Translations under genes and position numbers: made by a program
Source: an uncultured Methylomirabilota bacterium
Lineage (GTDB): Bacteria > Methylomirabilota > Methylomirabilia > Methylomirabilales > 2-02-FULL-66-22
DNA length: 64,000 bases
NCBI GenBank assembly: GCA_963705305.1
Contig: OY970067.1
Coordinates: 2,976,001-3,040,000, forward strand
Direction of reading: 5' to 3'
In this document: positions 1 through 64,000 of the stretch, in pieces
How the letters are laid out: the number at the start of each line of letters is the position of its first letter
Numbering within the stretch: position 1 is the first letter of the stretch
The notes under the pieces: generated by a model
Told to the model about the DNA's origin: nothing
What the model saw: the letters and a program-made list of their open reading frames with translations, nothing else
Databases searched by the model: none

Positions 1-250
1 AGGGCAGGTTCCCGGTCGGAATGGCCCGGACCCGGGTGAACACCTCCCCGAAGATCAACAGCCACAGCGCGGGCTGGATGGCGCGTGTCATCAGCTCGGT
101 GGGCTCGTGGCGCAGCTTGCGCACCTCCAGCTCGGTGATGACCAGGGTCTTTTCAATGAACCGCCAGATCGCCCGCCAGGAGTTGGCAGGGCTCCACGGC
201 GCCGGGCTAACCCAGGCGCCGGGCAGTGCGTCGTGTTCTTGAAGTCTCAC
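1..250 (-). CDS. ABC-2 type transporter permease, N-terminal part (runs off the window edge)
   Basis: Own translation of the minus strand gives ...IEKTLVITELEVRKLRHEPTELMTRAIQPALWLLIFGEVF..., typical of DrrB-like permease N-termini. It follows the ATPase. Start codon uncertain. Confidence 0.75.
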   Translation of the reverse strand, partial: MRLQEHDALPGAWVSPAPWSPANSWRAIWRFIEKTLVITELEVRKLRHEPTELMTRAIQPALWLLIFGEVFTRVRAIPTGNLP

Positions 251-1013
251 GGAAATTCCCCCCTGCAGCCAGCTCCGCGCCGGCGTAGTGCGCAAAGACC
301 TGGTCCAACGTGGCGCCATTGCCCCCGATAGACGCCTTGAGCTCGCCCGAGGTGCCCATGGCCGCCACTCTGCCCAGGTGCATCATGGCCAAACGATCAC
401 ACAGGCGCTCCGCCTCTTCCATGTAGTGCGTGGTCAGGAGGATGGTCATGCCGTACTCGGCGCGCAATTGCTGGATGTGCTCCCACACCGCCCCGCGCGC
501 CACGGGATCCAGCCCGATCGTCGGCTCATCCAGGAACAGCACGCGTGGCCGGTGCAGCATGGATTGGGCGATCTCCAAGCGCCGGATCATGCCCCCCGAA
601 TACGTGCGGACAAGCTTGTCCGCCGCGTCCTCCAGCCCCATCGACACCAGGGCATTCTCCACGCGGGTCTGCCGCTCGTGACGCGGAAGATCGTACAGCT
701 TGGCGAAGACCAGCAGGTTCTCGTAGCCGGTCAAGGTGCCGTCGGCCGAGAGCAGCTGCGGCACGTAGCCGATGGCCCGTCGGACGTCGCGCGCTTGGCG
801 AACGATATCGAAGCCGGCCACGCTGGCCCTCCCGGCGGTGGGGGTGAGGAGCGTGGTGAGCATCTTGATGGTGGTCGACTTGCCGGCCCCGTTGGCGCCG
901 AGCAGCCCGAAGATCTCGCCGGCCTGCACGGAAATGGTGAGTCGGTCTACCGCCGTCAGCGCGCCAAAGCGACGCGTGAGTGCTTCTGCGTGAAGGATGT
1001 CCATGGCTTCCAT
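207..1013 (-). CDS. ABC transporter ATP-binding protein (DrrA-like exporter)
   Basis: Walker A GANGAGKS, signature YSGGM, Walker B LFLDEPT, H-loop TTHY. Confidence 0.93.
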   Translation of the reverse strand: MEAMDILHAEALTRRFGALTAVDRLTISVQAGEIFGLLGANGAGKSTTIKMLTTLLTPTAGRASVAGFDIVRQARDVRRAIGYVPQLLSADGTLTGYENLLVFAKLYDLPRHERQTRVENALVSMGLEDAADKLVRTYSGGMIRRLEIAQSMLHRPRVLFLDEPTIGLDPVARGAVWEHIQQLRAEYGMTILLTTHYMEEAERLCDRLAMMHLGRVAAMGTSGELKASIGGNGATLDQVFAHYAGAELAAGGNFRETSRTRRTARRLG

Positions 1014-1107
1014 CTGGCCCTTTCACAACGGGTGAGGATCATTCCGGAACAGGCGGCCGAGCACGCATCCGGCGTCAGCCGCAATCCCGCGGAATGGGGG
1101 CCCGCTT

Positions 1108-1584
1108 CTACGAGTCGGTTTCCCTCTCCCGGCCGGCCTGGCCGAGCTTGTCCGAGGCGAAGAGTGGACGCAAGGTCCGCATGGCCTGCACGACGAGAGC
1201 CGGCTCACCCGGCGCCAGCGCGGCCACTCGCTTGGCCAGGTCGGCCTGGGTGGCCGACCAGGCGGCCTGCAGGGTGGTCCGGCCCTGCTTCGTCAATTCC
1301 AGCCTGATACGGCGACGATCGTCCGGGCTGCCCTTCCGGCTGACCAGGCCCCGGCCTACCAGGCCGTCAACCAGCTTGGACGTGGAAGGAGGCGTCAGCC
1401 CGATGTGTTCGGCCACATCGGACAACGAGGCGCCCTCGTGGCGGTTCAGGAAGGTCAAGGTGCGAAACTGCGGCACCGACACGTCAGGTGTGCGATGGCT
1501 GCGCATCTGGCCGCGGATCACGCGCATGATCAACGGCACGACCTCCAGCATCTCGCGGGCGCATTCTTCCGGTGAATTGTTCAT
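1108..1584 (-). CDS. MarR-family transcriptional regulator
   Basis: Winged-HTH pattern (SLSDVAEHIGLTPPSTSKLVDGLVGRGLV...DDRRRIRLELT). ATG at 1584 preferred over the track start at 1599. Confidence 0.88.
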   Translation of the reverse strand: MNNSPEECAREMLEVVPLIMRVIRGQMRSHRTPDVSVPQFRTLTFLNRHEGASLSDVAEHIGLTPPSTSKLVDGLVGRGLVSRKGSPDDRRRIRLELTKQGRTTLQAAWSATQADLAKRVAALAPGEPALVVQAMRTLRPLFASDKLGQAGRERETDS

Positions 1585-1615
1585 TAGTTTCACTTTCAAA
1601 TAGTGTCACTTTCTA

Positions 1616-1644
1616 ATCATATGTGATCCGGGCTGTCCTGTCAA
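1616..1644 (-). promoter_or_regulatory. sigma70-type promoter of the marR-ABC operon
   Basis: Minus strand TTGACA (1644-1639)-N17-TATGAT (1621-1616). Confidence 0.75.
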
Positions 1645-1658
1645 GAGGTGGGGTGCTC

Positions 1659-3178
1659 CCCTAATCTCCGGCTAAGAAGTTGAGGGGGATCGCGAATCAC
1701 GCAGCGGCCCGCAGTGCGCGCGGCCCGCGGGGTTGGCATCGGCCTTGCTTGGTTTCACCCAGTGGGTGCAAACACCACAAGGAGGAGAGCGATGCCCGAC
1801 ACCTCGCCCCGGTTGCCGTTCGAGATCGATGACGCGATCGACCCCACGCTGGTCACGGGCCGGGCCGGGGTCCCGCTCGTGATCGAGCTGTTCCGCCAGC
1901 TCGGGGTGGCCCAGGCCGTCGACACCCACGTTGCGGTCAAGCAGCGGCAGCGCGGATTACCCCCCTCGCAGCTCGTGGAGAGTCTCGTCGCGTTGTGGAC
2001 GAGCGGCGGGGACCGCTGCCAGGACCTCACGACGCTCCGGGAGGATCAGGCCCTGGCCACGCTGCTCGGCTACCCCCTGCCGGCCGCGACCACGGTCCGG
2101 GACTTCCTCGAGGCCTTCCACGTGGAGGACGGGCCGCTCTGGGTGGCCGGGCCCGCGGCCACGGTCCCCCTGGAGTCCGCCCCCTTGGCGGGCCTCGGAC
2201 AGGCGAACCGGACGCTGGTCGCGGGCGTCCAGCGCGGGGCCCGGGCGGCGACGGCCACCCTGGATGTGGACGCGACGCTCGTCGAGAGCCACAAGGACGC
2301 GGCGACCGTGGCCTACGACGGGACCCGGGGCTACCAGCCCGTCGTGGTCCTCTGGGCCGAGCACGATGTCATCGTGCACGACCAGTTCCGCGATGGCCAG
2401 GTGCCCGCCGGGTGCGGCAACGTGCGCGTCCTCGAACAGGCGGTGGCCAACTTGCCCCAGGGCGTGGACCGCATCTCCCTGCGGGCCGACAGCGCCCTCT
2501 ACGAGACGGAGGTCCTCCGCTGGTGCGAGGAGAAGAAAATCGCCTACGCGATTAGCGCCGATATGTCCGCGCAGCTCCAGGCCGAGATCCGGCGCCTCCC
2601 CGCGGCCGCCTGGCAGCTCGAGCGGGAGGAGCCCGAGGCGATCCGGGCCTGGGCCGAAGTCCCCTACGTCCCCGAGGATGGCGATCACCGGAAGGCGCGG
2701 CCGTGCGTTCGCCGCTACCTCGCGGTGCGTATCCAGCGACGCCAGGGGAGCCTCTTCGCCGACGGGAGTAGCGTGCAGTACTTCGCCGTGGTCACCAATC
2801 GGCCGGAGGATGGGCTCACGATCCTCCGGTGGCACCGGGAGAAAGCAGGGACCATCGAGCACACCCATCACGTCCTCAAGACCGAGCTGGCGGCCGCCGC
2901 GCTGCCCAGTGGGAAGTTCGGGGCGAACGCCGCCTGGTTCCGGCTGAACGTGCTCACCTACAACCTGCTCACCGCGCTCAAGCGGTTGACCTTACCCGGA
3001 GATCTCCGGACCGCCCGGCCGAAGCGTCTCCGGTTCCTGCTGTTCAACACCGTCGGGAAGGTCGTCGCGCATGCCCGACGGACGCTCTTGCGGCTCTCGG
3101 GCGCCCTGCAGCACGCCTTGCTCGTCCGGGCGCGGCGCAAGATCGCCCGGCTGGCCACCGCTTAGCCGGAGATTAGGG
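1659..3178 (+). mobile_element. IS1380-family insertion sequence, copy 1 (1520 bp)
   Basis: Perfect 18-bp terminal IRs CCCTAATCTCCGGCTAAG / CTTAGCCGGAGATTAGGG; 5-bp target duplication TGCTC (1654-1658, 3179-3183); single DDE transposase. Confidence 0.93.
1792..3165 (+). CDS. IS1380-family DDE transposase
   Basis: Motifs TLDVDAT, GYQP, LRADSA and HREKAGTIEHTHHVLK...LPSGKFGANAAW. RBS AGGAGG precedes ATG 1792. The stop lies inside the right IR. Confidence 0.9.
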   Translation: MPDTSPRLPFEIDDAIDPTLVTGRAGVPLVIELFRQLGVAQAVDTHVAVKQRQRGLPPSQLVESLVALWTSGGDRCQDLTTLREDQALATLLGYPLPAATTVRDFLEAFHVEDGPLWVAGPAATVPLESAPLAGLGQANRTLVAGVQRGARAATATLDVDATLVESHKDAATVAYDGTRGYQPVVVLWAEHDVIVHDQFRDGQVPAGCGNVRVLEQAVANLPQGVDRISLRADSALYETEVLRWCEEKKIAYAISADMSAQLQAEIRRLPAAAWQLEREEPEAIRAWAEVPYVPEDGDHRKARPCVRRYLAVRIQRRQGSLFADGSSVQYFAVVTNRPEDGLTILRWHREKAGTIEHTHHVLKTELAAAALPSGKFGANAAWFRLNVLTYNLLTALKRLTLPGDLRTARPKRLRFLLFNTVGKVVAHARRTLLRLSGALQHALLVRARRKIARLATA

Positions 3179-3183
3179 TGCTC

Positions 3184-3333
3184 CCTTAATCTCCGGCTAA
3201 CGTCGCAGGCCGGTAGCGCACATGAGTCGCGCCCGCATTCATGGCTGCGGGGCCGGCTGCCCGCCTCGGACCTGGTCGCACCCGACGGGTGGCGCCCCGT
3301 AGAGGCGATGCACAGGTTAGCCGGAGATTTGGG
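3184..3333 (+). mobile_element. 150-bp MITE with IS1380-type ends, copy 1
   Basis: Ends CCTTAATCTCCGGCTAAC / GTTAGCCGGAGATTTGGG closely match the IS IRs; flanked by TGCTC on both sides (3179-3183, 3334-3338); second copy at 43730-43879. Confidence 0.9.
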
Positions 3334-3340
3334 TGCTCCT

Positions 3341-3369
3341 TTGACAAATGCCCCGGGGGGCCGTATACA
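3341..3369 (+). promoter_or_regulatory. sigma70-type promoter upstream of the peroxiredoxin
   Basis: TTGACA (3341-3346)-N17-TATACA. Confidence 0.55.
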
Positions 3370-3549
3370 TGGGAAGGCTCAACCGGGCGAATCCCTCCGG
3401 CAACCGCCTGGCGAAGGACGTTGCCGGACGGCAGAAAGCATTGCGAGCGCGGCCACGCGCGCCGCGGTTCCCGGGCGGGATCGGCGATTCGCGGCCGGAG
3501 CGGGCGGTCACAGACGGCAGCGCCAGGGGGCCGCTCGCGGAGAATGCTC

Positions 3550-4059
3550 ATGGCTATCACGGTTGGCGATCGGCTCCCCGACGGGACGCTCTTGGAATGC
3601 ACCGAGTTCGACCCTGCCACGGCGTGCCCGATCAACCCGGCGAGAATCAGTGTCGCAGAGGCGGCCAAGGGCAGGAGGATCGTGATCGTCGGTGTTCCCG
3701 GTGCGTTCACCCCGACGTGCTCGGCCAGGCATCTGCCCGGTTACGTGCGGAACTACGCTATGCTGAAGGCCAAGAAGGTGGACGAGATCTGGTGCGTGGC
3801 GGTCAACGATGCCTTCGTCATGGCGGCCTGGGGCCGCGAGCAGCAGGCCGCGGGAAAGGTCCGCATGCTGGGGGACGGCAGCGCGGCCTGGGCCAGGGCG
3901 CTCGGCCTCGAGCTCGATCTGGCCTCTCGCGGAATGGGGGTGCGGATGCAGCGTTTTTCCATGCTGGTCGAAGACGGCGTGGTCAGGCGGCTCAACGTCG
4001 AGGCCCCCGGCAAGTTCGAGGTCAGCGACGCCGAGAGCATGCTCGATCATCTCGGCTGA
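3550..4059 (+). CDS. Peroxiredoxin (Prx5-like)
   Basis: VPGAFTPTCS..HLPGY motif and VNDAFVM; GGAG RBS before ATG 3550. The upstream extension in the ORF track is MITE-derived. Confidence 0.93.
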   Translation: MAITVGDRLPDGTLLECTEFDPATACPINPARISVAEAAKGRRIVIVGVPGAFTPTCSARHLPGYVRNYAMLKAKKVDEIWCVAVNDAFVMAAWGREQQAAGKVRMLGDGSAAWARALGLELDLASRGMGVRMQRFSMLVEDGVVRRLNVEAPGKFEVSDAESMLDHLG

Positions 4060-4159
4060 GCCGGAGCAAGGCGATCTTCGCCCGTTTCCGCTTACCCCCG
4101 CGGGCGGGAAGCCGGCTCAGCGGAGGCCGGCACACGCGGGGACGCCGGAGCGAGGGCCG

Positions 4160-5230
4160 TCAGCCGCGGAGGCGGGCCAGCTCGCCGTCGATCACCCGCT
4201 TGAACTCCTCGAACGGCTGGGCCCCTGAAAGTATCTGCCCGTTGATGAAGAAGGCCGGCGTGCCGTCCACCCCCGCCCGCTCGCCGGCCTGCAGATCCTC
4301 CTTGACCCGCGGGGCCATCCGGCCGCTGTCCAGGCACGCGTCGAACTTCGGCCCGTCGAGGCCGATCTGTCGCGCGTCGGCCTTGAGGTCGGCGATGGCC
4401 AGCCGGTCCTGATGGCCGAAGAGCATATCGTGCATCTGCCAGAATTTGCCCTGCTCTCCGGCGCAGCGGGCGGCCTCGGCCGCCTTCTCCGCATGCTCGT
4501 GGATCGAGAGCGGGAAGTCCCTGAAGACCAGCCGAACCTTGTCCCCATATGTCCTCAGCACCCGCTCGATGGTCGGATTGGCCTGGGCACAGAACGGGCA
4601 CTGGAAATCCGAGAACATGACGATCGTCACGGGGGCGTTGGCGGGACCGCGGGCCGGGCCGATCGCCGCCACGTCCACGCGCGGCGGCTCCGGCCGGGGG
4701 AGCGTCACCTCCACCCGGGCCGCGGTGCGGAGGCTTGCCTCATATTCCCGGAGGCGCTGGTCCCGGTTTTGGTCCTGGAGGTACTTGCGCAATCGATCCC
4801 GAATCTGCTCGAAAGGGCCGGGCATCTGCTGGGCGTGGGCCTCGTAGAAGCTCTTGACCTCGGCCTCCGTGACGGCGGGCGTCTTGTCGTCGACCTCGGT
4901 CTTGAGGAGCGCGTCCTCGGACGCGCCGCGACGGCGGGCCTCTGCCCTCAGAAGCATCGTATTGATCATCTCGTCCAGACCGGTCTGGCGGATGGTGTAC
5001 TCTTGCTCCGCCCGCTGCCGCTCGAGCTCCTTGAGCTGTCCCTCCACTGATCGATCCAGCGCTTCCAGGGTGATCGTCTCGCCGCCGACCCGCGCAACGA
5101 CCGTTGGGGGAACGGGTGTCAACGCGGACTGCAAGCCGTTCCCAACATGGGGGTAGGCGCTGCAGCCAACCAGCGCCAGCGCAGCCGCCGCTGCGCCCAG
5201 CAGCGCAACAGGATTCCGTTTCCCTTGCAT
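4160..5230 (-). CDS. DsbA/thioredoxin-fold lipoprotein with SurA-like N-terminal region
   Basis: Lipoprotein signal (LVGC), FSDFQCPFC active site, GTP cis-Pro motif. Start about 5230-5236; the 671-aa track ORF is over-extended. Confidence 0.85.
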   Translation of the reverse strand: MQGKRNPVALLGAAAAALALVGCSAYPHVGNGLQSALTPVPPTVVARVGGETITLEALDRSVEGQLKELERQRAEQEYTIRQTGLDEMINTMLLRAEARRRGASEDALLKTEVDDKTPAVTEAEVKSFYEAHAQQMPGPFEQIRDRLRKYLQDQNRDQRLREYEASLRTAARVEVTLPRPEPPRVDVAAIGPARGPANAPVTIVMFSDFQCPFCAQANPTIERVLRTYGDKVRLVFRDFPLSIHEHAEKAAEAARCAGEQGKFWQMHDMLFGHQDRLAIADLKADARQIGLDGPKFDACLDSGRMAPRVKEDLQAGERAGVDGTPAFFINGQILSGAQPFEEFKRVIDGELARLRG

Positions 5231-5298
5231 GGACATTCCCTCGTGGCTCGGTTTCTCTAGCACCGTCTCGGCGGCCGTCCCGCCCAGGCGCCGACCAA

Positions 5299-6183
5299 CT
5301 ACGCCCGCGGGTGGTACTTGTCGTAGACGGCCTTGAGGTGCGCTCGGCTGAGGTGCGTGTAAATCTGGGTGGTGCCGATGTCGGCATGGCCCAGCATCAA
5401 TTGGACCGATCGAAGATCCGCCCCGCCCTCCAAGAGGTGAGTGGCAAAGGAGTGACGCAGCGTGTGGGGGGTCACCGGCTTGGTGATCCCGGCCGTGCGT
5501 GCGGTGCGCTTCAGCAGTTGCCAGAACATCTGGCGGGTGAGGCCGCGGCCGTGCCGGCCCAGAAAGAGATGGGCGCTGGCGCGGGGCCTCTCCAGGGCCG
5601 GACGGCTGCGACGAAGATAGAGGCGAAGGCTCTCGGCCGCGGCGTCCCCCAGGGGAACCAGCCGCTCCTTGCCCCCCTTGCCCACCACGCGGACGATCCC
5701 CGCAGCCAGATCCAGATCCGAGAGGCGGAGGCCCACCAGCTCGGAGACGCGAAGGCCGGAAGCGTACGTCAGCTCCAGCATGGCCCGGTCCCGGATTCCT
5801 TGGGGAGTGGGCGGCATCGGCACCTCCAGGAGGCGCGACACGTCGTCGCTGCTGAGCACGCCGGGCAGGCGCCGCCAGGGCCGCGGGGACTCCAGGTGGG
5901 CGGTTGGGTCCTGGGTCGCGTGCCCCTCGCGCACCATGAAGCGGTGGAACTGTCGGATCGCCGACAGGTGCCGGGTGACGGAGCGCGGACTCAGTCCCGC
6001 CTCGCGAAGCAGCAACAGGTACCGGGGGACCTCCGCTCGGTCCAGAGCCATGGCCTGTTTCCGCCGGGTCCGCAGGTACCCCGTGTACCTCACCAGATCG
6101 CGCCGGTATGCCTCCAGGGTGTTCTGGGCCAGGCCTCGCTCCACCACCAGATGATCCAGGAACGCTTCCAGGCATCGGTCCAC
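5299..6183 (-). CDS. xerD: Tyrosine recombinase XerD
   Basis: ERGLAQNTLEAYRRDL, GLRVSEL, GKGGKERLVP, TPHTLRHSFATHLL, QLMLGHADIGTTQIYTH, YHPRA C-terminus; GTG start. Confidence 0.93.
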   Translation of the reverse strand: MDRCLEAFLDHLVVERGLAQNTLEAYRRDLVRYTGYLRTRRKQAMALDRAEVPRYLLLLREAGLSPRSVTRHLSAIRQFHRFMVREGHATQDPTAHLESPRPWRRLPGVLSSDDVSRLLEVPMPPTPQGIRDRAMLELTYASGLRVSELVGLRLSDLDLAAGIVRVVGKGGKERLVPLGDAAAESLRLYLRRSRPALERPRASAHLFLGRHGRGLTRQMFWQLLKRTARTAGITKPVTPHTLRHSFATHLLEGGADLRSVQLMLGHADIGTTQIYTHLSRAHLKAVYDKYHPRA

Positions 6184-6212
6184 AGGCGGTCGCCTCCGTC
6201 CGCAGGGCGCGT

Positions 6213-7376
6213 TCAGACGGGGTGCGGTCCGACGGGCGCCTCGAGGAGCTCGCGATACACGGCCAGCAGCCGCTCGGCGCACCGCTCGGGTGTGAACTCG
6301 GCGGCGACCTGCCGCCCGGCCTCCGACATGGCCTGCCGCCGGTCTGCCTGGCCCCAGAGCGTCACGACGGCCCGGGCAAAGGCGCCCGGATCCTCGGGCG
6401 CCAGCAGACCGCTCCGGCCGTCTCTTAAGAGATCCAGGGCCGCCTCGGAGGTTACGGCCACAACCGGGAGGCCTGCGGCCAGAGCCTCCAGGGCCACCAG
6501 CCCCTGCGTGTCGGACGTGGACGGGAACAAGAACACGTCCGCCGCCAGATAATACCCTGGTATAGCCTCATGAGGAACGCTCCCGACGAACTCTACGGCC
6601 TGTGTCAGGCCGAGATCGGCCGACAGCCGCTCCAGGCGGGAGCGATCATCCCCCTCCCCCACCAGGATCAGACGGGCGGTCGGCACGGCCCGCCGGACCA
6701 GCGCGAAAGCGGCCAGGAGGAACGCCAGGTTCTTCTCGCGGGCCAACCGGCCCACGCAGAGGCAGAGCGGGCTGCCGCCGTCCAGGTGCAAAGCCAGACG
6801 CCGCTCCGTGCGGTTCCCTCTGCCGGCCTGTGCAACGGGGGGCACGCCGGTGGGGAGGATCTCGATCCGGCTCTGAAGCCCCCGCGCCCGGAGATCGCGC
6901 GCCACCGACGGCCCGGGCGCGATGACCAGATCCGCGCGGGCTGCGAAAGCCAGGGCGCGGCGGAGCGCCAGCCGGGCCAGCAGCTGGGTCGGCCCCGGCG
7001 CGTAGTGGGCATACCGATCATAGCGGGTGTGATATGTGAAAACCAGGGGCCGAGCCGCCTGGCGGGCCCATCGGCCTGCCGCCGCTCCGAGGAGGAACGG
7101 GTGCTGGGCGTGGTAGATGTCGAGCCCCAGGCTGCGGACCGCCCTCGCCGTCCCGGGCCAGCGGGGGAACGGGAGCCGGTAGGCATGGTGGGTGGGGGTG
7201 CGACAGGACGGCACCCGCAGCACCGCCATCTCCCGCCGGGGAGCCTGTGGGTAGCGGGGAGCGACCACGATGGCCTCGTGGCCCTTCTGCCGCAGGGCGC
7301 GAGCCGTCGTCTCCACCGAAGTGGCCAGACCGTTGACCAGGGGCCGGTAATTATTGGTGAACAGACCGATCCGCAT
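6213..7376 (-). CDS. GT4 glycosyltransferase (diacylglycerol glycosyltransferase-like)
   Basis: MRIGLFTNNY..NG N-terminus, VGRLAREKN, DTQGLVALEA. Confidence 0.88.
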   Translation of the reverse strand: MRIGLFTNNYRPLVNGLATSVETTARALRQKGHEAIVVAPRYPQAPRREMAVLRVPSCRTPTHHAYRLPFPRWPGTARAVRSLGLDIYHAQHPFLLGAAAGRWARQAARPLVFTYHTRYDRYAHYAPGPTQLLARLALRRALAFAARADLVIAPGPSVARDLRARGLQSRIEILPTGVPPVAQAGRGNRTERRLALHLDGGSPLCLCVGRLAREKNLAFLLAAFALVRRAVPTARLILVGEGDDRSRLERLSADLGLTQAVEFVGSVPHEAIPGYYLAADVFLFPSTSDTQGLVALEALAAGLPVVAVTSEAALDLLRDGRSGLLAPEDPGAFARAVVTLWGQADRRQAMSEAGRQVAAEFTPERCAERLLAVYRELLEAPVGPHPV

Positions 7377-7430
7377 CCGATCCGCGCACGTCCTCCGGTC
7401 CGCCCACCTGCCGATCTGACGGCGTGGAGG

Positions 7431-9116
7431 TCATTTGCGGGTCACCGGCGTGTGGGCGATGGGCAGGCCGAGGGCCAGCTTCATCTGCATATAGAGCTGG
7501 GCCGAGGCCATGAGGAAATAGTTATGCAGATTCATGGGCGAAAAGACCAGGCGGAACCATTCCGCAAACTTCCGCGTCCGCCGCCAGCGCGGCGGGGTCG
7601 GCTGGTAGATGATTGGTTTCAGGGTGTGGGGCACCACCACCATGCCGAGGATCGTGGAGGAGGTCAGCACGATGGTCTGAAAGATGAGGTTGAAGGCGCC
7701 CATGGGGCTGACGCACAGGCTCCGTCCGCCCAGCTTCAGGGCCAGGATGTCCGGGGACAGGAACACGTCCACCGGCCAGAGGTCGCGCACGCACGGGTTG
7801 ATCCAGGAGATCAGGATGAGCTGGGCCGGCAGCAAGACGGTCAGGGGCGGCATGGCGTTGGCCAGGAGCGCCCGAACGGCCTGGAAGGCCTTGCTGCGCA
7901 ACGGTGACATGCGGGAATCCCGAGACTTTCGCCGGTAGCGCGCCACGAACTTGACATCCACGGCGCCGCGCGCCCAGCGGGCGATCTGCCCCCAGGATTC
8001 CCGGCTGGTCAGGGGGGCCTGCCCCCAGGTGGGCATCTTCAAGGGCGCCACGCGGTAGCCCTCCATCACCACCTTGTAGCGGAACTGCATATCCTCGTTG
8101 TGGCGGTTGGGCTCGAAGTAGTCCACGGCACGGAAGTCCCAGAGGTCCATGCTGGTCCCCGGACCCAGGACGAGGTAATCACCCCGGCTCTGCATTTTCC
8201 CCATCTGGTAGAGGACGAAGCCCGTATTGTGCAGACGGGGGAGCATGGGAACCTTCCAGTAGTTCGCCGTGTAGGTCGTCAGGGACTGCAGGACGACCCC
8301 CCGGAGTCCCTGCGCCCGGGCGCGGGCGGCCTCCTCGTGGTGGGTGAACTCGCGGAATCCCAGATCCTGCGGGTGCAAGATCGTGTCGGCGTCGATGATC
8401 AACACCTTGACCCCGCCCGGACCGGCCGAGAATCGGTCCGCTTCGACCTGGTCGGCCAGCCAGCGGCCCGCCGTGGTCACAGAAGTGGCCTTGCACTTCA
8501 CCGGCATCCCGTCCGCGGGGTAAATGAAGGGTGCGACCTGCATGCGACTCGCGAACAGCGGAACGACCTCCTCCAACTTCTCCAACGTCACCCGGTCCTC
8601 CGCCTCGACGATGGGGACCAGCGTCACCAGCGACCTGGGATAGTGCAGCCGCTCCACCGACCGGAAGGTCTGGAACAGGACATGCCGATTGCCCTCGTTC
8701 TTGAGCGGCATGAAGATCGCATAATGGTTAAGCGGAAGGCCCAGCGCATGCAGGCGCCCCAGCCAGTCCACCTCCTGGTTTTGCAGGATGGCCTGGCGGG
8801 TCTTCTGGGCCCGCACCATGCTTACGATCAGGAAGCCGATCCAGAATGAGATGAAGCCGAAGCGGAACAGCTCGGCAGGGAAGGGGTCCCGCAGCAGATA
8901 CCGTAAGAGCGGGTAGACCGATAGGAGGAGGAGCGTGGTCAGGAAAGGCGCCACCTCCAGAAGGCGATCACCGCACCGGTGGAGAAAGGGATCCCGATGT
9001 GTTTGCGAGACTCGGGAGGCAAAAAAAACGGCTCGCCCGCTCTCCTGCTGTCCTGTCGGGCGAGCCATGGTCGAGGAGTCCGAGGCGGCCTCCGCCTCGG
9101 CAAAACTCGCGTCCAT
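7431..9116 (-). CDS. Membrane GT2 glycosyltransferase
   Basis: DAD, ED and QIARW (QxxRW) motifs, flanking TM segments. Start uncertain. Confidence 0.8.
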   Translation of the reverse strand: MDASFAEAEAASDSSTMARPTGQQESGRAVFFASRVSQTHRDPFLHRCGDRLLEVAPFLTTLLLLSVYPLLRYLLRDPFPAELFRFGFISFWIGFLIVSMVRAQKTRQAILQNQEVDWLGRLHALGLPLNHYAIFMPLKNEGNRHVLFQTFRSVERLHYPRSLVTLVPIVEAEDRVTLEKLEEVVPLFASRMQVAPFIYPADGMPVKCKATSVTTAGRWLADQVEADRFSAGPGGVKVLIIDADTILHPQDLGFREFTHHEEAARARAQGLRGVVLQSLTTYTANYWKVPMLPRLHNTGFVLYQMGKMQSRGDYLVLGPGTSMDLWDFRAVDYFEPNRHNEDMQFRYKVVMEGYRVAPLKMPTWGQAPLTSRESWGQIARWARGAVDVKFVARYRRKSRDSRMSPLRSKAFQAVRALLANAMPPLTVLLPAQLILISWINPCVRDLWPVDVFLSPDILALKLGGRSLCVSPMGAFNLIFQTIVLTSSTILGMVVVPHTLKPIIYQPTPPRWRRTRKFAEWFRLVFSPMNLHNYFLMASAQLYMQMKLALGLPIAHTPVTRK

Positions 9117-9130
9117 GGCTGAACTCCACA

Positions 9131-9592
9131 TTACCCGTCGATCGAAGGGTCCGTCGGCGATTCGAGCAGGATGGTCACCGGCCCGTCGTTGACCAGCTCC
9201 ACCTGCATGACTGTTTGAAAGCGACCGGCAGCGGTGATTATTCCACGGCAAAGGAGCAAGTCAACGAATTTTTCAAATAATGTCCGGGCTTCCTCCGCCG
9301 GGGCCGCTGCGTCGAAGCTCGGCCGCCGGCCCTTGCGGGCATCCCCGTACAGGGTGAATTGGGACACCGCCAAGGCCTGCCCCCCGGTGTCGAGGAGGGA
9401 GCGATTCATCCTGCCGTCGGCGTCCTCGAAGATCCGTAAATGGACGATCTTATCGACCATCCACGACAGGGCCGCCTCCTCCTCCCCGCGGCGGAAGCCC
9501 ACGAAAAGGAGGACGCCCGGCCCAATGGCCGCGATCGTCTCGCCTCCGATATGGACGGCTGCCTGGGCTACCCGCTGGACGAGCACGCGCAT
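9131..9592 (-). CDS. dtd: D-aminoacyl-tRNA deacylase
   Basis: MRVLVQRV, SQFTL, KGRRPSF, NDGPVT. Confidence 0.95.
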   Translation of the reverse strand: MRVLVQRVAQAAVHIGGETIAAIGPGVLLFVGFRRGEEEAALSWMVDKIVHLRIFEDADGRMNRSLLDTGGQALAVSQFTLYGDARKGRRPSFDAAAPAEEARTLFEKFVDLLLCRGIITAAGRFQTVMQVELVNDGPVTILLESPTDPSIDG

Positions 9593-9747
9593 TCCGCGGA
9601 CCCCCGGGGAGAAACCCGTCTTTCCCGGAGCGGAACTATAGCAGAAAAAGGGTTCGGCCGTGCGCAGAAATTGCGCTGACCGGACAGAGCAAGAGTCGGC
9701 ACCAGGCAAGGGGAGCGGTGGCCCGGGACCGCGAGCCCGGGCGCAGA

Positions 9748-11775
9748 TCAGGAGGCCGGATCGACGAGGTGGAGTTCCTGCCCGGGACGGATGGCGGCAT
9801 CCTTGGAGAGTTTGTTCCAGCGCCGGAGGTCCTCGGGCGAGACCCCAAAGGCTTGCCCGATCTCCCAGAGGGTGTCACCCTGCTTGACCACATACCGCCG
9901 CTTGGCAGCCGGGCGGGAGGACGAATGTCGGACAGGCGCGGCAGGTGTCCGAACAGCAGCCGCCTGAATCTCTGCAGGGGAGACGACCAGCAGTGTCTGC
10001 CCGGGACGGAGAGCGGCATCCCTCGAGAGCCTGTTCCAGCGCCGGAGATCGTTCAGCGAGACGCCAGAGCTCTTGGCGATCCACGACAGTGTGTCCCCCG
10101 GCCTCACCACGTATGTGCGCCCGGCGTGGCGCACCGGCGCAGCCGAGGGGGCGGTCCGGGTTGCCTTCGCCAGCGCGACCGTCCCGCTTTCAGCCGAGGA
10201 GGGAATGCGCAGGAGCATGCCCACCTTCAGAGCCTGGCGCTTGCCGAGGCCGTTCATCTCCGCGAGCGCCTCCGGATCGACCCGGTACTGACGGGCAACA
10301 CGACGAAGCGTCTCCCCCTTGCGGACCCGGTGGGTCGCCCACCGGACGCGCTCCGCCGGTGGGATGCGCGAGATGGCTTCCAGGAACGTCTCCGTGCGTC
10401 CGGCCGGGATGCGGAGGGAGTAGCGCGAAACATCCGGGGGAGTCGTCCCGCGGGTCAACTCAGGATTTAACTCCCGGATCCGTTCGACGGACGTGCCGGC
10501 AGCCTGCGCCGCGATCTTCAAATCGGTGGGGTGCAAGAGCCGAACCGTCTCACTTTCCAGGCCCTTTTCCGGTGGCACGGAAAACCCATACCGCTCGGGG
10601 TAGTGGGAGATGAGGGTCATGGCCATGATCGCCGGCACGAAGAGCTTGGTCTCCCTGGGAAGCTTGAGCGACCAGAAATCGCGCGTGCGCTGCCGCTGGA
10701 TGGCCCGCTGCAGCGCCCCCTCCCCGAGATTGTAGGCGGCGAGAGCCAGGGGCCATGAATCGAACATTTCGTGAAGCGTCTTCAAATACTCGGCCGCGGC
10801 GCGGGTGGATTTTTCGGGGTCGCGCCGTTCGTCCAGCCACCAGGAGGTGTGCATCCCGAAGAGGCGGGCCGTCGAAGGAATAAACTGCCAGATGCCTGCC
10901 GCCTTGGCCCGAGAGGTGGCGTGCGGATTCACGGCGCTCTCGATGAAGGCCAGGTTGGTGAGCTCTTCCGGCAGCGCCTTCTCCTGAAAGATCCGGCGCA
11001 TCATCGGGAGATACCGGCTGGCCCGCTCGAACGCCTGGGTGATGACGCCCCACTTGCGGGTCTGGAAATACTCCAGGAAGGACTCCACCTCATCGTTGAG
11101 GATGATAGGAAATTGCGATCCCTCCACCTCGGTTCCGACGTCCGGGGCCTCTTTTTCCTTGGCCGGGGCCTCGGTCACGGCCTGAATGTCGTCCGGTCCC
11201 AGCAGCGCCGGGGCGTCCAGTGGCGGCTCCTCGGCCGCGGTGGAATCGGAGTCGTCGGCCGACGAAGACGGCGATGCGACGTTTGTCATCGGCGCCGCCA
11301 GCTCCCTCACCCAGCTGGATGGAGGAAAGCTCACGGGACGCGTGACCGCTGCCAATCCGGCCGGGGGAGCGTAGACCGGATTGGTTGTCAGGAGAGTCTC
11401 CAGGGCGGCGTCGAATTCCCATTCGGCCTGATCGGCATCGCCGCTCTGCATCGCCTGGAGTCCGCGCTGGTAGTACGAGGTTGCGCGTCCCATGGCGACG
11501 GTCAGCGCCGCGGGCCCGGGCGGGGCCGCGGGGGCGGGGGCCGCGGCCGATCCGGGGCTGGTGATGGGAGCTGGGGGCGGGCTGCCGGAAGGCGATCCGA
11601 ACTGCAGGGTCCATTCGACTCCGCTCGAGAGCTCGCGACCCCGCGCCAAATCGGTGCGCTGCAAGGGGGACAGCCCCGAGACGGGAGACGTTGTCGCGCA
11701 TCCGGCGAGCAGGCTGGCCAGGAGGGCACACCACAGAAAGCTCAGGGGTCCAGGAGGTTGCCGAACCGGCATCAA
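9748..11775 (-). CDS. Lytic transglycosylase with three LysM domains (MltD-like lipoprotein)
   Basis: Lipobox LAGC; SLT motifs IES, AAGIWQF, LAAYNLG; three LysM repeats. Confidence 0.9.
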   Translation of the reverse strand: MMPVRQPPGPLSFLWCALLASLLAGCATTSPVSGLSPLQRTDLARGRELSSGVEWTLQFGSPSGSPPPAPITSPGSAAAPAPAAPPGPAALTVAMGRATSYYQRGLQAMQSGDADQAEWEFDAALETLLTTNPVYAPPAGLAAVTRPVSFPPSSWVRELAAPMTNVASPSSSADDSDSTAAEEPPLDAPALLGPDDIQAVTEAPAKEKEAPDVGTEVEGSQFPIILNDEVESFLEYFQTRKWGVITQAFERASRYLPMMRRIFQEKALPEELTNLAFIESAVNPHATSRAKAAGIWQFIPSTARLFGMHTSWWLDERRDPEKSTRAAAEYLKTLHEMFDSWPLALAAYNLGEGALQRAIQRQRTRDFWSLKLPRETKLFVPAIMAMTLISHYPERYGFSVPPEKGLESETVRLLHPTDLKIAAQAAGTSVERIRELNPELTRGTTPPDVSRYSLRIPAGRTETFLEAISRIPPAERVRWATHRVRKGETLRRVARQYRVDPEALAEMNGLGKRQALKVGMLLRIPSSAESGTVALAKATRTAPSAAPVRHAGRTYVVRPGDTLSWIAKSSGVSLNDLRRWNRLSRDAALRPGQTLLVVSPAEIQAAAVRTPAAPVRHSSSRPAAKRRYVVKQGDTLWEIGQAFGVSPEDLRRWNKLSKDAAIRPGQELHLVDPAS

Positions 11776-11930
11776 ATGCCCTCCGCCTAGGACTGCCCGG
11801 AATCAGGCAGCGATGACGGAAGTGATGTGTTTTGTCGGTCGTCCTTGAAGGCCCCTGAACGAGCGGGCACAAATACTGCCCTCCTTTTTACCTGTCACTG
11901 CGGTCTTTGTCAAGATCTGCTTGCCTGTTG

Positions 11931-13221
11931 TGAAGATGCTCTGAGAATTTGTCCTCCCCTAACTGCTCAGGGATTCTGTCCTCTCACCGAGAGGAGGACA
12001 GATGACCCTGACACCCGAAGAAGGACGGAGACTGCACGTGCTCACCCTCCTGGAAGGGAGACGGATCTCCCTGGGCCAGGCGGCCGAAGGGTTGGGCGTA
12101 ACTGCCCGGCAGGTCCGGCGGCTGCGGGTGAGGTTGCGCCGCGATGGCCCGGCGGCCCTGATCCATGGCAATCGGGGGCGGCACGCGTCCCATCGGCTCC
12201 CGGAGGAGCTCCAGACCCAGATCGTCACCTTCGCCCGCGGACGGTACACCGGCCTCAACGATGTCCACCTCACCGAGAAGCTCACCACCGTCGAAGGGCT
12301 CACCGTGAGCCGGGCCACGGTGCAGCGGGTGCTCCGGGCCGCGGGGCTCGTCTCGCCCGGGCGGCACCGGCCGCCCCGGCACGGGAGCCGACGCCCCCGG
12401 CGGGCCCACGCAGCCCCCCTGTAGCCTCCTGGGGGCCATCGACGATGCCACGGGGGCCGTCCTCGCGGCCACCTTCCGCGCCCAGGAAGATGCGGCGGGC
12501 TCCCTCACGCTCCTCCACACGGGGGGGCGCACCGTGGGGCTCCCGGCCGCGGTCGACCCGGATGCCCATGGCATCTTCGTGCGTCCCGATGCCCACTGGA
12601 CGCTCGCCGAGGAGCTCCAGGGGTTCCAGGACCCGCTGCAGGTCGGCCGGGCGCTGCAGGCGCTGGGGATTCACCACCTCGTCGCCGAGAGCCCGCAGGC
12701 CAAGGGCCGGATCGAGCGCCTCTGGAACACCTTGCAGGATCGCCTCGTGGCCGAACTTCGCCTGGCGGGCATCACGACGCTGGCGGCCGCGAACGTCTTC
12801 CTCGCGACGACCTTCCTCCCGGCCTTCAACGCCCAGTTCGCCGTGCCGCCCGCCGTGGCCGCCCCGGCGTACCGCCGGGTTCCCCGCGGGATCGACCTCA
12901 CGCGCCTCTGCGCCTTCCACTACGCGCGGCAGGTGGCCCTAGACAACACCGTGCGCGTGGACGAGGTGGTGCTCCAACTCGTCCCCGGCCCGTATCGCCG
13001 GAGTTACGCTCGAGCCCAGGCCGACGTCGCGCAGTGTCTCGATGGGTCCTGGCGGGTCTCCGTCGGGGACCGCCTCGTCGGCACGACGCCCGCCCCGCCC
13101 GATCCGGGGCAGCTCCGCGCCCGGAAGCGCCGGTGAGCCCCGCGGGCCCCGCGGGGTGGCATGGGCGCGCGAGGACATTTTCTCGGAGCAGTTAGGCGGA
13201 CATTTTCCCTGAGCACCGACA
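11931..13221 (+). mobile_element. Degenerate IS1202-like (ISNCY) insertion sequence
   Basis: Imperfect IRs with repeated subterminal TGCTC..GA..TGTCC units; 17-bp direct repeat GATCTGCTTGCCTGTTG at 11914-11930 and 13222-13238. Confidence 0.8.
12002..13136 (+). pseudogene. Transposase pseudogene (HTH plus rve-type core)
   Basis: N-terminal HTH ORF 12002-12424 (IHGNRGR) continues in another frame as LLGAIDDATG...SPQAKGRIERLWNTLQDRL. The segment with the first catalytic Asp appears deleted at the junction. Confidence 0.85.
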
Positions 13222-13360
13222 GATCTGCTTGCCTGTTGCGCGAGGGTGGGCTGCCGGCGCGGGGCTGGGGAGAGCGGCCGAGGAGCCGGAGGTGTCGAGG
13301 TCACCCGCCGGCTCCCACGGCGGTCGGCTTGGCGTCCCTTTGCAGACCCCGGAGCCGGGG

Positions 13361-13696
13361 TCAACGCGTGGATCGATCCACCCAGGTCAGGTAGGGTGCG
13401 CTGCCCGCGGCGATAGGCAGGGCGATAATCTCCGGCGTCGAGTAGGGGTGCAGCGTCTTGACCCGCCGGCTGAGGGCGGCGAAGCGGGCACGGCGGGTCT
13501 TCACGAGCAGCAGTGCCTCGGGGTCCCGGCAGAGGTCCCCCTCCCAGCGATAGAGGGAAGTCAAGCCGGGGACCAGGTTCACGCAAGCGGCGAGGCGCTC
13601 CTCCACCAGGATGCGGGCGAGCGACTCCCCGACGTCCGGGTTCGGGCAGGTGATCAGGACGACGATGCACGCTGGATGGGGAGATCGAGTCGCCAT
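13361..13696 (-). CDS. cutA: Divalent-cation tolerance protein CutA
   Basis: RLAACVN, SLYRWEG, LHPYSTPEIIALPI. Confidence 0.93.
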   Translation of the reverse strand: MATRSPHPACIVVLITCPNPDVGESLARILVEERLAACVNLVPGLTSLYRWEGDLCRDPEALLLVKTRRARFAALSRRVKTLHPYSTPEIIALPIAAGSAPYLTWVDRSTR

Positions 13697-13909
13697 GCTG
13701 TCCTCCGCGGGCTTCTAAGCCCCATTCCGAACATATCTCACCGCCAAGCGCCAAGAATGCCCTGGCGGGAATGAGCGGAAGGCCCAGGGGCTCGAGCCGC
13801 GTCAAATCCCCTAAAAGGGGCGTTCCAAAGCATCGATTCAAAGCCGCCGTACTCCTTGGACTGTGGAGTCTTGGCGTCATGGCGGCTCGCGAATGTTCTC
13901 GGTTCGAGG

Positions 13910-15079
13910 TTAGGAGGCGGGCATCTCGCCGATCCGGACCTTGACGCTGTGCGTGATCTTCTCCCGCAGTATGGTCACCTCAACGGTCTTGCCGATGTCC
14001 GCCTCGGCGATGACCTGTTGCAGCTGCCGCGGATCCTTAACCGGCGTTCCGTTCACGGCCAGGATCAGGTCGCCGGCCTTCAGACCCGCCGATTCGGCCG
14101 GACTCTTGGGCATCACCTGGCTCACCAGAACGCCCTCCGCGTCAACGCCGAAGCTCTTGGCCAGCTCGGGGGTGAGCGGCTGAATGCCGATGCCCAGCCA
14201 GCCTCGCGTGACCTTTCCCTTCGTCACCAGATCGTCGATTACTTTCCGGGCCATGTTGATCGGAATGGCAAAACCGATGCCCTGCCCCGCAGCGACGATG
14301 GCGGTATTGATGCCGACGACTTCACCCCTGATATTCAGCAGGGGGCCGCCGCTATTGCCGGGATTGATCGAGGCGTCCGTCTGAATGAAGTTCTCGTAGG
14401 TTGCGATCCCGACCTCCGACCGCCCGGTCGCGCTGATGACTCCGACGGTCAAGGTATGGTCCAGCCCAAAGGGATTTCCAATGGCAATGGCCCATTCGCC
14501 GACCCGAAGCGCGTCCGAATTGCCCAGCCGGGCTGCAGGGAGGTCCGCCTTGACTGGAACGCGGATCACGGCCAGGTCGGTCTTGGGATCGGTTCCGACG
14601 ACCCTCCCTTTGACTTCATGATTGTCGGCGAACTTCACAGTGATCTCGTCGGCATCCCGGATGACGTGGTTATTGGTGAGGATCAGCCCGCTCTTATCGA
14701 TGACCACACCCGACCCCAGGCTGGTGGTGGGCTGCCGGCGGTGGGGAGTTCCCTCAAAGAACCTGTCGAAGAAGTCCCGGAAGAACGGGTCGTTGCCGAA
14801 CGGCTGAAAGAACTCACCGGGGTTCCGCCCGGCACGGGACGTCACGGTGCTGATGTTGACCACGGATGGCGTGACGAGCTCCGCCACGCGCACGAATGGA
14901 CTGTCGGGTGTGGCAGCGTCCGAGACGGGGGGAAGCGAGGAGCGCAGGGGGATGGCGGCCGGCCCCCATGTGGGAGGAGTCGGCTTCGTCAAGGCGCTGT
15001 GCACGTATATGCCGAGGCTGAAGAAAATCAGGGCATACAGCACAAGGGTCAGGCCTTTGAACCAGCGCGTGCTTGTCAT
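13910..15079 (-). CDS. HtrA/DegP-family serine protease, one PDZ domain
   Basis: LTNNHV, DLAVI, QTDASINPGNSGGPL; N-terminal TM segment. Confidence 0.93.
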   Translation of the reverse strand: MTSTRWFKGLTLVLYALIFFSLGIYVHSALTKPTPPTWGPAAIPLRSSLPPVSDAATPDSPFVRVAELVTPSVVNISTVTSRAGRNPGEFFQPFGNDPFFRDFFDRFFEGTPHRRQPTTSLGSGVVIDKSGLILTNNHVIRDADEITVKFADNHEVKGRVVGTDPKTDLAVIRVPVKADLPAARLGNSDALRVGEWAIAIGNPFGLDHTLTVGVISATGRSEVGIATYENFIQTDASINPGNSGGPLLNIRGEVVGINTAIVAAGQGIGFAIPINMARKVIDDLVTKGKVTRGWLGIGIQPLTPELAKSFGVDAEGVLVSQVMPKSPAESAGLKAGDLILAVNGTPVKDPRQLQQVIAEADIGKTVEVTILREKITHSVKVRIGEMPAS

Positions 15080-15276
15080 GTCTGACCTTCCATTGTTTGG
15101 AGGGGAATGGGTCAATTAAAGGCTAGGTATCCTACAGTGTCAACACATAAGAGCGTCAATACATGGATGGAGAGCGTGGCAGGTCCGTACTGATCCATGG
15201 CTATTTACTTTATCGCTTTGTCTGACGAACACTGATAAGTACTCATCATCAATTGGTTATTTTCTTCATATAAGAA

Positions 15277-15306
15277 CTTGACAAGTAATGGCTCAAGTTT
15301 TATATT
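15277..15306 (+). promoter_or_regulatory. dnaK sigma70 promoter overlapped by a HAIR-like (HspR) operator
   Basis: TTGACA (15278)-N17-TATATT (15301). CTTGACA-N7-GCTCAAG (15277-15297) resembles HAIR CTTGAGT-N7-ACTCAAG, and hspR is in the same cluster. Confidence 0.75.
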
Positions 15307-15389
15307 GACTGCGTCATGATCCATTGAGCAGATGGAGAACGACGCGAACGTGAATCCATGGGCTGTCCCACAAAACCAGGAGGTAAAAA

Positions 15390-17312
15390 GTGGGGAAAGT
15401 TATCGGAATTGACCTTGGTACGACCAACTCAGTTGTAGCGGTGATGGAGGGTGGAGACCCTGTGGTCATCACCAATGCCGAGGGTGGTCGCCTGACGCCT
15501 TCCGTGGTCGGTTTTACGAAAGATGGCGAGCGGCTGGTGGGGCAAGTGGCGCGTCGCCAAGCCATCACCAATCCGGAGAATACCGTTTTCTCGATCAAGA
15601 GGTTCATGGGCAGACGATACGACGAGGTGACCCAGGAGATCAAGCTGGTGCCTTACAGGGTGGCCCGCGGGTCGAGCGGTGACGTTCGGGTGGAGGTGCG
15701 GGGGAAACAATACTCGCCGCCCGAGATCTCGGCCATGATCCTGCAAAAGCTGAAGGAGGCCGCGGAGGCTTACCTTGGTGAGAAGGTCACCCAGGCGGTC
15801 ATTACGGTGCCGGCGTACTTCAACGACAGCCAGCGGCAGGCGACCAAAGACGCGGGCACCATCGCCGGTCTCGAGGTTTTGCGGATCGTCAACGAACCGA
15901 CCGCCGCGGCGCTCGCCTATGGGCTGGACAAGAAGAAGGACGAGCGGATCGCCGTCTTCGACCTGGGCGGCGGAACCTTCGACATCTCCATCCTGGAGCT
16001 AGGGGAGGGGGTCTTCGAGGTCAAATCCACCAACGGCGACACCCACCTGGGTGGCGACGACTTCGACGACCGGGTCATCCAGTGGCTGGTGGCCGAGTTC
16101 AAGAAGGATCAGGGGATCGATCTGAGCAAGGACCGCATGGCCTTGCAGCGCCTGAAGGAGGCAGCCGAGAAGGCCAAGTGCGAGCTCAGCTCGACCATGG
16201 AGACCGAGATCAACCTGCCTTTTGTGACCGCGGATGCCTCGGGGCCGAAACACCTGAACCTGAAGCTGACCCGGGCAAAGCTGGAACAGCTGGTGGAGGA
16301 TCTGATCCAGCGGACCGTCGGCCCATGCCGCCAGGCTCTGAAGGACTCCGGCCTGGAGGCCAACCAGATCGACGAGGTGGTCCTGGTCGGCGGACAGACT
16401 CGGATGCCCAAGGTGCAGCAGATTGTGAAGGAGTTTTTCGGCAGGGAGCCCCACAAGGGGGTCAATCCGGACGAGGTCGTGGCTGTCGGCGCCGCCATCC
16501 AGGCCGGTGTGCTGGTGGGGGACGTGAAGGATGTGGTCCTGCTGGACGTCACCCCGCTTAGCCTGGGCATCGAAACCCTGGGCGGGGTGATGACCCGGCT
16601 GATCGAGCGGAACATGACCATCCCGACGCGGAAGAGCGAGATCTTCACCACCGCGGCGGACAATCAGACCAGCGTCGAGATCCACGTTCTGCAGGGCGAG
16701 CGCGAGATGGCCCGCGACAACCGGACACTCGGGAAGTTCCACCTGGTGGGCATCCCGTCGGCCCCGCGCGGCGTCCCGCAGATCGAGGTCGCCTTCGACA
16801 TCGACGCCAACGGCATCGTGAACGTCTCGGCCAAGGACCTGGCCACCGGGAAGGAACAGGCCATCACCATCACCGCCTCCTCAGGACTCGCGAAGGACGA
16901 TATCGACAAGATGGTGAAGGACGCCGAGGGGCACGCGGAGGATGATAAGAAGCGCCGGGCGGACATCGAGGCCCGTAACCAGGCCGATAGCATGGTCTAC
17001 AACACGGAGAAAATGCTCAACGAGAATCGGGAGAAGATCCCGGTGGCGGACATCAAACCCATCGAGGACGCCCTGGCCGCGGCCAAGGAAGCCCTGAAGA
17101 GCGAGGATATGGATCGGATCCGGCAGGCCATGGAGACGCTGACCAAGGCGTCGCACCATCTGGCCGAGGTGATGTACAAGCAGGCCCGCGAAAAACAGGC
17201 ACCTCCGGGTCCCGGCGACGCCAAGCAGGGCCAGCCGAAAGCCGACGGCCAGGCCCCGGAGGGCGAGGTGGTGGACGCCGAGTTCGAGGATCTGGGGAAG
17301 GGGAAGCGGTAA
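15390..17312 (+). CDS. dnaK: Chaperone DnaK
   Basis: [19 protein letters not shown] and full-length Hsp70; AGGAGG RBS. Confidence 0.98.
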
Positions 17313-17378
17313 GCTGCCGGCCGGCGCCGGGTCCGTCGGGGACCCAGCGCGCCGGGCCACGCGAGGGGAGACGCAATC

Positions 17379-17825
17379 ATGGCTGTTGTGAAGTGGGATC
17401 CATTTCGGGACCTGCTCTCCATTCAGGACCGGATGAACAGGTTGTTCGAGCAGACGCTGTCTCGTTCCCGGCCGGAGGAGGGGATCTCGACATCCACGTG
17501 GGCTCCGGCGGTGGACATCTACGAGACGCCGGAGAATATTGTACTGAAGGCGGAGCTGCCGGGTCTCAGCCGGGAGGACATCGAGATCCACGTCCGCGAC
17601 AACATGTTGACCCTCAAGGGCGAGCGCCGTTTTTCCAAGGACGTGCAGGAGGAGAACTACCTGCGGATCGAGCGGGCCTACGGGGCCTTCGAGCGGAGCT
17701 TCACTTTACCCACCACCATCCGGCAGGACACCATCCGCGCGGTCTTCCGGGACGGCGTTCTGGAAGTCACGCTCCCGAAGGCCGAGGGGGCCAGGCCGAA
17801 AAAGATCCCCATTGAGGTCCGGTAG
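17379..17825 (+). CDS. Hsp20/alpha-crystallin small heat-shock protein
   Basis: WDPFRDL...PAVDIYET...ERAYGAFERSFTLP...DGVLEVTLPK. Confidence 0.93.
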   Translation: MAVVKWDPFRDLLSIQDRMNRLFEQTLSRSRPEEGISTSTWAPAVDIYETPENIVLKAELPGLSREDIEIHVRDNMLTLKGERRFSKDVQEENYLRIERAYGAFERSFTLPTTIRQDTIRAVFRDGVLEVTLPKAEGARPKKIPIEVR

Positions 17826-17886
17826 GATCCGGAGAAGATCTGCCTCGGAGCGGCCGTAGGGACCCGCAGGCGGGGCGAGGGGGGGC

Positions 17887-18348
17887 GTGGGACGGCAACC
17901 GTGGCTGGGGCCAGGCTGGGATCCTTCCGGCGATCTGGTCTCGATCCAGCAGCGGATGAATCAACTGTTCGAGATTTTGCTGGGGGCGAGGCCCGGAAAT
18001 CCGCAGGCGGTGGAGCGGACATGGGCGCCTGCCATGGATGTGTCGGAGACATTGACCGAGCTGCGGGTCCGAGTGGAGCTGCCCGGAATTCCTCGAAAGG
18101 ACATCGAGGCCTCCATCGTCAAGGGGGCCCTCGTGATCCGTGGGGAGCGGCGATCGGCGGCCGCCTCCGGGCAGGAGCAGCCGTTGCGGCTGGAGCGAAG
18201 CTCCGGGCCGTTCTATCGGAGTCTCGAGCTGCCGCCCAGCGTGGATCCCGACGGGGCGCGGGCGGTGTTTCGGGACGGGATCCTGGAGATCCGGATGCCC
18301 AAGCGGGCGGGGGCGACCTCACGGGCCATCAGCATGGAGGAATCATAG
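17887..18348 (+). CDS. Second Hsp20-family protein
   Basis: PAMDVSET...ERSSGPFYRSLELP...DGILEIRMPK; tandem paralog. Confidence 0.88.
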   Translation: MGRQPWLGPGWDPSGDLVSIQQRMNQLFEILLGARPGNPQAVERTWAPAMDVSETLTELRVRVELPGIPRKDIEASIVKGALVIRGERRSAAASGQEQPLRLERSSGPFYRSLELPPSVDPDGARAVFRDGILEIRMPKRAGATSRAISMEES

Positions 18349-18391
18349 GATGACAGACGGCTGGGCGGCCTGCCTCGGAGGATGAGCGAGG

Positions 18392-19507
18392 ATGACGAAG
18401 CAGGACTATTACGACGCGCTGGGGGTGCGGCGCGGGGCATCGGAGCAGGAGATCAAGCGGGCCTATCGGAAGCTGGCCCGGAAACACCACCCCGACGTCA
18501 ACCCCGGCAACAAGGCCGCTGAAGCCAAGTTCAAGGAGATCAGCGAGGCGTACGATGTCCTCAGCGATCCGGAGAAGCGCCGGCGCTACGACCAGCTCGG
18601 CCATGAGGCTTTCGCCCCGGGGGCTGGGGCCCGCGGGCCGGAGCCGGGTGCGGGTTTCCCCGGCTTTGACTTCAGCGACGTCAACATCGGCGGGGGCAAC
18701 TTCGGCGACCTGGGCGAGATCTTCTCCGACTTCCTCGGGCAGCGGGGATATTCGCAGGCTGCGGGTCCGGCCGCGGGGGAGGATCTGCACTACACCCTGG
18801 ACATCGGCTTTGAGGAGGCGATCCGCGGCCTGGCGACGGAGATCAACATTCAAAAGCGGTCTCCATGCGGGGTGTGCCACGGCAGCGGAGCCCGGCCCGG
18901 CAGCCCGCTGGATGTCTGTCCGAATTGTCACGGCAGCGGCCGTCTGGTCAGCCGAGGGCTCCTGCGGACGAGTCGGCCGTGCCCCCGCTGCCAGGGCAAC
19001 GGGAAGATCAGCCGGGAGGTCTGCACTGCCTGCGGCGGGCGCGGGGTCACGTTCGGAACGGAGCGCATCTCCGTCAAGATTCCGCCCGGAGTGGACAACG
19101 GCTCGCGGGTCCGGCTCCAGGGGAAGGGTGAGCCCGGGCGGAACGGCGGACCCCCTGGAGACCTCTACATTATCACGCGAGTCCGACCGCATGCTGTGCT
19201 GGAGCGGAAGGGGGATAATCTGCACGTGGAAGTTCCTGTCACCATCACCGAGGCCGCCCTGGGGGCCCGGATCGACGTGCCGAGCATCGACGGGACGACG
19301 ACCATGCGGATCCCCCCGGAGACCAGCAGCGGCCAGGTGTTTCGCCTGCGGGGCAAGGGCGTCCCTCACCTCAAGGGCGGCGGGCAGGGCGACCAGTTCG
19401 TGACGGTCAAGATCGTCGCGCCACGGAACCTGGACGCTCGATCCCAGGAACTTCTGCAGGAATTTGCCCGGCTGAATCCGGAGAATCCGCGGCAAGCGCC
19501 ACGGTAA
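18392..19507 (+). CDS. dnaJ: Chaperone DnaJ
   Basis: J-domain HPD, G/F region, four CxxCxGxG repeats. Confidence 0.96.
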
Positions 19508-19577
19508 GAGTGGCGGCGGACAGCCCAGGCCTTGCCCGGCATGACGGTCCGGGTTGCGCTTCCGCCGGCGAGGGAAC

Positions 19578-19979
19578 ATGGCGAAACAGAAGCGGCCCCT
19601 GTACATGATCAGCGTCGTGGCGGAGATGTTCGACATCCATCCGCAGACCCTTCGGGCCTACGAGCGCGAGGGGCTGCTGCGGCCCGCTCGGACCGACGGA
19701 AACACGCGCCTGTATTCCCAGGAGGACATCGAGCGGATCGAGATGATCCTGCGGCTGACGAAAGACCTGGGGGTCAACCTGGCGGGGGTCGAGGTCATCC
19801 TGAACATGCTCGAGCGCATGGGCGATATGCAGGAACGCGTGAACCAGATGCTCCAGGAAATGCTCCGCCGGATGGAGGAAGAGGTCAAACATAGGCAGCA
19901 GGTGCAGGAGAACGCCGAAGGACTGGTGCCGCTGGGGCGGAAGGGCATCGTCCGGCAAGTGCCCATCGAAGAACGATAG
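19578..19979 (+). CDS. hspR: MerR-family heat-shock repressor HspR
   Basis: [39 protein letters not shown]...LGVNLAGV; directly after dnaJ. Confidence 0.88.
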
Positions 19980-20092
19980 ACCGCGGCGGAGCGGCGCGGC
20001 TTGACAGGCTGCGGCAGTCTCCTCTATGCTCCGTCCGGATGTGGGGAAAGAGGCGGGGACGGCTCGTCTCGCACATCGAAGGAGTTGGATTC

Positions 20093-20947
20093 ATGTCGAA
20101 CACGGTGAAGACTGCATTCCTGCTGACGGTTCTGACCGTCCTGCTCATGCTGATTGGCGGGATGGTCGGGGGGCAGCATGGCATGATCGTGGCGTTTCTC
20201 TTTGCCGGCGTGATGAACTTCGCCTCCTACTGGTGGTCGGATCGAATCGTCCTGTGGATGTACGGGGCGCAGGAGGCCACCGAGGCGGAGGCTCCCGAGC
20301 TCTACGCCATCGTGCGCCGCCTGGCCCAGCAGGCCGGCCTGCCCATGCCGCGCGTCTACGTCATCCCCACCGATACGCCAAATGCCTTTGCCACGGGACG
20401 CGACCCGGCCCATGCGGCCGTGGCCGCCACCCAGGGAATCCTGCGCCTCCTGACCCCGGACGAGCTGGAGGGGGTGATCGGCCACGAGCTGGGCCACGTG
20501 CGGAACCGCGACATCCTGATCTCGACCCTGGCGGCCACGCTGGCGGGGGCGATCATGATGTTGGCCCGCATGGCGCAATGGGCGGCCATCTTCGGTGTGG
20601 GCCGCAGCCAAGAGGACGAAGAGGGGGGCGGCGGCCTGATCGAAATGCTGGCACTGGCCATCATCGCCCCGCTGGCGGCCATGCTGATCCAGATGGCCAT
20701 CTCCCGGTCGCGGGAGTATCAGGCAGACGCGACGGGCGCCAAGATCAGCCACAAACCCTGGGCGTTGGCCGACGCGCTGGAGAAGCTGGAGCGGGCCGCG
20801 ACGGTCACGCCCATGCAGGCCAATCCCGCCACCGCCCACATGTTCATCGTCAACCCGTTGAGCGGGGCCAGCTTGCTGCGCCTCTTCTCCACGCATCCGC
20901 CCACCGAGGAGCGTGTGGCTCGTCTCCGATCCATGCGGGTCGGCTGA
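20093..20947 (+). CDS. htpX: Zinc metalloprotease HtpX
   Basis: [28 protein letters not shown]. Upstream TTGACA (20001)-N18-TATGCT. Confidence 0.95.
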
Positions 20948-20948
20948 C

Positions 20949-21596
20949 ATGCGCTGCCGGGTGATGGGTGGCAACAGGCGCGGGTGGGTCGCCCGTGCCT
21001 GGGCGGTGTGGGCCTGTCTGCTGCTGGCGGGGTGCGCCACCACGCCGAACCCCCGGGGAGAGCTGGCAATCCGCCCGGACGTCCAGCACCAGACCACCTC
21101 CCAGGTGGTGGGGGACGCGGTCGTGGCCTCGCTCGGGGGAGCCACGGTGACCGTCCGGTGGCTGGCCGAGGCGGACGCGGCGCGGTACTACGCGGCTCGG
21201 CCGGGGCTGGTCGATCCCTGGCCACCCGACCTCTGGAAGGAGTCGCCGCCGACGATCTTCCTCCTGCGGGTGCGCAATACGACCCCAGGGGAGCTGCAGT
21301 TCGATCCCGGCATGGTGTCGCTGGTTGCCCCGAGTGGCCAACCCGAGCGGACCATCCCGTATGAAGAAATGTACATGCGGCTGTCGGAGACCAAGGACTC
21401 GGGGGCCCGCCTGGTCAGCCTGCAGGCGACGATGTTCAGCCGCTTTGTCGTGATCCAACCCGGAGGAGAGCGAGAAGGGCTGCTGGTCTTCCGCGAGCTG
21501 GGTCCAAAAGTCAAGCACGTCCTCCTCGAGCTCAGTTCGTTCTTCGTGGAGGGGCGGGCGGTCCCCGGCCTGTTCGAGTTTCAGGTGTCTCGCTGA
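20949..21596 (+). CDS. Hypothetical lipoprotein
   Basis: LLAGC lipobox; coupled to the htpX stop. Confidence 0.65.
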   Translation: MRCRVMGGNRRGWVARAWAVWACLLLAGCATTPNPRGELAIRPDVQHQTTSQVVGDAVVASLGGATVTVRWLAEADAARYYAARPGLVDPWPPDLWKESPPTIFLLRVRNTTPGELQFDPGMVSLVAPSGQPERTIPYEEMYMRLSETKDSGARLVSLQATMFSRFVVIQPGGEREGLLVFRELGPKVKHVLLELSSFFVEGRAVPGLFEFQVSR

Positions 21597-21829
21597 CCGG
21601 CAACCGGCCGGGCGGGGTGGGCCCCGGCGGCTGCAGGCGGTTGGCGCCTCTCCCCCAGTATTCGCCGCCAAAATACTAACGGCTTCCCGGCTACACTGAC
21701 CCGCCGGCAGGGCCCGGCTGCAGCCCGCGCGGAGGCCCCGGACGTGCGCCGGAGGGCTCTTCGGCGCGGGGCTGAAGTGGTCGGCATCCGCGCCGGTCTC
21801 GTGCATGCCGATGGGAGGCCGTTGCCGCG

Positions 21830-22165
21830 TCAAACGGAGGTGGAAAGGCGGGGATGCGACCCGGCGGCAGAAGTTAGGCGCGCAAGGACGCCCGCGGCAT
21901 TCGCATCGGCGATGCGTACGACTTTCCGGCGGGCGGTCTCTCCGCGTGCGATGGTGATGTAAGACTGCGGTACGTCCAGCAGTTCCGCCAGGAAGCGGCG
22001 GCAGGCTGCGTTGGCCTCTCCATCCACAGGCGCCGCGGTCAGACGGAGAATCAGGTCCTGCGGAGACCGGAACAGGATTTCCGACCGGGAGCTTCGCGGC
22101 TGGACCCGGAGGGACAACAGCACATCGGGCCCCGCCTGCACCGCCGCCGGCAGCTCGGCGTTCAT
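21830..22165 (-). CDS. DUF167 (YggU-like) protein
   Basis: VQPRSSR...AAPVDGEAN...GETARRK; yggT/divIVA context. Confidence 0.85.
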   Translation of the reverse strand: MNAELPAAVQAGPDVLLSLRVQPRSSRSEILFRSPQDLILRLTAAPVDGEANAACRRFLAELLDVPQSYITIARGETARRKVVRIADANAAGVLARLTSAAGSHPRLSTSV

Positions 22166-22629
22166 CCTTGGGGGGCGGCCGGCTTCTCCGGCGCGGATTC
22201 CAGCAGATCCAGGTGGGTCTTGAGCAGGCCCCGCAGCTTGGCGGCAAAGAGGTCGCGCTGACGCTTCAGCTCAGCAATCTCCACCTGGACCTGGGCCAGC
22301 TTCTTGTGCGCCTGTTCCAGCAGCCGCTCGGCCTTCAGCTCGGTCTCTTTCATGAGGAGATCGGCTTCCCGCTTGGCATTCGCCTTGATCTCCTCCGTCA
22401 TCTTCTGCGCGGTCACCAGGGTGCTGCGCAGCGTTTCCTCACGCTCCTGATGCGTGTGCACCTCGGCCTCCAGCCGCTGAATCTGTCCGGCGCGGTCGTT
22501 GCTCTCCTGCAGGAGATGGGTCATCTCTTCGGCGACCTGCTCCAGGAAGGTCTGCACCTCCTCCGGATCCAGCCCGCGGAACTTCCGGCCGAACTCTCGC
22601 TGGGTGATCTCGAGCGGAGAGAATTCCAT
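22162..22629 (-). CDS. DivIVA-domain coiled-coil protein
   Basis: MEFSPLEITQREFGRKFRGLDPEEVQTFL. Confidence 0.88.
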   Translation of the reverse strand: MEFSPLEITQREFGRKFRGLDPEEVQTFLEQVAEEMTHLLQESNDRAGQIQRLEAEVHTHQEREETLRSTLVTAQKMTEEIKANAKREADLLMKETELKAERLLEQAHKKLAQVQVEIAELKRQRDLFAAKLRGLLKTHLDLLESAPEKPAAPQG

Positions 22630-22925
22630 CAGCGCATCCTCCAGGCCAGGTCGTGCAGCGTTCCCACCAGGAAAGTCTGCAGAAAATAGATCGCCAGGAT
22701 GACCACGACGGGCGAGAAGTCGATTCCAAACTGCCACGGCAGCCGGCGGCGGACGGGCGCCAGCACAGGCTCGGTGATGCGAGTGAGGAACTGCACGATC
22801 GGGTTCCAGGGATCGGGATTCACCCAGGACAGCAGCGCCCGGATGATGACGACCCACATGTACAGCCACAGCACGGTGTTCAGGATCGTGGCCAGGGCGC
22901 TCATGAAATTGCCCATCACGAACAT
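22629..22925 (-). CDS. yggT: YggT-family membrane protein
   Basis: LSWVNPDPWNPIVQFL..ITEP...IDFSP. Confidence 0.92.
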   Translation of the reverse strand: MFVMGNFMSALATILNTVLWLYMWVVIIRALLSWVNPDPWNPIVQFLTRITEPVLAPVRRRLPWQFGIDFSPVVVILAIYFLQTFLVGTLHDLAWRMR

Positions 22926-22964
22926 CGACTCGTGTCCTTCCCGCCGGAGCCCGTCCCCGCGGCC

Positions 22965-23780
<816 letters not shown>

Positions 23781-23799
23781 GTGCCGACCCCCTCGGGGT

Positions 23800-23828
23800 T
23801 TTATAGCCTTGCGTCGGGTGGAAGTCAA
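23800..23828 (-). promoter_or_regulatory. sigma70-type promoter of the proC operon
   Basis: Minus strand TTGACT (23828-23823)-N17-TATAAA (23805-23800). Confidence 0.7.
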
Positions 23829-23842
23829 GCCTCTCCGAAGCG

Positions 23843-25362
23843 CCCTAATCTCCGGCTAAGAAGTTGAGGGGGATCGCGAATCACGCAGCGGCCCGCAGTG
23901 CGCGCGGCCCGCGGGGTTGGCATCGGCCTTGCTTGGTTTCACCCAGTGGGTGCAAACACCACAAGGAGGAGAGCGATGCCCGACACCTCGCCCCGGTTGC
24001 CGTTCGAGATCGATGACGCGATCGACCCCACGCTGGTCACGGGCCGGGCCGGGGTCCCGCTCGTGATCGAGCTGTTCCGCCAGCTCGGGGTGGCCCAGGC
24101 CGTCGACACCCACGTTGCGGTCAAGCAGCGGCAGCGCGGATTACCCCCCTCGCAGCTCGTGGAGAGTCTCGTCGCGTTGTGGACGAGCGGCGGGGACCGC
24201 TGCCAGGACCTCACGACGCTCCGGGAGGATCAGGCCCTGGCCACGCTGCTCGGCTACCCCCTGCCGGCCGCGACCACGGTCCGGGACTTCCTCGAGGCCT
24301 TCCACGTGGAGGACGGGCCGCTCTGGGTGGCCGGGCCCGCGGCCACGGTCCCCCTGGAGTCCGCCCCCTTGGCGGGCCTCGGACAGGCGAACCGGACGCT
24401 GGTCGCGGGCGTCCAGCGCGGGGCCCGGGCGGCGACGGCCACCCTGGATGTGGACGCGACGCTCGTCGAGAGCCACAAGGACGCGGCGACCGTGGCCTAC
24501 GACGGGACCCGGGGCTACCAGCCCGTCGTGGTCCTCTGGGCCGAGCACGATGTCATCGTGCACGACCAGTTCCGCGATGGCCAGGTGCCCGCCGGGTGCG
24601 GCAACGTGCGCGTCCTCGAACAGGCGGTGGCCAACTTGCCCCAGGGCGTGGACCGCATCTCCCTGCGGGCCGACAGCGCCCTCTACGAGACGGAGGTCCT
24701 CCGCTGGTGCGAGGAGAAGAAAATCGCCTACGCGATTAGCGCCGATATGTCCGCGCAGCTCCAGGCCGAGATCCGGCGCCTCCCCGCGGCCGCCTGGCAG
24801 CTCGAGCGGGAGGAGCCCGAGGCGATCCGGGCCTGGGCCGAAGTCCCCTACGTCCCCGAGGATGGCGATCACCGGAAGGCGCGGCCGTGCGTTCGCCGCT
24901 ACCTCGCGGTGCGTATCCAGCGACGCCAGGGGAGCCTCTTCGCCGACGGGAGTAGCGTGCAGTACTTCGCCGTGGTCACCAATCGGCCGGAGGATGGGCT
25001 CACGATCCTCCGGTGGCACCGGGAGAAAGCAGGGACCATCGAGCACACCCATCACGTCCTCAAGACCGAGCTGGCGGCCGCCGCGCTGCCCAGTGGGAAG
25101 TTCGGGGCGAACGCCGCCTGGTTCCGGCTGAACGTGCTCACCTACAACCTGCTCACCGCGCTCAAGCGGTTGACCTTACCCGGAGATCTCCGGACCGCCC
25201 GGCCGAAGCGTCTCCGGTTCCTGCTGTTCAACACCGTCGGGAAGGTCGTCGCGCATGCCCGACGGACGCTCTTGCGGCTCTCGGGCGCCCTGCAGCACGC
25301 CTTGCTCGTCCGGGCGCGGCGCAAGATCGCCCGGCTGGCCACCGCTTAGCCGGAGATTAGGG
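23843..25362 (+). mobile_element. IS1380-family insertion sequence, copy 2 (transposase 23976-25349)
   Basis: Same length, IRs and translated ORFs as 1659-3178; 5-bp TSD AAGCG (23838-23842, 25363-25367). Confidence 0.93.
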
Positions 25363-25718
25363 AAGCGCCCGAGCCCGTGGGCCCGATCCTTGGGCGAGGG
25401 CGCGGTATCCCCGATATCCTTGTCTGGCGATCGCGCCCAAGCGGGCAGCAGCGGCGTCGATTCCGTCGCACGCCGTCGCCGCTGCCCGTTCGCCGTGCGG
25501 AGGAGGCGGTCGGCCACGCCCTGGGACGTCCGGGGACCGTCGGGAGCACGTCGCCGGTGGCCATCGGGAAAACTTGCGGGTGCGAGGGCGCTTGGGGTAT
25601 ACAAAGAGCGCCTGCATGCCGCAGCATGCAGGATTTCCCAGGCCTCCCGCCTCGTGATTCGCAGCAGGCGTACGGCGAGGGTCGGGGAGATCTACAACCT
25701 TCGCGGAGGGAGGTTCGG

Positions 25719-26636
25719 ATGGGTGATCGACGGCAGGTCCGGGTGCGGGTCCCGGCTACGGCGGCGAACCTCGGCGCAGGGTTCGATGTGCTGGGGATCG
25801 CCCTGGGCCTGTACAACGAGATCGAGGTGGAGATTGAGGGCACCGGGCTGGCCCTGCAGGTTGAGGGGGAGGGGGCCCAGCGGCTGCAGAGCCTGGCGGG
25901 ACGGAATCTCACCGTTCGGGCCGTCTCGACGACCCTCGAGCGGCTGGGGCGTCCGGCCGCCGGCCTGCGGGTGCACATGCGAAATGCGATCCCCCTGAGT
26001 CGGGGCCTGGGCAGCAGCGCCGCCGCCGCGCTGGGCGGCGTGGCGGCGGCGGCAGCGCTCGCGGGGGCGTCCCTGTCCCCGGAGGATCTGCTCGGCCTGG
26101 CGCTGCCCTTCGAAGGGCACCCCGACAACATCACTCCGGCCTTGCTGGGTGGCCTGACGGTGGCCGCCCTGGAAGCGGGGCGGGTGCGGTGTCTCAAGCT
26201 TCCCATCCCCGCCGACGTGAAGGCGATCGCCGTCGTGCCCGACTTTCATCTGCCCACGGTCAAGGCGCGGAAAGTCCTGCCCAGAATGGTGCCCCGCGAG
26301 GATGCGGTGTTCAACGTGGGCCGGGTCGCCCTTTTCCTGGGCGCGATGCAGACCGGCCGCCTGGAGCTTTTGCGCGAGGCCGTACGTGACCGCCTGCATC
26401 AACCCTATCGTGCACCGCTCATTCCCGGCATGGAGGAGGTATTGGCGGAAGGCGAGCGCGCCGGGGCGCTGGCGTGCTTCCTGAGCGGCGCCGGCCCCAC
26501 GCTGTTGGCCCTGGTCGCGGGGGACGAGCAGGAGGTGGGGGCCCGGATGGCGGCCTGCTGGAGGGCGCGGGCCAATATCTCGGCCCGGGCGGAGGTTCTC
26601 TCCATCGACCGGGCGGGACTGCAGGTGGACGGCTAG
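25719..26636 (+). CDS. thrB: Homoserine kinase
   Basis: VPATAANLGAGFD, IPLSRGLGSSAAA, EGHPDN, SGAGPT; GGAGG RBS. Confidence 0.95.
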   Translation: MGDRRQVRVRVPATAANLGAGFDVLGIALGLYNEIEVEIEGTGLALQVEGEGAQRLQSLAGRNLTVRAVSTTLERLGRPAAGLRVHMRNAIPLSRGLGSSAAAALGGVAAAAALAGASLSPEDLLGLALPFEGHPDNITPALLGGLTVAALEAGRVRCLKLPIPADVKAIAVVPDFHLPTVKARKVLPRMVPREDAVFNVGRVALFLGAMQTGRLELLREAVRDRLHQPYRAPLIPGMEEVLAEGERAGALACFLSGAGPTLLALVAGDEQEVGARMAACWRARANISARAEVLSIDRAGLQVDG

Positions 26637-26654
26637 GGCCGGTCGAGACGGGGT

Positions 26655-28128
26655 CTACGGGGCCACCGGAAGATGAACCGTGAAGGCTGTTCCCACACCC
26701 ACCTCGCTCCGCACGTCGATGGTCCCCTTGTGGTCCTCCACGATCCGGTGGGCGATGGCCATGCCGAGACCGAGCCCTTTCTCCTTGGTGGTGTAGAACG
26801 GATCGAAGATCCGCGACAGACGCTCGGGCGGGATACCCTGCCCCGTGTCGGAGATGGTCACACAGACGGCCGGCTCCGGGCGCGTGCCCGCCGGGCGGGA
26901 CACGGCGAACGTCATGGCGGGCACCGATTGCGTCGACAGCTTGAGGTCGCCCCCATTCGGCATGGCCTGCACGGCATTCGACACGAGGTTGCTGAAGCAG
27001 CGGTGGAGGCGCTTGCGATCCACCATCCCGTAGGGCAGATCGGGGTCGAATTCCCGAATGATCTTGATGCCCTGGTTCGTCGCCTGGGTTTCAAACAACT
27101 CCAGGATCTGCGAGAGGATCTCATTCAGGTTCACCGGCTCGAGCTGCACGTTCATCGGCCGTGCCAGCTCCATCATCTCTTCGATGACGGCCTGGACGCG
27201 CTCCAGCTCCCGCGGGACCACCCGGTCGAACTTCTCCCGGACGCTGGGGTCATCATGGTGCATGGACATCAGCTGAGAGAAGATCAGGATCGAGGTGAGG
27301 GGGTTCCGGATATCGTGAGCGATGCCGGCCGCCATCGTCCCCAGGGCGGCCAACCGGTCGGCTCGACGCAGGCGGTCCTCCAGCTCGCGCACGTGGGAGA
27401 GCTGGCGGCTCATCTCGTTGAAGGCGGCCGAGAGCTGGCCGAGCTCGTCGTGGGAATGCACCTCAATCTGCTGGTTGAAATCGCCGCGACCGACGGCGGC
27501 CACGCCCTGGGTGAGGGCCCGAAGAGGCTTGGTAATTCGTTCCGCCAGGACCACGGAACTTAGGCTGGAGAGAAGGACCGCCAAGAGGCCGAAGGCAACG
27601 ATCTGCCATCCGGTCCGTGTGATCTGTTTGTTCATGCCCTCCAGGGACACGCCGATGCGGACCGTTCCCCACCGTTGCGCAGAACCCTCGATCATGACCG
27701 GGACCGCCACATCGTATACGGTCTCGCTATGGGCGCCCGGGATGCTGCGCTGGCGGATCAGCGGTTTGTCCCCAGCCGCCGGCATCTCCTGGTAGTCCTG
27801 GAGAAGGTCCTTTTGGCTCAAGACATTCCGGACGCTGCTCGCGGCAACGTGCCCCTCCTTGTCCAAGACGACGGCGTATACGACGTTCAGCGCTTCTGGT
27901 AGCAACGGCTAGGCTCTGCTCCACTCCCACGTAATTGTATGTGACGAGAGAGTTAGCGCTGGCTTGGGCCAGGCCGCTGGCCAGGATAAGGGCTCGCTTT
28001 CTCACCTCCTCGACAATAGCATTCCGCTGTTCCCTTTGCGCCACGACAGCTGCGCTGCCCACGAGCAACACTACGAGCAGGTTGATGAACAAGATGAGCT
28101 TCGTTCGGATGGGGAGATGGTTGATCAT
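26655..28128 (-). pseudogene. Sensor histidine kinase (TM-periplasmic domain-TM-HAMP-HisKA-HATPase) split by a 1-nt frameshift near 27890-27905
   Basis: ORF from 28128 gives TM1 and the start of the sensor domain. ORF 27905-26655 gives the rest, including HAMP (DELGQL), H-box AHDIRNPL and G-boxes. May be a sequencing error. Confidence 0.8.
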
Positions 28129-28154
28129 GGCGGAACCGCGCCCGTAGGGTGAGC

Positions 28155-29804
28155 CTACTTCTCCTTGTTCCGATCGAACCAGATCCGTTTCATGGGGATA
28201 TAAGGGTCTCCCAGCGCGCTCACCTCGATCCCCCTCACGTAGGGCTGGAAAATCCGCTCGTAGGAATAATAGCTCAGGACTATGAGTGGTGCCAGGTTCA
28301 TAATCTCCCGCTCTGCTTCCTGATAGAGAAGAAGCTTCCTCTGGGTGTCGCTCTCGAAACGGGCCCGCTGCAAGAGGGAGTCGACGGTGCGATTGTGGAG
28401 CTGCGTGAAATTGTCGGAGCTTCGAGAGTCGAACAGCTGTCCCAGGAACGTTTCGGGATCCGGCGTGTCAGCGTACCAACTGTACCGGAAGATCGGCAGC
28501 TTTCCCGCGTAGACCCCGGCATGGTATTCGGGCCAGTTTGTGTTGTAATGGATCTCTGCGTGAATTCCCACGGCAGCCAAGTACTTGATGATGGTCTGGT
28601 GCTCGGCCACAGCCTCGTCGTTCTTCCGCGCCGACCAAATATGAATGACCGGCAGGCCCTTTCCGCCCGGGTAGCCGGCAGCGGCCAAGAGGTCGGCTGA
28701 TTTTTTGGGATCGTAAGGATAGCCGACGAGATTTGGATCATAGCCGTAGGTGCCGGGCGGAAGAATCCCAGCAGCAGGGAGGTACTGGTCGTCATAGATC
28801 TCGTGCATGAGCCTGCGGCGGTCGATCGCGTAATTGATCGCTTGGCGAACCCGCGGATCGTCGAGGGGTTTCGTGGTGGTGTTGATCCCCAAGAAGGAGA
28901 TACCAAGAATGGGGCGACGGATGAACTGGTACCTTCGATCATTAAGCAGTTGCGTGCGCATTCGTGCTGGAATGCCTGAGTCCTCGAGATTCCCGCGCTC
29001 AAACTCTTCGAACATTTTGTCGAGGTTTTCGCCGGTGAAGATCCTGTACTCCAGCCGGTTGAGCTTCGGGGGCCCCTCGAAATAATCCCGATTGGCCGAT
29101 AGGACAATCTCCTTGTTCCGGACCCATCTGACAAACTTGAAGGGTCCTGTGCCCACGGGCTCCTGCCCAAAACGATCGCCCAAGCTTTTTACCACCTCTT
29201 GCGGGACGACCTTCGCGAAGCCGACAGCCAGCGAAGCGACGAAGGGCGACTGAGACTCTGTCAGAGTGATCCGAAGGGTTAGCGGATCGAGAGCCTCCAG
29301 GCCCTCCACACGGCTGGCGCGTCCCTCAGCGAACTCCCTGGCTCCTTTGATTTTCATGAAAAGGGTGGCGCCTGCGGATTTGGTTGCGGGATCCACGATG
29401 CGGGTGAAAGAGTATACGAAGTCCTGCGCGGTCACGTCCCGCCCGTTGTGGAATTTCACCCCCTTCTTTAGCTTGAAGGTCCACACCAATCCGTCGCGCG
29501 AGGCTGTCCATGTCTCGGCGATGGCAGGCTTTATGCCGAGAGCACCGTCGAATTGAACGAGCCCGTCGAAGAGTTGGTTGGCAATGGTACGACCGTAGAT
29601 GTCGTTGGGGCGAGCGGGATCCAGGGTTACCGGATCAGTCGCCAACGGACGACGGTAGGTGTCACCTTGGTGCTCGTCTCCGGACCGGACGAATGCCTCC
29701 CCACCCACGGCAGGGCAGGGAGGTACCCCTAAGGCGGCGACAAACGCCAACAAGAAGGCGATCTTCCAGCGCCGGAAGTCACACCACGATGATCTAGGAA
29801 CCAC
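28155..29804 (-). CDS. Family-5 (OppA/DppA-like) solute-binding protein with no adjacent permease or ATPase
   Basis: TLDPA, LFDGLV, WTFKLKKGVKFHNG..VTAQD, PVGTGPF, VRQAINYAID; N-terminal signal peptide. Confidence 0.92.
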   Translation of the reverse strand: MVPRSSWCDFRRWKIAFLLAFVAALGVPPCPAVGGEAFVRSGDEHQGDTYRRPLATDPVTLDPARPNDIYGRTIANQLFDGLVQFDGALGIKPAIAETWTASRDGLVWTFKLKKGVKFHNGRDVTAQDFVYSFTRIVDPATKSAGATLFMKIKGAREFAEGRASRVEGLEALDPLTLRITLTESQSPFVASLAVGFAKVVPQEVVKSLGDRFGQEPVGTGPFKFVRWVRNKEIVLSANRDYFEGPPKLNRLEYRIFTGENLDKMFEEFERGNLEDSGIPARMRTQLLNDRRYQFIRRPILGISFLGINTTTKPLDDPRVRQAINYAIDRRRLMHEIYDDQYLPAAGILPPGTYGYDPNLVGYPYDPKKSADLLAAAGYPGGKGLPVIHIWSARKNDEAVAEHQTIIKYLAAVGIHAEIHYNTNWPEYHAGVYAGKLPIFRYSWYADTPDPETFLGQLFDSRSSDNFTQLHNRTVDSLLQRARFESDTQRKLLLYQEAEREIMNLAPLIVLSYYSYERIFQPYVRGIEVSALGDPYIPMKRIWFDRNKEK

Positions 29805-30552
29805 CGATCATTCCCTCCCTGCAAAGCGAATACGCGACAAGCGCCAGGACATCATGCACACCTATGCGTACCGGGGCACCGATCATGCGAGCGGTGGGTG
29901 AAATGTCCGTCGTGGCCGCGGCAGGGAATCCATCGTAAGCCTGAGTCTGCGACCTTGTCACAACCTCCTCGCTACTACCGCCGTGCACCTGCGAAGCCAG
30001 CAGGGGTCATGGCGGACACTTCTTCGGACACACTCTGACAACTAATAAAAGGTTGTCAAGATAAATTCACGGGGGTTGAACGCATCTGAACTGATTACAT
30101 TGTGACAGGGAGGAAACAGGGGGGACCCAATTCCTCGCCGGCGCCTCAGTCAGATGGTGGGCGCGCGCGTCCTGCGGTTCGGAATCTCGAAGTGATGAGC
30201 GAGCCACGGATGGCGAGAAAGCCGAGCGGGAAGGGTAGACGGCAGAAACAGTAGCCGGAGTTGCTTGGCCGGCTTCATTCTTGGGGAAACCCCACTTGGT
30301 TCTTCAGGGGCACTCGCCCGCCCCCGGCGTCAAAGGGGACGACAACTCGAACCGCCGAAGGGGGGCGGAATGCAGAGCGGAGCCCTTGAAGATAAGGTGT
30401 CCGCTCAAGTCTAGCCTTTCGTCCATGGACCAGTTGGCGTCGAGGCTGTTGTAGCGTTGGCGCAAGCATCCGACCGGGAGGTCGGAGAGTTGACTGGACT
30501 GCTGGCTGGTAGGCCGCCGGAGAACGAGGTATTTTTCGTGCGCACTAAACAC

Positions 30553-30583
30553 AAAAAGGGGATGAGGCTCACGCCTCATCCCC
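30553..30583 (-). terminator. Intrinsic terminator of the small peptide gene
   Basis: Minus strand GGGGATGAGGC-GTGA-GCCTCATCCCC followed by TTTTT. Confidence 0.85.
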
Positions 30584-30619
30584 GGAAGTGTCGAGTATGC
30601 TGATGTGAACTCGGTCAGG

Positions 30620-30742
30620 CTACATGCCCCCTTCGGCAAAACCGGTGCGGCTGAACACCTGGGTATTGGACTGCACTTCCATCGCCGGAACGATCGCGAG
30701 GAGGCCGATCACCACCAGCACCAGGACGATGATCTTCTTCAT
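30620..30742 (-). CDS. 40-aa secreted peptide precursor MKKIIVLVLVVIGLLAIVPAMEVQSNTQVFSRTGFAEGGM (absent from the ORF track)
   Basis: AAAAGGAG RBS 8 nt before ATG, Sec-type signal peptide, high-GC3 codons in an AT-richer spacer, own promoter and terminator. Confidence 0.85.
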   Translation of the reverse strand: MKKIIVLVLVVIGLLAIVPAMEVQSNTQVFSRTGFAEGGM

Positions 30743-30833
30743 GACGGTTTCTCCTTTTGTTCGATTTGAGATTTCCAATAAGTCCATCTTGACTCAGTTT
30801 TCGGCGTTTCGCTGTTCTCTGGGCCGGAAGTAA

Positions 30834-30849
30834 AGCAGGGCGTATGCCA
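30834..30849 (-). promoter_or_regulatory. sigma54 (-24/-12) promoter
   Basis: Minus strand TGGCATACGCCCTGCT (GG-N10-GC), about 90 bp upstream of the peptide ATG; adjacent gene is a GAFTGA activator. Confidence 0.75.
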
Positions 30850-30937
30850 TAGCAAAGCAAAAGAGGCGGGAGGTTCGGAAATTCCTGATCAATAAAGGAG
30901 TTAACCCTTTATGGAGTAGGCTAGTGCGGAATACGTG

Positions 30938-30957
30938 TTGCCTAAATTTTTAGGCAA
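30938..30957. promoter_or_regulatory. Palindromic candidate enhancer (UAS)
   Basis: TTGCCTAAA-TT-TTTAGGCAA, about 90-110 bp upstream of the -24 box; IHF-like AATAAAGGAGTTA (30891-30903) lies in between. Confidence 0.6.
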
Positions 30958-31082
30958 GTAATTGTGACAGGATCAAGGATGTATTGAGAAAAACGCTCTA
31001 ACATTCTTTTCTGAAAGGACTTATCGCAACCTTAGATTTTTTGTGCAATGTGCATAAGGAATTGAGCGACGGTGGGTTTGGC

Positions 31083-32489
31083 CTAAGGGGTGGGAACATG
31101 CTGGCGGGATTCGATACCGAGACGTTGGAGCTTCCAGAGCAGGGTGTTTCGATGCAAGCCGAGGACGCGGGCGGCCTCGCTTTGGTTCCACTGAACCTTC
31201 TCCAGGATGCTGAGGATGTATTGCCGCTCGAAGTGATTCCTGGCCTCGCGCAGGCTGAGCCCATTCTTCTGGGTCCGCTCGATCACGTCGTGGCCCAGAA
31301 TGGAGAGGTCCAGGGGGAGCTCTCGCAGAGAGATGGTCTCGCTCTGCGCCAGGGCCACCGCCCGCTCGATGACATTCTCCAGCTCGCGGACGTTGCCGGG
31401 CCAGTCGTATTGGTAGAGGGCCGCCGTGGCCCCGGCGGAAAAACCCCGGACGTGGCGATTGAATTCCCGGTTGTATTTGGCGATGAAGTGCTCGACCAGG
31501 AGCGGGATGTCGTCCCGGCGATGGCGCAGCGGGGGCAGGGTGATGGGGATGACATTCAACCGGTAGTACAGATCCTCCCGGAAGCTCCCCTCCTCCACGG
31601 CCTTCTTCAGGTCCCGGTTGGTGGCGGCGATGACCCGGACGTCGATCTTGATGGTCCGGGTCCCCCCCACCCGCTCGATCTCCCGCTCCTGGAGGGCGCG
31701 GAGGATCTTCGCCTGGAGGTCCAGGCGCATGGAGCCCACCTCGTCCAGGAACAGGCTCCCCCCGGTGGCGAGCTCGAACTTCCCCACCTTGGTGGCGATG
31801 GCCCCGGTGAAGGCCCCCTTCTCATGGCCGAACAGCTCCGACTCCAGGAGCTCGGAGGGGATGGCGGCGCAGTTGACGGCGACGAACAGCCGCTGGGCGC
31901 GGTGGCTCTGCTGGTGGATGGCGCGCGCCAGCACCTCTTTGCCGGTGCCGCTCTCGCCGCTGAGCAGGATCGTGGCGTTGTTGTCGGCGATACGGGAGAT
32001 GAGCGCGTAGATCTCCTGCATGCGGGAGTTGCGTCCCACCAGATTCTCAAAGCGGCGTTCCCGCGCCACTTCGGATCGGAGGTACAGCACCTCCTTCACC
32101 AGCTCCTGTTTCTCGACCACTCGCTTGATGAGGGCCAGGATCTCGTGGACATCGAACGGCTTCGTGATGTAATCGGTGGCGCCCAGCTTGATGGCCTCGA
32201 CCGCCGTCTTGAGGGATTTGACCGCCGTCACCACGACGACATCGGTCTGGTCGCTGAGCTCTCGGATCCGGCGGAGCACTTCGATGCCGTCCATGCCGGG
32301 CATGCGGATGTCGAGCAGAACCAGATTGACGTCCTGCGTGCTCAAGATGCGAAGGGCCTCCGGGCCGCTCGCGGCGAAAAGGAGCTCGTAGTCCTTGGAG
32401 AGCACGGCCTCGAAGGATTCCCGGACACCGATGTCGTCGTCCACCACCAGGACGCTTGGGCAAACGGATTGTGCCTCGCCGTTTGACAT
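31083..32489 (-). CDS. sigma54-dependent response regulator (NtrC/AtoC family)
   Basis: REC domain (VVDDD, LLDIRMP), GESGTGKE, ESELFGHEKGAFTGA, WPGNVREL, Fis-type HTH. Confidence 0.96.
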   Translation of the reverse strand: MSNGEAQSVCPSVLVVDDDIGVRESFEAVLSKDYELLFAASGPEALRILSTQDVNLVLLDIRMPGMDGIEVLRRIRELSDQTDVVVVTAVKSLKTAVEAIKLGATDYITKPFDVHEILALIKRVVEKQELVKEVLYLRSEVARERRFENLVGRNSRMQEIYALISRIADNNATILLSGESGTGKEVLARAIHQQSHRAQRLFVAVNCAAIPSELLESELFGHEKGAFTGAIATKVGKFELATGGSLFLDEVGSMRLDLQAKILRALQEREIERVGGTRTIKIDVRVIAATNRDLKKAVEEGSFREDLYYRLNVIPITLPPLRHRRDDIPLLVEHFIAKYNREFNRHVRGFSAGATAALYQYDWPGNVRELENVIERAVALAQSETISLRELPLDLSILGHDVIERTQKNGLSLREARNHFERQYILSILEKVQWNQSEAARVLGLHRNTLLWKLQRLGIESRQHVPTP

Positions 32490-32688
32490 GCCGTCTTCCT
32501 CCGCGGATCCCCCCTGGCCGGTGTCGGGGCCGCGACGATCCACCCGGAAGATAGGCCGTCTGACCTCCCCGGGATTAGGGCCTACGTAGCCCAAACGGCA
32601 GGGGTTGTCAAGCCTAAAGCCCTCGCCCGGCGCGCCTTGACAAGGGGTGCATAGTGTGCGACGGTCGGCTCGTCTCGCGGAAGGCGGT

Positions 32689-34521
32689 ATGGACGTCCAG
32701 GAAAAAATCCGTAGTCTGCCCGATGCGCCCGGTGTGTACCTGTTCAAGGACAGCCGGGGTGCACTCCTGTACATCGGCAAGGCCGTCTCCCTGCGGAAGC
32801 GGGTCCAGTCTTACTTCAGCGATCGCGATTTCGGCTATGATGCGGGGCGGCTGCAGGCCATGGTCGCCCAGGTCGCCGAGCTGGAATACCTGCTCACCGC
32901 CAACGAGTTGGAAGCGCTGATCCTCGAGAGCAATCTCATCAAGGAGCGGCGCCCACGCTACAACATCGTCCTGCGCGACGACAAGCACTACCCCTTCATT
33001 CGCCTCAACCCAAAGGACCCGTTTCCTGCCCTCCAGGTGGTCCGGCGGATCAAGAGCGATGGAGCGCTCTACTTCGGCCCGTACGTGCCGGCGGGGGTCA
33101 TGTGGGACCTCTTGGCGCTCATCCATCGCACGTTTCCGCTGCGGACCTGCCGAAGCATCGCTGGCCGCACCCGGTGTCTGGAGTACCACCTGGGCCGGTG
33201 CCTGGCCCCCTGCGAAGGGCTGATCAACCGGGAGGAGTACGCCGAGATCGTCCAGAAGGTGCGGCTGGTCCTGGAGGGCAAAGACGGCGAAGTGGTCCGT
33301 CAGCTCCAGCAGCAGATGCACGAGGCGGCCGAGCGGCTGGAATACGAGCGGGCGGCCGGGATCCGGGACCAGATCGCGTCGCTGGAGCAGGCGGGGGAAG
33401 GGCAGCGCGCGATCTCTCCGCGCGGCGAGGATCAGGACGTCTTCGGAGTGGTCCAGGAAGGAGACGAAGTCCAGATTCAGCTGCTGGTGGTGCGGAGCGG
33501 GAAACTCATCGGGCGCGATAGCTTTGCCTTCGAGGGGGTGCCGGCCGAAGGCTCTTCCGGCGTCCTGGGGTCCCTGGTGGCCCAGTACTACCTGGGCGCC
33601 CGCGCCATTCCCAAGACGCTCTTGACCTCCACGCTCCCCGCAGAGAAGGAGCTTCTGGCGGCCATGCTGTCAGAGCGGGCCGGCCACCCGGTGGGGATCC
33701 GGGTGCCCGAGCGGGGACCCAAAGCCCACCTGGTGGAGATGGCGGTGGGCAACGCCCGCGCGATCATGACGCAGAACCTGGCGTCCACGGGCGCGCGGGA
33801 GCGGGCCATGGCCGAGGTTCGGGAAGCGCTCAATCTGCCGCGACTTCCCCGGCGGATCGAGTGCGCCGACATTTCGAACATCTCGGGGGTGCTGGCGGTC
33901 GGCTCTCTCGTCACGTTTGTGAACGGGCAGCCCCGCCGCGGGGACTACAAGCGGTTCCGGATCGGGACCGTCGAGGGGGCGGATGACTACGCCATGCTGC
34001 GAGAAGTTCTGCGCCGCCGCTTCGACCGATCGGATTGGGTGCTCCCCGATCTCCTTGTGCTCGACGGGGGGCGGGGACAGCTGAACGTGGGGGTCCTGGC
34101 GGCCAGGGAGGCGGGCATCCCGGATCTCCCGTTGGCCGGTCTGGCCAAGGAAGAGGAGCTCGTCTTCCGCCCCGGCCGGCCAGATCCCATCCGGCTGCCA
34201 GACGGATCGCGAGGTAAGCACCTGCTGCAACAGGTGCGGGACGAGGCCCACCGATTCGGTCTGGCCTACCACCGTGTGCTGCGGGGTAAGACCGGCCTGC
34301 GATCGGTTCTGGACGAGGTCCCGGGAATCGGCCCCCGGCGAAAGCGACTGCTGCTGCAGCGATTTGGAAGTCTCAAACGACTGCAGGCGGCCACCGCCGA
34401 AGAGCTGCAGAGAATCGGCGGTCTCCCGCCGCGGGTGGCCGAGGCCGCCCGGCGCATGCTCGCCTCCGTTCGGCCGGGAGGGAGTCGGGCCGAGGAGAAT
34501 CCCGGCGCTCCGTCCCGGTGA
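32689..34521 (+). CDS. uvrC: Excinuclease ABC subunit C
   Basis: GIY-YIG (PGVYLF..LYIGKA), DGGRGQL, RDEAHRF, HhH. Confidence 0.96.
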   Translation: MDVQEKIRSLPDAPGVYLFKDSRGALLYIGKAVSLRKRVQSYFSDRDFGYDAGRLQAMVAQVAELEYLLTANELEALILESNLIKERRPRYNIVLRDDKHYPFIRLNPKDPFPALQVVRRIKSDGALYFGPYVPAGVMWDLLALIHRTFPLRTCRSIAGRTRCLEYHLGRCLAPCEGLINREEYAEIVQKVRLVLEGKDGEVVRQLQQQMHEAAERLEYERAAGIRDQIASLEQAGEGQRAISPRGEDQDVFGVVQEGDEVQIQLLVVRSGKLIGRDSFAFEGVPAEGSSGVLGSLVAQYYLGARAIPKTLLTSTLPAEKELLAAMLSERAGHPVGIRVPERGPKAHLVEMAVGNARAIMTQNLASTGARERAMAEVREALNLPRLPRRIECADISNISGVLAVGSLVTFVNGQPRRGDYKRFRIGTVEGADDYAMLREVLRRRFDRSDWVLPDLLVLDGGRGQLNVGVLAAREAGIPDLPLAGLAKEEELVFRPGRPDPIRLPDGSRGKHLLQQVRDEAHRFGLAYHRVLRGKTGLRSVLDEVPGIGPRRKRLLLQRFGSLKRLQAATAEELQRIGGLPPRVAEAARRMLASVRPGGSRAEENPGAPSR

Positions 34522-34799
34522 GTGATTGTCCGCGGCGCGATCAATAACCTACGCCGGAGCGCTGCAGACCCAGACCAGCGGCCTGCACGGCTTTCGGATT
34601 CGCCTCTTGCCCGCGCACCCGGACTTGAGCGACCCGCTGCGCCTGAACTGCATCGCCTGGGGATGAAGACGAGGCATGGACCGGGGACGCGGCCCCGGGC
34701 GCGCAGGCCCGCAGGGGCCCCAAAAAGTGTTGGACCGGACGGTGGAGCTATGGTATCTATTTTCCTCGTTGCACGGGGGGATCCTCAGCGTGAGGGTGG

Positions 34800-34876
34800 G
34801 GGCGCTTAGCTCAGATGGTTAGAGCGCCGTCTTCACACGGCGGAGGTCACTGGTTCGATCCCAGTAGCGCCCACCA
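34800..34876 (+). tRNA. tRNA-Val(CAC)
   Basis: GGGCGCT/AGCGCCC acceptor stem, D-arm, anticodon arm CCGTC-TTCACAC-GGCGG, GGTTCGATCCC T-arm, encoded CCA. Confidence 0.95.
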
Positions 34877-34881
34877 ACAAA

Positions 34882-34922
34882 AACGAGGGGTTAGCGAAAC
34901 AGGCTGACCCCTTGTTCTGTTT
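34882..34922 (+). terminator. Hairpin/terminator after the tRNA
   Basis: AACGAGGGGTTAGC-loop-GCTGACCCCTTGTT followed by a T-rich tail. Confidence 0.6.
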
Positions 34923-35598
34923 CCGCTGACAATTCGCTGACACTTTTCTCGCCGATCCCCGCCCTCCGGTATCGCGGAAGTACCGTCCACCTAAAGAGAT
35001 GTGGGGGCGCCCTCCCTTACAAACAAGGGGTCGCTGGGGCCACATAGGAACCCCCCGAATCCTCGCCTCTACTGAAGTCCTGTCGCAGAATTTAGCGGAA
35101 ATAGGCGGACTGCCACCATAACTGCCGGACGGACCCCGCAGGCTTCCGCAACTACGCTGGATCTTCGACTTCCCCCAGGATGCTCTAGCGGTTGACAACC
35201 GTTAGGGCGATGCATCTTCCGCTGGTAGGTGCATTGGCCAGGGGTGCATGTCCCTTTTGGTGACGCTCCCCCGGCCCCAATCCTCATGGGGCAAGCCCCG
35301 GGGGAGGTGGTGAATCCTGGACCCCCTTGAAAACGTAGCCCTGCGAAGCTCTACTCAACTCGAGTCCCCGAATCTCCACCTTCCAAGGGCCATCGAATCC
35401 CGCGGGGAAAAGCGCACCCCTTCATCCGGCGACTGGGGTGGAGAGCCCGGTCTAGCAAGCGAGAGGTGGTGAGCCGCTCTTCCGTTCCGTCTTGCGACGG
35501 CGCGGTCAACCAGATACACTGGGAATCAGCGGGGCGTCGCAGGCACGTGAAGGGACGGGTGACGGGGGCGGGCCCCCTGGAAATGGAGCGGATCGCGT

Positions 35599-36510
35599 AT
35601 GGCGCGTATGGCAAGGATGATCGCGAACGTCCTGGGCGTGGTGCTTTTGGGCGCCGTGGCGGTGGCCAGCGCGGCTGAGCTTCCGCCCCTGAGCCAGACG
35701 ACCCCCACGGGGGAGCACTTCCCCGGAAAGTTCATCTGGGCCGACTTGTTCACCACCGATCCGGCGGCGGCGCAGGCGTTTTACACGGGCCTCTTCGGAT
35801 GGGAGGCAACGACGATCGAGCGCACGACCCCGTCGGGCACGCATTCGTACATCGTGCTGGCGAACGGCGGCGAGCCCGTCGCCGGCCTGGCTCGTCTGCC
35901 GGTGCGCTCGCAGGACGCGGTCCGCGGCCGCTGGGTGGGCTATGTGTCTGTGCCCGACGTGGCCAAGGCGCTGGCGGCAGCCACGGCCGCGGGCGGACGC
36001 GTGCTGTTCCCCGCGAAGGAGCTGCCGCGGCGCGGAACACAAGCGATTTTTGTCGATCCCGAAGGGGCGGAACTCGGCCTGCTCCACTCCAGTGCGGGCA
36101 ATCCGGGTGAATACACCCCGGACCCCGGCGACTGGACCTGGGCCCAGCTGTTCGCGCGTGACCCCGCCGCTGAAGGCCGGTTTTATGCCGCCGTCGCCGG
36201 CTGGGAGGTCGTGCCCGACACCCGCGGCGATCGTCGAGATGTCTTCGTCCTCGCCAGCGGAGGGTACTCGCGGGCCAGCGTGGCCCCGCTGCCCCCGCGA
36301 CCGAAGGCCACGCCCGGCTGGCTGCTCTTCGTCCGGGTAGACGATGTGAAGGCGGCCGCGGCCAAGGCGAAGAGCCTCGGCGGCCGTGTTCTCGTCCCCC
36401 CGCGCGACGCGCCGACCGAGTACTGGCGCGCAGTGATCGCCGACCCCACGGGGGGCGTCATCGGCCTCGTGCAATTGCCGGAGCCGGGGCAGACCAGGGA
36501 GCAGCCATGA
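35599..36510 (+). CDS. Exported VOC/glyoxalase-like protein (tandem domains)
   Basis: PGKFIWADLFTTDPAAAQAFYTGLFGW, WVGYVSVPDV, DPEGA/DPTGG; signal peptide. Start may be a few codons later. Confidence 0.85.
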   Translation: MARMARMIANVLGVVLLGAVAVASAAELPPLSQTTPTGEHFPGKFIWADLFTTDPAAAQAFYTGLFGWEATTIERTTPSGTHSYIVLANGGEPVAGLARLPVRSQDAVRGRWVGYVSVPDVAKALAAATAAGGRVLFPAKELPRRGTQAIFVDPEGAELGLLHSSAGNPGEYTPDPGDWTWAQLFARDPAAEGRFYAAVAGWEVVPDTRGDRRDVFVLASGGYSRASVAPLPPRPKATPGWLLFVRVDDVKAAAAKAKSLGGRVLVPPRDAPTEYWRAVIADPTGGVIGLVQLPEPGQTREQP

Positions 36511-36839
36511 CGCCCGCCGCCAAACGCGTTCTCGCCGGGCTCGTCCTCCCGGCGCTCGCGGTCGCTTGGGGCGGCTGCGTGGGCTTCGCGGTGCCGGGAT
36601 ACGGCCTGACCCCGGTCTATGGCGGCTACGGCTACGTCGGGCCGTGGGAGGGCCCGCCGGTCGTTGTCGAGGGCGGGTACCTTGCGCCCCCACCGTATGC
36701 GCGCCCGGACCGGGGCCGCCGGGAAAACGTCGCCCCGGAGCGCCGGGCCCCGGGGCCCCGGCCGGCAGGGGGCCCGATTCCATCGATCCCGAACCATCCT
36801 CGTCCGGCACGCCAGGGTGGCGGCGGAACCCACCGATAA
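36507..36839 (+). CDS. Small Pro/Gly-rich putative lipoprotein
   Basis: ATGA overlap with the VOC gene; hydrophobic N-terminus ending WGGC. Confidence 0.55.
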   Translation: MTPAAKRVLAGLVLPALAVAWGGCVGFAVPGYGLTPVYGGYGYVGPWEGPPVVVEGGYLAPPPYARPDRGRRENVAPERRAPGPRPAGGPIPSIPNHPRPARQGGGGTHR

Positions 36840-37102
36840 GCGCCGGCGCGTCCCCTTCAAGGAATCTCGCAACCCTCGAGCAAGACTGCGCCGGGCGTGC
36901 CGCTGCCGATCGACACGGCCCCGGGGAGACGAGCGCAGACCGGATCCTTCGGGGAGTGCCGACCGGCCTGAACGGAGATGGCGGCCCGCGCGGAATCGAA
37001 GCGGTCTCCTCTCCCGAGGGAGTTGGACACCGGTCCTCGCCGTGGGCAAACCTTCTCTCGCAGGGAAGCGGGAGGCGTCCGGAAAAAAGGGGTGGAGACC
37101 GA

Positions 37103-38323
37103 ATGAAGGCCTGCCAGACAGAGACCGCAGCTTCTGACACATCTCCCAGGGCCGGGTTGGGGCGCAATGTGCTCGCCTTGGGGTGGGTGGCGTTTTTCGG
37201 CGGCCTCGCCCAAGACATGATCCTGCCCGTGCTGCCGGTGTTCTACACGAGCGTGCTGGGCTTGCGCACGGAATTCATCGGGATGATCGAGGGCGCAGTG
37301 ACGACGGTCGTCAGCCTCGCCCGGATCGGGGCGGGCTATCTCTCCGACGCGCTGGGACGGCGCAAGGCGATTGTTTTCCTCGGGTACGGGCTCTCAGCCC
37401 TGGGGCGCGTCGGTCTCGGGGTCGCGGGGTCGGGGGGAGCGGTCTTGGGACTCCGCCTGAGCGACGGCCTGGGCAAGGGCTTGAAGGACGCCCCGCGCGA
37501 CGCGCTGGTGGCCGGGTCGGCCGGCGACCGGACCCTGGGGTTCGCCTTCGGGGTGCAGCGGACCCTCGACACCCTCGGCTCGGTGATCGGCCCGCTCCTC
37601 GCCTTCGTCTTTCTGAAGGTCTGGATGGACCAGCCAGCCCCCACCTATCACGCGCTGTTTCTGCTGGCGGGAGTCGTGGCCGCGATTCCCCTGGGGATCA
37701 TCGGCGGGTTCGTCCGCGAGCGGCGCACGGCGGTCACGAAGCAGCCGCTCTCCTTGCGCGTGCTCCGGGGACCCTTTGCCAGATTCTTGGCGGTCGTGCT
37801 GTTGTTCACGCTCGGGAACTCCTCGGACGCGTTTCTCATCCTGCGCGCCCAACGGGTGGGCGTGCCGGTCGCGCTCATCCCTATCGTGTACGCCGTGTTC
37901 AACCTGGTCTCGGCCCTCGCGGCCATCCCGGCGGGACGGCTCGCCGACCGCGTCGGCCGGCGGCGGGTCATCGGGTATGGCTGGGCCGTGTACGCGCTGG
38001 CCTACCTGGGATTTGCGCTGGCGACCGCCCCGTGGATGATCTGGGGGCTCTATGCGTTCTATGGGCTCTTCTACGCGCTGACGGAAGGCTCGGCCAAGGC
38101 GTTAGTGGCCGAGTTGGTTCCGGATGCCAGTCGGGGGGCGGCCTACGGCCTGTACAGTGCCGCGACTGGCATCATGGCACTCCCGGCCAGTGTGGTCGCG
38201 GGGGTCCTGTGGGATCACATCTCGCCCGCGGCCCCCTTTGCCTTCGGTGCCGCCCTGGCCGCGGCCGCGGCGGTCGGGCTGAAGCTCGTGCCACACGTGG
38301 CGTTGGGCGAGAGTCACAGCTAG
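37103..38323 (+). CDS. MFS transporter
   Basis: Motif A GYLSDALGRRK and GRLADRVGRRR; multiple TM segments. Confidence 0.92.
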   Translation: MKACQTETAASDTSPRAGLGRNVLALGWVAFFGGLAQDMILPVLPVFYTSVLGLRTEFIGMIEGAVTTVVSLARIGAGYLSDALGRRKAIVFLGYGLSALGRVGLGVAGSGGAVLGLRLSDGLGKGLKDAPRDALVAGSAGDRTLGFAFGVQRTLDTLGSVIGPLLAFVFLKVWMDQPAPTYHALFLLAGVVAAIPLGIIGGFVRERRTAVTKQPLSLRVLRGPFARFLAVVLLFTLGNSSDAFLILRAQRVGVPVALIPIVYAVFNLVSALAAIPAGRLADRVGRRRVIGYGWAVYALAYLGFALATAPWMIWGLYAFYGLFYALTEGSAKALVAELVPDASRGAAYGLYSAATGIMALPASVVAGVLWDHISPAAPFAFGAALAAAAAVGLKLVPHVALGESHS

Positions 38324-38676
38324 CGCTCACCGAAAAGGAGATAGGCCCGAAAGCCAAGATCAGGGCCACGGTGGTCTGCAAAACACTCTGGCTGCCCGGC
38401 CATTCGAGCGGAGAATGTGACCGTAACTCCTCATCAACCAGCGATACGCCTTCCGGCCGTCGGAGCAAGTCATGCCAGCCAGAACCACGCGCCCAACGTT
38501 GGTGTCGATCCCCCGGCACCATTCGAGTCCAACAATAGAGACGAGCAGGATCCGAGGGCTGAAGTAGCCCGCCCCACCTCAAGGTCAATTCCCGCCGCCT
38601 ACCCCTCGGAGATCGAATCCACCGTTCCATTCTGGGACCGCCCCCTGAGACAGAACCCTCGTGTTCAAGTCCCGCC

Positions 38677-38770
38677 TGGCTCCCCGGGTAGGACTCGAAT
38701 CCGCCTGCGGCGGATTTCGGCTGGTGCCTCAACCCAACCTAGCGGTTAATCCGCCGACGGCGGACTCGCT
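38677..38770 (-). pseudogene. tRNA-Asn-like 3' fragment interrupted by hairpin insertions (att remnant)
   Basis: Minus strand ...TTAACCGCTAGGTTG-[insert]-TTCGAGTCCTACCCGGGGAGCCA. Confidence 0.6.
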
Positions 38771-38880
38771 CCATGTTTAGCAACCTGTAGAATAAGGTAG
38801 TTACAACATTCGAGAAGGTCGGTGGCGGTTTCAGTGGCGGTTCATTTTTCCCTGAGCGAGCCATTTCGGTTTATCGGGAA

Positions 38881-39606
38881 TCACAGGATGAACACCGGCT
38901 CCACCCCATGCCACAGGCACAGCCGAATCAGCTTCCCCATCCCCCGGGGGTGCGCCGGGCTCCCGTAGAAGCAGAGCTCGTTGTCCACCTGTTCGAACTT
39001 CGGGATCCCCAACCGGCGCCAGAGCGCCCAAAGCCCGGGGACCACGTCCGCCTTGCCCGCCACCACGGGCTGCACCCCGCACCGCTTGGTGGTCACATCC
39101 AAGCGATGGAGACTGTGGAACCGCAGCCCCCCGCGCAGGTAGCACGGGCCCACGAAGTCGCTCTGGTGCACATCGTTCGGACGGACCGCGGCGAGCCGCG
39201 GGTAGGCCACCCCCTTCGGGGCGTAGTGGCCGGTGCGGCGATGCGCCAGCTCGTGCCGCACCAGGATGCGGCCGATCGTCCGTACCGACGGCAGCGGCTG
39301 GACCGCCAGATCCGTGAGGCGCCAGCGAATGGCTTGGGCGCCACAGAACTGGGCCGGGTTGTACAGCTCCAGCCGGACGAGCTGGACGATCTCCTCGATC
39401 TCGGCCGGGGGCCGGCCCGACTGGGTGTGCGGTCGCCGCGAGTCGTCCTGAAACCAGGTGGCCGTGTCGCGGGTGTGGCGCACCCACCACTTGTACAGCC
39501 AGCTCCGCGAGACCCGGTCCGACAGACAGATGACCGTGAAGGCTTCGCCCTGCAGCAACCGCTCGACCGCGCGCTTCCGCCGCTCTGCCCAGGTGGTCGT
39601 GTCCAT
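38881..39606 (-). pseudogene. Truncated IS481/IS3-like transposase
   Basis: HTH, HQSDFVGP, QVDNE; ends at VFIL before the expected catalytic Glu region. Confidence 0.75.
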
Positions 39607-39933
39607 GCGCCTTTCCTCCCATGTAGGAACAGAAGCGCATCCTGGACCTCACCGGCTCCGCAACGAAGCGTGCAGGATGCTCAGGTCGTTCACGATCTCC
39701 TGGCACCTTTTGGCGTTCACGATGTAGCGGCACTTGTCACCTTGGTGCTGTAAGACCGTATTGTGTTATGATCCCGCTGCCTCGTTCGGGGGTGTCCGTT
39801 GCGAAACGCCTCAGCGCTGGCTGACACGGCGCTGACAAAATCCCGTGGTGAAGAATGTCGGGAAGGGATACCGGCTCTTGCGTAAGTGATTGCAGTTGAA
39901 CCTTGGGTATTCGGCGTGATGGGGTGGAACCGC

Positions 39934-39979
39934 CTTCACGCGGCGGAGGTCACTGGTTCGATCCCAGTAGCGCCCACCA
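39934..39979 (+). repeat. att site: duplicated 3' end of tRNA-Val
   Basis: CTTCACGCGGCGGAGGTCACTGGTTCGATCCCAGTAGCGCCCACCA, 45/46 match to 34831-34876. Confidence 0.93.
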
Positions 39980-39991
39980 TGCAGCAGGCCA

Positions 39992-40020
39992 GGGGTTGGG
40001 GGTCTCCCCAGCCCCGTTTT
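39992..40020 (+). terminator. Terminator after att (probably the original tRNA terminator)
   Basis: GGGGTTGGGG-GTCT-CCCCAGCCCC-GTTTT. Confidence 0.65.
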
Positions 40021-40121
40021 ACTTTCACGGCTCCGGCCGCGAGCTCCGTCCTCCCCGCCCGACATCCGTCTCCGTTCCCTTCCGCTTCGCCGCGACCCGG
40101 ATTCTTGGTGACCCCTCCGCG

Positions 40122-41069
40122 CTACGGGGTGAGCCAGTCGAAGATCCGCTCCCGCGCCTCGCGGATGCCCAGGTGATCCACGAGGGGAGCGGTGGGGCCC
40201 CCCGTCAGGCCGCCCGCGATCACCGCGGCCCCCAGGGCCGCCTCGTAGCCGTCGCCCGATGCCAGGGTGAGTGCGCCGGGCAGGCGGCCCTCCAGGGCGC
40301 TGGACGCTTCGAATCGCCGATCGCCCGTGATGACGACCGCCGGAAGGCGGTGGCATCCGAGGAAGGCCAGCGCCTCCTTCTCCACAGCTTCCCAGTGGGC
40401 CCTGAGACCGCTGCCCGGGGCCAGCGCCTCGGCCTCGCCGCCGGTGCCGCGGCGCCACTTGGCCGCGGGCCCCAGGCTGGTGAGGAGCCGCTGGCGTCCT
40501 GCGGCAGCGGTCGCCCCCAAACCGCCGGCGGTTCCGCCGATGCCGTCCACGATGCGTCCGGCGCGGACAGCGAGGATGGTCCTGGCGTCGGCCGCGACGT
40601 GGAGCAGGAGGAAATCGGAACCAGCCGGGGCCTGGCCGGAATGCTGCAGCCAGTGGATGGTCCAGACCGCGGCGCACAGGGCCTCCGCCGCCCCGAGGTC
40701 CACCCGGCCGAGCTTACGGTGGAGGGGAATCGAGGGGAGCAGCTTCACAGAGGGAATGCAGAAGGCCCGCGGCGCCCGCCGCCGCGCCTCGTCCAGAAAC
40801 TCGGCCAGCGTCCGGCCGGGCTCTCCGCCGGACAGGATCGTCATCTCCGAGATGTCCTGGTCCAGAAGATCCCGGGCGCGCATCACCGGGACGCCGAACC
40901 CCGAGGGAAGCACCATCGGTGTGGCGGGGTTGGCCCCCAGCACGTCTTCGATGAGATCCCAGAGAGGAGCGACCTGGGCGTAGCTCCGCAAGTCGACGGC
41001 GCGGTCCTCGTCCCAGAGGGCCGCCCGCCATTCGCCGCTGTCCTGAAAATCGAGTCCGAGCGAGCGCAT
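40122..41069 (-). CDS. DUF1464-like protein
   Basis: LPSGFGVP, IPSVKLLPSIPLHRKLGRVDLG, AVRAGRIVDGIGGT recall DUF1464; recognised from memory, not searched. Confidence 0.6.
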   Translation of the reverse strand: MRSLGLDFQDSGEWRAALWDEDRAVDLRSYAQVAPLWDLIEDVLGANPATPMVLPSGFGVPVMRARDLLDQDISEMTILSGGEPGRTLAEFLDEARRRAPRAFCIPSVKLLPSIPLHRKLGRVDLGAAEALCAAVWTIHWLQHSGQAPAGSDFLLLHVAADARTILAVRAGRIVDGIGGTAGGLGATAAAGRQRLLTSLGPAAKWRRGTGGEAEALAPGSGLRAHWEAVEKEALAFLGCHRLPAVVITGDRRFEASSALEGRLPGALTLASGDGYEAALGAAVIAGGLTGGPTAPLVDHLGIREARERIFDWLTP

Positions 41070-41294
41070 AGGCTTGAAGGAACCCGAGAAACGCGTGGGG
41101 CCAGTCTAGCGATTTCCTCTCCGCGGAGCAAGTGCGGGACGTTCCGGGGTGAAAAATCTGCGCTCCGGGTGAGGAAGACGGTTGACCCAAAGAGAACCTC
41201 GTGGCATGCTCGCTTCGGAGTGGCGAAGGTGCGCACCGGTTGCCGACGACCGGTGTCGGGTGCGGCGGCCCGTTAGAGAAAAGGGAGGCGGTGC

Positions 41295-42518
41295 ATGCGG
41301 GAGCGGATCGGAGGGGCGTCCGGCTGGACGGAAACACTGTGGCGCGAGGCACGGCGACTGGCGGTGGTCGCATTGGTCCTGGCTCTTACCGTGCTCTCGA
41401 CCGGAGAGCCGGCCCTGGCCGCGCGACATCGGCCGCGGCCGGCAAGGGTGTCGGGGCCGGCGAAGGTGTCGGGACCGACGACCTCGTCCTGGATCGTGAT
41501 CAATGCGGACACTGGCGACGTGCTGAGCAGCCAGGACCCCGATCGCCCCGGCGCCCCCGCCTCCATGACAAAAATGATGCTGGCCCTCCTGGTGATGGAG
41601 GCCGTCAAGGATGGCCAGCTGAAGCTGTCGGACCCGGTCCAGACCAGCGCCCGGGCGAGCAGAATGGGAGGCTCCCAGGTCTACCTCAAACAGGGGGAGA
41701 CCTTCAGCGTCGATGAGATGATGGCCGCCCTGCTCATCGGTTCGGCCAACGATGCCGCGGTGGCCCTGGCCGAACGCCTGGCCGGAACCGTGGAAGCCGC
41801 CGTGGCCCGCATGAACGAGCGGGCGGCCGCGCTCAAGCTGACCCAGACCCACTTCAGCTCGGTCCACGGGCTGCCGCCGGCGCCCGGACAGTCCGGGGAC
41901 GTCACCACGCCCCAGGATATGGCCCGGCTGTCCCAGGAGCTTCTCAAATACCCCGACATCCTCCGCTGGACCTCCACGCAAGACGCCCCGTTCCGCGGGG
42001 GGAGCTTCATCCTACAGAACAGTAACCACCTGATCGGCCATTTCCCGGGGGCCGACGGCTTGAAGACGGGGCACTTCCACCAGGCGGGCTACAACGTCAC
42101 GGCGACGGCCAAGCGGGGGAGTCTGCGCCTCGTCGCGGTGGTGATGGGGGCGCCCACCAATCGGGCGCGGTTCACCGAGGCGGCCCGTCTGCTGAGCGAG
42201 GGATTCGCCCGCTACGTCGAGGTGACCGTGGCGAAGGCCGGGTCGCCGGTGGGAGACGCGGTGCGGCTTCCGCGGGCGAGGAGCGCCTTCCGGCCGGTGG
42301 TCACCACGGATGTGCAGGTGTACGTGAAGCGGGAGGAGAGCGACGCCGTCAAGGCCGCCGTCCAGATGGCCAGCGGCCTGCGGGCCCCGATGCACAAGGG
42401 TCAGCCGGTGGGAACGCTGGTCGTTCGCCTGGGCGATCGCGAGCTGTCCCGCGTGCCGGTCGTGACGCCGGCGCCCGTTCCACGGGCGTTCTTCTGGTGG
42501 GTGACCCCGTGGCGGTAG
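41295..42518 (+). CDS. D-alanyl-D-alanine carboxypeptidase (S11, PBP5-like)
   Basis: ASMTK (SxxK), SAN (SxN), KTG; PBP5 C-domain. Confidence 0.93.
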   Translation: MRERIGGASGWTETLWREARRLAVVALVLALTVLSTGEPALAARHRPRPARVSGPAKVSGPTTSSWIVINADTGDVLSSQDPDRPGAPASMTKMMLALLVMEAVKDGQLKLSDPVQTSARASRMGGSQVYLKQGETFSVDEMMAALLIGSANDAAVALAERLAGTVEAAVARMNERAAALKLTQTHFSSVHGLPPAPGQSGDVTTPQDMARLSQELLKYPDILRWTSTQDAPFRGGSFILQNSNHLIGHFPGADGLKTGHFHQAGYNVTATAKRGSLRLVAVVMGAPTNRARFTEAARLLSEGFARYVEVTVAKAGSPVGDAVRLPRARSAFRPVVTTDVQVYVKREESDAVKAAVQMASGLRAPMHKGQPVGTLVVRLGDRELSRVPVVTPAPVPRAFFWWVTPWR

Positions 42519-42677
42519 CGGGGGCAGACCCGCCAGGACCGCGCCGCCGGCTCCAGCTGCAGCACCGGCGAGGGGAGGTCGAGGGATTGTGTTGTGGGCG
42601 CTCTCTGCGCCCGTTATAATGTCACCAGCTTCGGGCAACAGATGCGGCGTCGCCGGAAACCGCGCGGGACTGAGGAG

Positions 42678-43463
42678 ATGTGGTCGGTGCTGATCTCCAT
42701 GTTGTACCGCCTGTACGAGCGGCGGCTGAAGGCCGAGCTCCAGCGGTGGCCCCTGCCCCGCCATATCGGCCTGATCCTGGACGGGAACCGCCGCTTCGCG
42801 CGGTGGATGGGGCTGCGCGATGTGATCCAAGGTCACGAGCGGGGCGCCGCAAAGCTGGAGGAGGCCCTGGGGTGGTTTGAGGAGCTGGGGATCCAGATGG
42901 TCACCATCTGGATCCTGTCCACGGAGAACCTGGGACGCACTCCCGAAGAGCTGGAAGGGCTGCTCTCCCTCATCGAGCGGCGGATGCGGCAGACGGCCGC
43001 CGACCCGAAGATTCACCAGCGCCAGGTGCGGATCCGAGCCATCGGCAAGCTGGAGCTCCTTCCCGATTCATTGCGCGAGGCCATCCGGATCGCCGAGGAG
43101 GCCACCGCCGACCACGATCATTTCTCCCTGAATGTGGCGGTGGGATACGGCGGGCGGCAGGAAGTGGTGGATGCCGTCCGGGGGATCCTGGCCGACTGGG
43201 GGCACCAGGGGCTGACGCCGGCCGAGATCGCCGATCGCCTGACGGCGGACGTGATCGGGAAGTATCTCTACACCTATGAACTGCCCGACCCCGATCTCAT
43301 CATCCGCACCAGCGGCGAGGTGCGGCTGAGCGGTTTCCTCCTCTGGCAGAGCGCATACAGCGAATACTACTTCTGCGACGCCTACTGGCCCGCCTTCCGC
43401 AAGATCGATCTTCTGCGCGCCATCCGCAGCTACCAGCAGCGCCAGCGCCGCTACGGGCGGTAG
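42678..43463 (+). CDS. cis-prenyltransferase (UppS family, short-chain-like subtype)
   Basis: HIGLILDGNRR, LSTEN, YGGRQE, IRTSGEVRLSGFLLWQ. Confidence 0.92.
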   Translation: MWSVLISMLYRLYERRLKAELQRWPLPRHIGLILDGNRRFARWMGLRDVIQGHERGAAKLEEALGWFEELGIQMVTIWILSTENLGRTPEELEGLLSLIERRMRQTAADPKIHQRQVRIRAIGKLELLPDSLREAIRIAEEATADHDHFSLNVAVGYGGRQEVVDAVRGILADWGHQGLTPAEIADRLTADVIGKYLYTYELPDPDLIIRTSGEVRLSGFLLWQSAYSEYYFCDAYWPAFRKIDLLRAIRSYQQRQRRYGR

Positions 43464-43729
43464 CGGCGCTGGCGCTGCCCCCAGATTGCGAACGCCGCAG
43501 GCCGAGATCAGGACCCCCGGGTTCCCGGTGAGGCCGCGGGCCCGGCAGACGTTGAAGAATCCCTCCCCTTTGACCGTGAACAGCTCGGCGGACTCGGGGT
43601 CGTAGCCGTGGAGGAGAGCATAGAGTCAGGGGCCTCCCAGGAGGACGCCCCTGACCTCCAGAGGGGTCGGCTCCGGCTCCAGAGTGACCCTGCTTGATCA
43701 CCCGGAGATGGTCGCCGCTGGGCGCACGC

Positions 43730-43879
43730 CCCAAATCTCCGGCTAACTTGTGCATCGCCTCTACGGGGCGCCACCCGCCGGGTGCGACCAGGTCCGAGGC
43801 GGGCAGCCGCCCCCGCAGCCATGAATGCGGGCGCGACTGATGTGCACTACCGGCCTTCGACGTTAGCCGGAGATTAAGG
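43730..43879 (-). mobile_element. 150-bp MITE, copy 2 (inverted)
   Basis: Reverse complement of 3184-3333 with 6 substitutions by eye; TSD CACGC (43725-43729, 43880-43884). Confidence 0.9.
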
Positions 43880-43893
43880 CACGCGCTGAGCCA

Positions 43894-43922
43894 TTGATTT
43901 CATCCCGTTGTCTGGGTAGACT
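43894..43922 (+). promoter_or_regulatory. sigma70-type promoter upstream of shc
   Basis: TTGATT (43894-43899)-N17-TAGACT (43917-43922). Confidence 0.6.
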
Positions 43923-44051
43923 CACAGTTCGATCGCCGAGGGGCGATGCGGGGCGTCGGGCGGCCGCCCACTCGGGCCGCGCCCGATGGAGACGGCGGCC
44001 TGGGCGGTCCGCGACGAGTGTCGGGGCCGCCACGGATGCCGAGGGAGAAGC

Positions 44052-46028
44052 GTGACGGATCGTGTAGGGTTTGAGGCGGCACCGCTGCGGCTCGAGACTC
44101 GACGGGGCGCGGTTGCGGCGCAACGCTGGCGGAGCTTGGCGGAGGCGGCCGGGCAGGCCGCAGAGCGGGCCGCGCGGACTCTCCTTCGCCTGCAAGGGCC
44201 GGAGGGGCTCTGGTGTGGTGACCTGCTGGCGGACGTGACCCTGGAGGCCGACTACGTCCTTGTGCAGCTCTGGTGCCACCCCCCGTCCGGGAGTGCGTGG
44301 CGGCCGCCGACGTGGAGCCGCATCCAGAAGGCATGCGCCACCATCCTGGACCGTCAGTTGCCGGATGGCGGCTTCACCATCTACCCGGGCGGGCCGGCCG
44401 ACATCAATGCCAGCGTGAAGGCGTACACGGCACTGAAGCTCGCCGGCGCGGCCGTCGAAAGCGGTCCCCTCAAGCGGGCGCAGCAGCGTATTCTGGAGCT
44501 GGGGGGCATCCAGGCTGCCAACAGTTACGTCAGGATCAACCTCAGCCTCTTCGGTCTGTACCCGCGGCGGTACGCCCCATCCATCCCGCCCGAGCTCATG
44601 CTCTTGCCTGGAAACGTCCTGTATCAGATGTCGTCCTGGACCCGGACCATCGTGGTCCCCCTGTCCATCGTCCAATCCAAGGCGGGGCTGCGGCCCGTTC
44701 CCCCCGGCTTCAATCTCGAGGAGCTGGTGGCTCCCGGCAAGAGCTTCCGCCCGCCCAGGCGAGACGCGGTCTCGATCCTCTTTCACCAATTGGACCGCAC
44801 CTTCAAGCTCTGGGAGCACCGCGGCCCGGAAGACATCCGGCGCATGGCCCTGCGGGAGGCGGAGAAGTGGATGCTCGACCGCACCCGCTACAGCAAGGGC
44901 CTGGGGGCCATCTATCCATCCATGATGTACCTGGTCATGGCGCTGGATGCGCTGGGGTACCCGGAGGATCATCCGGACATGATCGAGGCGGTGCGGCAGT
45001 TCGAGGCCCTCCTGACCGAGACGGCCGACCGGCTCTATTTCCAGCCCTGTTTCTCGCCGGTGTGGGACACGGCCTACGCCATGTTCGCGCTGGGAGAAAT
45101 GGGAGCGGGAGGCTCCGAGGCGCTGAGCCGCTCGGCGGACTGGCTCATCCGGAAGGAGGTGCGCCACCGGGGAGACTGGTCCGTCAAGCGGCCGAACCTG
45201 GAGCCCTCCGGCTGGGCCTTCGAGTTTTCCAACGAGCATTACCCCGACATCGACGACACGGCCATGGTCCTGCTGGCCCTCCTACACGGGCAGGCGCCGG
45301 AAGCCGAGGCCCAGCGGCGCTGCGAGCAGCGCGCCCTGCACTGGCTGCTCAACATGCAGTCGAGTGACGGCGGATGGGCGGCCTTCGACGTGGATAACAA
45401 CTGGGCCATCCTGACCAAGGTGCCCTTCGCGGACCACAACGCCATGCTGGACCCGACCTGCCCGGACGTCACCGGGCGGGTCCTGGAGGCGCTCTGTCGC
45501 CGCGGCTGCAGCCTGGCCGACCCGGCGGTGCGAAGAGGGGTGAACTACCTCCTCCGGCAGCAGGAGCGAAACGGCAGCTGGTTCGGCCGCTGGGGGGTCG
45601 ACTATCTCTACGGCACCTTCCTGGCCTTGCGCGGCCTGCAAGCGGCGCAGGCCGCTGATGCCATGGACGCGGTGCGGAAGGCCGCCCGCTGGCTCGCCTC
45701 GGTTCAGAACTCCGACGGCGGCTGGGGCGAGAGCTGCGCCAGCTACGTGCACAACCGCTTCGTGGGGGCCGCCAGCACCCCGTCGCAAACGGCCTGGGCG
45801 CTCTTGGGGCTTCTCGCCGCCGGCCCCAGCGCCTCCTCCGAGAGCCTGGAGCGCGGTGTCCGGCACCTGGTCGATACCCAGGGGGCGGATGGGACCTGGG
45901 ACGAGGAATCGGCGACCGGGACCGGCTTCCCCAACGTCTTCTACCTTCAGTATACGATGTACCGCATATACTTCCCGCTCTTGGCGCTCACCTTGGCGAA
46001 GCGGACGCTGGAGGGGCATCCGGCCTAG
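44052..46028 (+). CDS. shc: Squalene-hopene cyclase
   Basis: YPDIDDTA (DxDD), SPVWDT, multiple QW repeats, TGFP..FYL.Y..YR.YFPL. Start at 43986 or 44052. Confidence 0.93.
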   Translation: MTDRVGFEAAPLRLETRRGAVAAQRWRSLAEAAGQAAERAARTLLRLQGPEGLWCGDLLADVTLEADYVLVQLWCHPPSGSAWRPPTWSRIQKACATILDRQLPDGGFTIYPGGPADINASVKAYTALKLAGAAVESGPLKRAQQRILELGGIQAANSYVRINLSLFGLYPRRYAPSIPPELMLLPGNVLYQMSSWTRTIVVPLSIVQSKAGLRPVPPGFNLEELVAPGKSFRPPRRDAVSILFHQLDRTFKLWEHRGPEDIRRMALREAEKWMLDRTRYSKGLGAIYPSMMYLVMALDALGYPEDHPDMIEAVRQFEALLTETADRLYFQPCFSPVWDTAYAMFALGEMGAGGSEALSRSADWLIRKEVRHRGDWSVKRPNLEPSGWAFEFSNEHYPDIDDTAMVLLALLHGQAPEAEAQRRCEQRALHWLLNMQSSDGGWAAFDVDNNWAILTKVPFADHNAMLDPTCPDVTGRVLEALCRRGCSLADPAVRRGVNYLLRQQERNGSWFGRWGVDYLYGTFLALRGLQAAQAADAMDAVRKAARWLASVQNSDGGWGESCASYVHNRFVGAASTPSQTAWALLGLLAAGPSASSESLERGVRHLVDTQGADGTWDEESATGTGFPNVFYLQYTMYRIYFPLLALTLAKRTLEGHPA

Positions 46029-46087
46029 CCACAACGTCCCGTTTGATTCGGCGTGCGCGGCGTGGTTTTGAGGAAGGCGGAGAGAAC

Positions 46088-46807
46088 ATGAGACGGTACC
46101 TGGTGTGGGCATCTGGATGGGTGGGGGTGGCCGCCTGCGTGCTGGCGGGATGCTCCGGTGCTCCGCCGGCGATCCCGATTCAGCCCATCCAGAGCTACGG
46201 CTTTCGCCAGACGCACGGGGATGTCCGGGTGGCGGTGGACCCGTTCTTCACCCCCGATCGGGCCGGGGCGGCCTTCAGCGGCGGAGAGGGGTTCCCGGAC
46301 AAGGGCCTGCTGCCCGTTCAGGTGATCATCGAGAATGGCAGTCGTGCAGCGGTTCAGGTGGATCCGCAGAATGCCCGGCTGGTGCACCCCAATGGGAGGT
46401 CGGAGATATCCCTCTCCGCCTATGACGCCTTCGCCCTTGTGAAGATCCCCGTCGGCTGGTGGGCGCTGGGTGCCGTCGTGGGGGCCTCCGTGCCCGGCTA
46501 CCGGAACCGGGAAAGATTACGGGACATCGAAGGCCGCGCGTTAAAGGCGGGTACGATCTCTCCCGGCCAGTCCGAGGCGGGGTTTGTGTACTTCTCCCTG
46601 CCTGAGGAGCAGCAGAGCCTGGACGGCGATCGGGTAGTCCTGGTCCTCATGGATGCCGGGGGTCGGGAAATTCCCTACGAGATCCCCATTCACGGACAGC
46701 GAGACATCCCGAAACCCGCCAAGCCGGTCGAGGCGCCGCCCCCTCAACCCAACAGCCGAATCCAGGGAGGGAGCGACGGGATCATCATCCGCAGTCCGGC
46801 CCCATGA
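46088..46807 (+). CDS. Hypothetical lipoprotein
   Basis: VLAGC lipobox, GGAG RBS. Confidence 0.7.
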   Translation: MRRYLVWASGWVGVAACVLAGCSGAPPAIPIQPIQSYGFRQTHGDVRVAVDPFFTPDRAGAAFSGGEGFPDKGLLPVQVIIENGSRAAVQVDPQNARLVHPNGRSEISLSAYDAFALVKIPVGWWALGAVVGASVPGYRNRERLRDIEGRALKAGTISPGQSEAGFVYFSLPEEQQSLDGDRVVLVLMDAGGREIPYEIPIHGQRDIPKPAKPVEAPPPQPNSRIQGGSDGIIIRSPAP

Positions 46808-47332
46808 AGATCGACGATTTCCGAAGAGGGGCCGGGTGAAACGGGATGCTGCTTCCGGGCGACTGGAGGCATTTTCCACGGACAGGGCGCCCGACGCCGT
46901 TGGGAGACGGCTGATCGGGGGGAAGGCATGGCGACGCCCCTCTCAGGGGTCGTTGGGGCCTGCCCGGCGCGAGAAGGGCCCGGGAACGTGGCCGATCCAT
47001 TCGGCGGCTCCTGATCCTGCCCGCGATCGCCGAAGAGCGGCTCGTTGCACTCTCCGGCCTGCCTGAGATCAGTCAGACATCCCCGGGCCCCCGATCCGCG
47101 GCCACGAGCGCCGGCAGGCTGCCGTCTCCGTGCCTGCAGGCGCTGACTTCCCCGGGCCACCCCCCGAGAAGGCCTGCCTCTCCGGTTCGGCGGTCGCGGG
47201 ACGGGGCGGTCGCCCCGCAGGGTCCGGGTGCGGGAATTCCTGTGACGGGGTGCTGAAGAGCATCCTCGCGATGGCACGGCCGGGCGGCATCGAAACCCGA
47301 ACAGGGAGACGCGCGCGAAAAAAGAGGCGGAA

Positions 47333-48568
47333 ATGACTGATCTCAGAAGAATGCGCCTGTATGCGACCGGCGCCCTAGCGGCCATGGCCGCGCTCTACGT
47401 GCTGTCGAAGAGCCTGGAGCATCGCGCGCTCTTCTGGGGCTGCGCGGCGGCCTTTGCCGAGGCGGCCATGGTCGGCGCCCTGGCAGACTGGTTCGCGGTT
47501 GTGGCGTTGTTCCGGCATCCCGTGGGGCTTCCCATCCCGCATACCGCGATCATCCCATCCAATCAGGATCGGATCGGCAGGACGCTGGCACACTTCGTAG
47601 TGAAACACTTCCTCAGCGGGGAGGCCGTGGGGCAGCGCTTTGAGCGGATGGATTTGACCGCCAGAGCGGCCGAGTGGCTGTGGGCCAACGCCGGGCGGGT
47701 GGCGGAGCAGGTGCGCTCGGCGGCCCCCGTGCTGCTCCGGGTGCTCGACGATGAGGACGTCCGGCGGCTCCTACACGAGACGATCCTGGCAAGATTGCGG
47801 GCCGTCGAGATCGCGCCGCTGGCCGGAAAGGCGCTCCAGGGGCTCACGGCCGGCCAGCGGGGGGATCTCGTCCTGGATGCGGCCGTCGCATTGGCCGAGG
47901 AGCTGGTGCGCGCCAATCAAGAGTTCATCCGGGCGTATGTACGACAGCGCATCCCCCTGCCCGACCTTCCCGGGGTGTCATTCGTCAAGGATGTGTTGGG
48001 AGACAGCATCGGGCGGAGGGTGGCCGAGGCCATGCTGGAGAGCCTGCGGGAGGTGCGATTGCAGGCAAGCCACCCTCTCCGGCAGCAGTTCCGCAGCAAG
48101 CTGACGGACTTGGCCGAAGCGCTTCAGCACTCGGAGGAGTATCGGCTCCAGGGGGAGGCGCTCAAGGAAGAGCTGCTCAGACATCCGGCGGTGGGGGGAT
48201 ACGTGGCCGAGAGCGTGCGCGGTCTGAAGCGGGATCTGGAGAAGGACCTCGCATCCCCGGACTCGCGGTTCCGGGCGCAGGCGGAACACGTGGTGGTGCG
48301 GATCGCCCACCTCTTGATCGAGGATCAAGCGCTCCGGGCCAAGCTCAACGCCTGGCTCAGGTCCAGCCTGGTCGAGCTGGTCCAGCGGCAGGGCCCGGAC
48401 GCGGGTCGGTTCATCCAGGAGCGCGTGCGCGCGTGGGACAGCGGCCAGTTCACCCGGACGCTGGAGGAGGCCGTGGGGCGGGACCTGCAATACATCCGGT
48501 TGAACGGGACGCTTGTCGGCGGCGCGGTGGGGCTGGCGATCTACATCGTGAGCGGATGGGTGTGGTAG
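47333..48568 (+). CDS. DUF445-family membrane protein
   Basis: EAAMVGALADWFAVVALFRHP and GRDLQYIRLNGTLVGG. Confidence 0.9.
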   Translation: MTDLRRMRLYATGALAAMAALYVLSKSLEHRALFWGCAAAFAEAAMVGALADWFAVVALFRHPVGLPIPHTAIIPSNQDRIGRTLAHFVVKHFLSGEAVGQRFERMDLTARAAEWLWANAGRVAEQVRSAAPVLLRVLDDEDVRRLLHETILARLRAVEIAPLAGKALQGLTAGQRGDLVLDAAVALAEELVRANQEFIRAYVRQRIPLPDLPGVSFVKDVLGDSIGRRVAEAMLESLREVRLQASHPLRQQFRSKLTDLAEALQHSEEYRLQGEALKEELLRHPAVGGYVAESVRGLKRDLEKDLASPDSRFRAQAEHVVVRIAHLLIEDQALRAKLNAWLRSSLVELVQRQGPDAGRFIQERVRAWDSGQFTRTLEEAVGRDLQYIRLNGTLVGGAVGLAIYIVSGWVW

Positions 48569-48634
48569 AAGGGTGCCGGCTGTGCCAGACGGCCAGTGGT
48601 CGGGGCGCTGGGCCGGCCACGCGTGGAGCGCAGA

Positions 48635-49465
48635 ATGGATAGCCAACAGAGTGAGTCGGCGGGAGGGGCCCGAGACCCGCGCCGCAGACTGCCCACACTC
48701 AGCCGTGAGAGCATGCTGCTTCTGCTCACGATGGCGGCGGGCAGCGTGGACGCCATCAGCTACCTGGGGCTCGGCCACGTCTTCACCGCCATGATGACCG
48801 GGAACACGGCGCTGCTCGGCCTGGCGGTGGGGCAGGGACAGGTCCTGGCGGCGCTGCGCAATATCCTGGCGCTGGCGGGATTCGCCGGCGGGGTGGCCAT
48901 TGGCGCGGCGATCGTCCACCGGGATCCCCGTCAAGGCGACTGGCCTCCGGTAGTAACCAAGGCGCTGGCGTTGGAAGCGCTCCTCCTGGCGCTATTCGCC
49001 TCCATCTGGCACCTGACCGGGCCCGGTCGGGCCGGGATAGTGGTCTCCGTCATGATCGTACTGACGGCGGTGGCCATGGGGGTGCAGAGCGCGGCGGTAC
49101 AGCGACTGGGTGTTCCGGGCGTCATGACCACCTATATCACGGGCACGCTGACGAATCTGATGGTGGACGTCGCGCGCTGGCTGCGTCCCGCAGATCGTGC
49201 GGTGGCTGTGCCCGCAGCCGCCGGGCCGGCCGGCCGCTCCGGCGGACCGGCGCCGCCCTGGGAGCGTCGACTCGGGCTCCTGGCCGCCGTGTTCCTCGTC
49301 TATGCGTTCGGGGCGCTGGCGGGAAGCTTCCTGCGGAACCCCACATTGTCCTTCGTCACCCTGCTCCCCTTCGCGGCGGTGGCGCTGGTGATCGGAAACG
49401 CGACCGCCCGTCGCTGGTCCCGGGAGGAGGACGTGCCGAAGAGCTCCTGGTCGGCCGGATCCTGA
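48635..49465 (+). CDS. YoaK/DUF1275-family membrane protein
   Basis: AGSVDA...FTAMMTGN...MGVQ...TTYITGTL. Confidence 0.88.
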   Translation: MDSQQSESAGGARDPRRRLPTLSRESMLLLLTMAAGSVDAISYLGLGHVFTAMMTGNTALLGLAVGQGQVLAALRNILALAGFAGGVAIGAAIVHRDPRQGDWPPVVTKALALEALLLALFASIWHLTGPGRAGIVVSVMIVLTAVAMGVQSAAVQRLGVPGVMTTYITGTLTNLMVDVARWLRPADRAVAVPAAAGPAGRSGGPAPPWERRLGLLAAVFLVYAFGALAGSFLRNPTLSFVTLLPFAAVALVIGNATARRWSREEDVPKSSWSAGS

Positions 49466-49715
49466 GGGGCCCCGCCGCGAGCTTGCATTGATTGGTCCGG
49501 GCGGCGGGGAGAGGAGCGCGGCATGTCTTCCGTTGCGATCCTTTGTCATTCTAACCCTTGCGGGAAACGGCCGGACAGTCTAAGGTAATACCACGCGTTT
49601 TGGTGCCTGAACTGATTTCACTCGATACGAGCCCAGGAGCCGACGTCGGCGGATTTCCGGGAAGGCGGAGGCTGCGGCGAACCGGAGTCCTGACACCACG
49701 AAGGAGGAATCGAGC

Positions 49716-51605
49716 ATGCCGGGCGGGTTCAATGGAAAGTTTCTGCGTGTGGATCTGACCAAAGGCGCCACCACCATCGAGGAGCTCCCCGAGCTGACAT
49801 ATCGCATGTACCTGGGGGGAACGGCCATGGTGGCCTACCTCCTGCTGCGGGAGATCAAGCCGGGAACCGATCCCCTCGGGCCGGACAACGCGCTGGTTTT
49901 CGCCACCGGCCCGCTGAACGGGACGCCCGTGTCGGGCACCAACCGCTTCAGCGCCGGGGCCAAATCGCCGCTGACCGGCGGCTACTGCGAGAGCGAGTGC
50001 GGCGGCTGGTGGGGACCGGAGCTGAAGTTCGCCGGGCTTGACGGGATCATCGTCACCGGCCAGTCCTCCCGTCCTGTCTACCTGTGGATCACCGACGGGA
50101 CGGTGGAGCTGCGGGACGCGGCGCACGTCTGGGGCAAGGCGTCCGGCGAGGTGCAGGATCTCCTCACGGCCGAGACCGACAAGCGGGCCCGCGTCCTCCA
50201 GTGCGGTCCCGCCGGCGAGCGGGTCGTGCGTCTTGCAAACATCGTCAACGAACTGAAGCACTTCGTCGGGCGCGGCGGCCTGGGGGCCGTGATGGGCAGC
50301 AAGAAGCTGCGGGCCATCGCCGTCCGGGGGCACGGGAAGCCGGAGCCCAAGGATCCGGCGGGGGTCCAGGCGGTCATGAAGTGGTTCCGCGAGCACTACG
50401 ACCGGGACGCGGACATGCTCCACAAGTTCGGCACGTCCCGGAACGTGGTGGCCATGGACAAGGACGGCATCCTGCCCAGCTACAACTTTAAGAAGGGGCA
50501 ATTCGAGAAGGCCCGCGAGGTCAGCGGGCAGTACATGGCCGAGACCGTCATGGAGGACACGGGCACCTGCTTCGCCTGCGCCGTTGCCTGCAAGCGCGAG
50601 GTGAGCATCCCCGAGCTGGGGGTGACGTCCAGGTACGGCGGCCCGGAGTACGAGACCATCGCGGCCAGCGGACCGGCTTGCGGGGTGGGGGACATCAAGG
50701 CGATCTCGAAGTTCCACCAGATCTGCGGCGAGCACGTCATGGACACCATCTCCGCGGGCATGACCATCGCTTTCGCCATGGAGTGCTTCGAGAACGGCAT
50801 CCTGACCAGCAAGGACACCGACGGGATCGAGCTCCGCTTCGGCAATGCCGACGCCATGCTCGCCGTGGCGGACAAGATGGCCAGGCGGGAGGGCGTGGGG
50901 GACCTCCTGGCCGACGGGGCCAAGCGGGCGGCGGCGCGCATCGGCCGCGGGGCCGAGCGGTTTGCCCTGACGGTCAAGGGGCAGGAGATCCCCATGCACG
51001 AGCCGCGCGGCAAGCAGGGCCTCTCCCTGGCCTACGCCACTACGGCAACGGGAGCCGATCATATGCGGGCGCCGCACGATCCCGTATACGAGGGCTTCAA
51101 CCCAAAGGGGGGGCATGCGCTGGAGTCCCTGGGGCTCGTCGAGGCCATGCCGCGCCTGGAGATGTCGCCACGGAAGGTGCGGGCGTTCTACTACGCCAAC
51201 AACTGGTGGAGCGCATGCAGCGCGCTGGGTGTCTGCCAGCTGGCGGCGGTGCCGATCGACATGCTGGCCATCACGCAAGTCGTCAATCTGACCCGGGCGG
51301 TCACCGGGTGGGACACCAGCCTGTGGGAGCTGATCAAGGTGGCGGAGCGCGGCAAGGCCATGGCCCGCGTCTTCAACTGCCGCGAGGGATTCACACCCAA
51401 GGACGATCAACTGCCGAAGCGCCTCCACGAGGCCTTCATGGACGGGCCGTTGAAGGATGTGCGCATCGACCCTGACAAGTTCGACCGGGCCCTGCGCCTC
51501 TATTATCAAATGGAGGGGTGGGACCCGGAGACCGGCTGGCCGACTTTCGCCAAACTCGCCGAGCTGGGAATCGAGTGGGCCGCCAAGCCCGGAGATACCT
51601 GGTAG
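49716..51605 (+). CDS. Aldehyde:ferredoxin oxidoreductase family (W-pterin)
   Basis: LRVDLT, KSPLTG, GRGGLGAVMGSKKL, CFACAVAC, GPEYET, HEPRGK, GVCQL. Confidence 0.92.
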   Translation: MPGGFNGKFLRVDLTKGATTIEELPELTYRMYLGGTAMVAYLLLREIKPGTDPLGPDNALVFATGPLNGTPVSGTNRFSAGAKSPLTGGYCESECGGWWGPELKFAGLDGIIVTGQSSRPVYLWITDGTVELRDAAHVWGKASGEVQDLLTAETDKRARVLQCGPAGERVVRLANIVNELKHFVGRGGLGAVMGSKKLRAIAVRGHGKPEPKDPAGVQAVMKWFREHYDRDADMLHKFGTSRNVVAMDKDGILPSYNFKKGQFEKAREVSGQYMAETVMEDTGTCFACAVACKREVSIPELGVTSRYGGPEYETIAASGPACGVGDIKAISKFHQICGEHVMDTISAGMTIAFAMECFENGILTSKDTDGIELRFGNADAMLAVADKMARREGVGDLLADGAKRAAARIGRGAERFALTVKGQEIPMHEPRGKQGLSLAYATTATGADHMRAPHDPVYEGFNPKGGHALESLGLVEAMPRLEMSPRKVRAFYYANNWWSACSALGVCQLAAVPIDMLAITQVVNLTRAVTGWDTSLWELIKVAERGKAMARVFNCREGFTPKDDQLPKRLHEAFMDGPLKDVRIDPDKFDRALRLYYQMEGWDPETGWPTFAKLAELGIEWAAKPGDTW

Positions 51606-51610
51606 CGGTC

Positions 51611-51732
51611 ACCCATTTATTTATCCGCAGATTACGCAGATGAGAGAGATCGCGCGGAACGGTCGATCCCGGTTGTGAGGCCCTTCCGAACCTATCTGTG
51701 CAGATCTGCGAAATCTGCGGATCAAAATGGGT
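51611..51732. repeat. Long imperfect inverted repeat (REP-like)
   Basis: ACCCATTT..ATCCGCAGATTACGCAGAT ... ATCTGCGAAATCTGCGGAT..AAATGGGT. Confidence 0.7.
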
Positions 51733-51910
51733 CTTCCGGAAGGTAGCGCGGCGGTCATGCAGGGGACCGCAACCCGGCGGCCCGTTCAACTGGTTTGATG
51801 GACCACGGGGACCCCGGCGGCTCGTGCAGCTGGACCATCGGGGCTTCCGCGGTTCGTTTGTTTTTTGGGAGACCCGGCAGGCCGAGTGTGAAGCCGGCGG
51901 GAGGACGTGC

Positions 51911-52924
51911 ATGCGGGCGGCCGTGTACAAGGAGAAGGGACTCCTCGTGGTGGAGGAGGTTCCCGACCCCGTGGTGGGGCCCCGGGACGTCCTGCTCAAG
52001 GTGAGCCACTGCGCCATCTGCGGGTCGGACCTCCATCGGTACAGCTACGGGATGCTGCGGCCCGGGGCCATCATGGGCCACGAGTATGCCGGAACCGTGG
52101 TGGCCCGCGGGGCCGAGGTGGACAGCTTCCAGATCGGCGACCGGGTGGTGCGCGCCGGCGGGAAGATCCACCCCTGGCGGGATGCGCCCCTGCTGCCCCC
52201 GCGGTTCAGCGCGCGCGAGCGCGGCCTGCTGCCCGAGACGAGGCCGGGGGCCTACGCGGAATACTTCGCCACCGACGCCGATTTGGTGATGCGGATTCCG
52301 GCCTCGGTCACCAGCCTGCAGGCCTCGCTGCTGGAGCCGCTGTGCGTGGCCCTGCACGCGATCCGGCTCTCGAAGCTTCGGCTGGGCGACCGGGTGCTGG
52401 TGATTGGGGCGGGGCCGATCGGGCTCCTGCTTCAGCAGTGCGCCTCGCTGGCGGGGGCCTCCCGCCTGTACGTCTCGGAGCCCAACGCAGCCCGCCGGGC
52501 CCTGGCCGGCCGGCTGGGGGCGGATCGAGTCTGGGACCCCCGGCAGACGGGCCTGGTGGAGGCGGTGCTGGGCGAGACGGGGAGCGGGGTGGAGGTGGCC
52601 TTCGAGTGCGCGGGGGGCGCGTCCACCTTCCAGGAGGGCCTCCAGGCCCTGCGCGGGCTGGGACAGCTGGTGGTCGTCGCGCTGAGCTGGGAGCCGGTGG
52701 ACTGCCTCCCCGTGGACTGGGTGGCACGGGAGGTGGAGATCAAGGCGTCCTACGGCAGCCTGGCCGGGGAGTGGCCGATGGCGATGCATTTCCTGGCGCG
52801 CTGCCGGGTCCAAGTGCAGCCCATGATCTCGCGGGTCATCCCGCTGGAGGATATCCAGGCGGCGTTTCAAGAGCTGCTGAAGCCGGACACGGACTGGGTC
52901 CAGGCCGTCGTCGCGCTCGAATGA
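51911..52924 (+). CDS. Zn-dependent (MDR) dehydrogenase
   Basis: ICGSDLH, GHE, GAGPIG; the structural-Zn Cys cluster is absent. Confidence 0.9.
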   Translation: MRAAVYKEKGLLVVEEVPDPVVGPRDVLLKVSHCAICGSDLHRYSYGMLRPGAIMGHEYAGTVVARGAEVDSFQIGDRVVRAGGKIHPWRDAPLLPPRFSARERGLLPETRPGAYAEYFATDADLVMRIPASVTSLQASLLEPLCVALHAIRLSKLRLGDRVLVIGAGPIGLLLQQCASLAGASRLYVSEPNAARRALAGRLGADRVWDPRQTGLVEAVLGETGSGVEVAFECAGGASTFQEGLQALRGLGQLVVVALSWEPVDCLPVDWVAREVEIKASYGSLAGEWPMAMHFLARCRVQVQPMISRVIPLEDIQAAFQELLKPDTDWVQAVVALE

Positions 52925-53045
52925 CCGGCCCGCCTTCCGGGCCGGCGCGGCACGCAATTTTTCCTTGATTGCCGCGGTTGTCAGGCGTAGGGTAGCGCCC
53001 GTCGAATGCCCGGTGTCCTGGGGACTCGCAGAGGAGGGAGTTGCC

Positions 53046-54305
53046 ATGAAAAGTCGGGAACGGCTTGGTGCTTCTGTCAGCAGGCGCTCGTTTCTGAAGG
53101 GGGCGGCAGCGGTCGGCGTGGGGGCAGGCTTGGCCGGACTCCCGCTCGGCAGGCCGGCCGGGGCGGCGGCAAAGGAGGTCAACATCGGGGTGCTCTATCC
53201 CACCTCTGGCTCCCAAGCTAGCTTCGGCCAGATGTGCGTGAACGCCACGAAGCTGGCGGTGGACGACATCAACGGCGCCGGCGGGATCAAGTCCCTGGGC
53301 GGCGCAAAGATCAACCCGACGTATGCCGACATTCAGAGCGATGCCGACGTGACCCGCAACCAGAGCGAGCGGCTGATGTCCATGGGGGGCCTGGCCGCGG
53401 CCACGGGCTGCTATGTGAGCACCTACACCCTGGTGGCCACCGAGGTGGCGGAGCGGTACCAGATCCCCTTCATCACGGGCTCCGTGTCGGACAACCTTAC
53501 CGGCCGTGGGTTCAAGTACACCTTCGAGGTGTCGGCCAAGGCGAGCATGTTCGGGAACATGCAGATGGAGTTCGCCGCCAAGGTTGCCGGCAAGGGCAAG
53601 CGGGCGGCCATCATCTACGAGGATACCGACTACGGCACGGCCACGTCGAAAGGGGTCATCGACGGGGCCAAGCAGTATGGCTTTAACGTCGTCATGACCG
53701 AGCCCTACGCGGCGAAGTTCACCGACGCCACGCCGCTCGTCAACAAGATCAAGGCGGCCAAGCCGGACCTCCTGTTCCCCGTCTCCTACATCACCGACGC
53801 GCTGCTCATCATCCGGACGATGAAGCAGCTCAACGTCAATGCGGCGATCTTCGCCGGCGGGGCCGGCTACCTGATTCCCGACTTCTACAAGGACCTGGGG
53901 AAGGACTCCGACTATGTCTTTTCCGCCGCGGCCTGGAACAACGACATCAACTGCTCCGACGTGGCCAAGATCGCCGAGGCCTACCAGAAGCGCTACGGCG
54001 AGTTCCTCATGGAGCATGCCGGGGAAGCCTACGTCATGATGTGGGTCCTGGCGGACGCCATCGGGCGGGCGCGCTCGACGGACCCGAAGAAGGTGCGGGA
54101 CGCCCTGGCCAAGACCAATCTGACCAAGGGTCCCGGATCGGTCATGCCCGGCTGCCACGTCCAGTTCGACGAGCACGGCTGGAACAAGCACGTCCATCCC
54201 GTCATGGTCCAGTGGCAGAGCGGGAAGCTCCGGTGTGTCTATCCGGAGTCGGATGCGCGGGTAAAGCCGATCTGGCCCGTTCCGGCCTGGGACAAGCGCG
54301 GCTAG
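53046..54305 (+). CDS. Branched-chain-type ABC substrate-binding protein with Tat signal
   Basis: SRRSFLK twin-arginine motif; IGVLYPTSG...INGAGGI. Confidence 0.9.
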   Translation: MKSRERLGASVSRRSFLKGAAAVGVGAGLAGLPLGRPAGAAAKEVNIGVLYPTSGSQASFGQMCVNATKLAVDDINGAGGIKSLGGAKINPTYADIQSDADVTRNQSERLMSMGGLAAATGCYVSTYTLVATEVAERYQIPFITGSVSDNLTGRGFKYTFEVSAKASMFGNMQMEFAAKVAGKGKRAAIIYEDTDYGTATSKGVIDGAKQYGFNVVMTEPYAAKFTDATPLVNKIKAAKPDLLFPVSYITDALLIIRTMKQLNVNAAIFAGGAGYLIPDFYKDLGKDSDYVFSAAAWNNDINCSDVAKIAEAYQKRYGEFLMEHAGEAYVMMWVLADAIGRARSTDPKKVRDALAKTNLTKGPGSVMPGCHVQFDEHGWNKHVHPVMVQWQSGKLRCVYPESDARVKPIWPVPAWDKRG

Positions 54306-54413
54306 AACGGTGAGGCCGAGTCAAGACCACACCTAGGCGGACCGTCTCAGGAGGCCGGGGGGCCGGGGCCACGTCCCGCGGTTCGGGTGCGCGGCTCCGG
54401 CCCCTCCTGTGCT

Positions 54414-55274
54414 ATGGATCTCACGACCATCCTTCAGGCCGTCGTGACGGGTGTGCTCACGGCGGGCATTTACGCCCTGGTTTCCATTGGCCTGACCCTC
54501 ATCTTCGGCGTCGTGCGCATCGTGAATTTCGCCCAGGGCGAATTCGTGATGGTGGGCATGTTCGTCACCTACTGGCTCTGGAAGCTCTGGGGGATCGACC
54601 CCTACCTCTCCCTGTTCATCGTCATGCCCGTGCTGTTCTGCTTCGGGGTGCTGGTGCAGCGATTCCTGCTCCAGCCCATCATGCGCGCCCCGGACCTGGC
54701 GCAGATCTTCATGACCGTGGGCCTCTCGGTCGTCCTCATGAACGCCGCCCTCTTCTTCTTCACGGCGGACTTCCGCTCGGTCAAGACGGTGTACGCCGAG
54801 TGGGCCTGGCGGCTGGGAGGCGTCACGATCCCGATTCCCCGCCTGTTCGCGTTCCTGGGCGCCGTCCTCCTGTCGGGACTCCTCACACTCTTCCTTTCCA
54901 AGACGGACACGGGGAAGGCCCTTCGAGCGGTGGCGCAGGACCGAGAGGTGAGCATGCTCCTGGGGATCAACCCGGAGCGGATGTACCTCTTCGCGGTAGG
55001 CCTGGGCGCCGCCCTGGCCGGCGCGGCGGGGAGCCTGATCGTCCCCTTCTTCTACGTCTTCCCGACGGTGGGTGTGACCTTTGTGCTCATTTCCTTTGTG
55101 GTGGTGATCCTGGGCACCCTGGGCAGCGTGCAGGGGGCCTTGCTGGCCGCCTTCATCGTGGGAGTGGCGGAGTCATTGGGGATCCTGTTTGCCGGGTCGG
55201 ACCTGGGGCTGGTGACAGTCTACGCCATCCTGGTGGCCGTCCTGGTGTTCAAGCCTTCGGGGCTCATGGGTTGA
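54414..55274 (+). CDS. LivH-type ABC permease
   Basis: GLTLIFGVVRIVNFAQG, GKALRAVAQD, KPSGLMG. Confidence 0.92.
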   Translation: MDLTTILQAVVTGVLTAGIYALVSIGLTLIFGVVRIVNFAQGEFVMVGMFVTYWLWKLWGIDPYLSLFIVMPVLFCFGVLVQRFLLQPIMRAPDLAQIFMTVGLSVVLMNAALFFFTADFRSVKTVYAEWAWRLGGVTIPIPRLFAFLGAVLLSGLLTLFLSKTDTGKALRAVAQDREVSMLLGINPERMYLFAVGLGAALAGAAGSLIVPFFYVFPTVGVTFVLISFVVVILGTLGSVQGALLAAFIVGVAESLGILFAGSDLGLVTVYAILVAVLVFKPSGLMG

Positions 55275-55334
55275 CGGAGGCGCCGGGATCGGGAACGGCC
55301 GGGAGAAGCTGCCCTCGCACCTGAGAGGCAATGG

Positions 55335-56390
55335 ATGGCGACTGGAGCGGGGCAGGAGGAACGCGTGGCGCGCGAAGCCGGGGGGAAAACCGGGAAAGGC
55401 ATGGGAGTCCCGGGGCGATATGTCCCGGCCATGATCCTGGCGTTCCTGGTGGTCCTCCCCTTTTTGCTGCCCAACCCGTTCTACGTCCACATCGTCATCA
55501 TGATGGCGGTCTTTGCCGTCCTGGGCGGGGCCTGGAATCTTATCGGCGGTTACGGCATGCAGCTCTCTCTGGGGCACGCGGCCTTTTTCGGGACGGGGGC
55601 CTACGTCTCGACCATGCTCATCAACCACTATCCCATCTCGCCCTGGATCACCCTCTGGATCGGCGCGGCGGCCGCCCTGGCCCTGAGCGTCCCCGTGGGG
55701 ATCATCTGCTTCCGGCTGCAGGGGCCCTACTTTGCCATCGCCACCATCGGTCTGGCGGAGGCGCTTCGGCTGCTGGTGCTCCACTTCCGCGAGATCACTA
55801 ACGGCTCCCTCGGGCTCACCGTTCCCTACAGGGGGAATGCCCCCTGGCAATTTCAGTTCAACTCCAAGTTCCCCTATTACTACCTGGCGCTGGCGTTGGC
55901 CGTGGGGATGGTCTTGCTGGCCCGGCGGATGGAGCGGATGCGGCTGGGGCATTATCTGGTGGCCATCGGTCAGGACCAGCACGCCGCCGAGGCGCTGGGG
56001 ATCAACTCGACCTGGGCCAAGGCACAGGCCTTGGCCCTCAGCGCCTTCGTCACGGGACTGGTGGGCGTTTTCTACGCCCAGTACACCTATGTCATCCATC
56101 CCGACTCCGTCTTCAGCCTGGCCATGAGCGTCCAGATCGCCCTGGTCGCCATCGTGGGCGGGGTGGGCACGGCCCTGGGGCCGGTGCTGGGGGCGATCTT
56201 CATGGAGTCCTTCATTCAATTCACCCAGATCGCTTTCGCCGGCCAGTACCCCGGCCTGGAGCTCTTGGTGTACGGCTGCCTCCTCATCGCCGTCATCTTG
56301 TGGCGGCCGCGGGGTGTGATCCCCTGGTTCGAGCGGCTGTATTCGGTTTTGCTGCAGCGGCTCCCGACCCTGGGTGGGGCGCGCCCATGA
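55335..56390 (+). CDS. LivM-type ABC permease
   Basis: WNLIGGY..QLSLGHAAFFG, GPYFAIATI. Confidence 0.92.
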   Translation: MATGAGQEERVAREAGGKTGKGMGVPGRYVPAMILAFLVVLPFLLPNPFYVHIVIMMAVFAVLGGAWNLIGGYGMQLSLGHAAFFGTGAYVSTMLINHYPISPWITLWIGAAAALALSVPVGIICFRLQGPYFAIATIGLAEALRLLVLHFREITNGSLGLTVPYRGNAPWQFQFNSKFPYYYLALALAVGMVLLARRMERMRLGHYLVAIGQDQHAAEALGINSTWAKAQALALSAFVTGLVGVFYAQYTYVIHPDSVFSLAMSVQIALVAIVGGVGTALGPVLGAIFMESFIQFTQIAFAGQYPGLELLVYGCLLIAVILWRPRGVIPWFERLYSVLLQRLPTLGGARP

Positions 56391-57121
56391 AGGGAGGCAT
56401 CCTGCTCGGTGTGGAGGGCCTGGCCAGGCGCTTCGGTGGGATTCAGGCCGTGGCGGGACTCTCCTTTGACGTGCAGGAAGGCGAGATCTTGGGTGTGATC
56501 GGCCCCAACGGCTCCGGGAAGACCACCACCTTCAACCTCATCACGGGCTTCTACCGGCCCGACCGGGGTCACGTCCGGTTCGCTGGCGAGGACATCACGG
56601 GCCTCCCGCCATACACGGTGTGCGCCCGAGGCCTGTGCCGAACCTTCCAGGTGGCCCGGCCGTTCAAGGAGATCTCCGTCCTCCGGAATGTCCTGATGGG
56701 GGCGCTCCTTAGGTACCCGAAGCCCGGCGCGGCCGCCGGGCGCGCGGAGGAGGCGCTGCGTCTGGTGGGGCTGGAGGATCGGGCGCACTCCGACGCCGGG
56801 AGCCTGACCACCATCGATCAACGCCGCCTGGAGGTGGCCCGCGCCCTGGCCACCGAGCCCCGGCTCCTCCTCCTGGACGAGACCATGGCCGGCCTCACCC
56901 CGACGGAGGTCGAGGTGGCCATCCACCTGATCGGGCGCCTCCGGGAGCGGGGGCTCACCATCGTGGTGGTGGAGCACGTGATGCGCGCGGTCATGTCCCT
57001 CTCCGACCGGATCGTCGTTCTGGATCAGGGACTGAAGATCGCCGAGGGATCCCCGGCCCAGGTCGCGTCCGACCCCCGCGTCATCCAGGCCTATCTGGGC
57101 AAGGAATACCGGAATGCTTGA
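56387..57121 (+). CDS. LivG-type ABC ATPase
   Basis: GPNGSGKT, RTFQ, LLDE, VEH, AYLG. Confidence 0.92.
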   Translation: MKGGILLGVEGLARRFGGIQAVAGLSFDVQEGEILGVIGPNGSGKTTTFNLITGFYRPDRGHVRFAGEDITGLPPYTVCARGLCRTFQVARPFKEISVLRNVLMGALLRYPKPGAAAGRAEEALRLVGLEDRAHSDAGSLTTIDQRRLEVARALATEPRLLLLDETMAGLTPTEVEVAIHLIGRLRERGLTIVVVEHVMRAVMSLSDRIVVLDQGLKIAEGSPAQVASDPRVIQAYLGKEYRNA

Positions 57122-57818
57122 GGTGCGCGATCTGGACGTCGCCTACGGAAAGGTCCCGGCCCTCCAGGGCATCACCCTTCGGGTGGCCGAGGGGGAGAGC
57201 GTGGCCGTTCTGGGGGCCAACGGGGCGGGGAAGTCTACGCTCCTGCGGACCATTTCCGGACTCCTGCGTCCCCGGCGGGGAAGCGTCCAGCTGGATGGCG
57301 CGCGGCTGGACCAGCTCCCCGCCTACGGGATCGCCGCCCTGGGAATCGCCCATGTCCCCGAGGGGCGGCGCGTCCTTCCGGAGATGACGGTGCAGGAGAA
57401 TCTCGAGCTGGGGGCCTACCTGCCCGCGCCCAGGGCGCGCCGCGCGGAGACGCTGGCCTGGGTCTACGGGATCTTCCCCCGTCTTGCCGAGAGGCGGCGG
57501 CAGCTCGCCGGGACGCTGTCGGGCGGGGAGCAGCAAATGCTGGCCGTGGGCCGCGGCCTGATGCTGCGGCCGCGCGTCCTCATGCTGGACGAGCCGTCGC
57601 TGGGGCTGGCCCCCATCATCGTGGATATGACCTTCGAAAAGATCGCCGAGGTGCGGTGGCAGGGCATTGCCCTGCTTTTGGTGGAGCAGAACGTCCAGCG
57701 GGCCCTGAGCCTGGCGGACCGGGGCTACGTGCTGGAGGGCGGACGGATCGTCCTGGAGGGGACGGCGGCATCCCTCCTGGAAAATCCGCACGTCAAGGTG
57801 GCGTACCTGGGGCTGTGA
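57114..57818 (+). CDS. LivF-type ABC ATPase
   Basis: GANGAGKS, VPEGRR, LSGGEQQM, DEPSLGLAP, VEQN. Confidence 0.93.
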   Translation: MLEVRDLDVAYGKVPALQGITLRVAEGESVAVLGANGAGKSTLLRTISGLLRPRRGSVQLDGARLDQLPAYGIAALGIAHVPEGRRVLPEMTVQENLELGAYLPAPRARRAETLAWVYGIFPRLAERRRQLAGTLSGGEQQMLAVGRGLMLRPRVLMLDEPSLGLAPIIVDMTFEKIAEVRWQGIALLLVEQNVQRALSLADRGYVLEGGRIVLEGTAASLLENPHVKVAYLGL

Positions 57819-57844
57819 GCCGCGCCGGAGGCGCCGGAGAGCCG

Positions 57845-59086
57845 ATGCAACTGACCGACGAAGAGCGGCGGATCCTGGACGGGGAGGGCGGCGAGCCGCA
57901 GCGGCTGGCCCTGGGGGTCCTGGTCAAGCTGGGCCAGGCCTGCGGGGCCGAGCGGCTGGTCGAGATCGTCAGCGCGCACCTGGTGGCCTCCTCCTACCAG
58001 ATCGCCGGCGAGGCGGGAATCGCCATCTACAGCCGGCTGGTCGAGCAGGGGGCGCGGGTCAAGGTCCGCACAACCTCCGACCCCGGCTCCATCGACTTCG
58101 CCCGCTGGCAGGAGTTCCGGACGCCGGCGGATTATGCGGCGCGGCAAGTCAAGATCGCCGAGCTACTGAATCAGATGGGCGTGATCCCCACCTGGACCTG
58201 CACTCCCTACACCACCTTCAACGTCCCCCGCTTCGGCGACCATTTGGGCTGGTCGGAATCCAGCGCGGTGGTCTTCGCCAACTCGGTGATCGGCGCCCGA
58301 ACCAACCGGCTGGCCGCCTACGTGGACCTGTGCGCCGCCCTCACGGGCCGGGTGCCGTACTTCGGCCTCCACTGCCCAGAGAACAGGCGCGGGCAGGTGC
58401 TGTTCACGCTGGCTTCCGACCTGGCCCAGGATTTCGCGGATCACTATTTTCCGGCGCTCGGATACCTGGTGGGGCAGACGGTCGGCGACAAGATTCCGGT
58501 CATCGCCGGTGTGCGCCAGGCCAGCTTCGACCAGCTGAAGGCCTTCGGCGCCGCCTCGGCAGCCAGCGGCTCGGTGGCGCTGTATCACATGGTCGGCATC
58601 ACCCCGGAGGCGCGGACGCTGGAGGAGGCGTGCGGCGGGCACGTCCCCGGCGAGCAGGTCCGGGTCGGCCGAGGCGAGATCGCCCAGGTGATGGAGCAGA
58701 TGGGCGCCGTGACCGAGGGGCCCGTGGACGTGGTGGGGGTGGGCTGTCCCCACGCCTCCATCGACCAGATGCGGCGCTATGCCGCGCTGCTGGAAGGCCA
58801 GCGGGTGCACCCCGACACCCAGCTGTGGGTCTGCACCAACACGGTGGTCGAGGAGATGGCCCGCACGATGGGGTACGTGGACATCATCGAGCGGGCCGGG
58901 GCGAAGCTGATGGTGGGCACCTGCCACAACGACTGCCCACTGGAGGCCTGGGGCTTCCGGCGGCTGGTCACCGACTCCGGGAAGTTCGCCTACTACACCC
59001 CGACCACGGTGGGGAGCCAGTGCGTGTTCGCCAGCACCGAGGCCTGCATCCGGGCGGCCATCGCGGGAAAGGTGGAACGGCCATGA
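57845..59086 (+). CDS. Aconitase X large (catalytic) subunit
   Basis: MQLTDEE, TCTPY, WSESSAVVFANSVIGARTNR, GCPH, TDSGK. Confidence 0.9.
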   Translation: MQLTDEERRILDGEGGEPQRLALGVLVKLGQACGAERLVEIVSAHLVASSYQIAGEAGIAIYSRLVEQGARVKVRTTSDPGSIDFARWQEFRTPADYAARQVKIAELLNQMGVIPTWTCTPYTTFNVPRFGDHLGWSESSAVVFANSVIGARTNRLAAYVDLCAALTGRVPYFGLHCPENRRGQVLFTLASDLAQDFADHYFPALGYLVGQTVGDKIPVIAGVRQASFDQLKAFGAASAASGSVALYHMVGITPEARTLEEACGGHVPGEQVRVGRGEIAQVMEQMGAVTEGPVDVVGVGCPHASIDQMRRYAALLEGQRVHPDTQLWVCTNTVVEEMARTMGYVDIIERAGAKLMVGTCHNDCPLEAWGFRRLVTDSGKFAYYTPTTVGSQCVFASTEACIRAAIAGKVERP

Positions 59087-59523
59087 GCGATCCCCGTCGC
59101 GTGCTCAAAGGGCGCGGCTGCGCTGCCGGAGCATTCGAAGGCGAGGTGGTGGTGTCGAAACGGCCCTTCGGATTCTGGCAGGGCCTTGACCCCCAGACGG
59201 GGGTGGTGATCGACAAGCGGCACGACCTGTGCGGCACGACCATCAAAGGCAAGGCGTTCGTCTTTCCCTACGGGCGGGGCTCCACCGGCACGCCGGGCAT
59301 CTTCCTGGAAGCGGTGCGAAACGGCTGCGCCCCGGCTGCCATCGTGAACGTCCGGAGCGAGCCGATGATCGTGATGTGCTCGATTCTGGCGGAGGCATTC
59401 TTCCAGGTGGCGATCCCGATCGTGGACGGTCTCGACGCCGATCCGCAGGCGGCGCTGGAGACCGGCGATCGAGTTCGGATCGACGGCACGACCGGCGTGA
59501 TCGAGCTCCTGTCCCGCGGCTGA
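59083..59523 (+). CDS. Aconitase X small (swivel, DUF126) subunit
   Basis: GLDPQTGVVID..H.L.G..I.GK..VFPYGRGST; ATGA overlap. Confidence 0.9.
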   Translation: MSDPRRVLKGRGCAAGAFEGEVVVSKRPFGFWQGLDPQTGVVIDKRHDLCGTTIKGKAFVFPYGRGSTGTPGIFLEAVRNGCAPAAIVNVRSEPMIVMCSILAEAFFQVAIPIVDGLDADPQAALETGDRVRIDGTTGVIELLSRG

Positions 59524-59572
59524 GCGCCCGACGGCAGAGTGCGGGCGCGGGGGGAAGATCGGAGGACGACGC

Positions 59573-60073
59573 ATGGCGACGCGCGAAGAGATTCTCGCCC
59601 AGGTGACCGAGCGGGCCGTATACAACGAGATGACGTACTATGGGTGAACGCAGGCCGTGCTTGCGGCTCTGCAAGCCACGCTTGACGTCGGCGACGAGAT
59701 GCTTTTCAAGGCAGGCAGCGCCCTTGCGGGCGGGGTGGTCGGACACGGGGAGACCTGCGGGGCGCTCACCGGCTGCATCATAGCCATCGGCTCGGTCGTC
59801 GGGCGGGCACGCCTAGAGGACCTCGAAGCCTTCCAGCGGGCCAAGATCCCAGCGCAGGAGATGTACCAGCGCTTCCGGGACGAGATCGGCGACAGCCTCT
59901 GCGCGAACATCCACAAGATCAAGTTCGGGCGGTGGTACGACCTCGCCAATCCGGCCGAGGTGAAGGCCTTCCACAAGGCGGGGGGGCACGATCGCGCCGG
60001 CTGCCCGGAGGTGTGCGGAAAGGCCGCCCGGATCGCCGCCGACATCATCCTGGAACTCCGCGAGGAGGCGTGA
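59573..60073 (+). CDS. C-GCAxxG-C-C family redox protein, probable selenoprotein (UGA at 59645-59647)
   Basis: GGAGG RBS and ATG 59573; YYG-UGA-TQAV sits where the family's first Cys falls; in frame with ETCGALTG; stem-loop directly 3' of the UGA. Confidence 0.8.
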
Positions 60074-60110
60074 CGGGCCCGATTCGGGCAAGACGTGCAA
60101 GGAGAGCATC

Positions 60111-60503
60111 ATGGCGTCCATCCAGCCCTATTGCGCCCCGGGGGTGTTCGATCCCGCCGGCTACATCCAGGCCGTGAGGGTGAGCGGCGCCCAGACGTTC
60201 CTCTTTCTCTCGGGGCAGGTGGCGTACGATCCCACGGGCGGTGTGGCGCACCCCGGAGATTTTGCCGCCCAGGCCCGCGCGGTCTTCGCGGCCGTGCGGG
60301 CGCAAGTGGAGGCGGGCGGCGGGACGCTGGCGAACGTGGTGAAGCTGACCACCTACCTCACCGACATGCGGCGCCGGGCGGACCTCTTGCCGATCCGGGA
60401 GGAGTTCTTCGGCAAGAAAATGCCCCCCTCCACCCTGGTGGCGGTGAGCGCCTTGGCCCATCCGGACTGGATGATCGAGGTCGAGGCCATTGCCGCGATC
60501 TGA
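60111..60503 (+). CDS. RidA/YjgF-family protein
   Basis: LFLSGQV, VVKLTTYLTD, PPSTLVAVSAL...IEVEAIA. Confidence 0.9.
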   Translation: MASIQPYCAPGVFDPAGYIQAVRVSGAQTFLFLSGQVAYDPTGGVAHPGDFAAQARAVFAAVRAQVEAGGGTLANVVKLTTYLTDMRRRADLLPIREEFFGKKMPPSTLVAVSALAHPDWMIEVEAIAAI

Positions 60504-60580
60504 CAAGAGGCCGCGCGGCCGCGATAGGCTCCACGGCCGGACGGCGGACCCCGCTTCTCCACACATCCGAGGTGCAGCCC

Positions 60581-62542
60581 ATGCCTCCGACCCACCACCT
60601 GCCGGCGGACAATCCCGGTTTCCTTGACACCCTGACGTGGGACCATGAGCGGGCCCGAACGCTGGCGCTGCAGGCCCTTCGGGACGGGCGCTTCCGCCGG
60701 CTGGCCCAGGCGCTCTCCTCCGACTCCGGCGGCGCGAAGGCCTCTCTAGAGCGAATCGTCCGGCAGGCCTCGCGGCCCCCCGTGACTCTGTTCCCGGGTT
60801 CGGCCCAGGTGCTGCCGGGAGAGCTCTGGCTGCTGGGCGAGCTGCCGGATGGAGAACAGCTGCTGCTGGCCGTGTCCGCGGGGCAAATCCCCCCCCAGCG
60901 GGGAGGAGGCCTGCGTCCCTTGTGCAGCCTCCGATTTGAAGGCTCGGGCGTGGCGGGCGAGGCGGCCGCGTTCCCGATGGACCTCGTCCATCTGCGGGCC
61001 TTCCTGCGCCGCGTGGCGCCCCAGGTCGCCCCGGTCCCGCCGTCCCGCCCCGGCCTCGGCATCGGCTGCCGGATGGGCGTCCTGGATCTTCCGGTGGCGC
61101 TCCGAACGGTCAGCCGGTTCGATCTCTGCGCCTCGGTCATCCAGAGCTCCGTCTATCGCGAGCTCGCTCCCCTGGAAGAGCTCGCCGGCTTCCCGCCGCC
61201 AGAGATCGAGCTGCCGGGCGTGGGGAAGGTGCCGCTGGGGCATACGGGGCAGTCCATCACCGGCCAATTCCTGGCCATGATGGCGGCACGCCTCAAGCTG
61301 GGAGACCGGACACCCATCGCGGCGGATGCCGATCATCTGCCCCTGCGGGGGATGTCGCCGGAGGGGCGCCGGTTGGCGCGCCGCCTGGTGCGGGAGGCCT
61401 CCGACCGGACGCTCTACACCCTGGACCCGCATTTCTGCCTGTACGGCGGCGACGCCATTCTGGGCGAGGCGTTGTTCCAGGGACGGCAGCCGGAGCTGGA
61501 GACGGCGTTCCGCCGCCGGTTCTCGGCCGGCGAGCAGCGGGAGCTGCTGACCCGATTTGCTGGCCGCCGGTTCCGCGTGCCGGACCCGGCCGGCGGCCGC
61601 GGTCACGAAATCTCATTCGGCCGCGCCGAGGTACAGGATGCCGCCCTGCGGTTTCAAGAGCCGCTGCGGGCGATCGAGGAGGCGTGCGCGGAGATCCGGC
61701 AGGTGAAGGTCGGGGCCCCCTTCGTCGTGGAGGTCTCCATCGACGAGGTGCCGGGCCTCAGCGAGCCGTTTCACTTCTACTACCTGGCGTCGGAGCTTCG
61801 CCGCCGCAGCATTCCCCTGTTCTCCCTGGCGCCGGGCCTGGGTTTCAGCAAGCTGGATGTGGATGTCCGCGACGCCCGGGGAGCGTTCGAGCGCCGGGTG
61901 CGGGTCCTGGCGGGGGTGGCCGCCCACTTCGGCGTCGTCATGGGCATCCACTCGGGAGACGGCAAGAGCGTCCGGACCCGGCGGCTGCTGTCCCGCGCCA
62001 CGGGGGGGAACTTCTGGTATAAGATCTCGCCGGACCGCCAGCGAAATTTCTTCGCGGCCCTGTTCCGGTGCCCGCGAGGGTCGGAGGGGAGGCGCCTGTT
62101 CGACCAGATCTACCGGCTGACCCTCGCCCGGGTGATCCGGCTGGCGCTGTCCGCGGGGGGCGAGACCGAGCGCGTTGCCCGCCAGACGCTGGGGACGGTG
62201 GCCGGAGGGCGAGGCCTCTCGCGGGCGGTGGCGACGCAGCTGATGGGGGCGCTGGGAGGGGAGGAGCGCGGCCGCCCGGCCCGGATCCGCTGCCTGCTGA
62301 CAGACGTACATGCCGCCTCGCCGCGCCAGATCCCGGGCGATCTCGAGGATGGGATCACCCACGACTACGCGTTTACCGCCGTCGGCGAGCGGGATGCCCG
62401 CGGTCGTTTCCTCAATCGCGGCCGATTCTTTCGGCTGTCTCCGGAGGCCCTCCGCATCTACCACCGCCTGGACGCCAGGTATCTCACGGATCTGATCCGC
62501 TCGCTGGGCCTCGACGGAGGGGGCACCGGCGGGGGGGCTTGA
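60581..62542 (+). CDS. UxaE (tagaturonate epimerase)-like protein, divergent
   Basis: GIGCRMG, QSSVYREL, ADADHL, EVSIDE, SLAP, IHSGDGK resemble UxaE motifs; recognised from memory. Confidence 0.6.
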   Translation: MPPTHHLPADNPGFLDTLTWDHERARTLALQALRDGRFRRLAQALSSDSGGAKASLERIVRQASRPPVTLFPGSAQVLPGELWLLGELPDGEQLLLAVSAGQIPPQRGGGLRPLCSLRFEGSGVAGEAAAFPMDLVHLRAFLRRVAPQVAPVPPSRPGLGIGCRMGVLDLPVALRTVSRFDLCASVIQSSVYRELAPLEELAGFPPPEIELPGVGKVPLGHTGQSITGQFLAMMAARLKLGDRTPIAADADHLPLRGMSPEGRRLARRLVREASDRTLYTLDPHFCLYGGDAILGEALFQGRQPELETAFRRRFSAGEQRELLTRFAGRRFRVPDPAGGRGHEISFGRAEVQDAALRFQEPLRAIEEACAEIRQVKVGAPFVVEVSIDEVPGLSEPFHFYYLASELRRRSIPLFSLAPGLGFSKLDVDVRDARGAFERRVRVLAGVAAHFGVVMGIHSGDGKSVRTRRLLSRATGGNFWYKISPDRQRNFFAALFRCPRGSEGRRLFDQIYRLTLARVIRLALSAGGETERVARQTLGTVAGGRGLSRAVATQLMGALGGEERGRPARIRCLLTDVHAASPRQIPGDLEDGITHDYAFTAVGERDARGRFLNRGRFFRLSPEALRIYHRLDARYLTDLIRSLGLDGGGTGGGA

Positions 62543-62578
62543 AAGGGCCGGACTGCCGATTGGAGGGGCAAGAGGGTC

Positions 62579-63241
62579 ATGGCAACCTTACAGCTGGGAT
62601 TCCTGGCCTCGCACGGCGGCAGCAACATGCAGGCGATCATCGACGCGTGCAAGGCCGGGCGGCTGGATGCGAAGCCCCGCGTTGTGATCAGCAACAACTC
62701 CGAGGCCATGGCCCTGCAGCGGGCCAGGGCCGAGGGCATCCCGCACTACCACATCAGCGCCCTCACCCACCCGGGACCCCGGGAAGACAAAGAGATGCTG
62801 CGCGTCCTGCGAATGCACGGGGTGGATACGGTGATCCTCGCCGGCTACATGAAGATCCTGGGGCCCGTCACCCTGCGGGCCTATGCCGGCCGCATCCTGA
62901 ACATCCATCCGGCGCTGCTCCCCAAATTCGGCGGCAAGGGCATGTACGGAAAGCGCGTGCACGAGGCGGTGCTGGCGGCAGGAGAGAAGGTCACCGGCGT
63001 GACCATCCACCTGGTGGACGAACACTACGACGCCGGTCCGATCGTCAACCAGCGCCAAGTGCCCGTCCTGGAGGGGGACACGGCAGAGACGCTGGCCGCG
63101 CGGGTACTGGTGCAGGAGCACCGCCTGTACGTGGAGACCCTCCAGAAGATCTGCCGCGGCGAGATCGTCCTGCCATCGGGCGCGGCCGGGAATCGGCAGG
63201 GAGAGATGCCGCGCATGCCGGACGGAGACGAGCCAGGATGA
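62579..63241 (+). CDS. purN: Phosphoribosylglycinamide formyltransferase
   Basis: ASHGGSNMQA, LAGYMK, NIHPALLP, HLVDEHYDAGPI. Confidence 0.93.
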   Translation: MATLQLGFLASHGGSNMQAIIDACKAGRLDAKPRVVISNNSEAMALQRARAEGIPHYHISALTHPGPREDKEMLRVLRMHGVDTVILAGYMKILGPVTLRAYAGRILNIHPALLPKFGGKGMYGKRVHEAVLAAGEKVTGVTIHLVDEHYDAGPIVNQRQVPVLEGDTAETLAARVLVQEHRLYVETLQKICRGEIVLPSGAAGNRQGEMPRMPDGDEPG

Positions 63242-63330
63242 GCCAGCCAGAGGTTATAACTCCCGGCAGAGACTCGCGGACAGGCAATTTCGAATTCAAG
63301 GGTCCACCTTCGTTCTGGTGTCCCTGCCCC

Positions 63331-64000
63331 TCACGCCTTGCCGGATCCGGTGTCCCCCTCTCCGATGTCCCAGCGCCTCACCAGCTCGATCGAATCCAGA
63401 TCCAACTCGGACAGCTGAAGCGAGCCTCCGGGCGGGACTGCCCCAGTTCTCCACAGATAGGTCCCCAAGGCCTTCTCGGCCTCGCACGCCCACAGATCCT
63501 CGCCGCCCGCCACTCGACGATGGGTCACCTGCTCGGCCTGGGCCATTGCCTCGGGCAGAATGGCCACCCGCACGGGCTCCTGGTGCCCATCCGGGTGTTC
63601 CACCACGAACGTGCGCGTGCTGCCGGCCGTGGAGTCTTCCTCCGGGTCCGGCCAGAATCGAAACCCGTTCAGTGTCACACGCGACACGAGGGGCTGACCG
63701 GCCGCGCTCTGCGCCGCCTTCGGCTCGGCCGGCTCTTCGCTCCGCCTGGCCGCGGCCGCCCGGACGGCATTCCGGAGAATGTCCGGCGTCGTCGGCTTCC
63801 GTAGGAAATCGGTGGCCCCGAGCTTCATGGCATCGACGGCGAGCTCGATGGATCCGAAGGCGGTCACCATGATAATCCGCGGCGCCGGGTTGCGAGCCTT
63901 CATCTGACGGAGCGTCTCCAGCCCGTCCAGCCCCGGCATGCGTTGGTCCAGCAGCACGACGGTCCACCGGGAGCCATCCCCGAACTGCTTGAGGCCGTCC
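63331..64000 (-). CDS. Response regulator (REC plus unknown C-terminal domain), 5' end outside the window
   Basis: LLDQRMPGLDG, MVTAFGS, DFLRKP; frame open to the window edge. Confidence 0.85.
   Translation of the reverse strand, partial: DGLKQFGDGSRWTVVLLDQRMPGLDGLETLRQMKARNPAPRIIMVTAFGSIELAVDAMKLGATDFLRKPTTPDILRNAVRAAAARRSEEPAEPKAAQSAAGQPLVSRVTLNGFRFWPDPEEDSTAGSTRTFVVEHPDGHQEPVRVAILPEAMAQAEQVTHRRVAGGEDLWACEAEKALGTYLWRTGAVPPGGSLQLSELDLDSIELVRRWDIGEGDTGSGKA

Follow-up and report, generated by a model that had tools for sequence, protein, structure and literature searches.

The window, a stretch of 64,000 nucleotides from contig OY970067.1 of an uncultured Methylomirabilota bacterium, contains copies of an IS element and of a short MITE. 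The first IS copy (1659..3178, plus strand) is 1520 bp in length, carries a transposase ORF at 1792–3165 encoding 457 amino acids and terminates in perfect 18-bp inverted repeats, CCCTAATCTCCGGCTAAG. It is preceded by the target site duplication (TSD) TGCTC at 1654..1658, which is repeated at 3179–3183 and 3334–3338. The presence of three TGCTC copies is due to this site having been used twice, with a 150-bp MITE copy (3184..3333, plus strand) adjoining the IS via the common TGCTC; the order is IS-TGCTC-MITE, and the double hit had been recognised correctly in the initial annotation of this DNA. The MITE has only the terminal repeat core, AATCTCCGGCTAA, in common with the IS. The second IS copy lies at 23843..25362 (plus strand), with the TSD AAGCG at 23838–23842 and 25363–25367. 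The second MITE copy, on the minus strand at 43730..43879, has the TSD CACGC at 43725–43729 and 43880–43884 and is 96% identical to the MITE at 3184–3333. Within contigs from one DNA run (25% of words present), the junction between this MITE and its flank (43854–44025) was unchanged; it should also be noted that one chimeric contig of the same run traverses MITE copies.

The sequence outside these elements reads as initially described, with a −35-like hexamer 14 nt from the element end at each of the three sites and a −10-like box 17 bp beyond it. At site 1, TGTCAA (1639–1644) is followed by 9 nt, the TSD and the left inverted repeat (IRL) from 1659. Read on the minus strand, this hexamer is the −35 box TTGACA of a putative promoter (1616..1644) with the −10 box TATGAT at 1616–1621 and a 17-bp spacer, downstream of which is a MarR-family gene (marR; 1108–1584, minus strand). 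Site 2 has AGTCAA at 23823–23828, 9 nt, the TSD and IRL from 23843; here the putative promoter (23800..23828, minus strand; −35 TTGACT at 23823–23828, −10 TATAAA at 23800–23805) precedes the gene for pyrroline-5-carboxylate reductase (proC; 22965–23780, minus strand). At site 3 the minus-strand MITE ends at 43879 and is followed by its TSD, 9 nt and TTGATT at 43894–43899, the −35 box of a putative plus-strand promoter (43894..43922; −10 TAGACT at 43917–43922) of the squalene-hopene cyclase gene (shc; 44052–46028, plus strand).

The transposase scored 268.1 bits on the NCBIfam model NF033539 (IS1380 family transposase; cut-off 180), over profile positions 8–416 of 419, and Pfam returned PF13701 (135 bits) and PF01609 (E = 4e-7). 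The fold nearest to its AlphaFold model (pLDDT 72.8, pTM 0.77) was that of the Tn5 transposase (1muh, E = 6e-9, TM 0.48); the PF01609 match and the model fold both indicate, at profile and fold level, an IS4/Tn5-type DDE core. By profile the protein is assigned to the IS1380 family, members of which include ISEcp1, IS1247 and ISPme1, and its predicted fold is Tn5-like. Elements of this family are expected to have a single ORF, repeats beginning with CC and a short TSD of 4–5 bp; the element described here has one ORF, perfect repeats that begin with CC and TSDs of 4–6 bp, mostly 5 bp. No Mutator-type Pfam domain was matched in the transposase, which is not a member of the Mutator-like (p-MULT) families, these being marked by a signature motif between domains N1 and N2, and at E ≤ 10 Pfam detected no helix-turn-helix, extra DNA-binding or sigma-like domain. 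A search of solved structures by sequence returned no relative of the transposase. L058, the frame of which has two stops, was left out of the protein alignments. A complex prediction of the transposase (the copy of a same-genus genome) with sigma70 region 4 gave a score of 0.00, a 'no answer' outcome with no bearing either way.

In the whole genome, 27 IS copies and 12 full MITE copies were found, representing 36 independent sites; a half MITE of 77 nt (1832610–1832686) and two short IS-like fragments (2526738–2526829 and 4774289–4774372) were left out before counting. The 39 copies have TSDs of 5 bp (28 copies), 6 bp (6), 4 bp (1) and 3 bp (1), with none in three; among the MITEs the TSD is 5 bp in 11 copies and 6 bp in one. 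The MITE is short, non-coding and multicopy, has the terminal repeats, TSD length and target geometry of the IS, and is its non-autonomous derivative. As 20 of the 27 IS copies are 100% identical, the burst of the IS is recent. The element is apparently active.

It had been proposed in the initial annotation that the elements choose a fixed point upstream of sigma70-type −35 boxes, and that this be checked by collecting all genomic copies and building a logo of the sequence outside their ends. The 36 sites bear the proposal out, with both a phased hexamer and −10 enrichment. Exact TTGAC was present at an outward offset of 14–16 from the element end in 18 of 36 sites, against a background of 0.35% estimated from 200,000 random positions (P ~1e-34), and TTGAC with up to one mismatch in 27 of 36 against 6.5% (P ~1e-24). 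A positional scan placed exact TTGAC 14 times at offset 15, three times at 16 and once at 14, with the remaining offsets from 1 to 50 totalling three. The gap is the sum of the TSD (5 bp in most cases) and a further 9 nt, and the element end lies 14 bp (13–15) from the hexamer in those 27 sites. The offset follows TSD length among copies with up to one mismatch (TSD 5 with offset 15, n = 17; TSD 6 with 16, n = 5; TSD 4 with 14, n = 1), with the exception of one copy with a TSD of 6 bp and an offset of 15. The fit is poor at four to five sites (MITE 44502, IS 5148181, IS 4479223 and IS 4287087). The pattern linked to the −35 box is real, far beyond chance and much stronger than three sites could make it.

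Three sites have a single 5-bp target that was used by the IS and the MITE alike. In two of these (IS 2977659 and 2597956) the hexamer is at offset 15 and the IS is nearer the promoter than the MITE; the third (IS 1180010), upstream of ftsH, has a poor −35 box with TATACT outside the IS at the expected −10 position. This tandem arrangement is what one would predict if the TSD copy on the promoter side continued to serve as a target. It could be supposed that insertion is near-random and that only the harmless copies, those upstream of promoters, have survived purifying selection. Selection must indeed purge insertions in essential genes, and 34 of the 36 sites are intergenic, though 80% of the genome is coding according to our own crude dicodon-based gene caller. 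However, selection cannot create single-base phasing, with 14 exact hexamers at offset 15 against three outside 14–16, nor the −10 peak at offsets 38–39 described below. The repeated use of identical 5-bp targets, the recency of the burst, which leaves little time for selection, and the like geometry found in three phyla also speak against this explanation, which we consider scarcely credible.

The annotation had further described the insertion as being in fixed orientation. All three window sites do have the hexamer outside the end called IRL, and the MITE copies lean the same way (5 on the IRL side against 1, p = 0.22), IRL being a matter of convention for the MITE, which has only terminal repeats in common with the IS. 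The idea that IRL always stands beside the promoter is nevertheless refuted for the IS and is very improbable overall: in the 21 of 27 IS copies with TTGAC (up to one mismatch) at 14–16, the hexamer is outside IRL in 12 and outside IRR in 9 (binomial p = 0.66), and the relative from Acidobacteriota uses both ends, a count by eye placing the promoter beyond the left end some 12 times and beyond the right end some 7 times. The terminal repeats of the IS are identical over 18 bp, so either end can face the promoter; under the rule set out in PMC3942029, asymmetry of the repeats determines the orientation and symmetric repeats give both.

Related elements in other genomes were compared in the same way. 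In an Acidobacteriota MAG, an IS with 46% protein identity and different terminal repeats has exact TTGAC at 14–16 in 11 of 19 sites, against a control-window mean of 0.18, while a Nitrospirota MAG with an IS of 70% protein identity has TTGAC with up to one mismatch in 5 of 8 sites. Same-genus genomes show exact TTGAC at 13–16 in 6 of 9 full-length copies, and singletons with TSD-confirmed ends have the exact motif in 4 of 14 and TTG at 14–16 in 11 of 14. These counts show that the geometry upstream of the −35 box is conserved in relatives across three phyla. A Kitasatospora plasmid element of the IS1380 family, 26% identical, showed no TTGAC at 14–16 in three distinct sites, counted once triplicated segments had been set aside and with ends and TSD unclear. 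Judging from these three sites, targeting upstream of promoters may not be a property of the whole IS1380 family.

Promoters were called by sequence. A co-directional gene start lies within 300 bp downstream at 29 of 36 sites, and 25 of the 33 downstream genes scanned have a Pfam family match, including FtsH, GltX, TypA, TatC and several regulators. TAnnnT at a spacer of 16–18 was found in 16 of 36 sites, whereas intergenic sites matched for the hexamer would lead one to expect 5.8 (P = 1e-5). In an orientation-free histogram of TAnnnT over 63 sites from three genomes, offset 38 was occupied 20 times and offset 39 ten times, with 0–3 at each of the others. By −35 class, a phased −10 box was present in 15 of 31 sites with the exact motif, 8 of 13 with one mismatch and 11 of 19 weaker sites in these genomes. 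The predicted targets are accordingly described here as whole sigma70-type promoters that fire away from the element.

A different view of the same sites is that the transposase, or one of its DNA-binding parts, itself reads a cTTGAC that lies some 9 nt from the cut on one side, with the link to promoters being secondary because accessible intergenic cTTGAC are mostly −35 boxes; it would possibly help that active promoters are open, supercoiled or free of protein. The logo of the 36 sites is in keeping with this, its most strongly conserved positions being those of C-TTGAC (C at −1 in 32, then T 33, T 35, G 31, A 24 and C 27, with the second-position A of the −10 box in 22). The C before the hexamer exceeds the 56% seen among 371 promoter-like TTGAC sites of the same genome, which is a hint that the transposase has a sequence preference of its own; among the Acidobacteriota sites this C is less marked, with about 6 of 12 counted by eye. 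This C, together with a weak preference for C at the two bases beside the TSD (19/36 and 21/36), also qualifies the earlier statement that spacers and TSDs are without consensus, which otherwise stands. Insertion is anchored to the −35 and not to the −10 box, as sites with an 18-bp spacer still have the hexamer at offset 15. In addition, sites with exact TTGAC have a strict −10 box in 6 of 18, no higher than matched intergenic TTGAC (5.2–7.1 expected), and a few TTGAC sites are without a recognisable −10 box or downstream gene: MITE 1838744 is inside a gene and no co-directional gene follows IS 1882227 within 9 kb, as direct readout of the hexamer predicts.

Against this, the sites lacking exact TTGAC have a phased TAnnnT in 10 of 18, where 0.66–1.26 are expected (P 8e-11 to 3e-8), as do 6 of the 7 weak-hexamer sites of the Acidobacteriota set. 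It is improbable that a protein which cuts at −45/−49 also reads a hexamer lying 38 nt off, one-sided recognition would be unusual for a symmetric transposase dimer, and the domain search described above offered no candidate reader, whether helix-turn-helix or sigma-like. Recognition of the hexamer by the transposase is thus a possibility that we take seriously but on the whole doubt. Of the two routes named in the initial annotation, RNA polymerase/sigma70 or direct readout of TCAA, it is the polymerase route that is favoured, because of the phased −10 box where the −35 box is poor.

We infer, with moderate confidence, that this IS1380-type pair finds its place 9 nt upstream of the −35 box by way of promoter DNA bound by holoenzyme. 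The IS and the MITE alike integrate by a staggered cut, mostly of 5 bp, the promoter-proximal edge of which lies 9 nt upstream of a sigma70-type −35 box; relative to the transcription start this is at about −45 to −49. The end of the element thereby comes to stand 14 bp from the hexamer, with the promoter always firing away from it. The transposase probably captures DNA occupied by the RNA polymerase holoenzyme and not the hexamer alone, with anchoring at the −35/sigma region 4 side. The outcome would be the safe harbour suggested in the annotation, in which genes and core promoters are spared, the promoters firing away from the element, and only upstream regulatory DNA is displaced. In yeast, Ty3 and Ty1 target Pol III genes via contact of their integrase with TFIIIB or a Pol III subunit, and the transcription machinery steers integration to a fixed place upstream of the transcription start; the likeness to the IS1380 element is functional only, theirs being eukaryotic retroelements. 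The IS/MITE pair is small, is apparently active and has an enzyme of the Tn5-like kind; it should be tractable for tests of transposase-polymerase contact and could yield a gene-sparing insertion tool. Such elements may also mark promoters in uncultured phyla (Methylomirabilota-like, Nitrospirota, Acidobacteriota) for which transcription start data are not available.

Literature searches found no description of −35-linked target choice for the IS1380 family, in agreement with the initial annotation, to which it was not known. The novelty implied there does not extend to the principle: PMC3942029 describes insertion of TnGBS, ISLre2 and ISKra4 15–17 bp upstream of the −35 box of sigmaA promoters, draws the Ty3 analogy and proposes contact with RNA polymerase, citing Brochet 2009 and Guerillot 2013 for TnGBS and ISLre2. 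PMC9208149 reports no more than an excess of IS1380 elements, as of ISLre2, between co-oriented genes, which targeting upstream of −35 boxes would explain. The likeness to TnGBS/ISLre2 is close: both are DDE elements that stand upstream of the −35 box of the housekeeping sigma factor at a constant spacing (15–17 bp there, 14 bp here), the promoter fires away from the element in both, and the safe-harbour reasoning, the comparison with Ty3 and the proposal of a polymerase contact apply to both. They differ in that theirs are Mutator-like transposases (p-MULT 3), whereas the enzyme described here belongs to the unrelated IS1380 family, its Pfam type being DDE_Tnp_1 and its predicted fold Tn5-like. 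Most p-MULT 3 elements are inserted in one orientation with IRr beside the promoter, in contrast to both orientations here; the TnGBS/ISLre2 hosts are mainly Firmicutes and those of the present elements Methylomirabilota-like, Nitrospirota and Acidobacteriota, and here a MITE derivative has the targeting in common with its IS. The ISKra4 group (p-MULT 4) and ISLbu1 resemble the present element in having near-perfect repeats (18/18 identical here) and promoters on either side, but their transposases are again Mutator-like, their signal is weaker and the account of them in PMC3942029 reports no MITE partner.

On sequence grounds, the IS/MITE pair works like TnGBS, ISLre2 and ISKra4 but outside their transposase families. 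That the same target upstream of promoters is used by a second transposase superfamily, unrelated in structure, sharpens the question of mechanism. Convergence of this kind speaks for a property of the polymerase-promoter complex rather than a family-specific quirk of DNA binding, and the phased −10 box found where the −35 box is weak provides direct sequence evidence of such a property. It is tentatively suggested, as an idea still short of probable, that the region at about −45 to −50 upstream of the sigma70 holoenzyme is a general landing pad used independently by unrelated DDE lineages, including the Mutator-like TnGBS/ISLre2/ISKra4 and this IS1380 clade, the transposase of which, instead of reading the hexamer, would dock onto the holoenzyme at sigma region 4, at the alpha C-terminal domain or at the bent upstream DNA. 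If this is so, comparison of these lineages would reveal a common polymerase surface.

The insertion sequence (IS) at 1659–3178 is 1520 bp long, is bounded by perfect 18-bp terminal inverted repeats (CCCTAATCTCCGGCTAAG) and carries a single transposase ORF of 457 codons (1792–3165). An identical copy lies at 23843–25362, and two 150-bp copies of a non-autonomous partner (MITE), which has only the repeat core in common with the IS, were located at 3184–3333 and, inverted, at 43730–43879. The transposase scored 268 bits against the NCBIfam IS1380 family transposase model (cut-off 180) and was also matched by PF13701 and PF01609. The nearest structure to its AlphaFold model (14 relatives in the alignment, pLDDT 72.8, pTM 0.77) was the Tn5 transposase (1muh, E = 6e-9, TM 0.48), with nearly the full length aligned. 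Because of these family matches and the Tn5-like predicted fold, the enzyme is assigned to the IS4/Tn5 type and not to the Mutator type.

The genome, a single contig (G000:C1) of 5.65 Mb with a G+C content of 66%, was found to contain 27 IS copies. Of these, 20 show 100% identity over 1520 bp and five show 98.3–99.9%; a further copy is split by a different small element, and the last has 85% identity. There are also 12 full MITE copies; the counts exclude one half MITE and two short fragments resembling the IS. Merging of three IS and MITE tandems gave 36 independent sites. Three IS copies (G000:C1, genome positions 1882227, 3158055 and 4904323) lack a matching target site duplication (TSD), perhaps as a result of recombination between copies. 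Another MITE family, approximately 200 bp long and with a 9-bp TSD, is present in 18 copies, all outside the window (G000:C1:2845913–2846113 and 17 other places); one of these lies within an IS1380 copy and five lie just past an apparent tRNA 3′ end. The sequences CYCCCC before its TSD and CTGGG after it suggest a palindromic target, and the copies are not linked to promoters. A 132-nt unit also occurs in the window as a pair of direct copies (9763–10113, family D2), 73% alike and 219 nt apart.

The initial annotation had placed the IS and MITE exactly 14 bp upstream of sigma70 −35 boxes, and at the three sites in the window the arrangement is exactly as it described: element end, 5-bp TSD, 9 nt and hexamer. 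Read away from the element, the hexamers at sites 1, 2 and 3 are TTGACA, TTGACT and TTGATT, with the −10-like boxes TATGAT, TATAAA and TAGACT located 17 bp beyond, and the genes downstream encode a MarR-family regulator, a pyrroline-5-carboxylate reductase and a squalene-hopene cyclase, again in agreement with that account. Site 1 had indeed been used twice, the IS and MITE abutting via a shared TGCTC that is present in three copies. It should also be noted that on the right-hand side of the site-1 MITE there is a second, divergent promoter, for a peroxiredoxin-like gene (3341–3369; TTGACA, 17 bp, TATACA); its hexamer is 8 nt from the MITE end and 2 nt past the TSD, and it is therefore not the targeted promoter.

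The −35-linked insertion is real and highly significant, extending to 36 sites in this genome and to three phyla. The flanks of the 36 sites were read outward from both element ends, offsets being counted in nucleotides from the end, and were compared with 200,000 random genome positions. The predicted enrichment at a fixed offset was present, exact TTGAC starting at offset 14–16 in 18 of 36 sites against 0.35% of the background (binomial P = 6e-35), and with up to one mismatch in 27 of 36 against 6.5% (P = 5e-25). A positional scan gave a single peak of the exact motif (14 sites at offset 15, three at 16 and one at 14), with only three occurrences over the rest of the 1–50 range. The offset tracks the length of the TSD (15 for 17 copies with a 5-bp TSD, 16 for five with a 6-bp TSD and 14 for one with a 4-bp TSD, the exception being one copy that combines a 6-bp TSD with offset 15), and the constant is therefore the 9 nt from the promoter-proximal cut to the hexamer. 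A logo of the 36 sites reads C-T-T-G-A-C-a (32, 33, 35, 31, 24, 27 and 16 of 36), followed by the anticipated −10 signal, with A at its second position in 22 and G two bases upstream in 20. It is otherwise nearly featureless, although the two bases adjoining the TSD weakly favour C.

The proposed fixed orientation proved to be wrong. Among 21 IS copies with TTGAC (up to one mismatch, offset 14–16), the motif lay outside the left terminal repeat in 12 and outside the right in nine (p = 0.66). The MITE copies divided five to one (n = 6, p = 0.22), but their 'left' end is a mere convention, as the MITE carries no gene. Whether the left or the right end adjoins it, the promoter is in every case directed outward from the element.

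Selection on the outcome of insertion, with no targeting, cannot explain this pattern. It leaves the single-base phasing unaccounted for; the copies are nearly identical and the burst is therefore recent; and the three tandem sites were each used twice at an identical 5 bp. In two of these tandems the IS is the promoter-proximal element, with the hexamer at offset 15, while the third, upstream of ftsH, has a poor −35 and a TATACT outside the IS at the expected place of the −10.

The sequence context of the sites indicates that they are promoters and not just hexamers. Using a purpose-written dicodon-based gene caller (5077 genes after dropping element-borne calls; 80% coding), 34 of the 36 sites were found to be intergenic, and a co-directional gene start lay within 300 bp of the hexamer in 29 of 36, compared with 1053 of 2047 of all intergenic TTGAC in the genome. 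A Pfam match was obtained for 25 of 33 scanned downstream genes, which include those for FtsH, Glu-tRNA synthetase, TypA/BipA, TatC and regulators of the MarR, MerR, AsnC and DtxR types. Among the targeted promoters is that of an ISL3-family transposase gene (PF01610; G000:C1:1288486–1289856, outside the window), one mobile element having inserted upstream of the promoter of another. A strict −10 (TAnnnT, spacer 16–18) was present at 16 of 36 sites against 5.8 expected from intergenic genome sites matched for six bases (C/N and hexamer positions 1–5; P = 1e-5), or 8.3 when limited to sites upstream of genes (P = 0.002). There was no −10 excess at the 18 exact-TTGAC sites (6 observed, 5.2–7.1 expected). 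Where the hexamer is imperfect (the other 18 sites), the count was 10 against 0.66–1.26 expected (P = 8e-11 and 3e-8); a poor −35 with a good −10 in the right phase is the behaviour of real promoters and would be unexpected of a protein reading the hexamer alone. Over 63 sites from this genome and two relatives, orientation-free counts of TAnnnT were 20 at offset 38, 10 at offset 39 and 0–3 at each other offset. Sites with an 18-bp spacer still have the hexamer at offset 15, which ties the insertion point to the −35 side.

It is the favoured model, from this promoter architecture, that the transposase, which cuts at about −45/−49, would capture promoter DNA occupied by the sigma70 holoenzyme. 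In this region the upstream DNA passes from sigma region 4 to the alpha C-terminal domains. Direct readout of cTTGAC by the transposase is the serious rival, given that a C precedes the hexamer more often at the sites (32/36) than it does among 371 promoter-like genome sites (56%), that exact-hexamer sites need no −10 and that a few sites carry the hexamer without any promoter context. However, a −10 is present where the −35 is poor, at a distance of 38 nt that a transposase could hardly read, and for this reason holoenzyme capture is preferred. A mixed model, in which hexamer readout is combined with a requirement for open, active DNA, may also apply. As regards sigma70 itself, the housekeeping sigma gene rpoD (G000:C1:2734974–2735685, outside the window) is frameshifted within region 4.2, one frame ending in EEVGQQFERHP*, with the last 30-odd residues of the helix-turn-helix that reads the −35 encoded in the next. 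Region 4.2 is in one frame in 23/23 other genomes of the order with an rpoD-strength match, and the frameshift is probably a one-base error in the single-contig assembly.

Same-genus genomes contain IS copies of 78–86% identity, and nine full-length copies had exact TTGAC on one side at offset 13–16 in six cases, TTGCGA or TTGTGA at offset 15 in two and no motif in one. A scan of species-representative genomes placed the closest transposases in Methylomirabilota MAGs (85%), a hint at the host's own affiliation, with more distant proteins in Nitrospira/Nitrospirota (~70%) and Acidobacteriota (~46%). An Acidobacteriota MAG carries 19 copies of an 1819-bp element with different repeats (CCCCGATCCGCCGATAA) and the same geometry of 5-bp TSD, 9 nt and hexamer; 11 of its 19 sites had exact TTGAC at offset 14–16, compared with an average of 0.18 and at most 1 in control windows, and six of seven weak-hexamer sites had TAnnnT at offsets 37–40. 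In a Nitrospirota MAG, two of eight usable copies were exact and five had up to one mismatch. Fourteen singletons with ends confirmed by the TSD, including one from a betaproteobacterial MAG, gave four exact, seven with up to one mismatch and 11 with TTG at offset 14–16; two of them are the same contigs as two of the same-genus copies. Nothing similar was seen at the three distinct sites of a 26%-identical IS1380-family element of a Kitasatospora plasmid. From these flanks, promoter-upstream targeting appears to characterize a clade and is not shown for the IS1380 family as a whole.

No description of −35-linked targeting for IS1380 was found in full-text searches of the openly accessible literature, and the IS1380 passages of PMC9208149, PMC3281130 and an IS1202 preprint describe none; a passage of PMC9208149 does record an excess of IS1380, and likewise of ISLre2, between co-oriented genes. 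The suggestion that insertion is guided by RNA polymerase or by readout of TCAA was right in kind, but it is not new in kind. As set out in passages of Guerillot et al. (2014; PMC3942029), it is established that streptococcal TnGBS, the ISLre2 family and the ISKra4 group, which share Mutator-like transposases, insert 15–17 bp ahead of the −35 in sigmaA promoters; those elements whose repeats are nearly perfect occur in either orientation, and the analogy with Ty3 led to the proposal that the polymerase initiation complex is contacted. The IS described here has the same geometry and follows the same orientation rule, but differs from these three in using an unrelated Tn5-like IS1380 enzyme and in having a MITE partner.

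Follow-up and report, generated by a model that had tools for sequence, protein, structure and literature searches.

A conserved Methylomirabilota locus pairing a small putative exported peptide with an orphan binding protein, a histidine kinase and a sigma-54 activator

Gene content of the locus

The window, the whole 64,000-nt stretch analyzed here, comes from an uncultured Methylomirabilota bacterium. We identified 4 co-oriented genes on its minus strand, all where the original prediction had placed them. The first encodes an NtrC-type sigma-54 enhancer-binding response regulator of 468 aa (31083..32489) with the order REC, AAA+ with GAFTGA, and HTH_8; the Pfam matches (Response_reg, 2.4e-30; Sigma54_activat, 7.6e-74; HTH_8, 8.3e-11) and the GAFTGA motif in the translation agree with the class first assigned to it. 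It is followed by a small gene for a 40-aa putative exported prepeptide (30620..30742), recognized by its ORF, profile, and codon-position pattern, and by a gene for an orphan periplasmic family-5 solute-binding protein (SBP; DppA/OppA-like) of 549 aa with a signal peptide (28155..29804; SBP_bac_5, 4.2e-90). No ABC permease or ATPase gene was found adjoining the SBP locus, in line with the prediction of a transporter-less SBP, and immunity, export, and modification genes were absent within the locus.

The last gene (26655..28128) encodes a sensor histidine kinase with the Pfam architecture TM, sCache_3_2, TM, HAMP, HisKA, and HATPase_c, and thus the predicted periplasmic sensor domain and HAMP. 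It starts 26 nt after the SBP gene, counted from the SBP stop to the kinase ATG, rather than the 27 bp first given. The kinase had been thought to need repair, and in the assembly it is indeed split by a +1 frameshift caused by an extra A at 27886/27887. However, the frameshift is probably an assembly error, because 5 relatives read GAC in place of GAAC and a public short-read contig covering 27752-28003 (a single contig, depth about 3) is identical except that it lacks that A. Relatives have an uninterrupted, in-frame kinase gene.

The module is flanked on the plus strand by uvrC (32647-34521) and thrB (up to 26636), and this synteny is kept in relatives. These neighbors are unrelated housekeeping genes. 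One public sequencing run was found; it is of DNA, and 0.18 of the sampled words were contained in it.

Promoter, palindromes, and terminator

Both the sigma-54-type promoter and the terminator that had been assigned to the small gene were located. The -24/-12 promoter TGGCATACGCCCTGCT (30834..30849, minus strand), found by pattern scan, lies 92 nt ahead of the peptide ATG; the pattern had 4 matches in the 64-kb window against 0.19 expected from shuffles, and rpoN is encoded in the genome. In 3 partly overlapping sets of loci, the first peptide copy was preceded by a -24/-12 site in 12/12, 15/16, and 17/17 cases. The original prediction had been staked in advance on homologous loci carrying such an ORF; a small ORF behind a GG-N10-GC promoter was identified in every SBP, kinase, and NtrC locus with a readable spacer, which favors the prediction.

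Further, 2 conserved palindromes were read from an alignment of 11 upstream regions. Palindrome 1, TTATGCACATTGCACAA (31041..31057, minus strand), is a candidate activator site in a conserved alignment block directly past the activator stop codon; it takes the form TTGTGCA-N3-TGCACAA in relatives, and the 5.6-Mb genome has a single exact match to the 14-mer pattern. Palindrome 2, TTGCCTAAAAATTTAGGCAA (30938..30957, minus strand), of the form TGC-N12-GCA with an A/T core, is a candidate second activator or bending-protein site. Relatives conserve it, and a scan of this genome allowing as many as 4 mismatches found no second copy. In relatives, palindromes of the TGCAC type sit 100-200 bp upstream of the -24/-12 sites. 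Among 407 loose sigma-54-like sites, only 2 had a similar palindrome 40-320 bp upstream, the peptide promoter being the better one. Were the peptide promoter the activator's only target, a pure signaling loop would lack an output; the peptide would then have to serve as the effector, unless the strict patterns overlooked other targets.

An intrinsic terminator (30548..30583, minus strand), its 11-bp stem and trailing T run at 30558..30583, lies 3' of the peptide gene, and its GGGGATGAGGC..GCCTCATCCCC hairpin is also found in the type-A relatives described below. Between the terminator and the SBP gene is a long spacer (29805..30547, minus strand), with 815 bp from the last peptide copy to the SBP gene here versus 173-473 bp in relatives. 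The spacer had no repeat in the genome, no match in relatives past the terminator, and no Rfam match.

The small gene and its product

The prepeptide MKKIIVLVLVVIGLLAIVPAMEVQSNTQVFSRTGFAEGGM begins with MKK and a 15-residue hydrophobic stretch, continues with invariant P19 and E22, and ends in the tail ..STQVFSRTGFAEGGM. AAAGGAG precedes the small ORF, and a strong Shine-Dalgarno site stands ahead of each peptide-gene copy in the loci read. Differences at codon positions 1/2/3 numbered 366/77/851 within the genus, where the third position dominates, and 189/118/566 in another family (f9), a pattern indicating selection on the encoded protein. On this pattern, the small ORF is a protein-coding gene.

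Across the class, the hydrophobic part (15-19 residues, followed by the invariant Pro, across families) varies in sequence but remains hydrophobic, while the tail retains its sequence; the tail is short, glycine-rich, uncharged to acidic, and highly conserved. A clean A-x-A site common to all families was not found in the peptide alignment, and with the hydrophobic stretch and invariant Pro this makes release from the membrane uncertain. FAEGGM, suggested earlier, is a possible mature form. A protein-language-model search placed a PapR cluster at rank 7 (score 0.77), which we take as a lead only.

The small protein might stay in the membrane as a single-pass accessory or feedback subunit of the kinase, with the SBP binding its periplasmic tail or an unrelated ligand. 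The hydrophobic segment after the lysines, the unobvious cleavage site, and the tight gene packing in family f9, like that of genes for subunits of a complex, would fit, and MgrB-PhoQ is an established precedent for feedback on a kinase by a small membrane protein that the regulator induces. We nevertheless regard this explanation as quite unlikely: a conserved tail behind a part conserved in character only looks like a signal peptide with a functional exported part, the 2-5 gene copies and the type-A terminator before the SBP gene imply far more peptide than sensor, and an invariant SBP Asp of the kind that holds a free amino terminus better fits a released peptide.

Distribution of the module

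The order NtrC, peptide, SBP, and kinase was found in 11/11 genus or order loci with the spacer present and in every further locus inspected from 3 other families; order and promoter recur in all loci inspected, across at least 5 families. The peptide profile matched 129 of 251 genomes of Methylomirabilota (Rokubacteria-named records included), 58 of 104 high-quality genomes of the phylum, and 45 of 68 genera, along with at least 1853 unnamed database clusters. As judged from these matches, the module is conserved across an uncultivated soil phylum. Neither query found it in 6 of the 20 genus genomes, nor was it found in families f4 (0/15) and f7 (0/20).

Some loci carry 2-5 peptide genes in tandem, served by a single promoter. 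In family f9, 12-25 bp separate the peptide stop from the start of the SBP gene, and the peptide, SBP, and kinase genes are all packed 12-25 bp apart, which points to a single operon. The arrays, together with the strong type-A terminator before the SBP gene, fit a peptide made in excess of its sensor.

That the small ORF is merely a conserved neighbor with another role, or untranslated, is extremely improbable. The sole sequencing run found is DNA with 0.18 of the sampled words, which leaves room for such a view, but order and promoter repeat in all inspected loci of at least 5 families, the codon-position pattern indicates selection on a protein, each copy has its Shine-Dalgarno site, and the flanking genes are unrelated housekeeping genes.

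Binding protein and candidate ligand

The closest solved chains to the SBP are peptide binders, with 8upi first (5.7e-72), followed by HbpA, DppA, OppA, and MppA. D446 of the SBP (W-Y-A-D) aligns with the Asp of the DppA G-W-T-G-D motif, which we take to be the residue that binds the peptide amino terminus, and is invariant in 24/24 SBP orthologues. In DppA and OppA, this Asp holds the free amino terminus of the peptide.

Co-folding, a check proposed with the original prediction, was run on the SBP (residues 41-549) and the peptide (residues 11-40) and scored 0.59 versus 0.06 for the best control. This passes a mark that 116 of 157 solved complexes reach, as do 2 of 215 mismatched pairs, although just 18 of those 157 complexes, and both passing mismatches, scored 0.60 or lower. 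The runs shared at least 53% of contacts, with partner pLDDT of at least 40, and individual contacts were not part of the output. SBP-peptide complexes have been solved in numbers, so the pass may reflect memory. The score thus stood above its controls but, as a model, lends weak support to the peptide tail as the SBP ligand.

Another explanation, which we consider rather unlikely, is that the peptide is output only. The SBP and kinase would then sense an external ligand (an environmental or cell-wall peptide, or a non-peptide), and the activator would turn on an exported effector without feedback on the sensor; that effector, in this equally unlikely scenario, might be bacteriocin-like, envelope-active, or metal-binding. 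By the strict patterns, the peptide promoter alone carries the conserved palindromes, so that the peptide looks like the sole product, and arrays of up to 5 variant copies are reminiscent of precursor arrays for bacteriocins or RiPPs. The weak co-fold support is compatible with this, as is the range of ligands bound by family-5 proteins, for example the chitin oligosaccharides listed for CBP-ChiS in Table 1 of a 2021 review (PMC8050422). Against it, the glycine-rich, uncharged-to-acidic tail differs from typical cationic antimicrobial peptides, the locus lacks immunity, export, and modification genes, and the position of the peptide gene at the head of the sensor operon class-wide would go unexplained, as would the change of the tail with SBP and kinase-sensor type (8/8 and 7/7 loci), set out below.

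Two diverged cassette types

On the identities, a block of ~3.3 kb within the genus, comprising the promoter region, peptide, SBP, and kinase sensor, falls into 2 deeply diverged types. Measured against the window locus, which is type A, SBP identity was 76-81% for type-A versus 48-59% for type-B loci, and kinase sensor identity was 63-66% versus 44-50%. In contrast, the types did not differ in NtrC (85-90%), the cytoplasmic part of the kinase (70-80%), UvrC (75-78%), or ThrB (69-76%). The peptide tail was G[FL]A[ED]GG-x in 8/8 type-A loci and GMAE[SG]..GGG[DE] in 7/7 type-B loci.

With tree groups named by peptide tail, after the identity table had been seen, the types stood on opposite sides of a 100/100 branch in the SBP and sensor tree, whereas they need 4 changes on the tree of the kinase cytoplasmic part and ThrB, where holding type A together was rejected (AU p 5.6e-42). 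In the species pair G013 and G014, uvrC and ntrC share 87-99% nucleotide identity. Past the ntrC stop, identity falls to 44-70% and stays there as far as kinase residue 225 or so; it then returns to 87-97% across the other kinase windows, with 90-97% in thrB. A second pair (G020 and G016) ran from 91-94% to 39-75% and back to 75-91%, with sharp breakpoints matching those of the first. What is new is the interleaving of diverged cassette types among species that share 87-99% identity in the genes flanking the cassette. By analogy, the pattern is that of agr and comCD pherotype cassettes.

The peptides of types A and B differ little, by 1 residue and a C-terminal extension of 2-4 residues, and non-coding promoter sequence is also part of the cassette. 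The peptide gene could thus be a passenger, kept by physical linkage alone with an SBP and kinase that evolve together. Two tails occur in the f9 loci read, ..GTA[DE]GGGG-aromatic and ..GNA[DE]GG.GG-acidic; their distribution is by genus, and they give no independent support for cassettes.

Proposed mechanism

We favor, at a probability of about 0.5, a self-contained, chromosomally fixed signaling module with a peptide feedback loop, ordered as ntrC, then a sigma-54 promoter, 1-5 tandem copies of the peptide gene, the SBP, and the kinase. The small gene would encode a Sec-type prepeptide whose tail, (S)STQVF-x-x-[IV]G-x-A-[DE]-GGG.., may reach the periplasmic side and there be cut free by signal peptidase and possibly trimmed more, or remain tethered. 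The tail would be the cognate ligand of the orphan SBP, and the loaded SBP would dock on the kinase at its single-Cache sensor domain; the kinase would set the phosphorylation state of the NtrC-type activator. The activator would then bind the upstream palindromes and drive the sigma-54 promoter of the peptide gene, closing an autoregulatory loop; for most lineages, the full peptide-SBP-kinase operon is probably under this promoter.

The outward-facing parts (peptide tail, SBP, and kinase sensor) form deeply diverged allelic cassettes swapped between species, which suggests specificity groups as in peptide pheromone systems. Peptides of 15-20 residues are too large for ordinary outer-membrane porins, which weighs against the inferred cell-to-cell role unless the peptide is trimmed. 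Coupling of peptide, SBP, and kinase sensor is supported by the class-wide conservation, palindromes, variable cassette, invariant Asp, and weak co-fold; the autoinduction mechanism of the original prediction is thus plausible and supported in part.

Comparison with known systems

AgrBDCA, ComCDE, and PlnABCD/SppIP-K-R of Firmicutes have a peptide gene heading an autoinduced operon with its kinase, and Firmicutes pheromone loci carry a hypervariable cassette of peptide and kinase sensor half between conserved flanks, with pherotypes interleaved among strains and species. The module described here shares the peptide-first operon, variable cassette, and interleaved types, but adds a periplasmic SBP and a sigma-54 activator in a diderm host phylum; unlike AgrB and ComAB systems, it lacks a processing or export enzyme and has a Sec-type N-terminus with no double-glycine or Agr leader. 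In RRNPP systems (Phr-Rap, PapR-PlcR, AimP-AimR, and PrgQ/PrgZ), prepeptides of ~40-50 aa with signal peptides yield short C-terminal signals. OppA-type proteins capture these, Opp permeases bring them into the cell, and their targets there are cytoplasmic TPR receptors. The ~40-aa prepeptide with a signal-type N-terminus and the OppA-type binder are shared (4faj, among the solved SBP matches, is PrgZ), whereas the locus has no permease or TPR receptor and its SBP is paired with a kinase.

To our knowledge, MgrB and QseG have no allelic cassettes. In MgrB-PhoQ and QseG-QseE-QseF, as may be the case here, the kinase of a two-component system is modulated by a small envelope protein that the system induces or that is encoded alongside it; QseF is a sigma-54 activator (PMC6075780, abstract). 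Both MgrB and QseG differ in being single-copy and having no SBP partner.

AioR is a sigma-54 activator. The arsenite-sensing system AioX-AioS-AioR (Agrobacterium and others) has a transporter-less SBP encoded beside a kinase with an sCache-like sensor (PMC8050422, Table 1 and Fig. 2 legend). The adjoining orphan SBP and kinase resemble the module here, but AioX belongs to the phosphonate-binding family, its ligand is As(III), its output is an oxidase operon, and the system has no gene-encoded ligand, autoinduction, or allelic cassette. In CBP-ChiS (Vibrio) and DppA-Tap (E. coli), a membrane sensor whose ligand-binding domain is Cache-like or of the 4-helix kind receives its signal from an SBP_bac_5 protein (PMC8050422, Table 1), as proposed here for the family-5 SBP; however, CBP and DppA additionally work with ABC transporters, they bind chitin oligosaccharides or dietary dipeptides rather than a locus-encoded peptide, and neither system has a sigma-54 activator. 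LuxP-LuxQ (AI-2) and TorT-TorS have a dedicated transporter-less SBP as the ligand-binding subunit of the kinase (PMC8050422, Table 1), a pairing like that seen here, LuxPQ being a quorum-sensing receptor, but they use enzyme-made small-molecule ligands, other SBP families, and other regulators. Set beside these systems, the module plausibly combines peptide autoinduction with SBP-coupled two-component signaling, a reading that the evidence supports in part.

Organization of the module

The four co-oriented genes named in the original prediction lie where it placed them, on the minus strand, flanked by uvrC and thrB, with an IS-type transposase beyond thrB. The activator (32489..31083, minus strand; 468 aa) carries a receiver, a sigma-54 interaction domain, and a Fis-type helix-turn-helix (PF00072, PF00158, PF02954), and GAFTGA was read in its translation, identifying it, as proposed, as an NtrC-type enhancer-binding response regulator. 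The other genes are a small ORF with a Shine-Dalgarno sequence (30742..30620, minus strand; MKKIIVLVLVVIGLLAIVPAMEVQSNTQVFSRTGFAEGGM), a 549-aa SBP gene (29804..28155, minus strand; SBP_bac_5, PF00496, 4.2e-90), and a kinase gene on the same strand with sCache_3_2, HAMP, HisKA, and HATPase_c domains. The order of SBP and kinase and the HAMP and periplasmic sensor domains agree with the original prediction, and the gap between the 2 genes measured 26 nt rather than 27 bp.

The SBP had been described as lacking a permease or ATPase, and no ABC permease or ATPase genes adjoined it in the window or in its relatives, where uvrC and thrB form the flanks. In all loci, the SBP gene stood beside signalling genes and not transporter genes. 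The site of the module between uvrC and thrB was the same throughout the genus, and uvrC was also adjacent in the 2 loci of another family (f5) whose contig includes that flank.

A conserved small peptide gene

Homologous loci were gathered from same-genus and same-order genomes with the SBP as query, in a collection whose tally includes genome G028. A 40-44-aa ORF of the peptide family was identified in all 11 loci having the activator-SBP spacer on the contig, as a single copy except in genomes G013 (2 copies) and G005 (3 copies). The genus peptide profile also gave weak matches in other families of the class, and all 16 of those examined were flanked by homologues of the activator (54-64% identical) and of the SBP (51-58%), or adjoined one of the two at a contig end; 18 longer stretches had the same peptide placement relative to these homologues. 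The short ORF sought in homologous SBP, kinase, and NtrC loci was present in every examined locus with a readable spacer.

With a broader profile (E up to 1e-5), the peptide was matched in 129 of 251 genomes of the phylum, in 58 of 104 high-quality genomes, and in 45 of 68 genera (tallies that include the unpublished genomes G075 and G217), and there was no match in families f4 (0/15) or f7 (0/20). The titles of matching records name Methylomirabilota and Rokubacteria. At least 1853 clusters of 22-79 aa in a large protein collection matched the peptide, and among the 120 clusters listed there was no Pfam domain and the sole name was "hypothetical protein." Judged by its comparative record, the small ORF is a conserved gene: differences at codon position 3 numbered 851 versus 366 and 77 at positions 1 and 2 in the genus, and 566 versus 189 and 118 in family f9.

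The peptide has a short, basic N-terminus followed by a hydrophobic stretch of 15-19 residues that is kept in character only, then an invariant Pro and Glu, and a tail of the form (S)STQVF-x-x-[IV]G-x-A-[DE]-GGG.. whose final residue varies. The peptide comparison revealed no clean cleavage site common to all families. One rival reading takes the peptide as a membrane-tethered accessory subunit, in the manner of MgrB; arrays in family f10, where a single promoter precedes 4-5 non-identical copies, argue against such a role, which we regard as improbable. These arrays were located at L096:2539-3539, L097:2569-3427, and L098:2365-3161 (contig stretches from relatives), with residues differing between copies, tails containing Cys or Ser (G[ND]A[CS]D(S)GGGGGW), and 2 copies frameshifted in L097.

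Pattern matches in Kordia and Bacteroidales (loci L046 and L047) were rejected as signal-peptide look-alikes with no SBP, kinase, or activator adjacent. A 7-kb contig in a record titled Anaerolineales bacterium MAG (L041) carries a module of type A, one of the 2 diverged cassette types of the genus and that of the window, with housekeeping parts nearly identical to those of genome G020; this probably reflects mis-binning of a Methylomirabilota contig, not movement of the module into Chloroflexota.

Promoter architecture and the spacer before the SBP

The small ORF had been proposed to have its own sigma-54 promoter and terminator, and we identified both: a sigma-54-type -24/-12 element, TGGCATACGCCCTGCT (30849..30834, minus strand), before the ORF and a terminator with an 11-bp stem (30583..30558, minus strand) after it. 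The genome encodes rpoN (sigma-54), and the -24/-12 pattern matched 4 times in the window, where 0.19 matches were expected. Across homologous loci, where such a promoter had likewise been anticipated, the element stood ahead of the first copy of the peptide gene in 12/12, 15/16, and 17/17 loci of 3 partly overlapping sets. TGCAC-type palindromes, typical of enhancer-binding proteins, lay upstream of the -24/-12 elements; those of the window, TTATGCACATTGCACAA (31057..31041, minus strand) and TTGCCTAAAAATTTAGGCAA (30957..30938, minus strand), are each unique in the genome. The GG/GC dinucleotides, the TGGCAY-N5-YTGCW context, the upstream sites, and rpoN together define a predicted sigma-54-dependent promoter.

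Only 2 of 407 loose sigma-54-like sites in the genome had a similar palindrome 40-320 bp upstream, and the peptide promoter was the better one; with both palindromes unique, the peptide gene looks like the main, perhaps the only, target of the adjacent activator. The absence of the palindromes from other promoters can be read in two ways: it ties the activator to the peptide, but if the loop has no further output, the peptide must have an additional role. That the peptide is purely an output of the pathway seems rather unlikely. A perfect palindrome, TGTGCAACCTGCACA, at 3,643,629 was discarded as chance, as it falls inside overlapping ORFs where coding density is high and no good sigma-54 site is near. 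Another sigma-54-type -24/-12 match, TGGCACCAGAGCTGCA, was located at 44263-44278 (minus strand). The transposase ORF (DDE_Tnp_1_4, 23898-25349, plus strand) lies between a proC-like gene and thrB, and a 16-mer at its start (TGGCATCGGCCTTGCT, 23918-23933) recurs at 1734-1749, so the sigma-54-like matches at 1734 and 23918 are probably 2 IS copies and not promoters.

In family f9, the SBP starts 12-25 bp past the peptide stop, so peptide, SBP, and kinase probably form one sigma-54 operon there; in type-A loci of the window's genus, a strong terminator lies 3' of the peptide. The peptide-to-SBP spacer of the window is unusually long (815 bp), and its part from the peptide terminator to the SBP (29805-30547) is about 550-600 bp longer than in relatives and lower in G+C (50-59%). 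The spacer (29805-30619) has no repeat elsewhere in the genome and, beyond the terminator, no match in relatives. An Rfam search of 26000-33000 at E up to 1 returned no match, so no known RNA accounts for its length.

The binding protein and its predicted ligand

The closest solved relatives of the SBP are peptide binders, led by 8upi (5.7e-72) and followed by HbpA, DppA, OppA, and MppA. Its D446 (W-Y-A-D), invariant in 24/24 orthologues, falls opposite the Asp of G-W-T-G-D, a DppA motif, in the alignment; in DppA and OppA this Asp secures the free amino terminus of the peptide ligand. The Arg of DppA that is said to hold the ligand carboxylate has an aligned Arg in the window's SBP, one not conserved across the family. 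By its domain, nearest relatives, and Asp, the protein is predicted to be a family-5 peptide-binding SBP of the DppA/OppA cluster.

Co-folding of SBP residues 41-549 with peptide residues 11-40, each with a 24-row alignment, gave weak support for the proposed pairing, passing the mark with a score of 0.59 against 0.06 for the best control; scores of at most 0.60 were obtained for only 18 of 157 solved complexes and for both mismatches that passed. The mark itself was reached by 116 of the 157 solved complexes and by 2 of 215 mismatches; runs agreed in at least 53% of contacts, with partner pLDDT of at least 40. The pass may reflect memory, since many SBP-peptide complexes have already been solved.

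On a second contig of G013 (L027:5809-8616, minus strand), the gene after a paralogous SBP (64% identity to that of the window) encodes a dCache_1/sCache_3_2 protein, with no peptide gene or NtrC-type activator adjacent; pairing with Cache sensors may be a more general trait of this SBP subfamily. The SBP gene is broken by stops or frameshifts in 3 loci (L094 of genome G010, L095 of G006, and L083 of G226) that keep the peptide, activator, and kinase, reflecting either receptor decay or MAG sequence errors.

The kinase and its frameshift

The kinase reading frame of the window is broken by one extra A at 27886/27887 (a +1 frameshift; GAAC versus GAC in 5 relatives), with the HisKA, HATPase_c, and sensor domains present and the kinase intact in relatives. 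One public short-read contig (depth about 3) spans 27752-28003 without exactly that A and is otherwise identical over 251 bases. It comes from the only sequencing run in which part of the stretch was detected (share 0.18), a run that bears on the frameshift and not on habitat or expression. The frameshift probably reflects a mistake in assembly or an uncommon variant, which means that the module should not be considered dead; the genome, assembled as one 5.6-Mb contig, may contain other single-base indels.

In family f9, the module kinase carries an extra PAS domain and is directly followed by a soluble hybrid kinase (HisKA-HATPase_c-receiver; L089:7150-8487, plus strand, and equivalent places in L078, L081, L082, L084, L085, and L090) that may carry the signal to additional outputs. 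Also downstream in f9, on the opposite strand, is an unrelated permease of branched-chain type.

A variable cassette within the genus

The original observation was confirmed and extended, and the main new result is a variable cassette. Peptide tails in the genus are of 2 types, G[FL]A[ED]GG-x in type A (the window and 7 loci) and GMAE[SG]..GGG[DE] in type B (7 loci). Identity to the window differed between types for the SBP (76-81% in type A versus 48-59% in type B) and for the sensor part of the kinase (63-66% versus 44-50%). The corresponding values were 85-88% and 85-90% for the activator, 70-80% and 72-75% for the cytoplasmic part of the kinase, 77-78% and 75-78% for UvrC, and 71-76% and 69-75% for ThrB. 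In a tree of SBP plus sensor, a 100/100 branch separated types A and B, SBP and kinase sensor diverging together. The types were interleaved in a tree of the cytoplasmic kinase part plus ThrB, where 4 changes are needed and the starred branches force at least 3. A tree keeping type A together was rejected with an AU p of 5.6e-42, which is descriptive, as the groups were named from peptide tails after the identity table had been seen.

Pairwise comparisons placed the breakpoints. Between genomes G013 (type A) and G014 (type B), identity was 87-99% in uvrC and the activator gene, 66-79% in the uvrC-activator intergenic region, 44-70% from the activator stop to about kinase residue 225, and 87-97% and 90-97% in the rest of the kinase and thrB. 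Between G020 (type A) and G016 (type B), it was 91-94% in uvrC and the activator gene, 39-75% from the activator stop to about kinase residue 225, and 75-91% in the rest of the kinase and thrB. Each comparison was made within single contigs, so binning errors are immaterial to these breakpoints. With the locus at a fixed position genus-wide, the pattern indicates allelic replacement at a fixed locus, and the unit replaced, as delimited by these alignments, is the promoter region, peptide, SBP, and kinase sensor. That the genes have no functional link is extremely improbable. Tail variants in f9 follow genera and were not counted as a second example of types.

Proposed mechanism and significance

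The simplest reading, to which we give a probability of about 0.5, is that peptide tail, SBP, and kinase sensor work together and co-evolve, with the activator closing the loop. The SBP would bind the peptide tail as its ligand and supply the Cache kinase with a ligand-binding subunit, and the activator would act on the peptide promoter; in f9, the soluble hybrid kinase could branch the signal. The interpretation in the original prediction is in this respect partly supported by the comparative data. Travel of the peptide between cells is more doubtful, because a 15-20-mer needs trimming or a channel at the outer membrane and no cleavage site is cleanly shared.

A tentative extension is pherotype-diversified peptide quorum sensing that belongs natively to uncultivated soil bacteria with a diderm envelope. 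The peptide, made by ribosomes, left unmodified, and exported by Sec, would be released, probably trimmed to a short glycine-rich C-terminal fragment, and captured again in the periplasm by an OppA/DppA-like protein that has no transporter and acts as the ligand-binding subunit of a Cache kinase. The peptide would switch on its own synthesis via the sigma-54 activator, and peptide, SBP, and sensor alleles exchanged between species would set up communication groups closed to one another.

Firmicutes are the textbook case of gene-encoded peptide signalling, which in diderm bacteria is rare and contested. The compact 4-gene module joins the ideas of peptide signalling and binding-protein-dependent kinases, is widespread in a major uncultivated soil phylum, and bears an evolutionary signature of specificity groups. 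The small size of all parts, together with the fact that standard hosts can drive sigma-54 promoters, makes the proposal testable by reconstitution without culturing the organisms. If the quorum-sensing reading is true, this would be a peptide-signal receptor architecture that we have not found described anywhere; if confirmed, it would offer peptide-sensor pairs that are orthogonal, along with an initial way into the social behaviour of Rokubacteria-type bacteria.

Comparison with known systems

In the full-text literature searched, with most subscription journals outside its coverage, the architecture of the module was not described. Agr and Com systems resemble it in 2 respects: a gene-encoded, predicted exported peptide in the operon of its kinase, and a hypervariable cassette, made up of the peptide and the sensor half, whose types are interspersed across lineages. 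Allelic cassette replacement of this kind is the pattern of the pherotype loci agr and comCD. The module differs from them in that no processing or export protein (AgrB, ComAB) is encoded between uvrC and thrB and an SBP is interposed, and from RRNPP systems in that its locus has neither an Opp permease nor a cytoplasmic TPR receptor. As these defining features fail, the module is a member of neither group and at most a functional analogue of Agr/Com.

Table 1 of a 2021 review of binding proteins in signalling (PMC8050422) lists 9 kinase systems (LuxQ, LytS, TorS, HptS, VirA, AioS, BctE, ChiS, and GtrS), all of which sense small molecules and none of which has a gene-encoded peptide ligand in that table; the binding protein belongs to family 5 in one of them (CBP), and the sensor is sCache-like in one (AioS). 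The closest system to the module by parts is AioXSR, and the closest by logic are the peptide three-component modules of Firmicutes.

Follow-up and report, generated by a model that had tools for sequence, protein, structure and literature searches.

A small predicted-export peptide gene in a conserved sigma-54 regulator, binding-protein and histidine kinase cassette of Methylomirabilota with a layout resembling a peptide autoinducer circuit

Phr pre-peptides of the Bacillus Rap-Phr systems are about 38–57 aa long and carry an N-terminal Sec signal, the active penta- or hexapeptide coming from the conserved C-terminal end; their genes come immediately after a rap gene (for a TPR phosphatase/regulator) or overlap with it. 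In the ComC-ComDE, AgrD-AgrCA and ComX-ComP systems, the genes for the peptide, the kinase and the regulator share one locus. To our knowledge, peptide signalling from small genes is textbook in Firmicutes and almost unknown in diderm bacteria, and the only signals known for kinases assisted by a binding protein are small molecules from outside. A further set of small envelope proteins feeds back on its own systems, as in MgrB-PhoQ, ZraP-ZraSR and CpxP-CpxA, with zraP having a sigma-54 promoter and adjoining zraSR; we know of no allelic types co-varying with the sensor in these systems. Kinases assisted by a binding protein are represented by CBP-ChiS, AioX-AioS-AioR, LuxP-LuxQ and TorT-TorS, whose ligands are, according to the extracts of PMC8050422 that deal with them, chitin oligosaccharide, arsenite, AI-2 and TMAO, respectively; the same extracts provide precedents for a family 5 binding protein controlling a kinase (CBP-ChiS) and for the combination of a binding protein with a sCache-like kinase and a sigma-54 regulator (AioXSR).

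Here a window of 64,000 nt (the whole stretch of DNA analysed, from an uncultured Methylomirabilota bacterium) was examined around a short gene that a preliminary description had presented as a Phr-like secreted peptide gene with its own transcription unit. The features of the locus are listed in Table 1. The layout resembles that of a peptide autoinducer circuit, built here from a binding protein and a kinase and apparently driven by sigma-54.

Table 1. Features of the peptide locus, with positions numbered along the window.
Feature	Position	Strand	Basis or remark
Sigma-54-dependent response regulator (REC, AAA+ sigma-54 interaction domain, Fis-type HTH)	31083..32492	-	Pfam
Distal putative enhancer sites, TGCAC-N8-GTGCA type, degenerate here	31030..31067	.	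Just past regulator stop
Proximal palindrome TTGCCTAAAAATTTAGGCAA, putative enhancer	30938..30957	.	About 100 nt upstream of the -24 element
Putative sigma-54 (-24/-12) promoter TGGCAT-ACGCC-CTGCT	30834..30849	-	Conserved in genus
Shine-Dalgarno AAGGAG	30751..30756	-	8 nt 5' of ATG; sequence
40-codon pre-peptide ORF, predicted exported	30620..30742	-	Sequence, genus orthologues, codon-position pattern
Predicted intrinsic terminator: 11-bp stem, 4-nt loop, T-run	30548..30583	-	Terminator scan; relatives
Spacer from terminator to binding-protein gene, 753 nt	29805..30557	-	Relatives' spacer about 240–400 nt
Orphan periplasmic family 5 binding protein (DppA/OppA/HbpA-like)	28155..29804	-	Pfam SBP_bac_5, 4.2e-90
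Sensor histidine kinase (TM1, periplasmic sCache_3_2, TM2, HAMP, HisKA, HATPase)	26655..28128	-	Pfam

The 40-aa ORF reads on the minus strand from ATG (30742..30740) to TAG (30622..30620), and its product, MKKIIVLVLVVIGLLAIVPAMEVQSNTQVFSRTGFAEGGM, consists of MKK, a hydrophobic stretch of 15 residues, P19-A-M-E22 and a hydrophilic tail of 20 residues; the MKK, hydrophobic core and VPA recorded earlier are thus present, as is the AAGGAG ribosome-binding site. An upstream in-frame ATG at 30787 offers an alternative start with a product of 55 aa, but the ribosome-binding site and the relatives, in which GGAGG-type sites occur at the equivalent position, support the MKK start as the preferred one. 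When conservation was looked for in relatives, 12 of 20 same-genus genomes had the ORF in the orthologous position with 74–87% identity, and in at least three of the eight genomes without a match (G001, G004 and G019) a contig end cuts the locus. Across 37 codons of the 12 orthologues, variable sites were distributed as 15/3/27 over the three codon positions and mean pN/pS was 0.24. Because the ORF is kept in place, varies in a coding-type pattern and shows this low pN/pS, comparative sequence analysis confirmed it as a genuine gene under purifying selection, beyond what chance would give. Two antisense ORFs on the plus strand (30605..30769 and 30624..30833) were ruled out, the codon-position pattern fitting the minus frame. 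The exact 40-aa protein also has an entry in a public protein collection. Among sequencing runs, no RNA run contained the locus, and the one run that matched was of DNA, with a 0.14 share of words.

The peptide has no Pfam or NCBIfam match. Single-sequence searches made the family look small (14 proteins in one search, 13 representative clusters in another), and it was a profile search (E≤0.001) that revealed its large size: at least 1,558 clusters, none with an annotation other than "hypothetical", the few organism-named ones being from Candidatus Rokubacteria. The best cluster in the ESM Atlas (0.85) was likewise "hypothetical", with a PapR cluster at rank 7 scoring 0.77, below the level at which weight is given; both are weak leads. 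A genome-contig search using only words from the signal-peptide part yielded a single genuine relative, a Methylomirabilota MAG, together with two chance matches (Kordia and a Clostridia MAG). A full-text literature search gave nothing on the peptide family or on a cassette of peptide, binding protein, kinase and sigma-54 regulator. The 51-aa Nitrospira small-protein family that adjoins two-component and Uvr genes, compared by its description in the accessible portion of 10.64898/2026.03.20.713087, differs from the present peptide in length, phylum and neighbours.

Members of the family share a basic N-terminus, a 15-residue hydrophobic stretch, P-x-x-E, a variable core and an F-x-x-x-G-x-A-[DE]-Gly-rich end, with M1, P19, E22 and G34 invariant and P19, E22, F30, G34 and A36 forming the conserved set. 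The hydrophobic segment is exactly 15 residues long and the N-terminus of export type in 120 of 120 relatives. By inspection, the N-terminus of the present peptide (MKK, 15-residue hydrophobic stretch, VPA/ME) looks like an export signal, in agreement with the secreted-type N-terminus first proposed. From genus to class, the N-terminal segment keeps its hydrophobic character only and the tail is conserved, so that the short hydrophilic tail is presumably the functional part; the fixed 15-residue length and the P-x-x-E motif are equally compatible with a membrane anchor that is retained and with a signal that is cleaved. A lipoprotein was ruled out as the peptide has no Cys, and a type I toxin by the conserved hydrophilic tail and the conserved cassette. 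Some genomes carry two to four tandem copies of the peptide gene, sometimes non-identical.

Phr precursors are similar in that a pre-peptide of about 40 residues has an N-terminal signal of Sec type, putative in the present case, and a short hydrophilic C-terminal part, and that an OppA-family protein takes part in sensing, as it would here. Membership of the Phr family was nevertheless not upheld: the peptide matches no Pfam or NCBIfam model, the organism belongs to the Methylomirabilota and not to the Firmicutes, and no Rap/TPR gene adjoins the peptide gene. Its neighbours are instead the sigma-54 regulator upstream and the SBP_bac_5 protein and kinase downstream, as in 10 of 10 genus loci, which bears out the signalling setting suggested at the outset. 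The locus differs further from Rap-Phr in having no Opp permease and no sequence similarity, in its diderm phylum and in its putative receptor, a periplasmic binding protein with a histidine kinase as against a cytoplasmic regulator reached by import. The idea of a mature signal at the extreme C-terminus (AEGGM-like) is not supported: variability within the family is greatest at the last residues (G, D, E, F, A, W or Y at the last position among 120 relatives; endings such as GGM, GGP, GGN, GGGGE and GDGGGGE), unlike the conserved end of Phr, and conservation resides in P-x-x-E and F-x-x-x-G-x-A-[DE]-G.

The putative promoter of the peptide gene has its GG at 30848-30847 and its GC at 30836-30835, which would place the transcription start near 30823. 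TGGCAY-N5-(C/A)TGCT was present in 11 of 11 genus loci with diverging flanks, and a pattern search of 12 class loci located TGGC-N7-TTGC at -74 to -91 in 11, with one more recognized by eye; rpoN is in the genome. A column block TGC..N..GCA matching the proximal palindrome was conserved in the genus alignment, TGCAC...TGCACAAAAAAT blocks were conserved in 10 genus loci, and class-level loci contained repeated TGCAC-N7/8-GTGCA palindromes. The regulator probably binds both the proximal and the distal palindromes, and since a conserved sigma-54 promoter and palindromes lie beside the gene of a sigma-54 activator, the peptide promoter probably depends on the locus's own regulator. Genome-wide, no other strict -24/-12 match with an upstream site of the TGTGCA-N3-TGCACA type was found, this locus being the only one. 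A whole-genome scan for clustered TGCAC-N8-GTGCA sites picked up one unrelated pair but not the degenerate sites of the window itself, so that it does not allow trans targets of the regulator to be named.

Downstream of the peptide gene, the 11-bp-stem terminator reported earlier was found 36–37 nt after the stop codon (stem-loop 30583..30558, with 11 pairs of which 8 are G-C and a 4-nt loop, followed by TTTTTGTGTT). As a scan of the 2-kb region gave three terminator-like sites with 1.9 expected by chance, the site by itself proves little; an equivalent hairpin recurs 3' of the orthologues in L002, L004 and L012. The claim of an independent transcription unit holds in the genus, with its own predicted promoter and terminator, but not across the class, where the peptide gene comes first in a peptide–binding protein–kinase operon. 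In several class-level loci the binding-protein gene starts 11–23 nt past the peptide stop, and a strong purine/pyrimidine hairpin lies class-wide at or near that start, after the peptide gene. The 753-nt spacer of the present locus is unique in the genome and without a nucleotide match among the 10 genus loci; it includes a sigma-70-like site (29961..29932). Rfam gave nothing better than a gut-2 match at E = 0.78 in the region 29700-31150 and, at gathering scores, only a tRNA in the whole window.

The position of the terminator in the genus and, in the class, of the hairpin at or near the start of the binding-protein gene would suit a leader ORF acting in cis, whose translation, coupled to the downstream hairpin or terminator, would set the expression of the binding protein and kinase while its product had no function. 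This is a very improbable reading, as purifying selection extends over the whole amino acid sequence including the tail (codons 21-37, pN 0.109 vs pS 0.481 among same-genus orthologues), the export-type N-terminus is kept in all 120 relatives, and two to four tandem copies occur. An arrest peptide of the Sec-monitoring SecM/MifM kind was ruled out on length, since in a product of 40–48 residues the signal would still be within the ribosome tunnel when the stop codon is reached.

The regulator probably starts at MSNGEAQ, although the listed ORF extends to 32780, and its nearest NCBIfam models are AtoC, NtrC and ZraR, all below cut-off. No ABC permease or ATPase gene adjoins the binding-protein gene, either at this locus or among the neighbouring genes of relatives, and the pairing of an orphan binding-protein gene with the gene of a kinase that has a periplasmic sensor is kept in genus and class loci wherever the contig permits. 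The nearest solved structures of the binding protein are peptide binders, with 8upi first (1e-71), followed by HbpA and DppA. Its D397, aligned with the Asp of the DppA "WTGD" motif, was invariant in 18 of 18 sequences; we take the DppA residue to hold the free N-terminus (alpha-amino group) of the bound peptide, and this points to a ligand whose N-terminus is free. Prediction of a complex between the binding protein and the 40-aa pre-peptide scored 0.01 in both of the uncontrolled runs, which speaks neither for nor against an interaction. The kinase reads in two frames in this assembly, with an apparent 1-nt frameshift near 27890-27905, and relatives have a single intact frame; the feedback loop may thus be broken in this genome, or the assembly may contain an indel error.

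In 10 of 10 genus loci, the genes were arranged in the order regulator, peptide, binding protein, kinase and shared one orientation. At class level, the regulator was followed by the peptide gene in 15 of 15 loci and the binding-protein gene came next in 14, the fifteenth stopping at a contig edge. In 62 of 82 peptide-positive genomes, matched by hand, a kinase-sensor match lay 1.7–4.0 kb downstream and shared contig and strand with the peptide match. Inspection by eye of 10 further cassettes, from genomes in which the genome-wide profile search had failed to detect the peptide, located it in all 10, so that every regulator–binding protein cassette examined has the peptide gene and none is without it. 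One locus with a kinase homologue (L086) had no match to the binding protein or regulator and, in a pattern scan, no peptide candidate. The genes flanking the cassette vary from lineage to lineage, and the conserved cassette has no exporter, processing, immunity or modification genes, nor a dedicated export or maturation gene of the ComAB, AgrB or ComQ type.

These observations bear on two further explanations. The sensor could read an external ligand, such as environmental oligopeptides, with the peptide as the output (for example an envelope-stress, antimicrobial or metal-binding product). The peptide gene is indeed the first behind the sigma-54 promoter and in the genus the only one directly behind it, tandem copies and the terminator favour an abundant peptide, and family 5 binding proteins usually take exogenous ligands, as stated in the extracts of PMC8050422. 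An output effector is however improbable given that the peptide gene is in all regulator–binding protein cassettes examined, that immunity, modification and export genes are absent from the cassette, and that the type of tail follows the binding protein and the kinase sensor and not the regulator (see below). A short precursor-like gene, sometimes in several non-identical tandem copies, in a phylum reported in the accessible portion of 10.64898/2026.03.20.713087 to be rich in biosynthetic clusters, could also suggest a RiPP, i.e., a ribosomally made and post-translationally modified natural product. We give this hardly any credence, as the only conserved neighbours are the regulator, binding protein and kinase, with no conserved modifying enzyme, protease or transporter, and the N-terminal part resembles a Sec signal and not a RiPP leader.

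Two peptide-tail types, short and long, were present in the genus, and pairwise identities were compared within and between types. The regulator (87.5 within and 88.0 between) and the cytoplasmic part of the kinase (75.8 and 72.7) differed little, whereas the periplasmic sensor of the kinase (73.1 and 50.7) and the binding protein (79.7 and 56.0) gave ranges without overlap. The binding-protein tree separated the two types with 100/100 support. The tree of the regulator and kinase cytoplasmic part placed G013 (short type) as sister to G014 (long type) with 100/99 support and rejected monophyly of the short type (AU p = 4.7e-5, a test weakened by the short-type group having been named after the regulator tree had been seen). 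Between G013 and G014, nucleotide identity was 85–94% in the regulator, 45–67% from the peptide through the kinase sensor and 93–97% from TM2/HAMP onward. The peptide tail, binding protein and kinase sensor, as judged from these alignments, form one mosaic block, in a pattern that resembles pherotype loci. The co-variation of the binding protein with the kinase sensor is indirect evidence that the two may make contact. Tail distance tracked binding-protein distance with the regulator controlled (partial Mantel r = 0.56, p = 0.0002, 21 loci), with a correlation also to the regulator (partial r = 0.38) across the same 21 loci, whose related genomes are not independent. The left edge of the swapped block falls in the regulator–peptide spacer, and because the peptide gene thus lies within the block, it may have hitch-hiked: linkage alone could give co-variation of tail and binding protein without co-evolution.

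On this evidence, the chances appear evenly balanced that the binding protein and kinase have the exported tail as their cognate ligand or modulator, in a self-regulated loop. The module would comprise the sigma-54 response regulator, one to four peptide genes, the orphan DppA/OppA-type binding protein and the sCache histidine kinase. Phosphorylated regulator would bind the upstream palindromes and fire the sigma-54 promoter of the peptide gene, and the pre-peptide would be inserted or exported by Sec via its MKK and 15-residue hydrophobic segment. The hydrophilic tail, either cleaved to about 15–25 residues or tethered, would arrive in the periplasm and be recognized by the adjoining binding protein and/or the periplasmic domain of the kinase, which would set the phosphorylation state of the regulator and so close the self-regulating loop. 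We infer export, cleavage, binding and the sign of the feedback, as well as whether the signal would act between cells or inside its producer only, and the binding protein could bind environmental peptides instead.

Alternatively, the peptide might act without any communication between cells, as an inner-membrane (N-in, tail out) or periplasmic modulator that damps or primes its own kinase or binding protein. The promoter next to the system's own regulator, the fixed 15-residue hydrophobic segment followed by P-x-x-E as in a membrane-embedded element, the absence from the cassette of an exporter for crossing the outer membrane and the presence of ZraS/ZraR, below cut-off, among the nearest NCBIfam models of the two-component pair all agree with this. 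We nevertheless regard a purely cell-autonomous modulator as rather unlikely: from genus to class it is the tail that is conserved while the N-terminal segment keeps only its hydrophobicity, the hydrophobic segment shows no difference between the two tail types in the genus while kinase TM1 shares 70.3% identity within and 39.7% between types, and the invariant binding-protein Asp, with the residue role assumed above, suggests a ligand with a free N-terminus. Moreover, allelic types that are deeply diverged and swapped by recombination are a better-known feature of social signal-receptor loci. The more elaborate proposal of a Sec-exported, unmodified peptide pheromone in diderm Methylomirabilota (including Rokubacteria), read in the periplasm by a DppA/OppA-like protein docked on a sCache kinase, amplified by a sigma-54 activator and with pherotypes swapped by recombination among close relatives, is put forward tentatively and on balance doubtful. 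The phylum is one we take to be diderm, and as no exporter or processing gene is found in the cassette, a peptide of about 2 kDa in the periplasm would be without an evident route out, which argues against cell-to-cell signalling.

Compared with the described systems, the proposed loop is like ComC-ComDE, AgrD-AgrCA and ComX-ComP in uniting peptide, kinase and regulator genes in one locus, in a promoter apparently under the locus's own regulator, and in a hypervariable block (peptide and sensor part of the receptor) that lies between the conserved regulator and kinase transmitter and has a history unlike that of its flanks. It differs in having no dedicated exporter or maturase (ComAB, AgrB, ComQ), an N-terminus resembling a Sec signal in place of a GG leader, a periplasmic sCache domain in the kinase where those systems have a polytopic membrane sensor, and an additional binding protein with a sigma-54 activator as regulator. 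With MgrB, ZraP and CpxP it would share a small envelope protein gene driven by the regulator of its own system, without any sequence relation, and those systems have no binding protein. As in CBP-ChiS, AioXSR, LuxPQ and TorTS, going by the extracts of PMC8050422, an orphan binding-protein gene adjoins that of a kinase with a periplasmic Cache-type domain, and AioXSR likewise has a sigma-54 activator as its regulator; the ligands of those systems are small molecules from outside, whereas here a gene-encoded peptide, predicted to be exported, is an obligatory part of the cassette and co-varies with the binding protein.

The cassette would thus unite peptide signalling with a binding-protein-assisted kinase. 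It shows the mosaic evolution typical of signal-receptor specificity loci, and its conservation extends through an entire class of bacteria that are abundant in soil and sediment and uncultured. The peptide may represent a self-made signal without a described counterpart in such bacteria. If the loop is true, it would give a defined peptide–receptor pair open to testing with purified proteins and synthetic peptides, with no need for a culture, a possible way into the social behaviour or self-recognition of Rokubacteria-like bacteria, and a role for one small-protein family among the many orphan ones. Even on the conservative reading, in which a small envelope protein acts back on its own sensor, the peptide would be a new accessory component of sigma-54 two-component systems.

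The preliminary description had proposed a 40-aa ORF with an AAGGAG ribosome-binding site and an 11-bp-stem terminator; all of these elements are present, on the minus strand, and the ORF is conserved in 12 of 20 genomes of the genus, with orthologues at the corresponding locus sharing 74–87% identity. In at least three of the eight match-less genus genomes (G001, G004, G019) the contig ends at the neighbouring genes. The window (G000:C1:2976001-3040000) lies in one 5.65-Mb contig of 66% G+C, falling to only 42% in the 300 nt 5' of the peptide ORF, and its genome holds a single copy of the gene. In 12 orthologues compared over their first 37 codons, variable sites were split 15/3/27 over the codon positions, with mean pN 0.095 and mean pS 0.401 (ratio 0.24), and tail codons 21–37 were constrained like the hydrophobic part (pN 0.109 vs 0.082). 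Judged from this conservation and these substitution patterns, the ORF is a real gene. The terminator scan gave 3 sites in 2 kb vs 1.9 expected, so that the weight of the hairpin comes mainly from its repetition 3' of the orthologues.

Features of the peptide locus and its surroundings (window coordinates)
Feature	Position	Strand	Details
Sigma-54 response regulator	32492..31083	minus	REC + Sigma54_activat + HTH_8
Distal palindromes	31067-31030		TGCAC-N8-GTGCA-type, degenerate; upstream of promoter; conserved
Proximal palindrome	30957-30938		TTGCCTAAAAATTTAGGCAA; upstream of promoter; conserved
Sigma-54 promoter (predicted)	30849..30834	minus	TGGCAT-ACGCC-CTGCT; -24 GG and -12 GC, canonical spacing
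Ribosome-binding site	30756-30751	minus	AAGGAG, 8 nt 5' of ATG
Peptide ORF	30742 (ATG) to 30620 (TAG end)	minus	MKKIIVLVLVVIGLLAIVPAMEVQSNTQVFSRTGFAEGGM
111-aa ORF of spacer region	30304..30639
Terminator-like hairpin	30583..30558		11 pairs (8 G-C), loop 4, then TTTTTGTGTT; 36-37 nt past stop
Peptide terminator-to-SBP spacer	29805-30557		753 nt
Sigma-70-like site in spacer	29961..29932
SBP_bac_5 protein	29804..28155	minus
Histidine kinase	28128..26655	minus	sCache_3_2, HAMP, HisKA, HATPase; ORFs 28128..27727 and 27905..26655
tRNA gene	34800-34873	plus	sole Rfam match in window at gathering score

Read along the minus strand, the genes are regulator, peptide, substrate-binding protein (SBP) and kinase, flanked by uvrC, proC, divIVA and genes for a GHMP kinase and an IS transposase; no ABC permease or ATPase genes were found near the cassette. 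The same order and orientation were shared by 10/10 genus loci. At class-level loci the peptide followed the regulator in 15/15 and the SBP came next in 14, the fifteenth being truncated by a contig edge; there the kinase has an additional PAS domain and is followed by a hybrid kinase, and the outer neighbours differ (Lon, branched-chain permease). Two tandem SBP_bac_5 genes separate peptide from kinase in L066 (G249) and L072 (G248), and G249 carries two distinct cassettes on different contigs. The kinase sensor domain (L023 query) was matched in 145/251 genomes of the phylum, including the unpublished G075, G216 and G217. Peptide profile A1 matched 82/251 (genus 12/20, family f9 63/159, none of 15 in f4 or of 20 in f7), a count that includes the unpublished G075 and G217 and is an underestimate, as peptide genes also occur in A1-negative genomes. 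When the upstream flank was inspected in 11 kinase-positive, A1-negative genomes, ten had regulator and SBP with 1–4 intervening peptide genes (two copies in L075, four in L080); the eleventh locus, L086, showed a kinase homologue alone, with SBP and regulator unmatched and no peptide candidate in a pattern scan. With the tables of positions paired by hand, 63 peptide matches in 62/82 genomes were followed 1.7–4.0 kb downstream by a kinase-sensor match that shared their contig and strand, the remainder lying mostly at contig ends (G117 is partial and probably spurious). From its constant presence between regulator and SBP, the peptide gene therefore seems an obligatory part of the module.

Searches of Pfam and NCBIfam with the peptide returned no family. 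Single-sequence searches gave only 14 proteins and 13 representative clusters; scoring 8,000 candidates against profile A3, built on diverse family members, gave 1,558 clusters at E<=0.001. These were without exception unnamed or 'hypothetical', those with an organism name being from Candidatus Rokubacteria; one genomic relative was labelled Candidatus Methylomirabilota bacterium. Alignment columns M1, P19, E22 and G34 were invariant and K3, L15, F30 and A36 nearly so. Among the 120 best relatives, exactly 15 hydrophobic residues ran from the basic residue to the proline in 120/120, followed by PVIE (100), PVLE (10), PIIE (7) or PLIE (3), and the final residue was variable (G 37, D 33, E 25, also F, A, W, Y and others). 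These columns and counts predict a pre-peptide that starts with a basic N-terminus and a hydrophobic segment of 15 residues, continues with P-x-x-E, a Ser/Thr-rich core that varies and F-x-x-[IV]-G-x-A-[DE], and ends in a Gly-rich stretch whose length differs among members. An AEGGM-like mature signal, as first proposed, is not borne out, as the C-terminal residues vary across relatives and the conserved part lies elsewhere, in the P-x-x-E and F-x-x-[IV]-G-x-A-[DE] motifs. Tandem peptide genes were seen in the genus (two in G013, three each in G005 and G010), and copy number ranges from 1 to 4 overall (L010/L021 of G005, L007/L025 of G010, L026 of G013, L075 of G242, L080 of G243); the three copies of G005 are identical, and those of L075 (two) and L080 (four) are non-identical, with tails that contain Cys and end GGGGGW.

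Although flanks diverge, a TGGCAY-N5-(C/A)TGCT element was present in 11/11 genus loci, with one such site per locus between regulator and SBP and no second. In class-level loci TGGC-N7-TTGC occurred 74–91 nt 5' of the ATG, in 11/12 by pattern and in L066 by eye, and rpoN was found in the window's genome. The palindromes upstream form a putative enhancer for an NtrC-type activator, an arrangement usual for such promoters. Strict -24/-12 matches numbered 59 genome-wide, and only the one at the peptide locus had a TGTGCA-N3-TGCACA-like site in the 320 nt before it; 26 of the other 58 come from a single repeated IS. The exact 16-mer TGGCATCGGCCTTGCT, sigma-54-promoter-like, has 26 genomic copies with identical downstream spacing (e.g. 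window ~1734 and 23918), the copy at ORF 23898..25349 (plus strand) being part of a DDE_Tnp_1_4 transposase gene; this high-copy IS inflates any -24/-12 promoter scan.

Between peptide gene and SBP the window's genus has a terminator, and in several class-level loci the SBP starts 11–23 nt past the peptide stop, inside or beside a strong hairpin. This short gap with its hairpin indicates that the ancestral unit is an operon of peptide, SBP and kinase genes with a sigma-54 promoter at its head. In L058-L072, the first 150 nt 3' of the peptide stop hold a strong hairpin pairing a purine-rich with a pyrimidine-rich arm, which overlaps or abuts the region where the SBP starts (in L072 the loop holds the SBP ATG); its genus counterpart has acquired a T-run and is terminator-like. 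The post-peptide hairpin may set the peptide-to-SBP ratio. Leaders of L058-L071, from promoter to peptide ATG, carry another hairpin, CCCTC-ATGG-GAGGG (e.g. L058 ~8680-8710), whose CAUGG-like loop is conserved and whose stem shows compensatory changes among loci; this hairpin is absent in the window's genus. The spacer between peptide terminator and SBP is longer in the window than in genus relatives (~240–400 nt); it is unique in the genome and matched neither Rfam nor, as nucleotides, any of 10 genus loci, and the 111-aa ORF had no Pfam match.

The closest solved structures to the SBP were peptide binders (8upi, 1e-71; HbpA, 1e-55; DppA, 1dpp, 2.7e-51), followed by OppA and MppA, with nickel and opine binders lower. 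D397 (counted within the 500-residue mature part) aligns with the Asp of 'WTGD' in 1dpp, which in DppA/OppA secures the peptide ligand by its free alpha-amino group, and this Asp was invariant in 18/18 cassette SBPs; R344, aligned with the dipeptide-carboxylate-binding Arg of DppA, is not conserved. The constant hydrophobic length would suit equally a cleaved signal or a segment retained in the membrane as an anchor; against an anchor, the segment conserves hydrophobic character alone between lineages and does not co-vary with kinase TM1, and the SBP retains the Asp for a free N-terminus. The review PMC8050422 describes two precedents, CBP-ChiS, a kinase controlled by a family-5 SBP, and AioX-AioS, an SBP paired with an sCache-like kinase. 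The cassette's arrangement resembles both in that an SBP would work with a kinase. AioR, the regulator of the AioX-AioS system, is a sigma-54 activator. In the window the kinase is split over two frames (junction ~27890-27905), where relatives read ...VATGSPDVVYAVV... in a single frame and the frame is intact across the junction point in eight relatives from the genus; the cause is either an indel error in the assembly or a sensor that is broken by nature.

Peptide tails in the genus were of two types, short (...G[FL]A[ED]GG[MPN], 40 aa; window, G007, G012, G013, G015, G020) and long (...VGMAE[GS](D)GGG[EDG], 42–44 aa; G003, G005, G006, G010, G014). Pairwise identities within and between types were 87.5 and 88.0 for the regulator, 75.8 and 72.7 for the kinase cytoplasmic part, 70.3 and 39.7 for kinase TM1, 73.1 and 50.7 for the periplasmic sensor (lowest within 66.9, highest between 56.1) and 79.7 and 56.0 for the SBP (lowest within 63.7, highest between 59.2). 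Each tail type formed a clade at 100/100 in the SBP tree, the short clade being sister to another family's SBP (97/95). On the regulator plus kinase-cytoplasmic tree (7 genomes), G013 (short) paired with G014 (long) at 100/99, and a short-type clade, named after the regulator tree had been seen, was rejected (lnL difference 108, AU p = 4.7e-5). Nucleotide identity between G013 and G014 was 85–94% in the regulator gene, 45–67% over the stretch that sets in at the regulator-peptide spacer and takes in peptide, SBP and kinase sensor, and 93–97% again exactly at TM2/HAMP. Mosaic patterns of this kind are known from the agr, comCD and comQXP specificity loci, which the cassette's mosaic block resembles. 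Over 21 loci, tail distance correlated with SBP distance when the regulator was controlled (partial r = 0.56, p = 0.0002) and with regulator distance when the SBP was controlled (r = 0.38, p = 0.0004). As the swapped block includes the peptide gene, the gene's part in the mosaic could be due to linkage alone, and the data show only about two swaps.

We give an even chance to a self-regulated loop, of either form, in which the exported peptide's periplasmic tail would act on the SBP and kinase sensor encoded beside it, as their cognate ligand or as a modulator; the kinase would control the sigma-54 regulator, which would drive the peptide's own promoter. Within this loop, a signal released and sensed by other cells and a purely cell-autonomous one are roughly equally likely; against release stand the lack of an exporter in the cassette and the diderm envelope, Methylomirabilota being a diderm phylum. 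We rate three other readings as each less probable than such a loop: an effector that is simply the output of the system, a leader ORF and a RiPP precursor. In a full-text literature search, with bioRxiv supplements outside its reach, neither the peptide family nor the peptide-SBP-kinase-sigma-54 cassette was described. The kinds of parts are known; new are their combination, the phylum in which it occurs and the type polymorphism.
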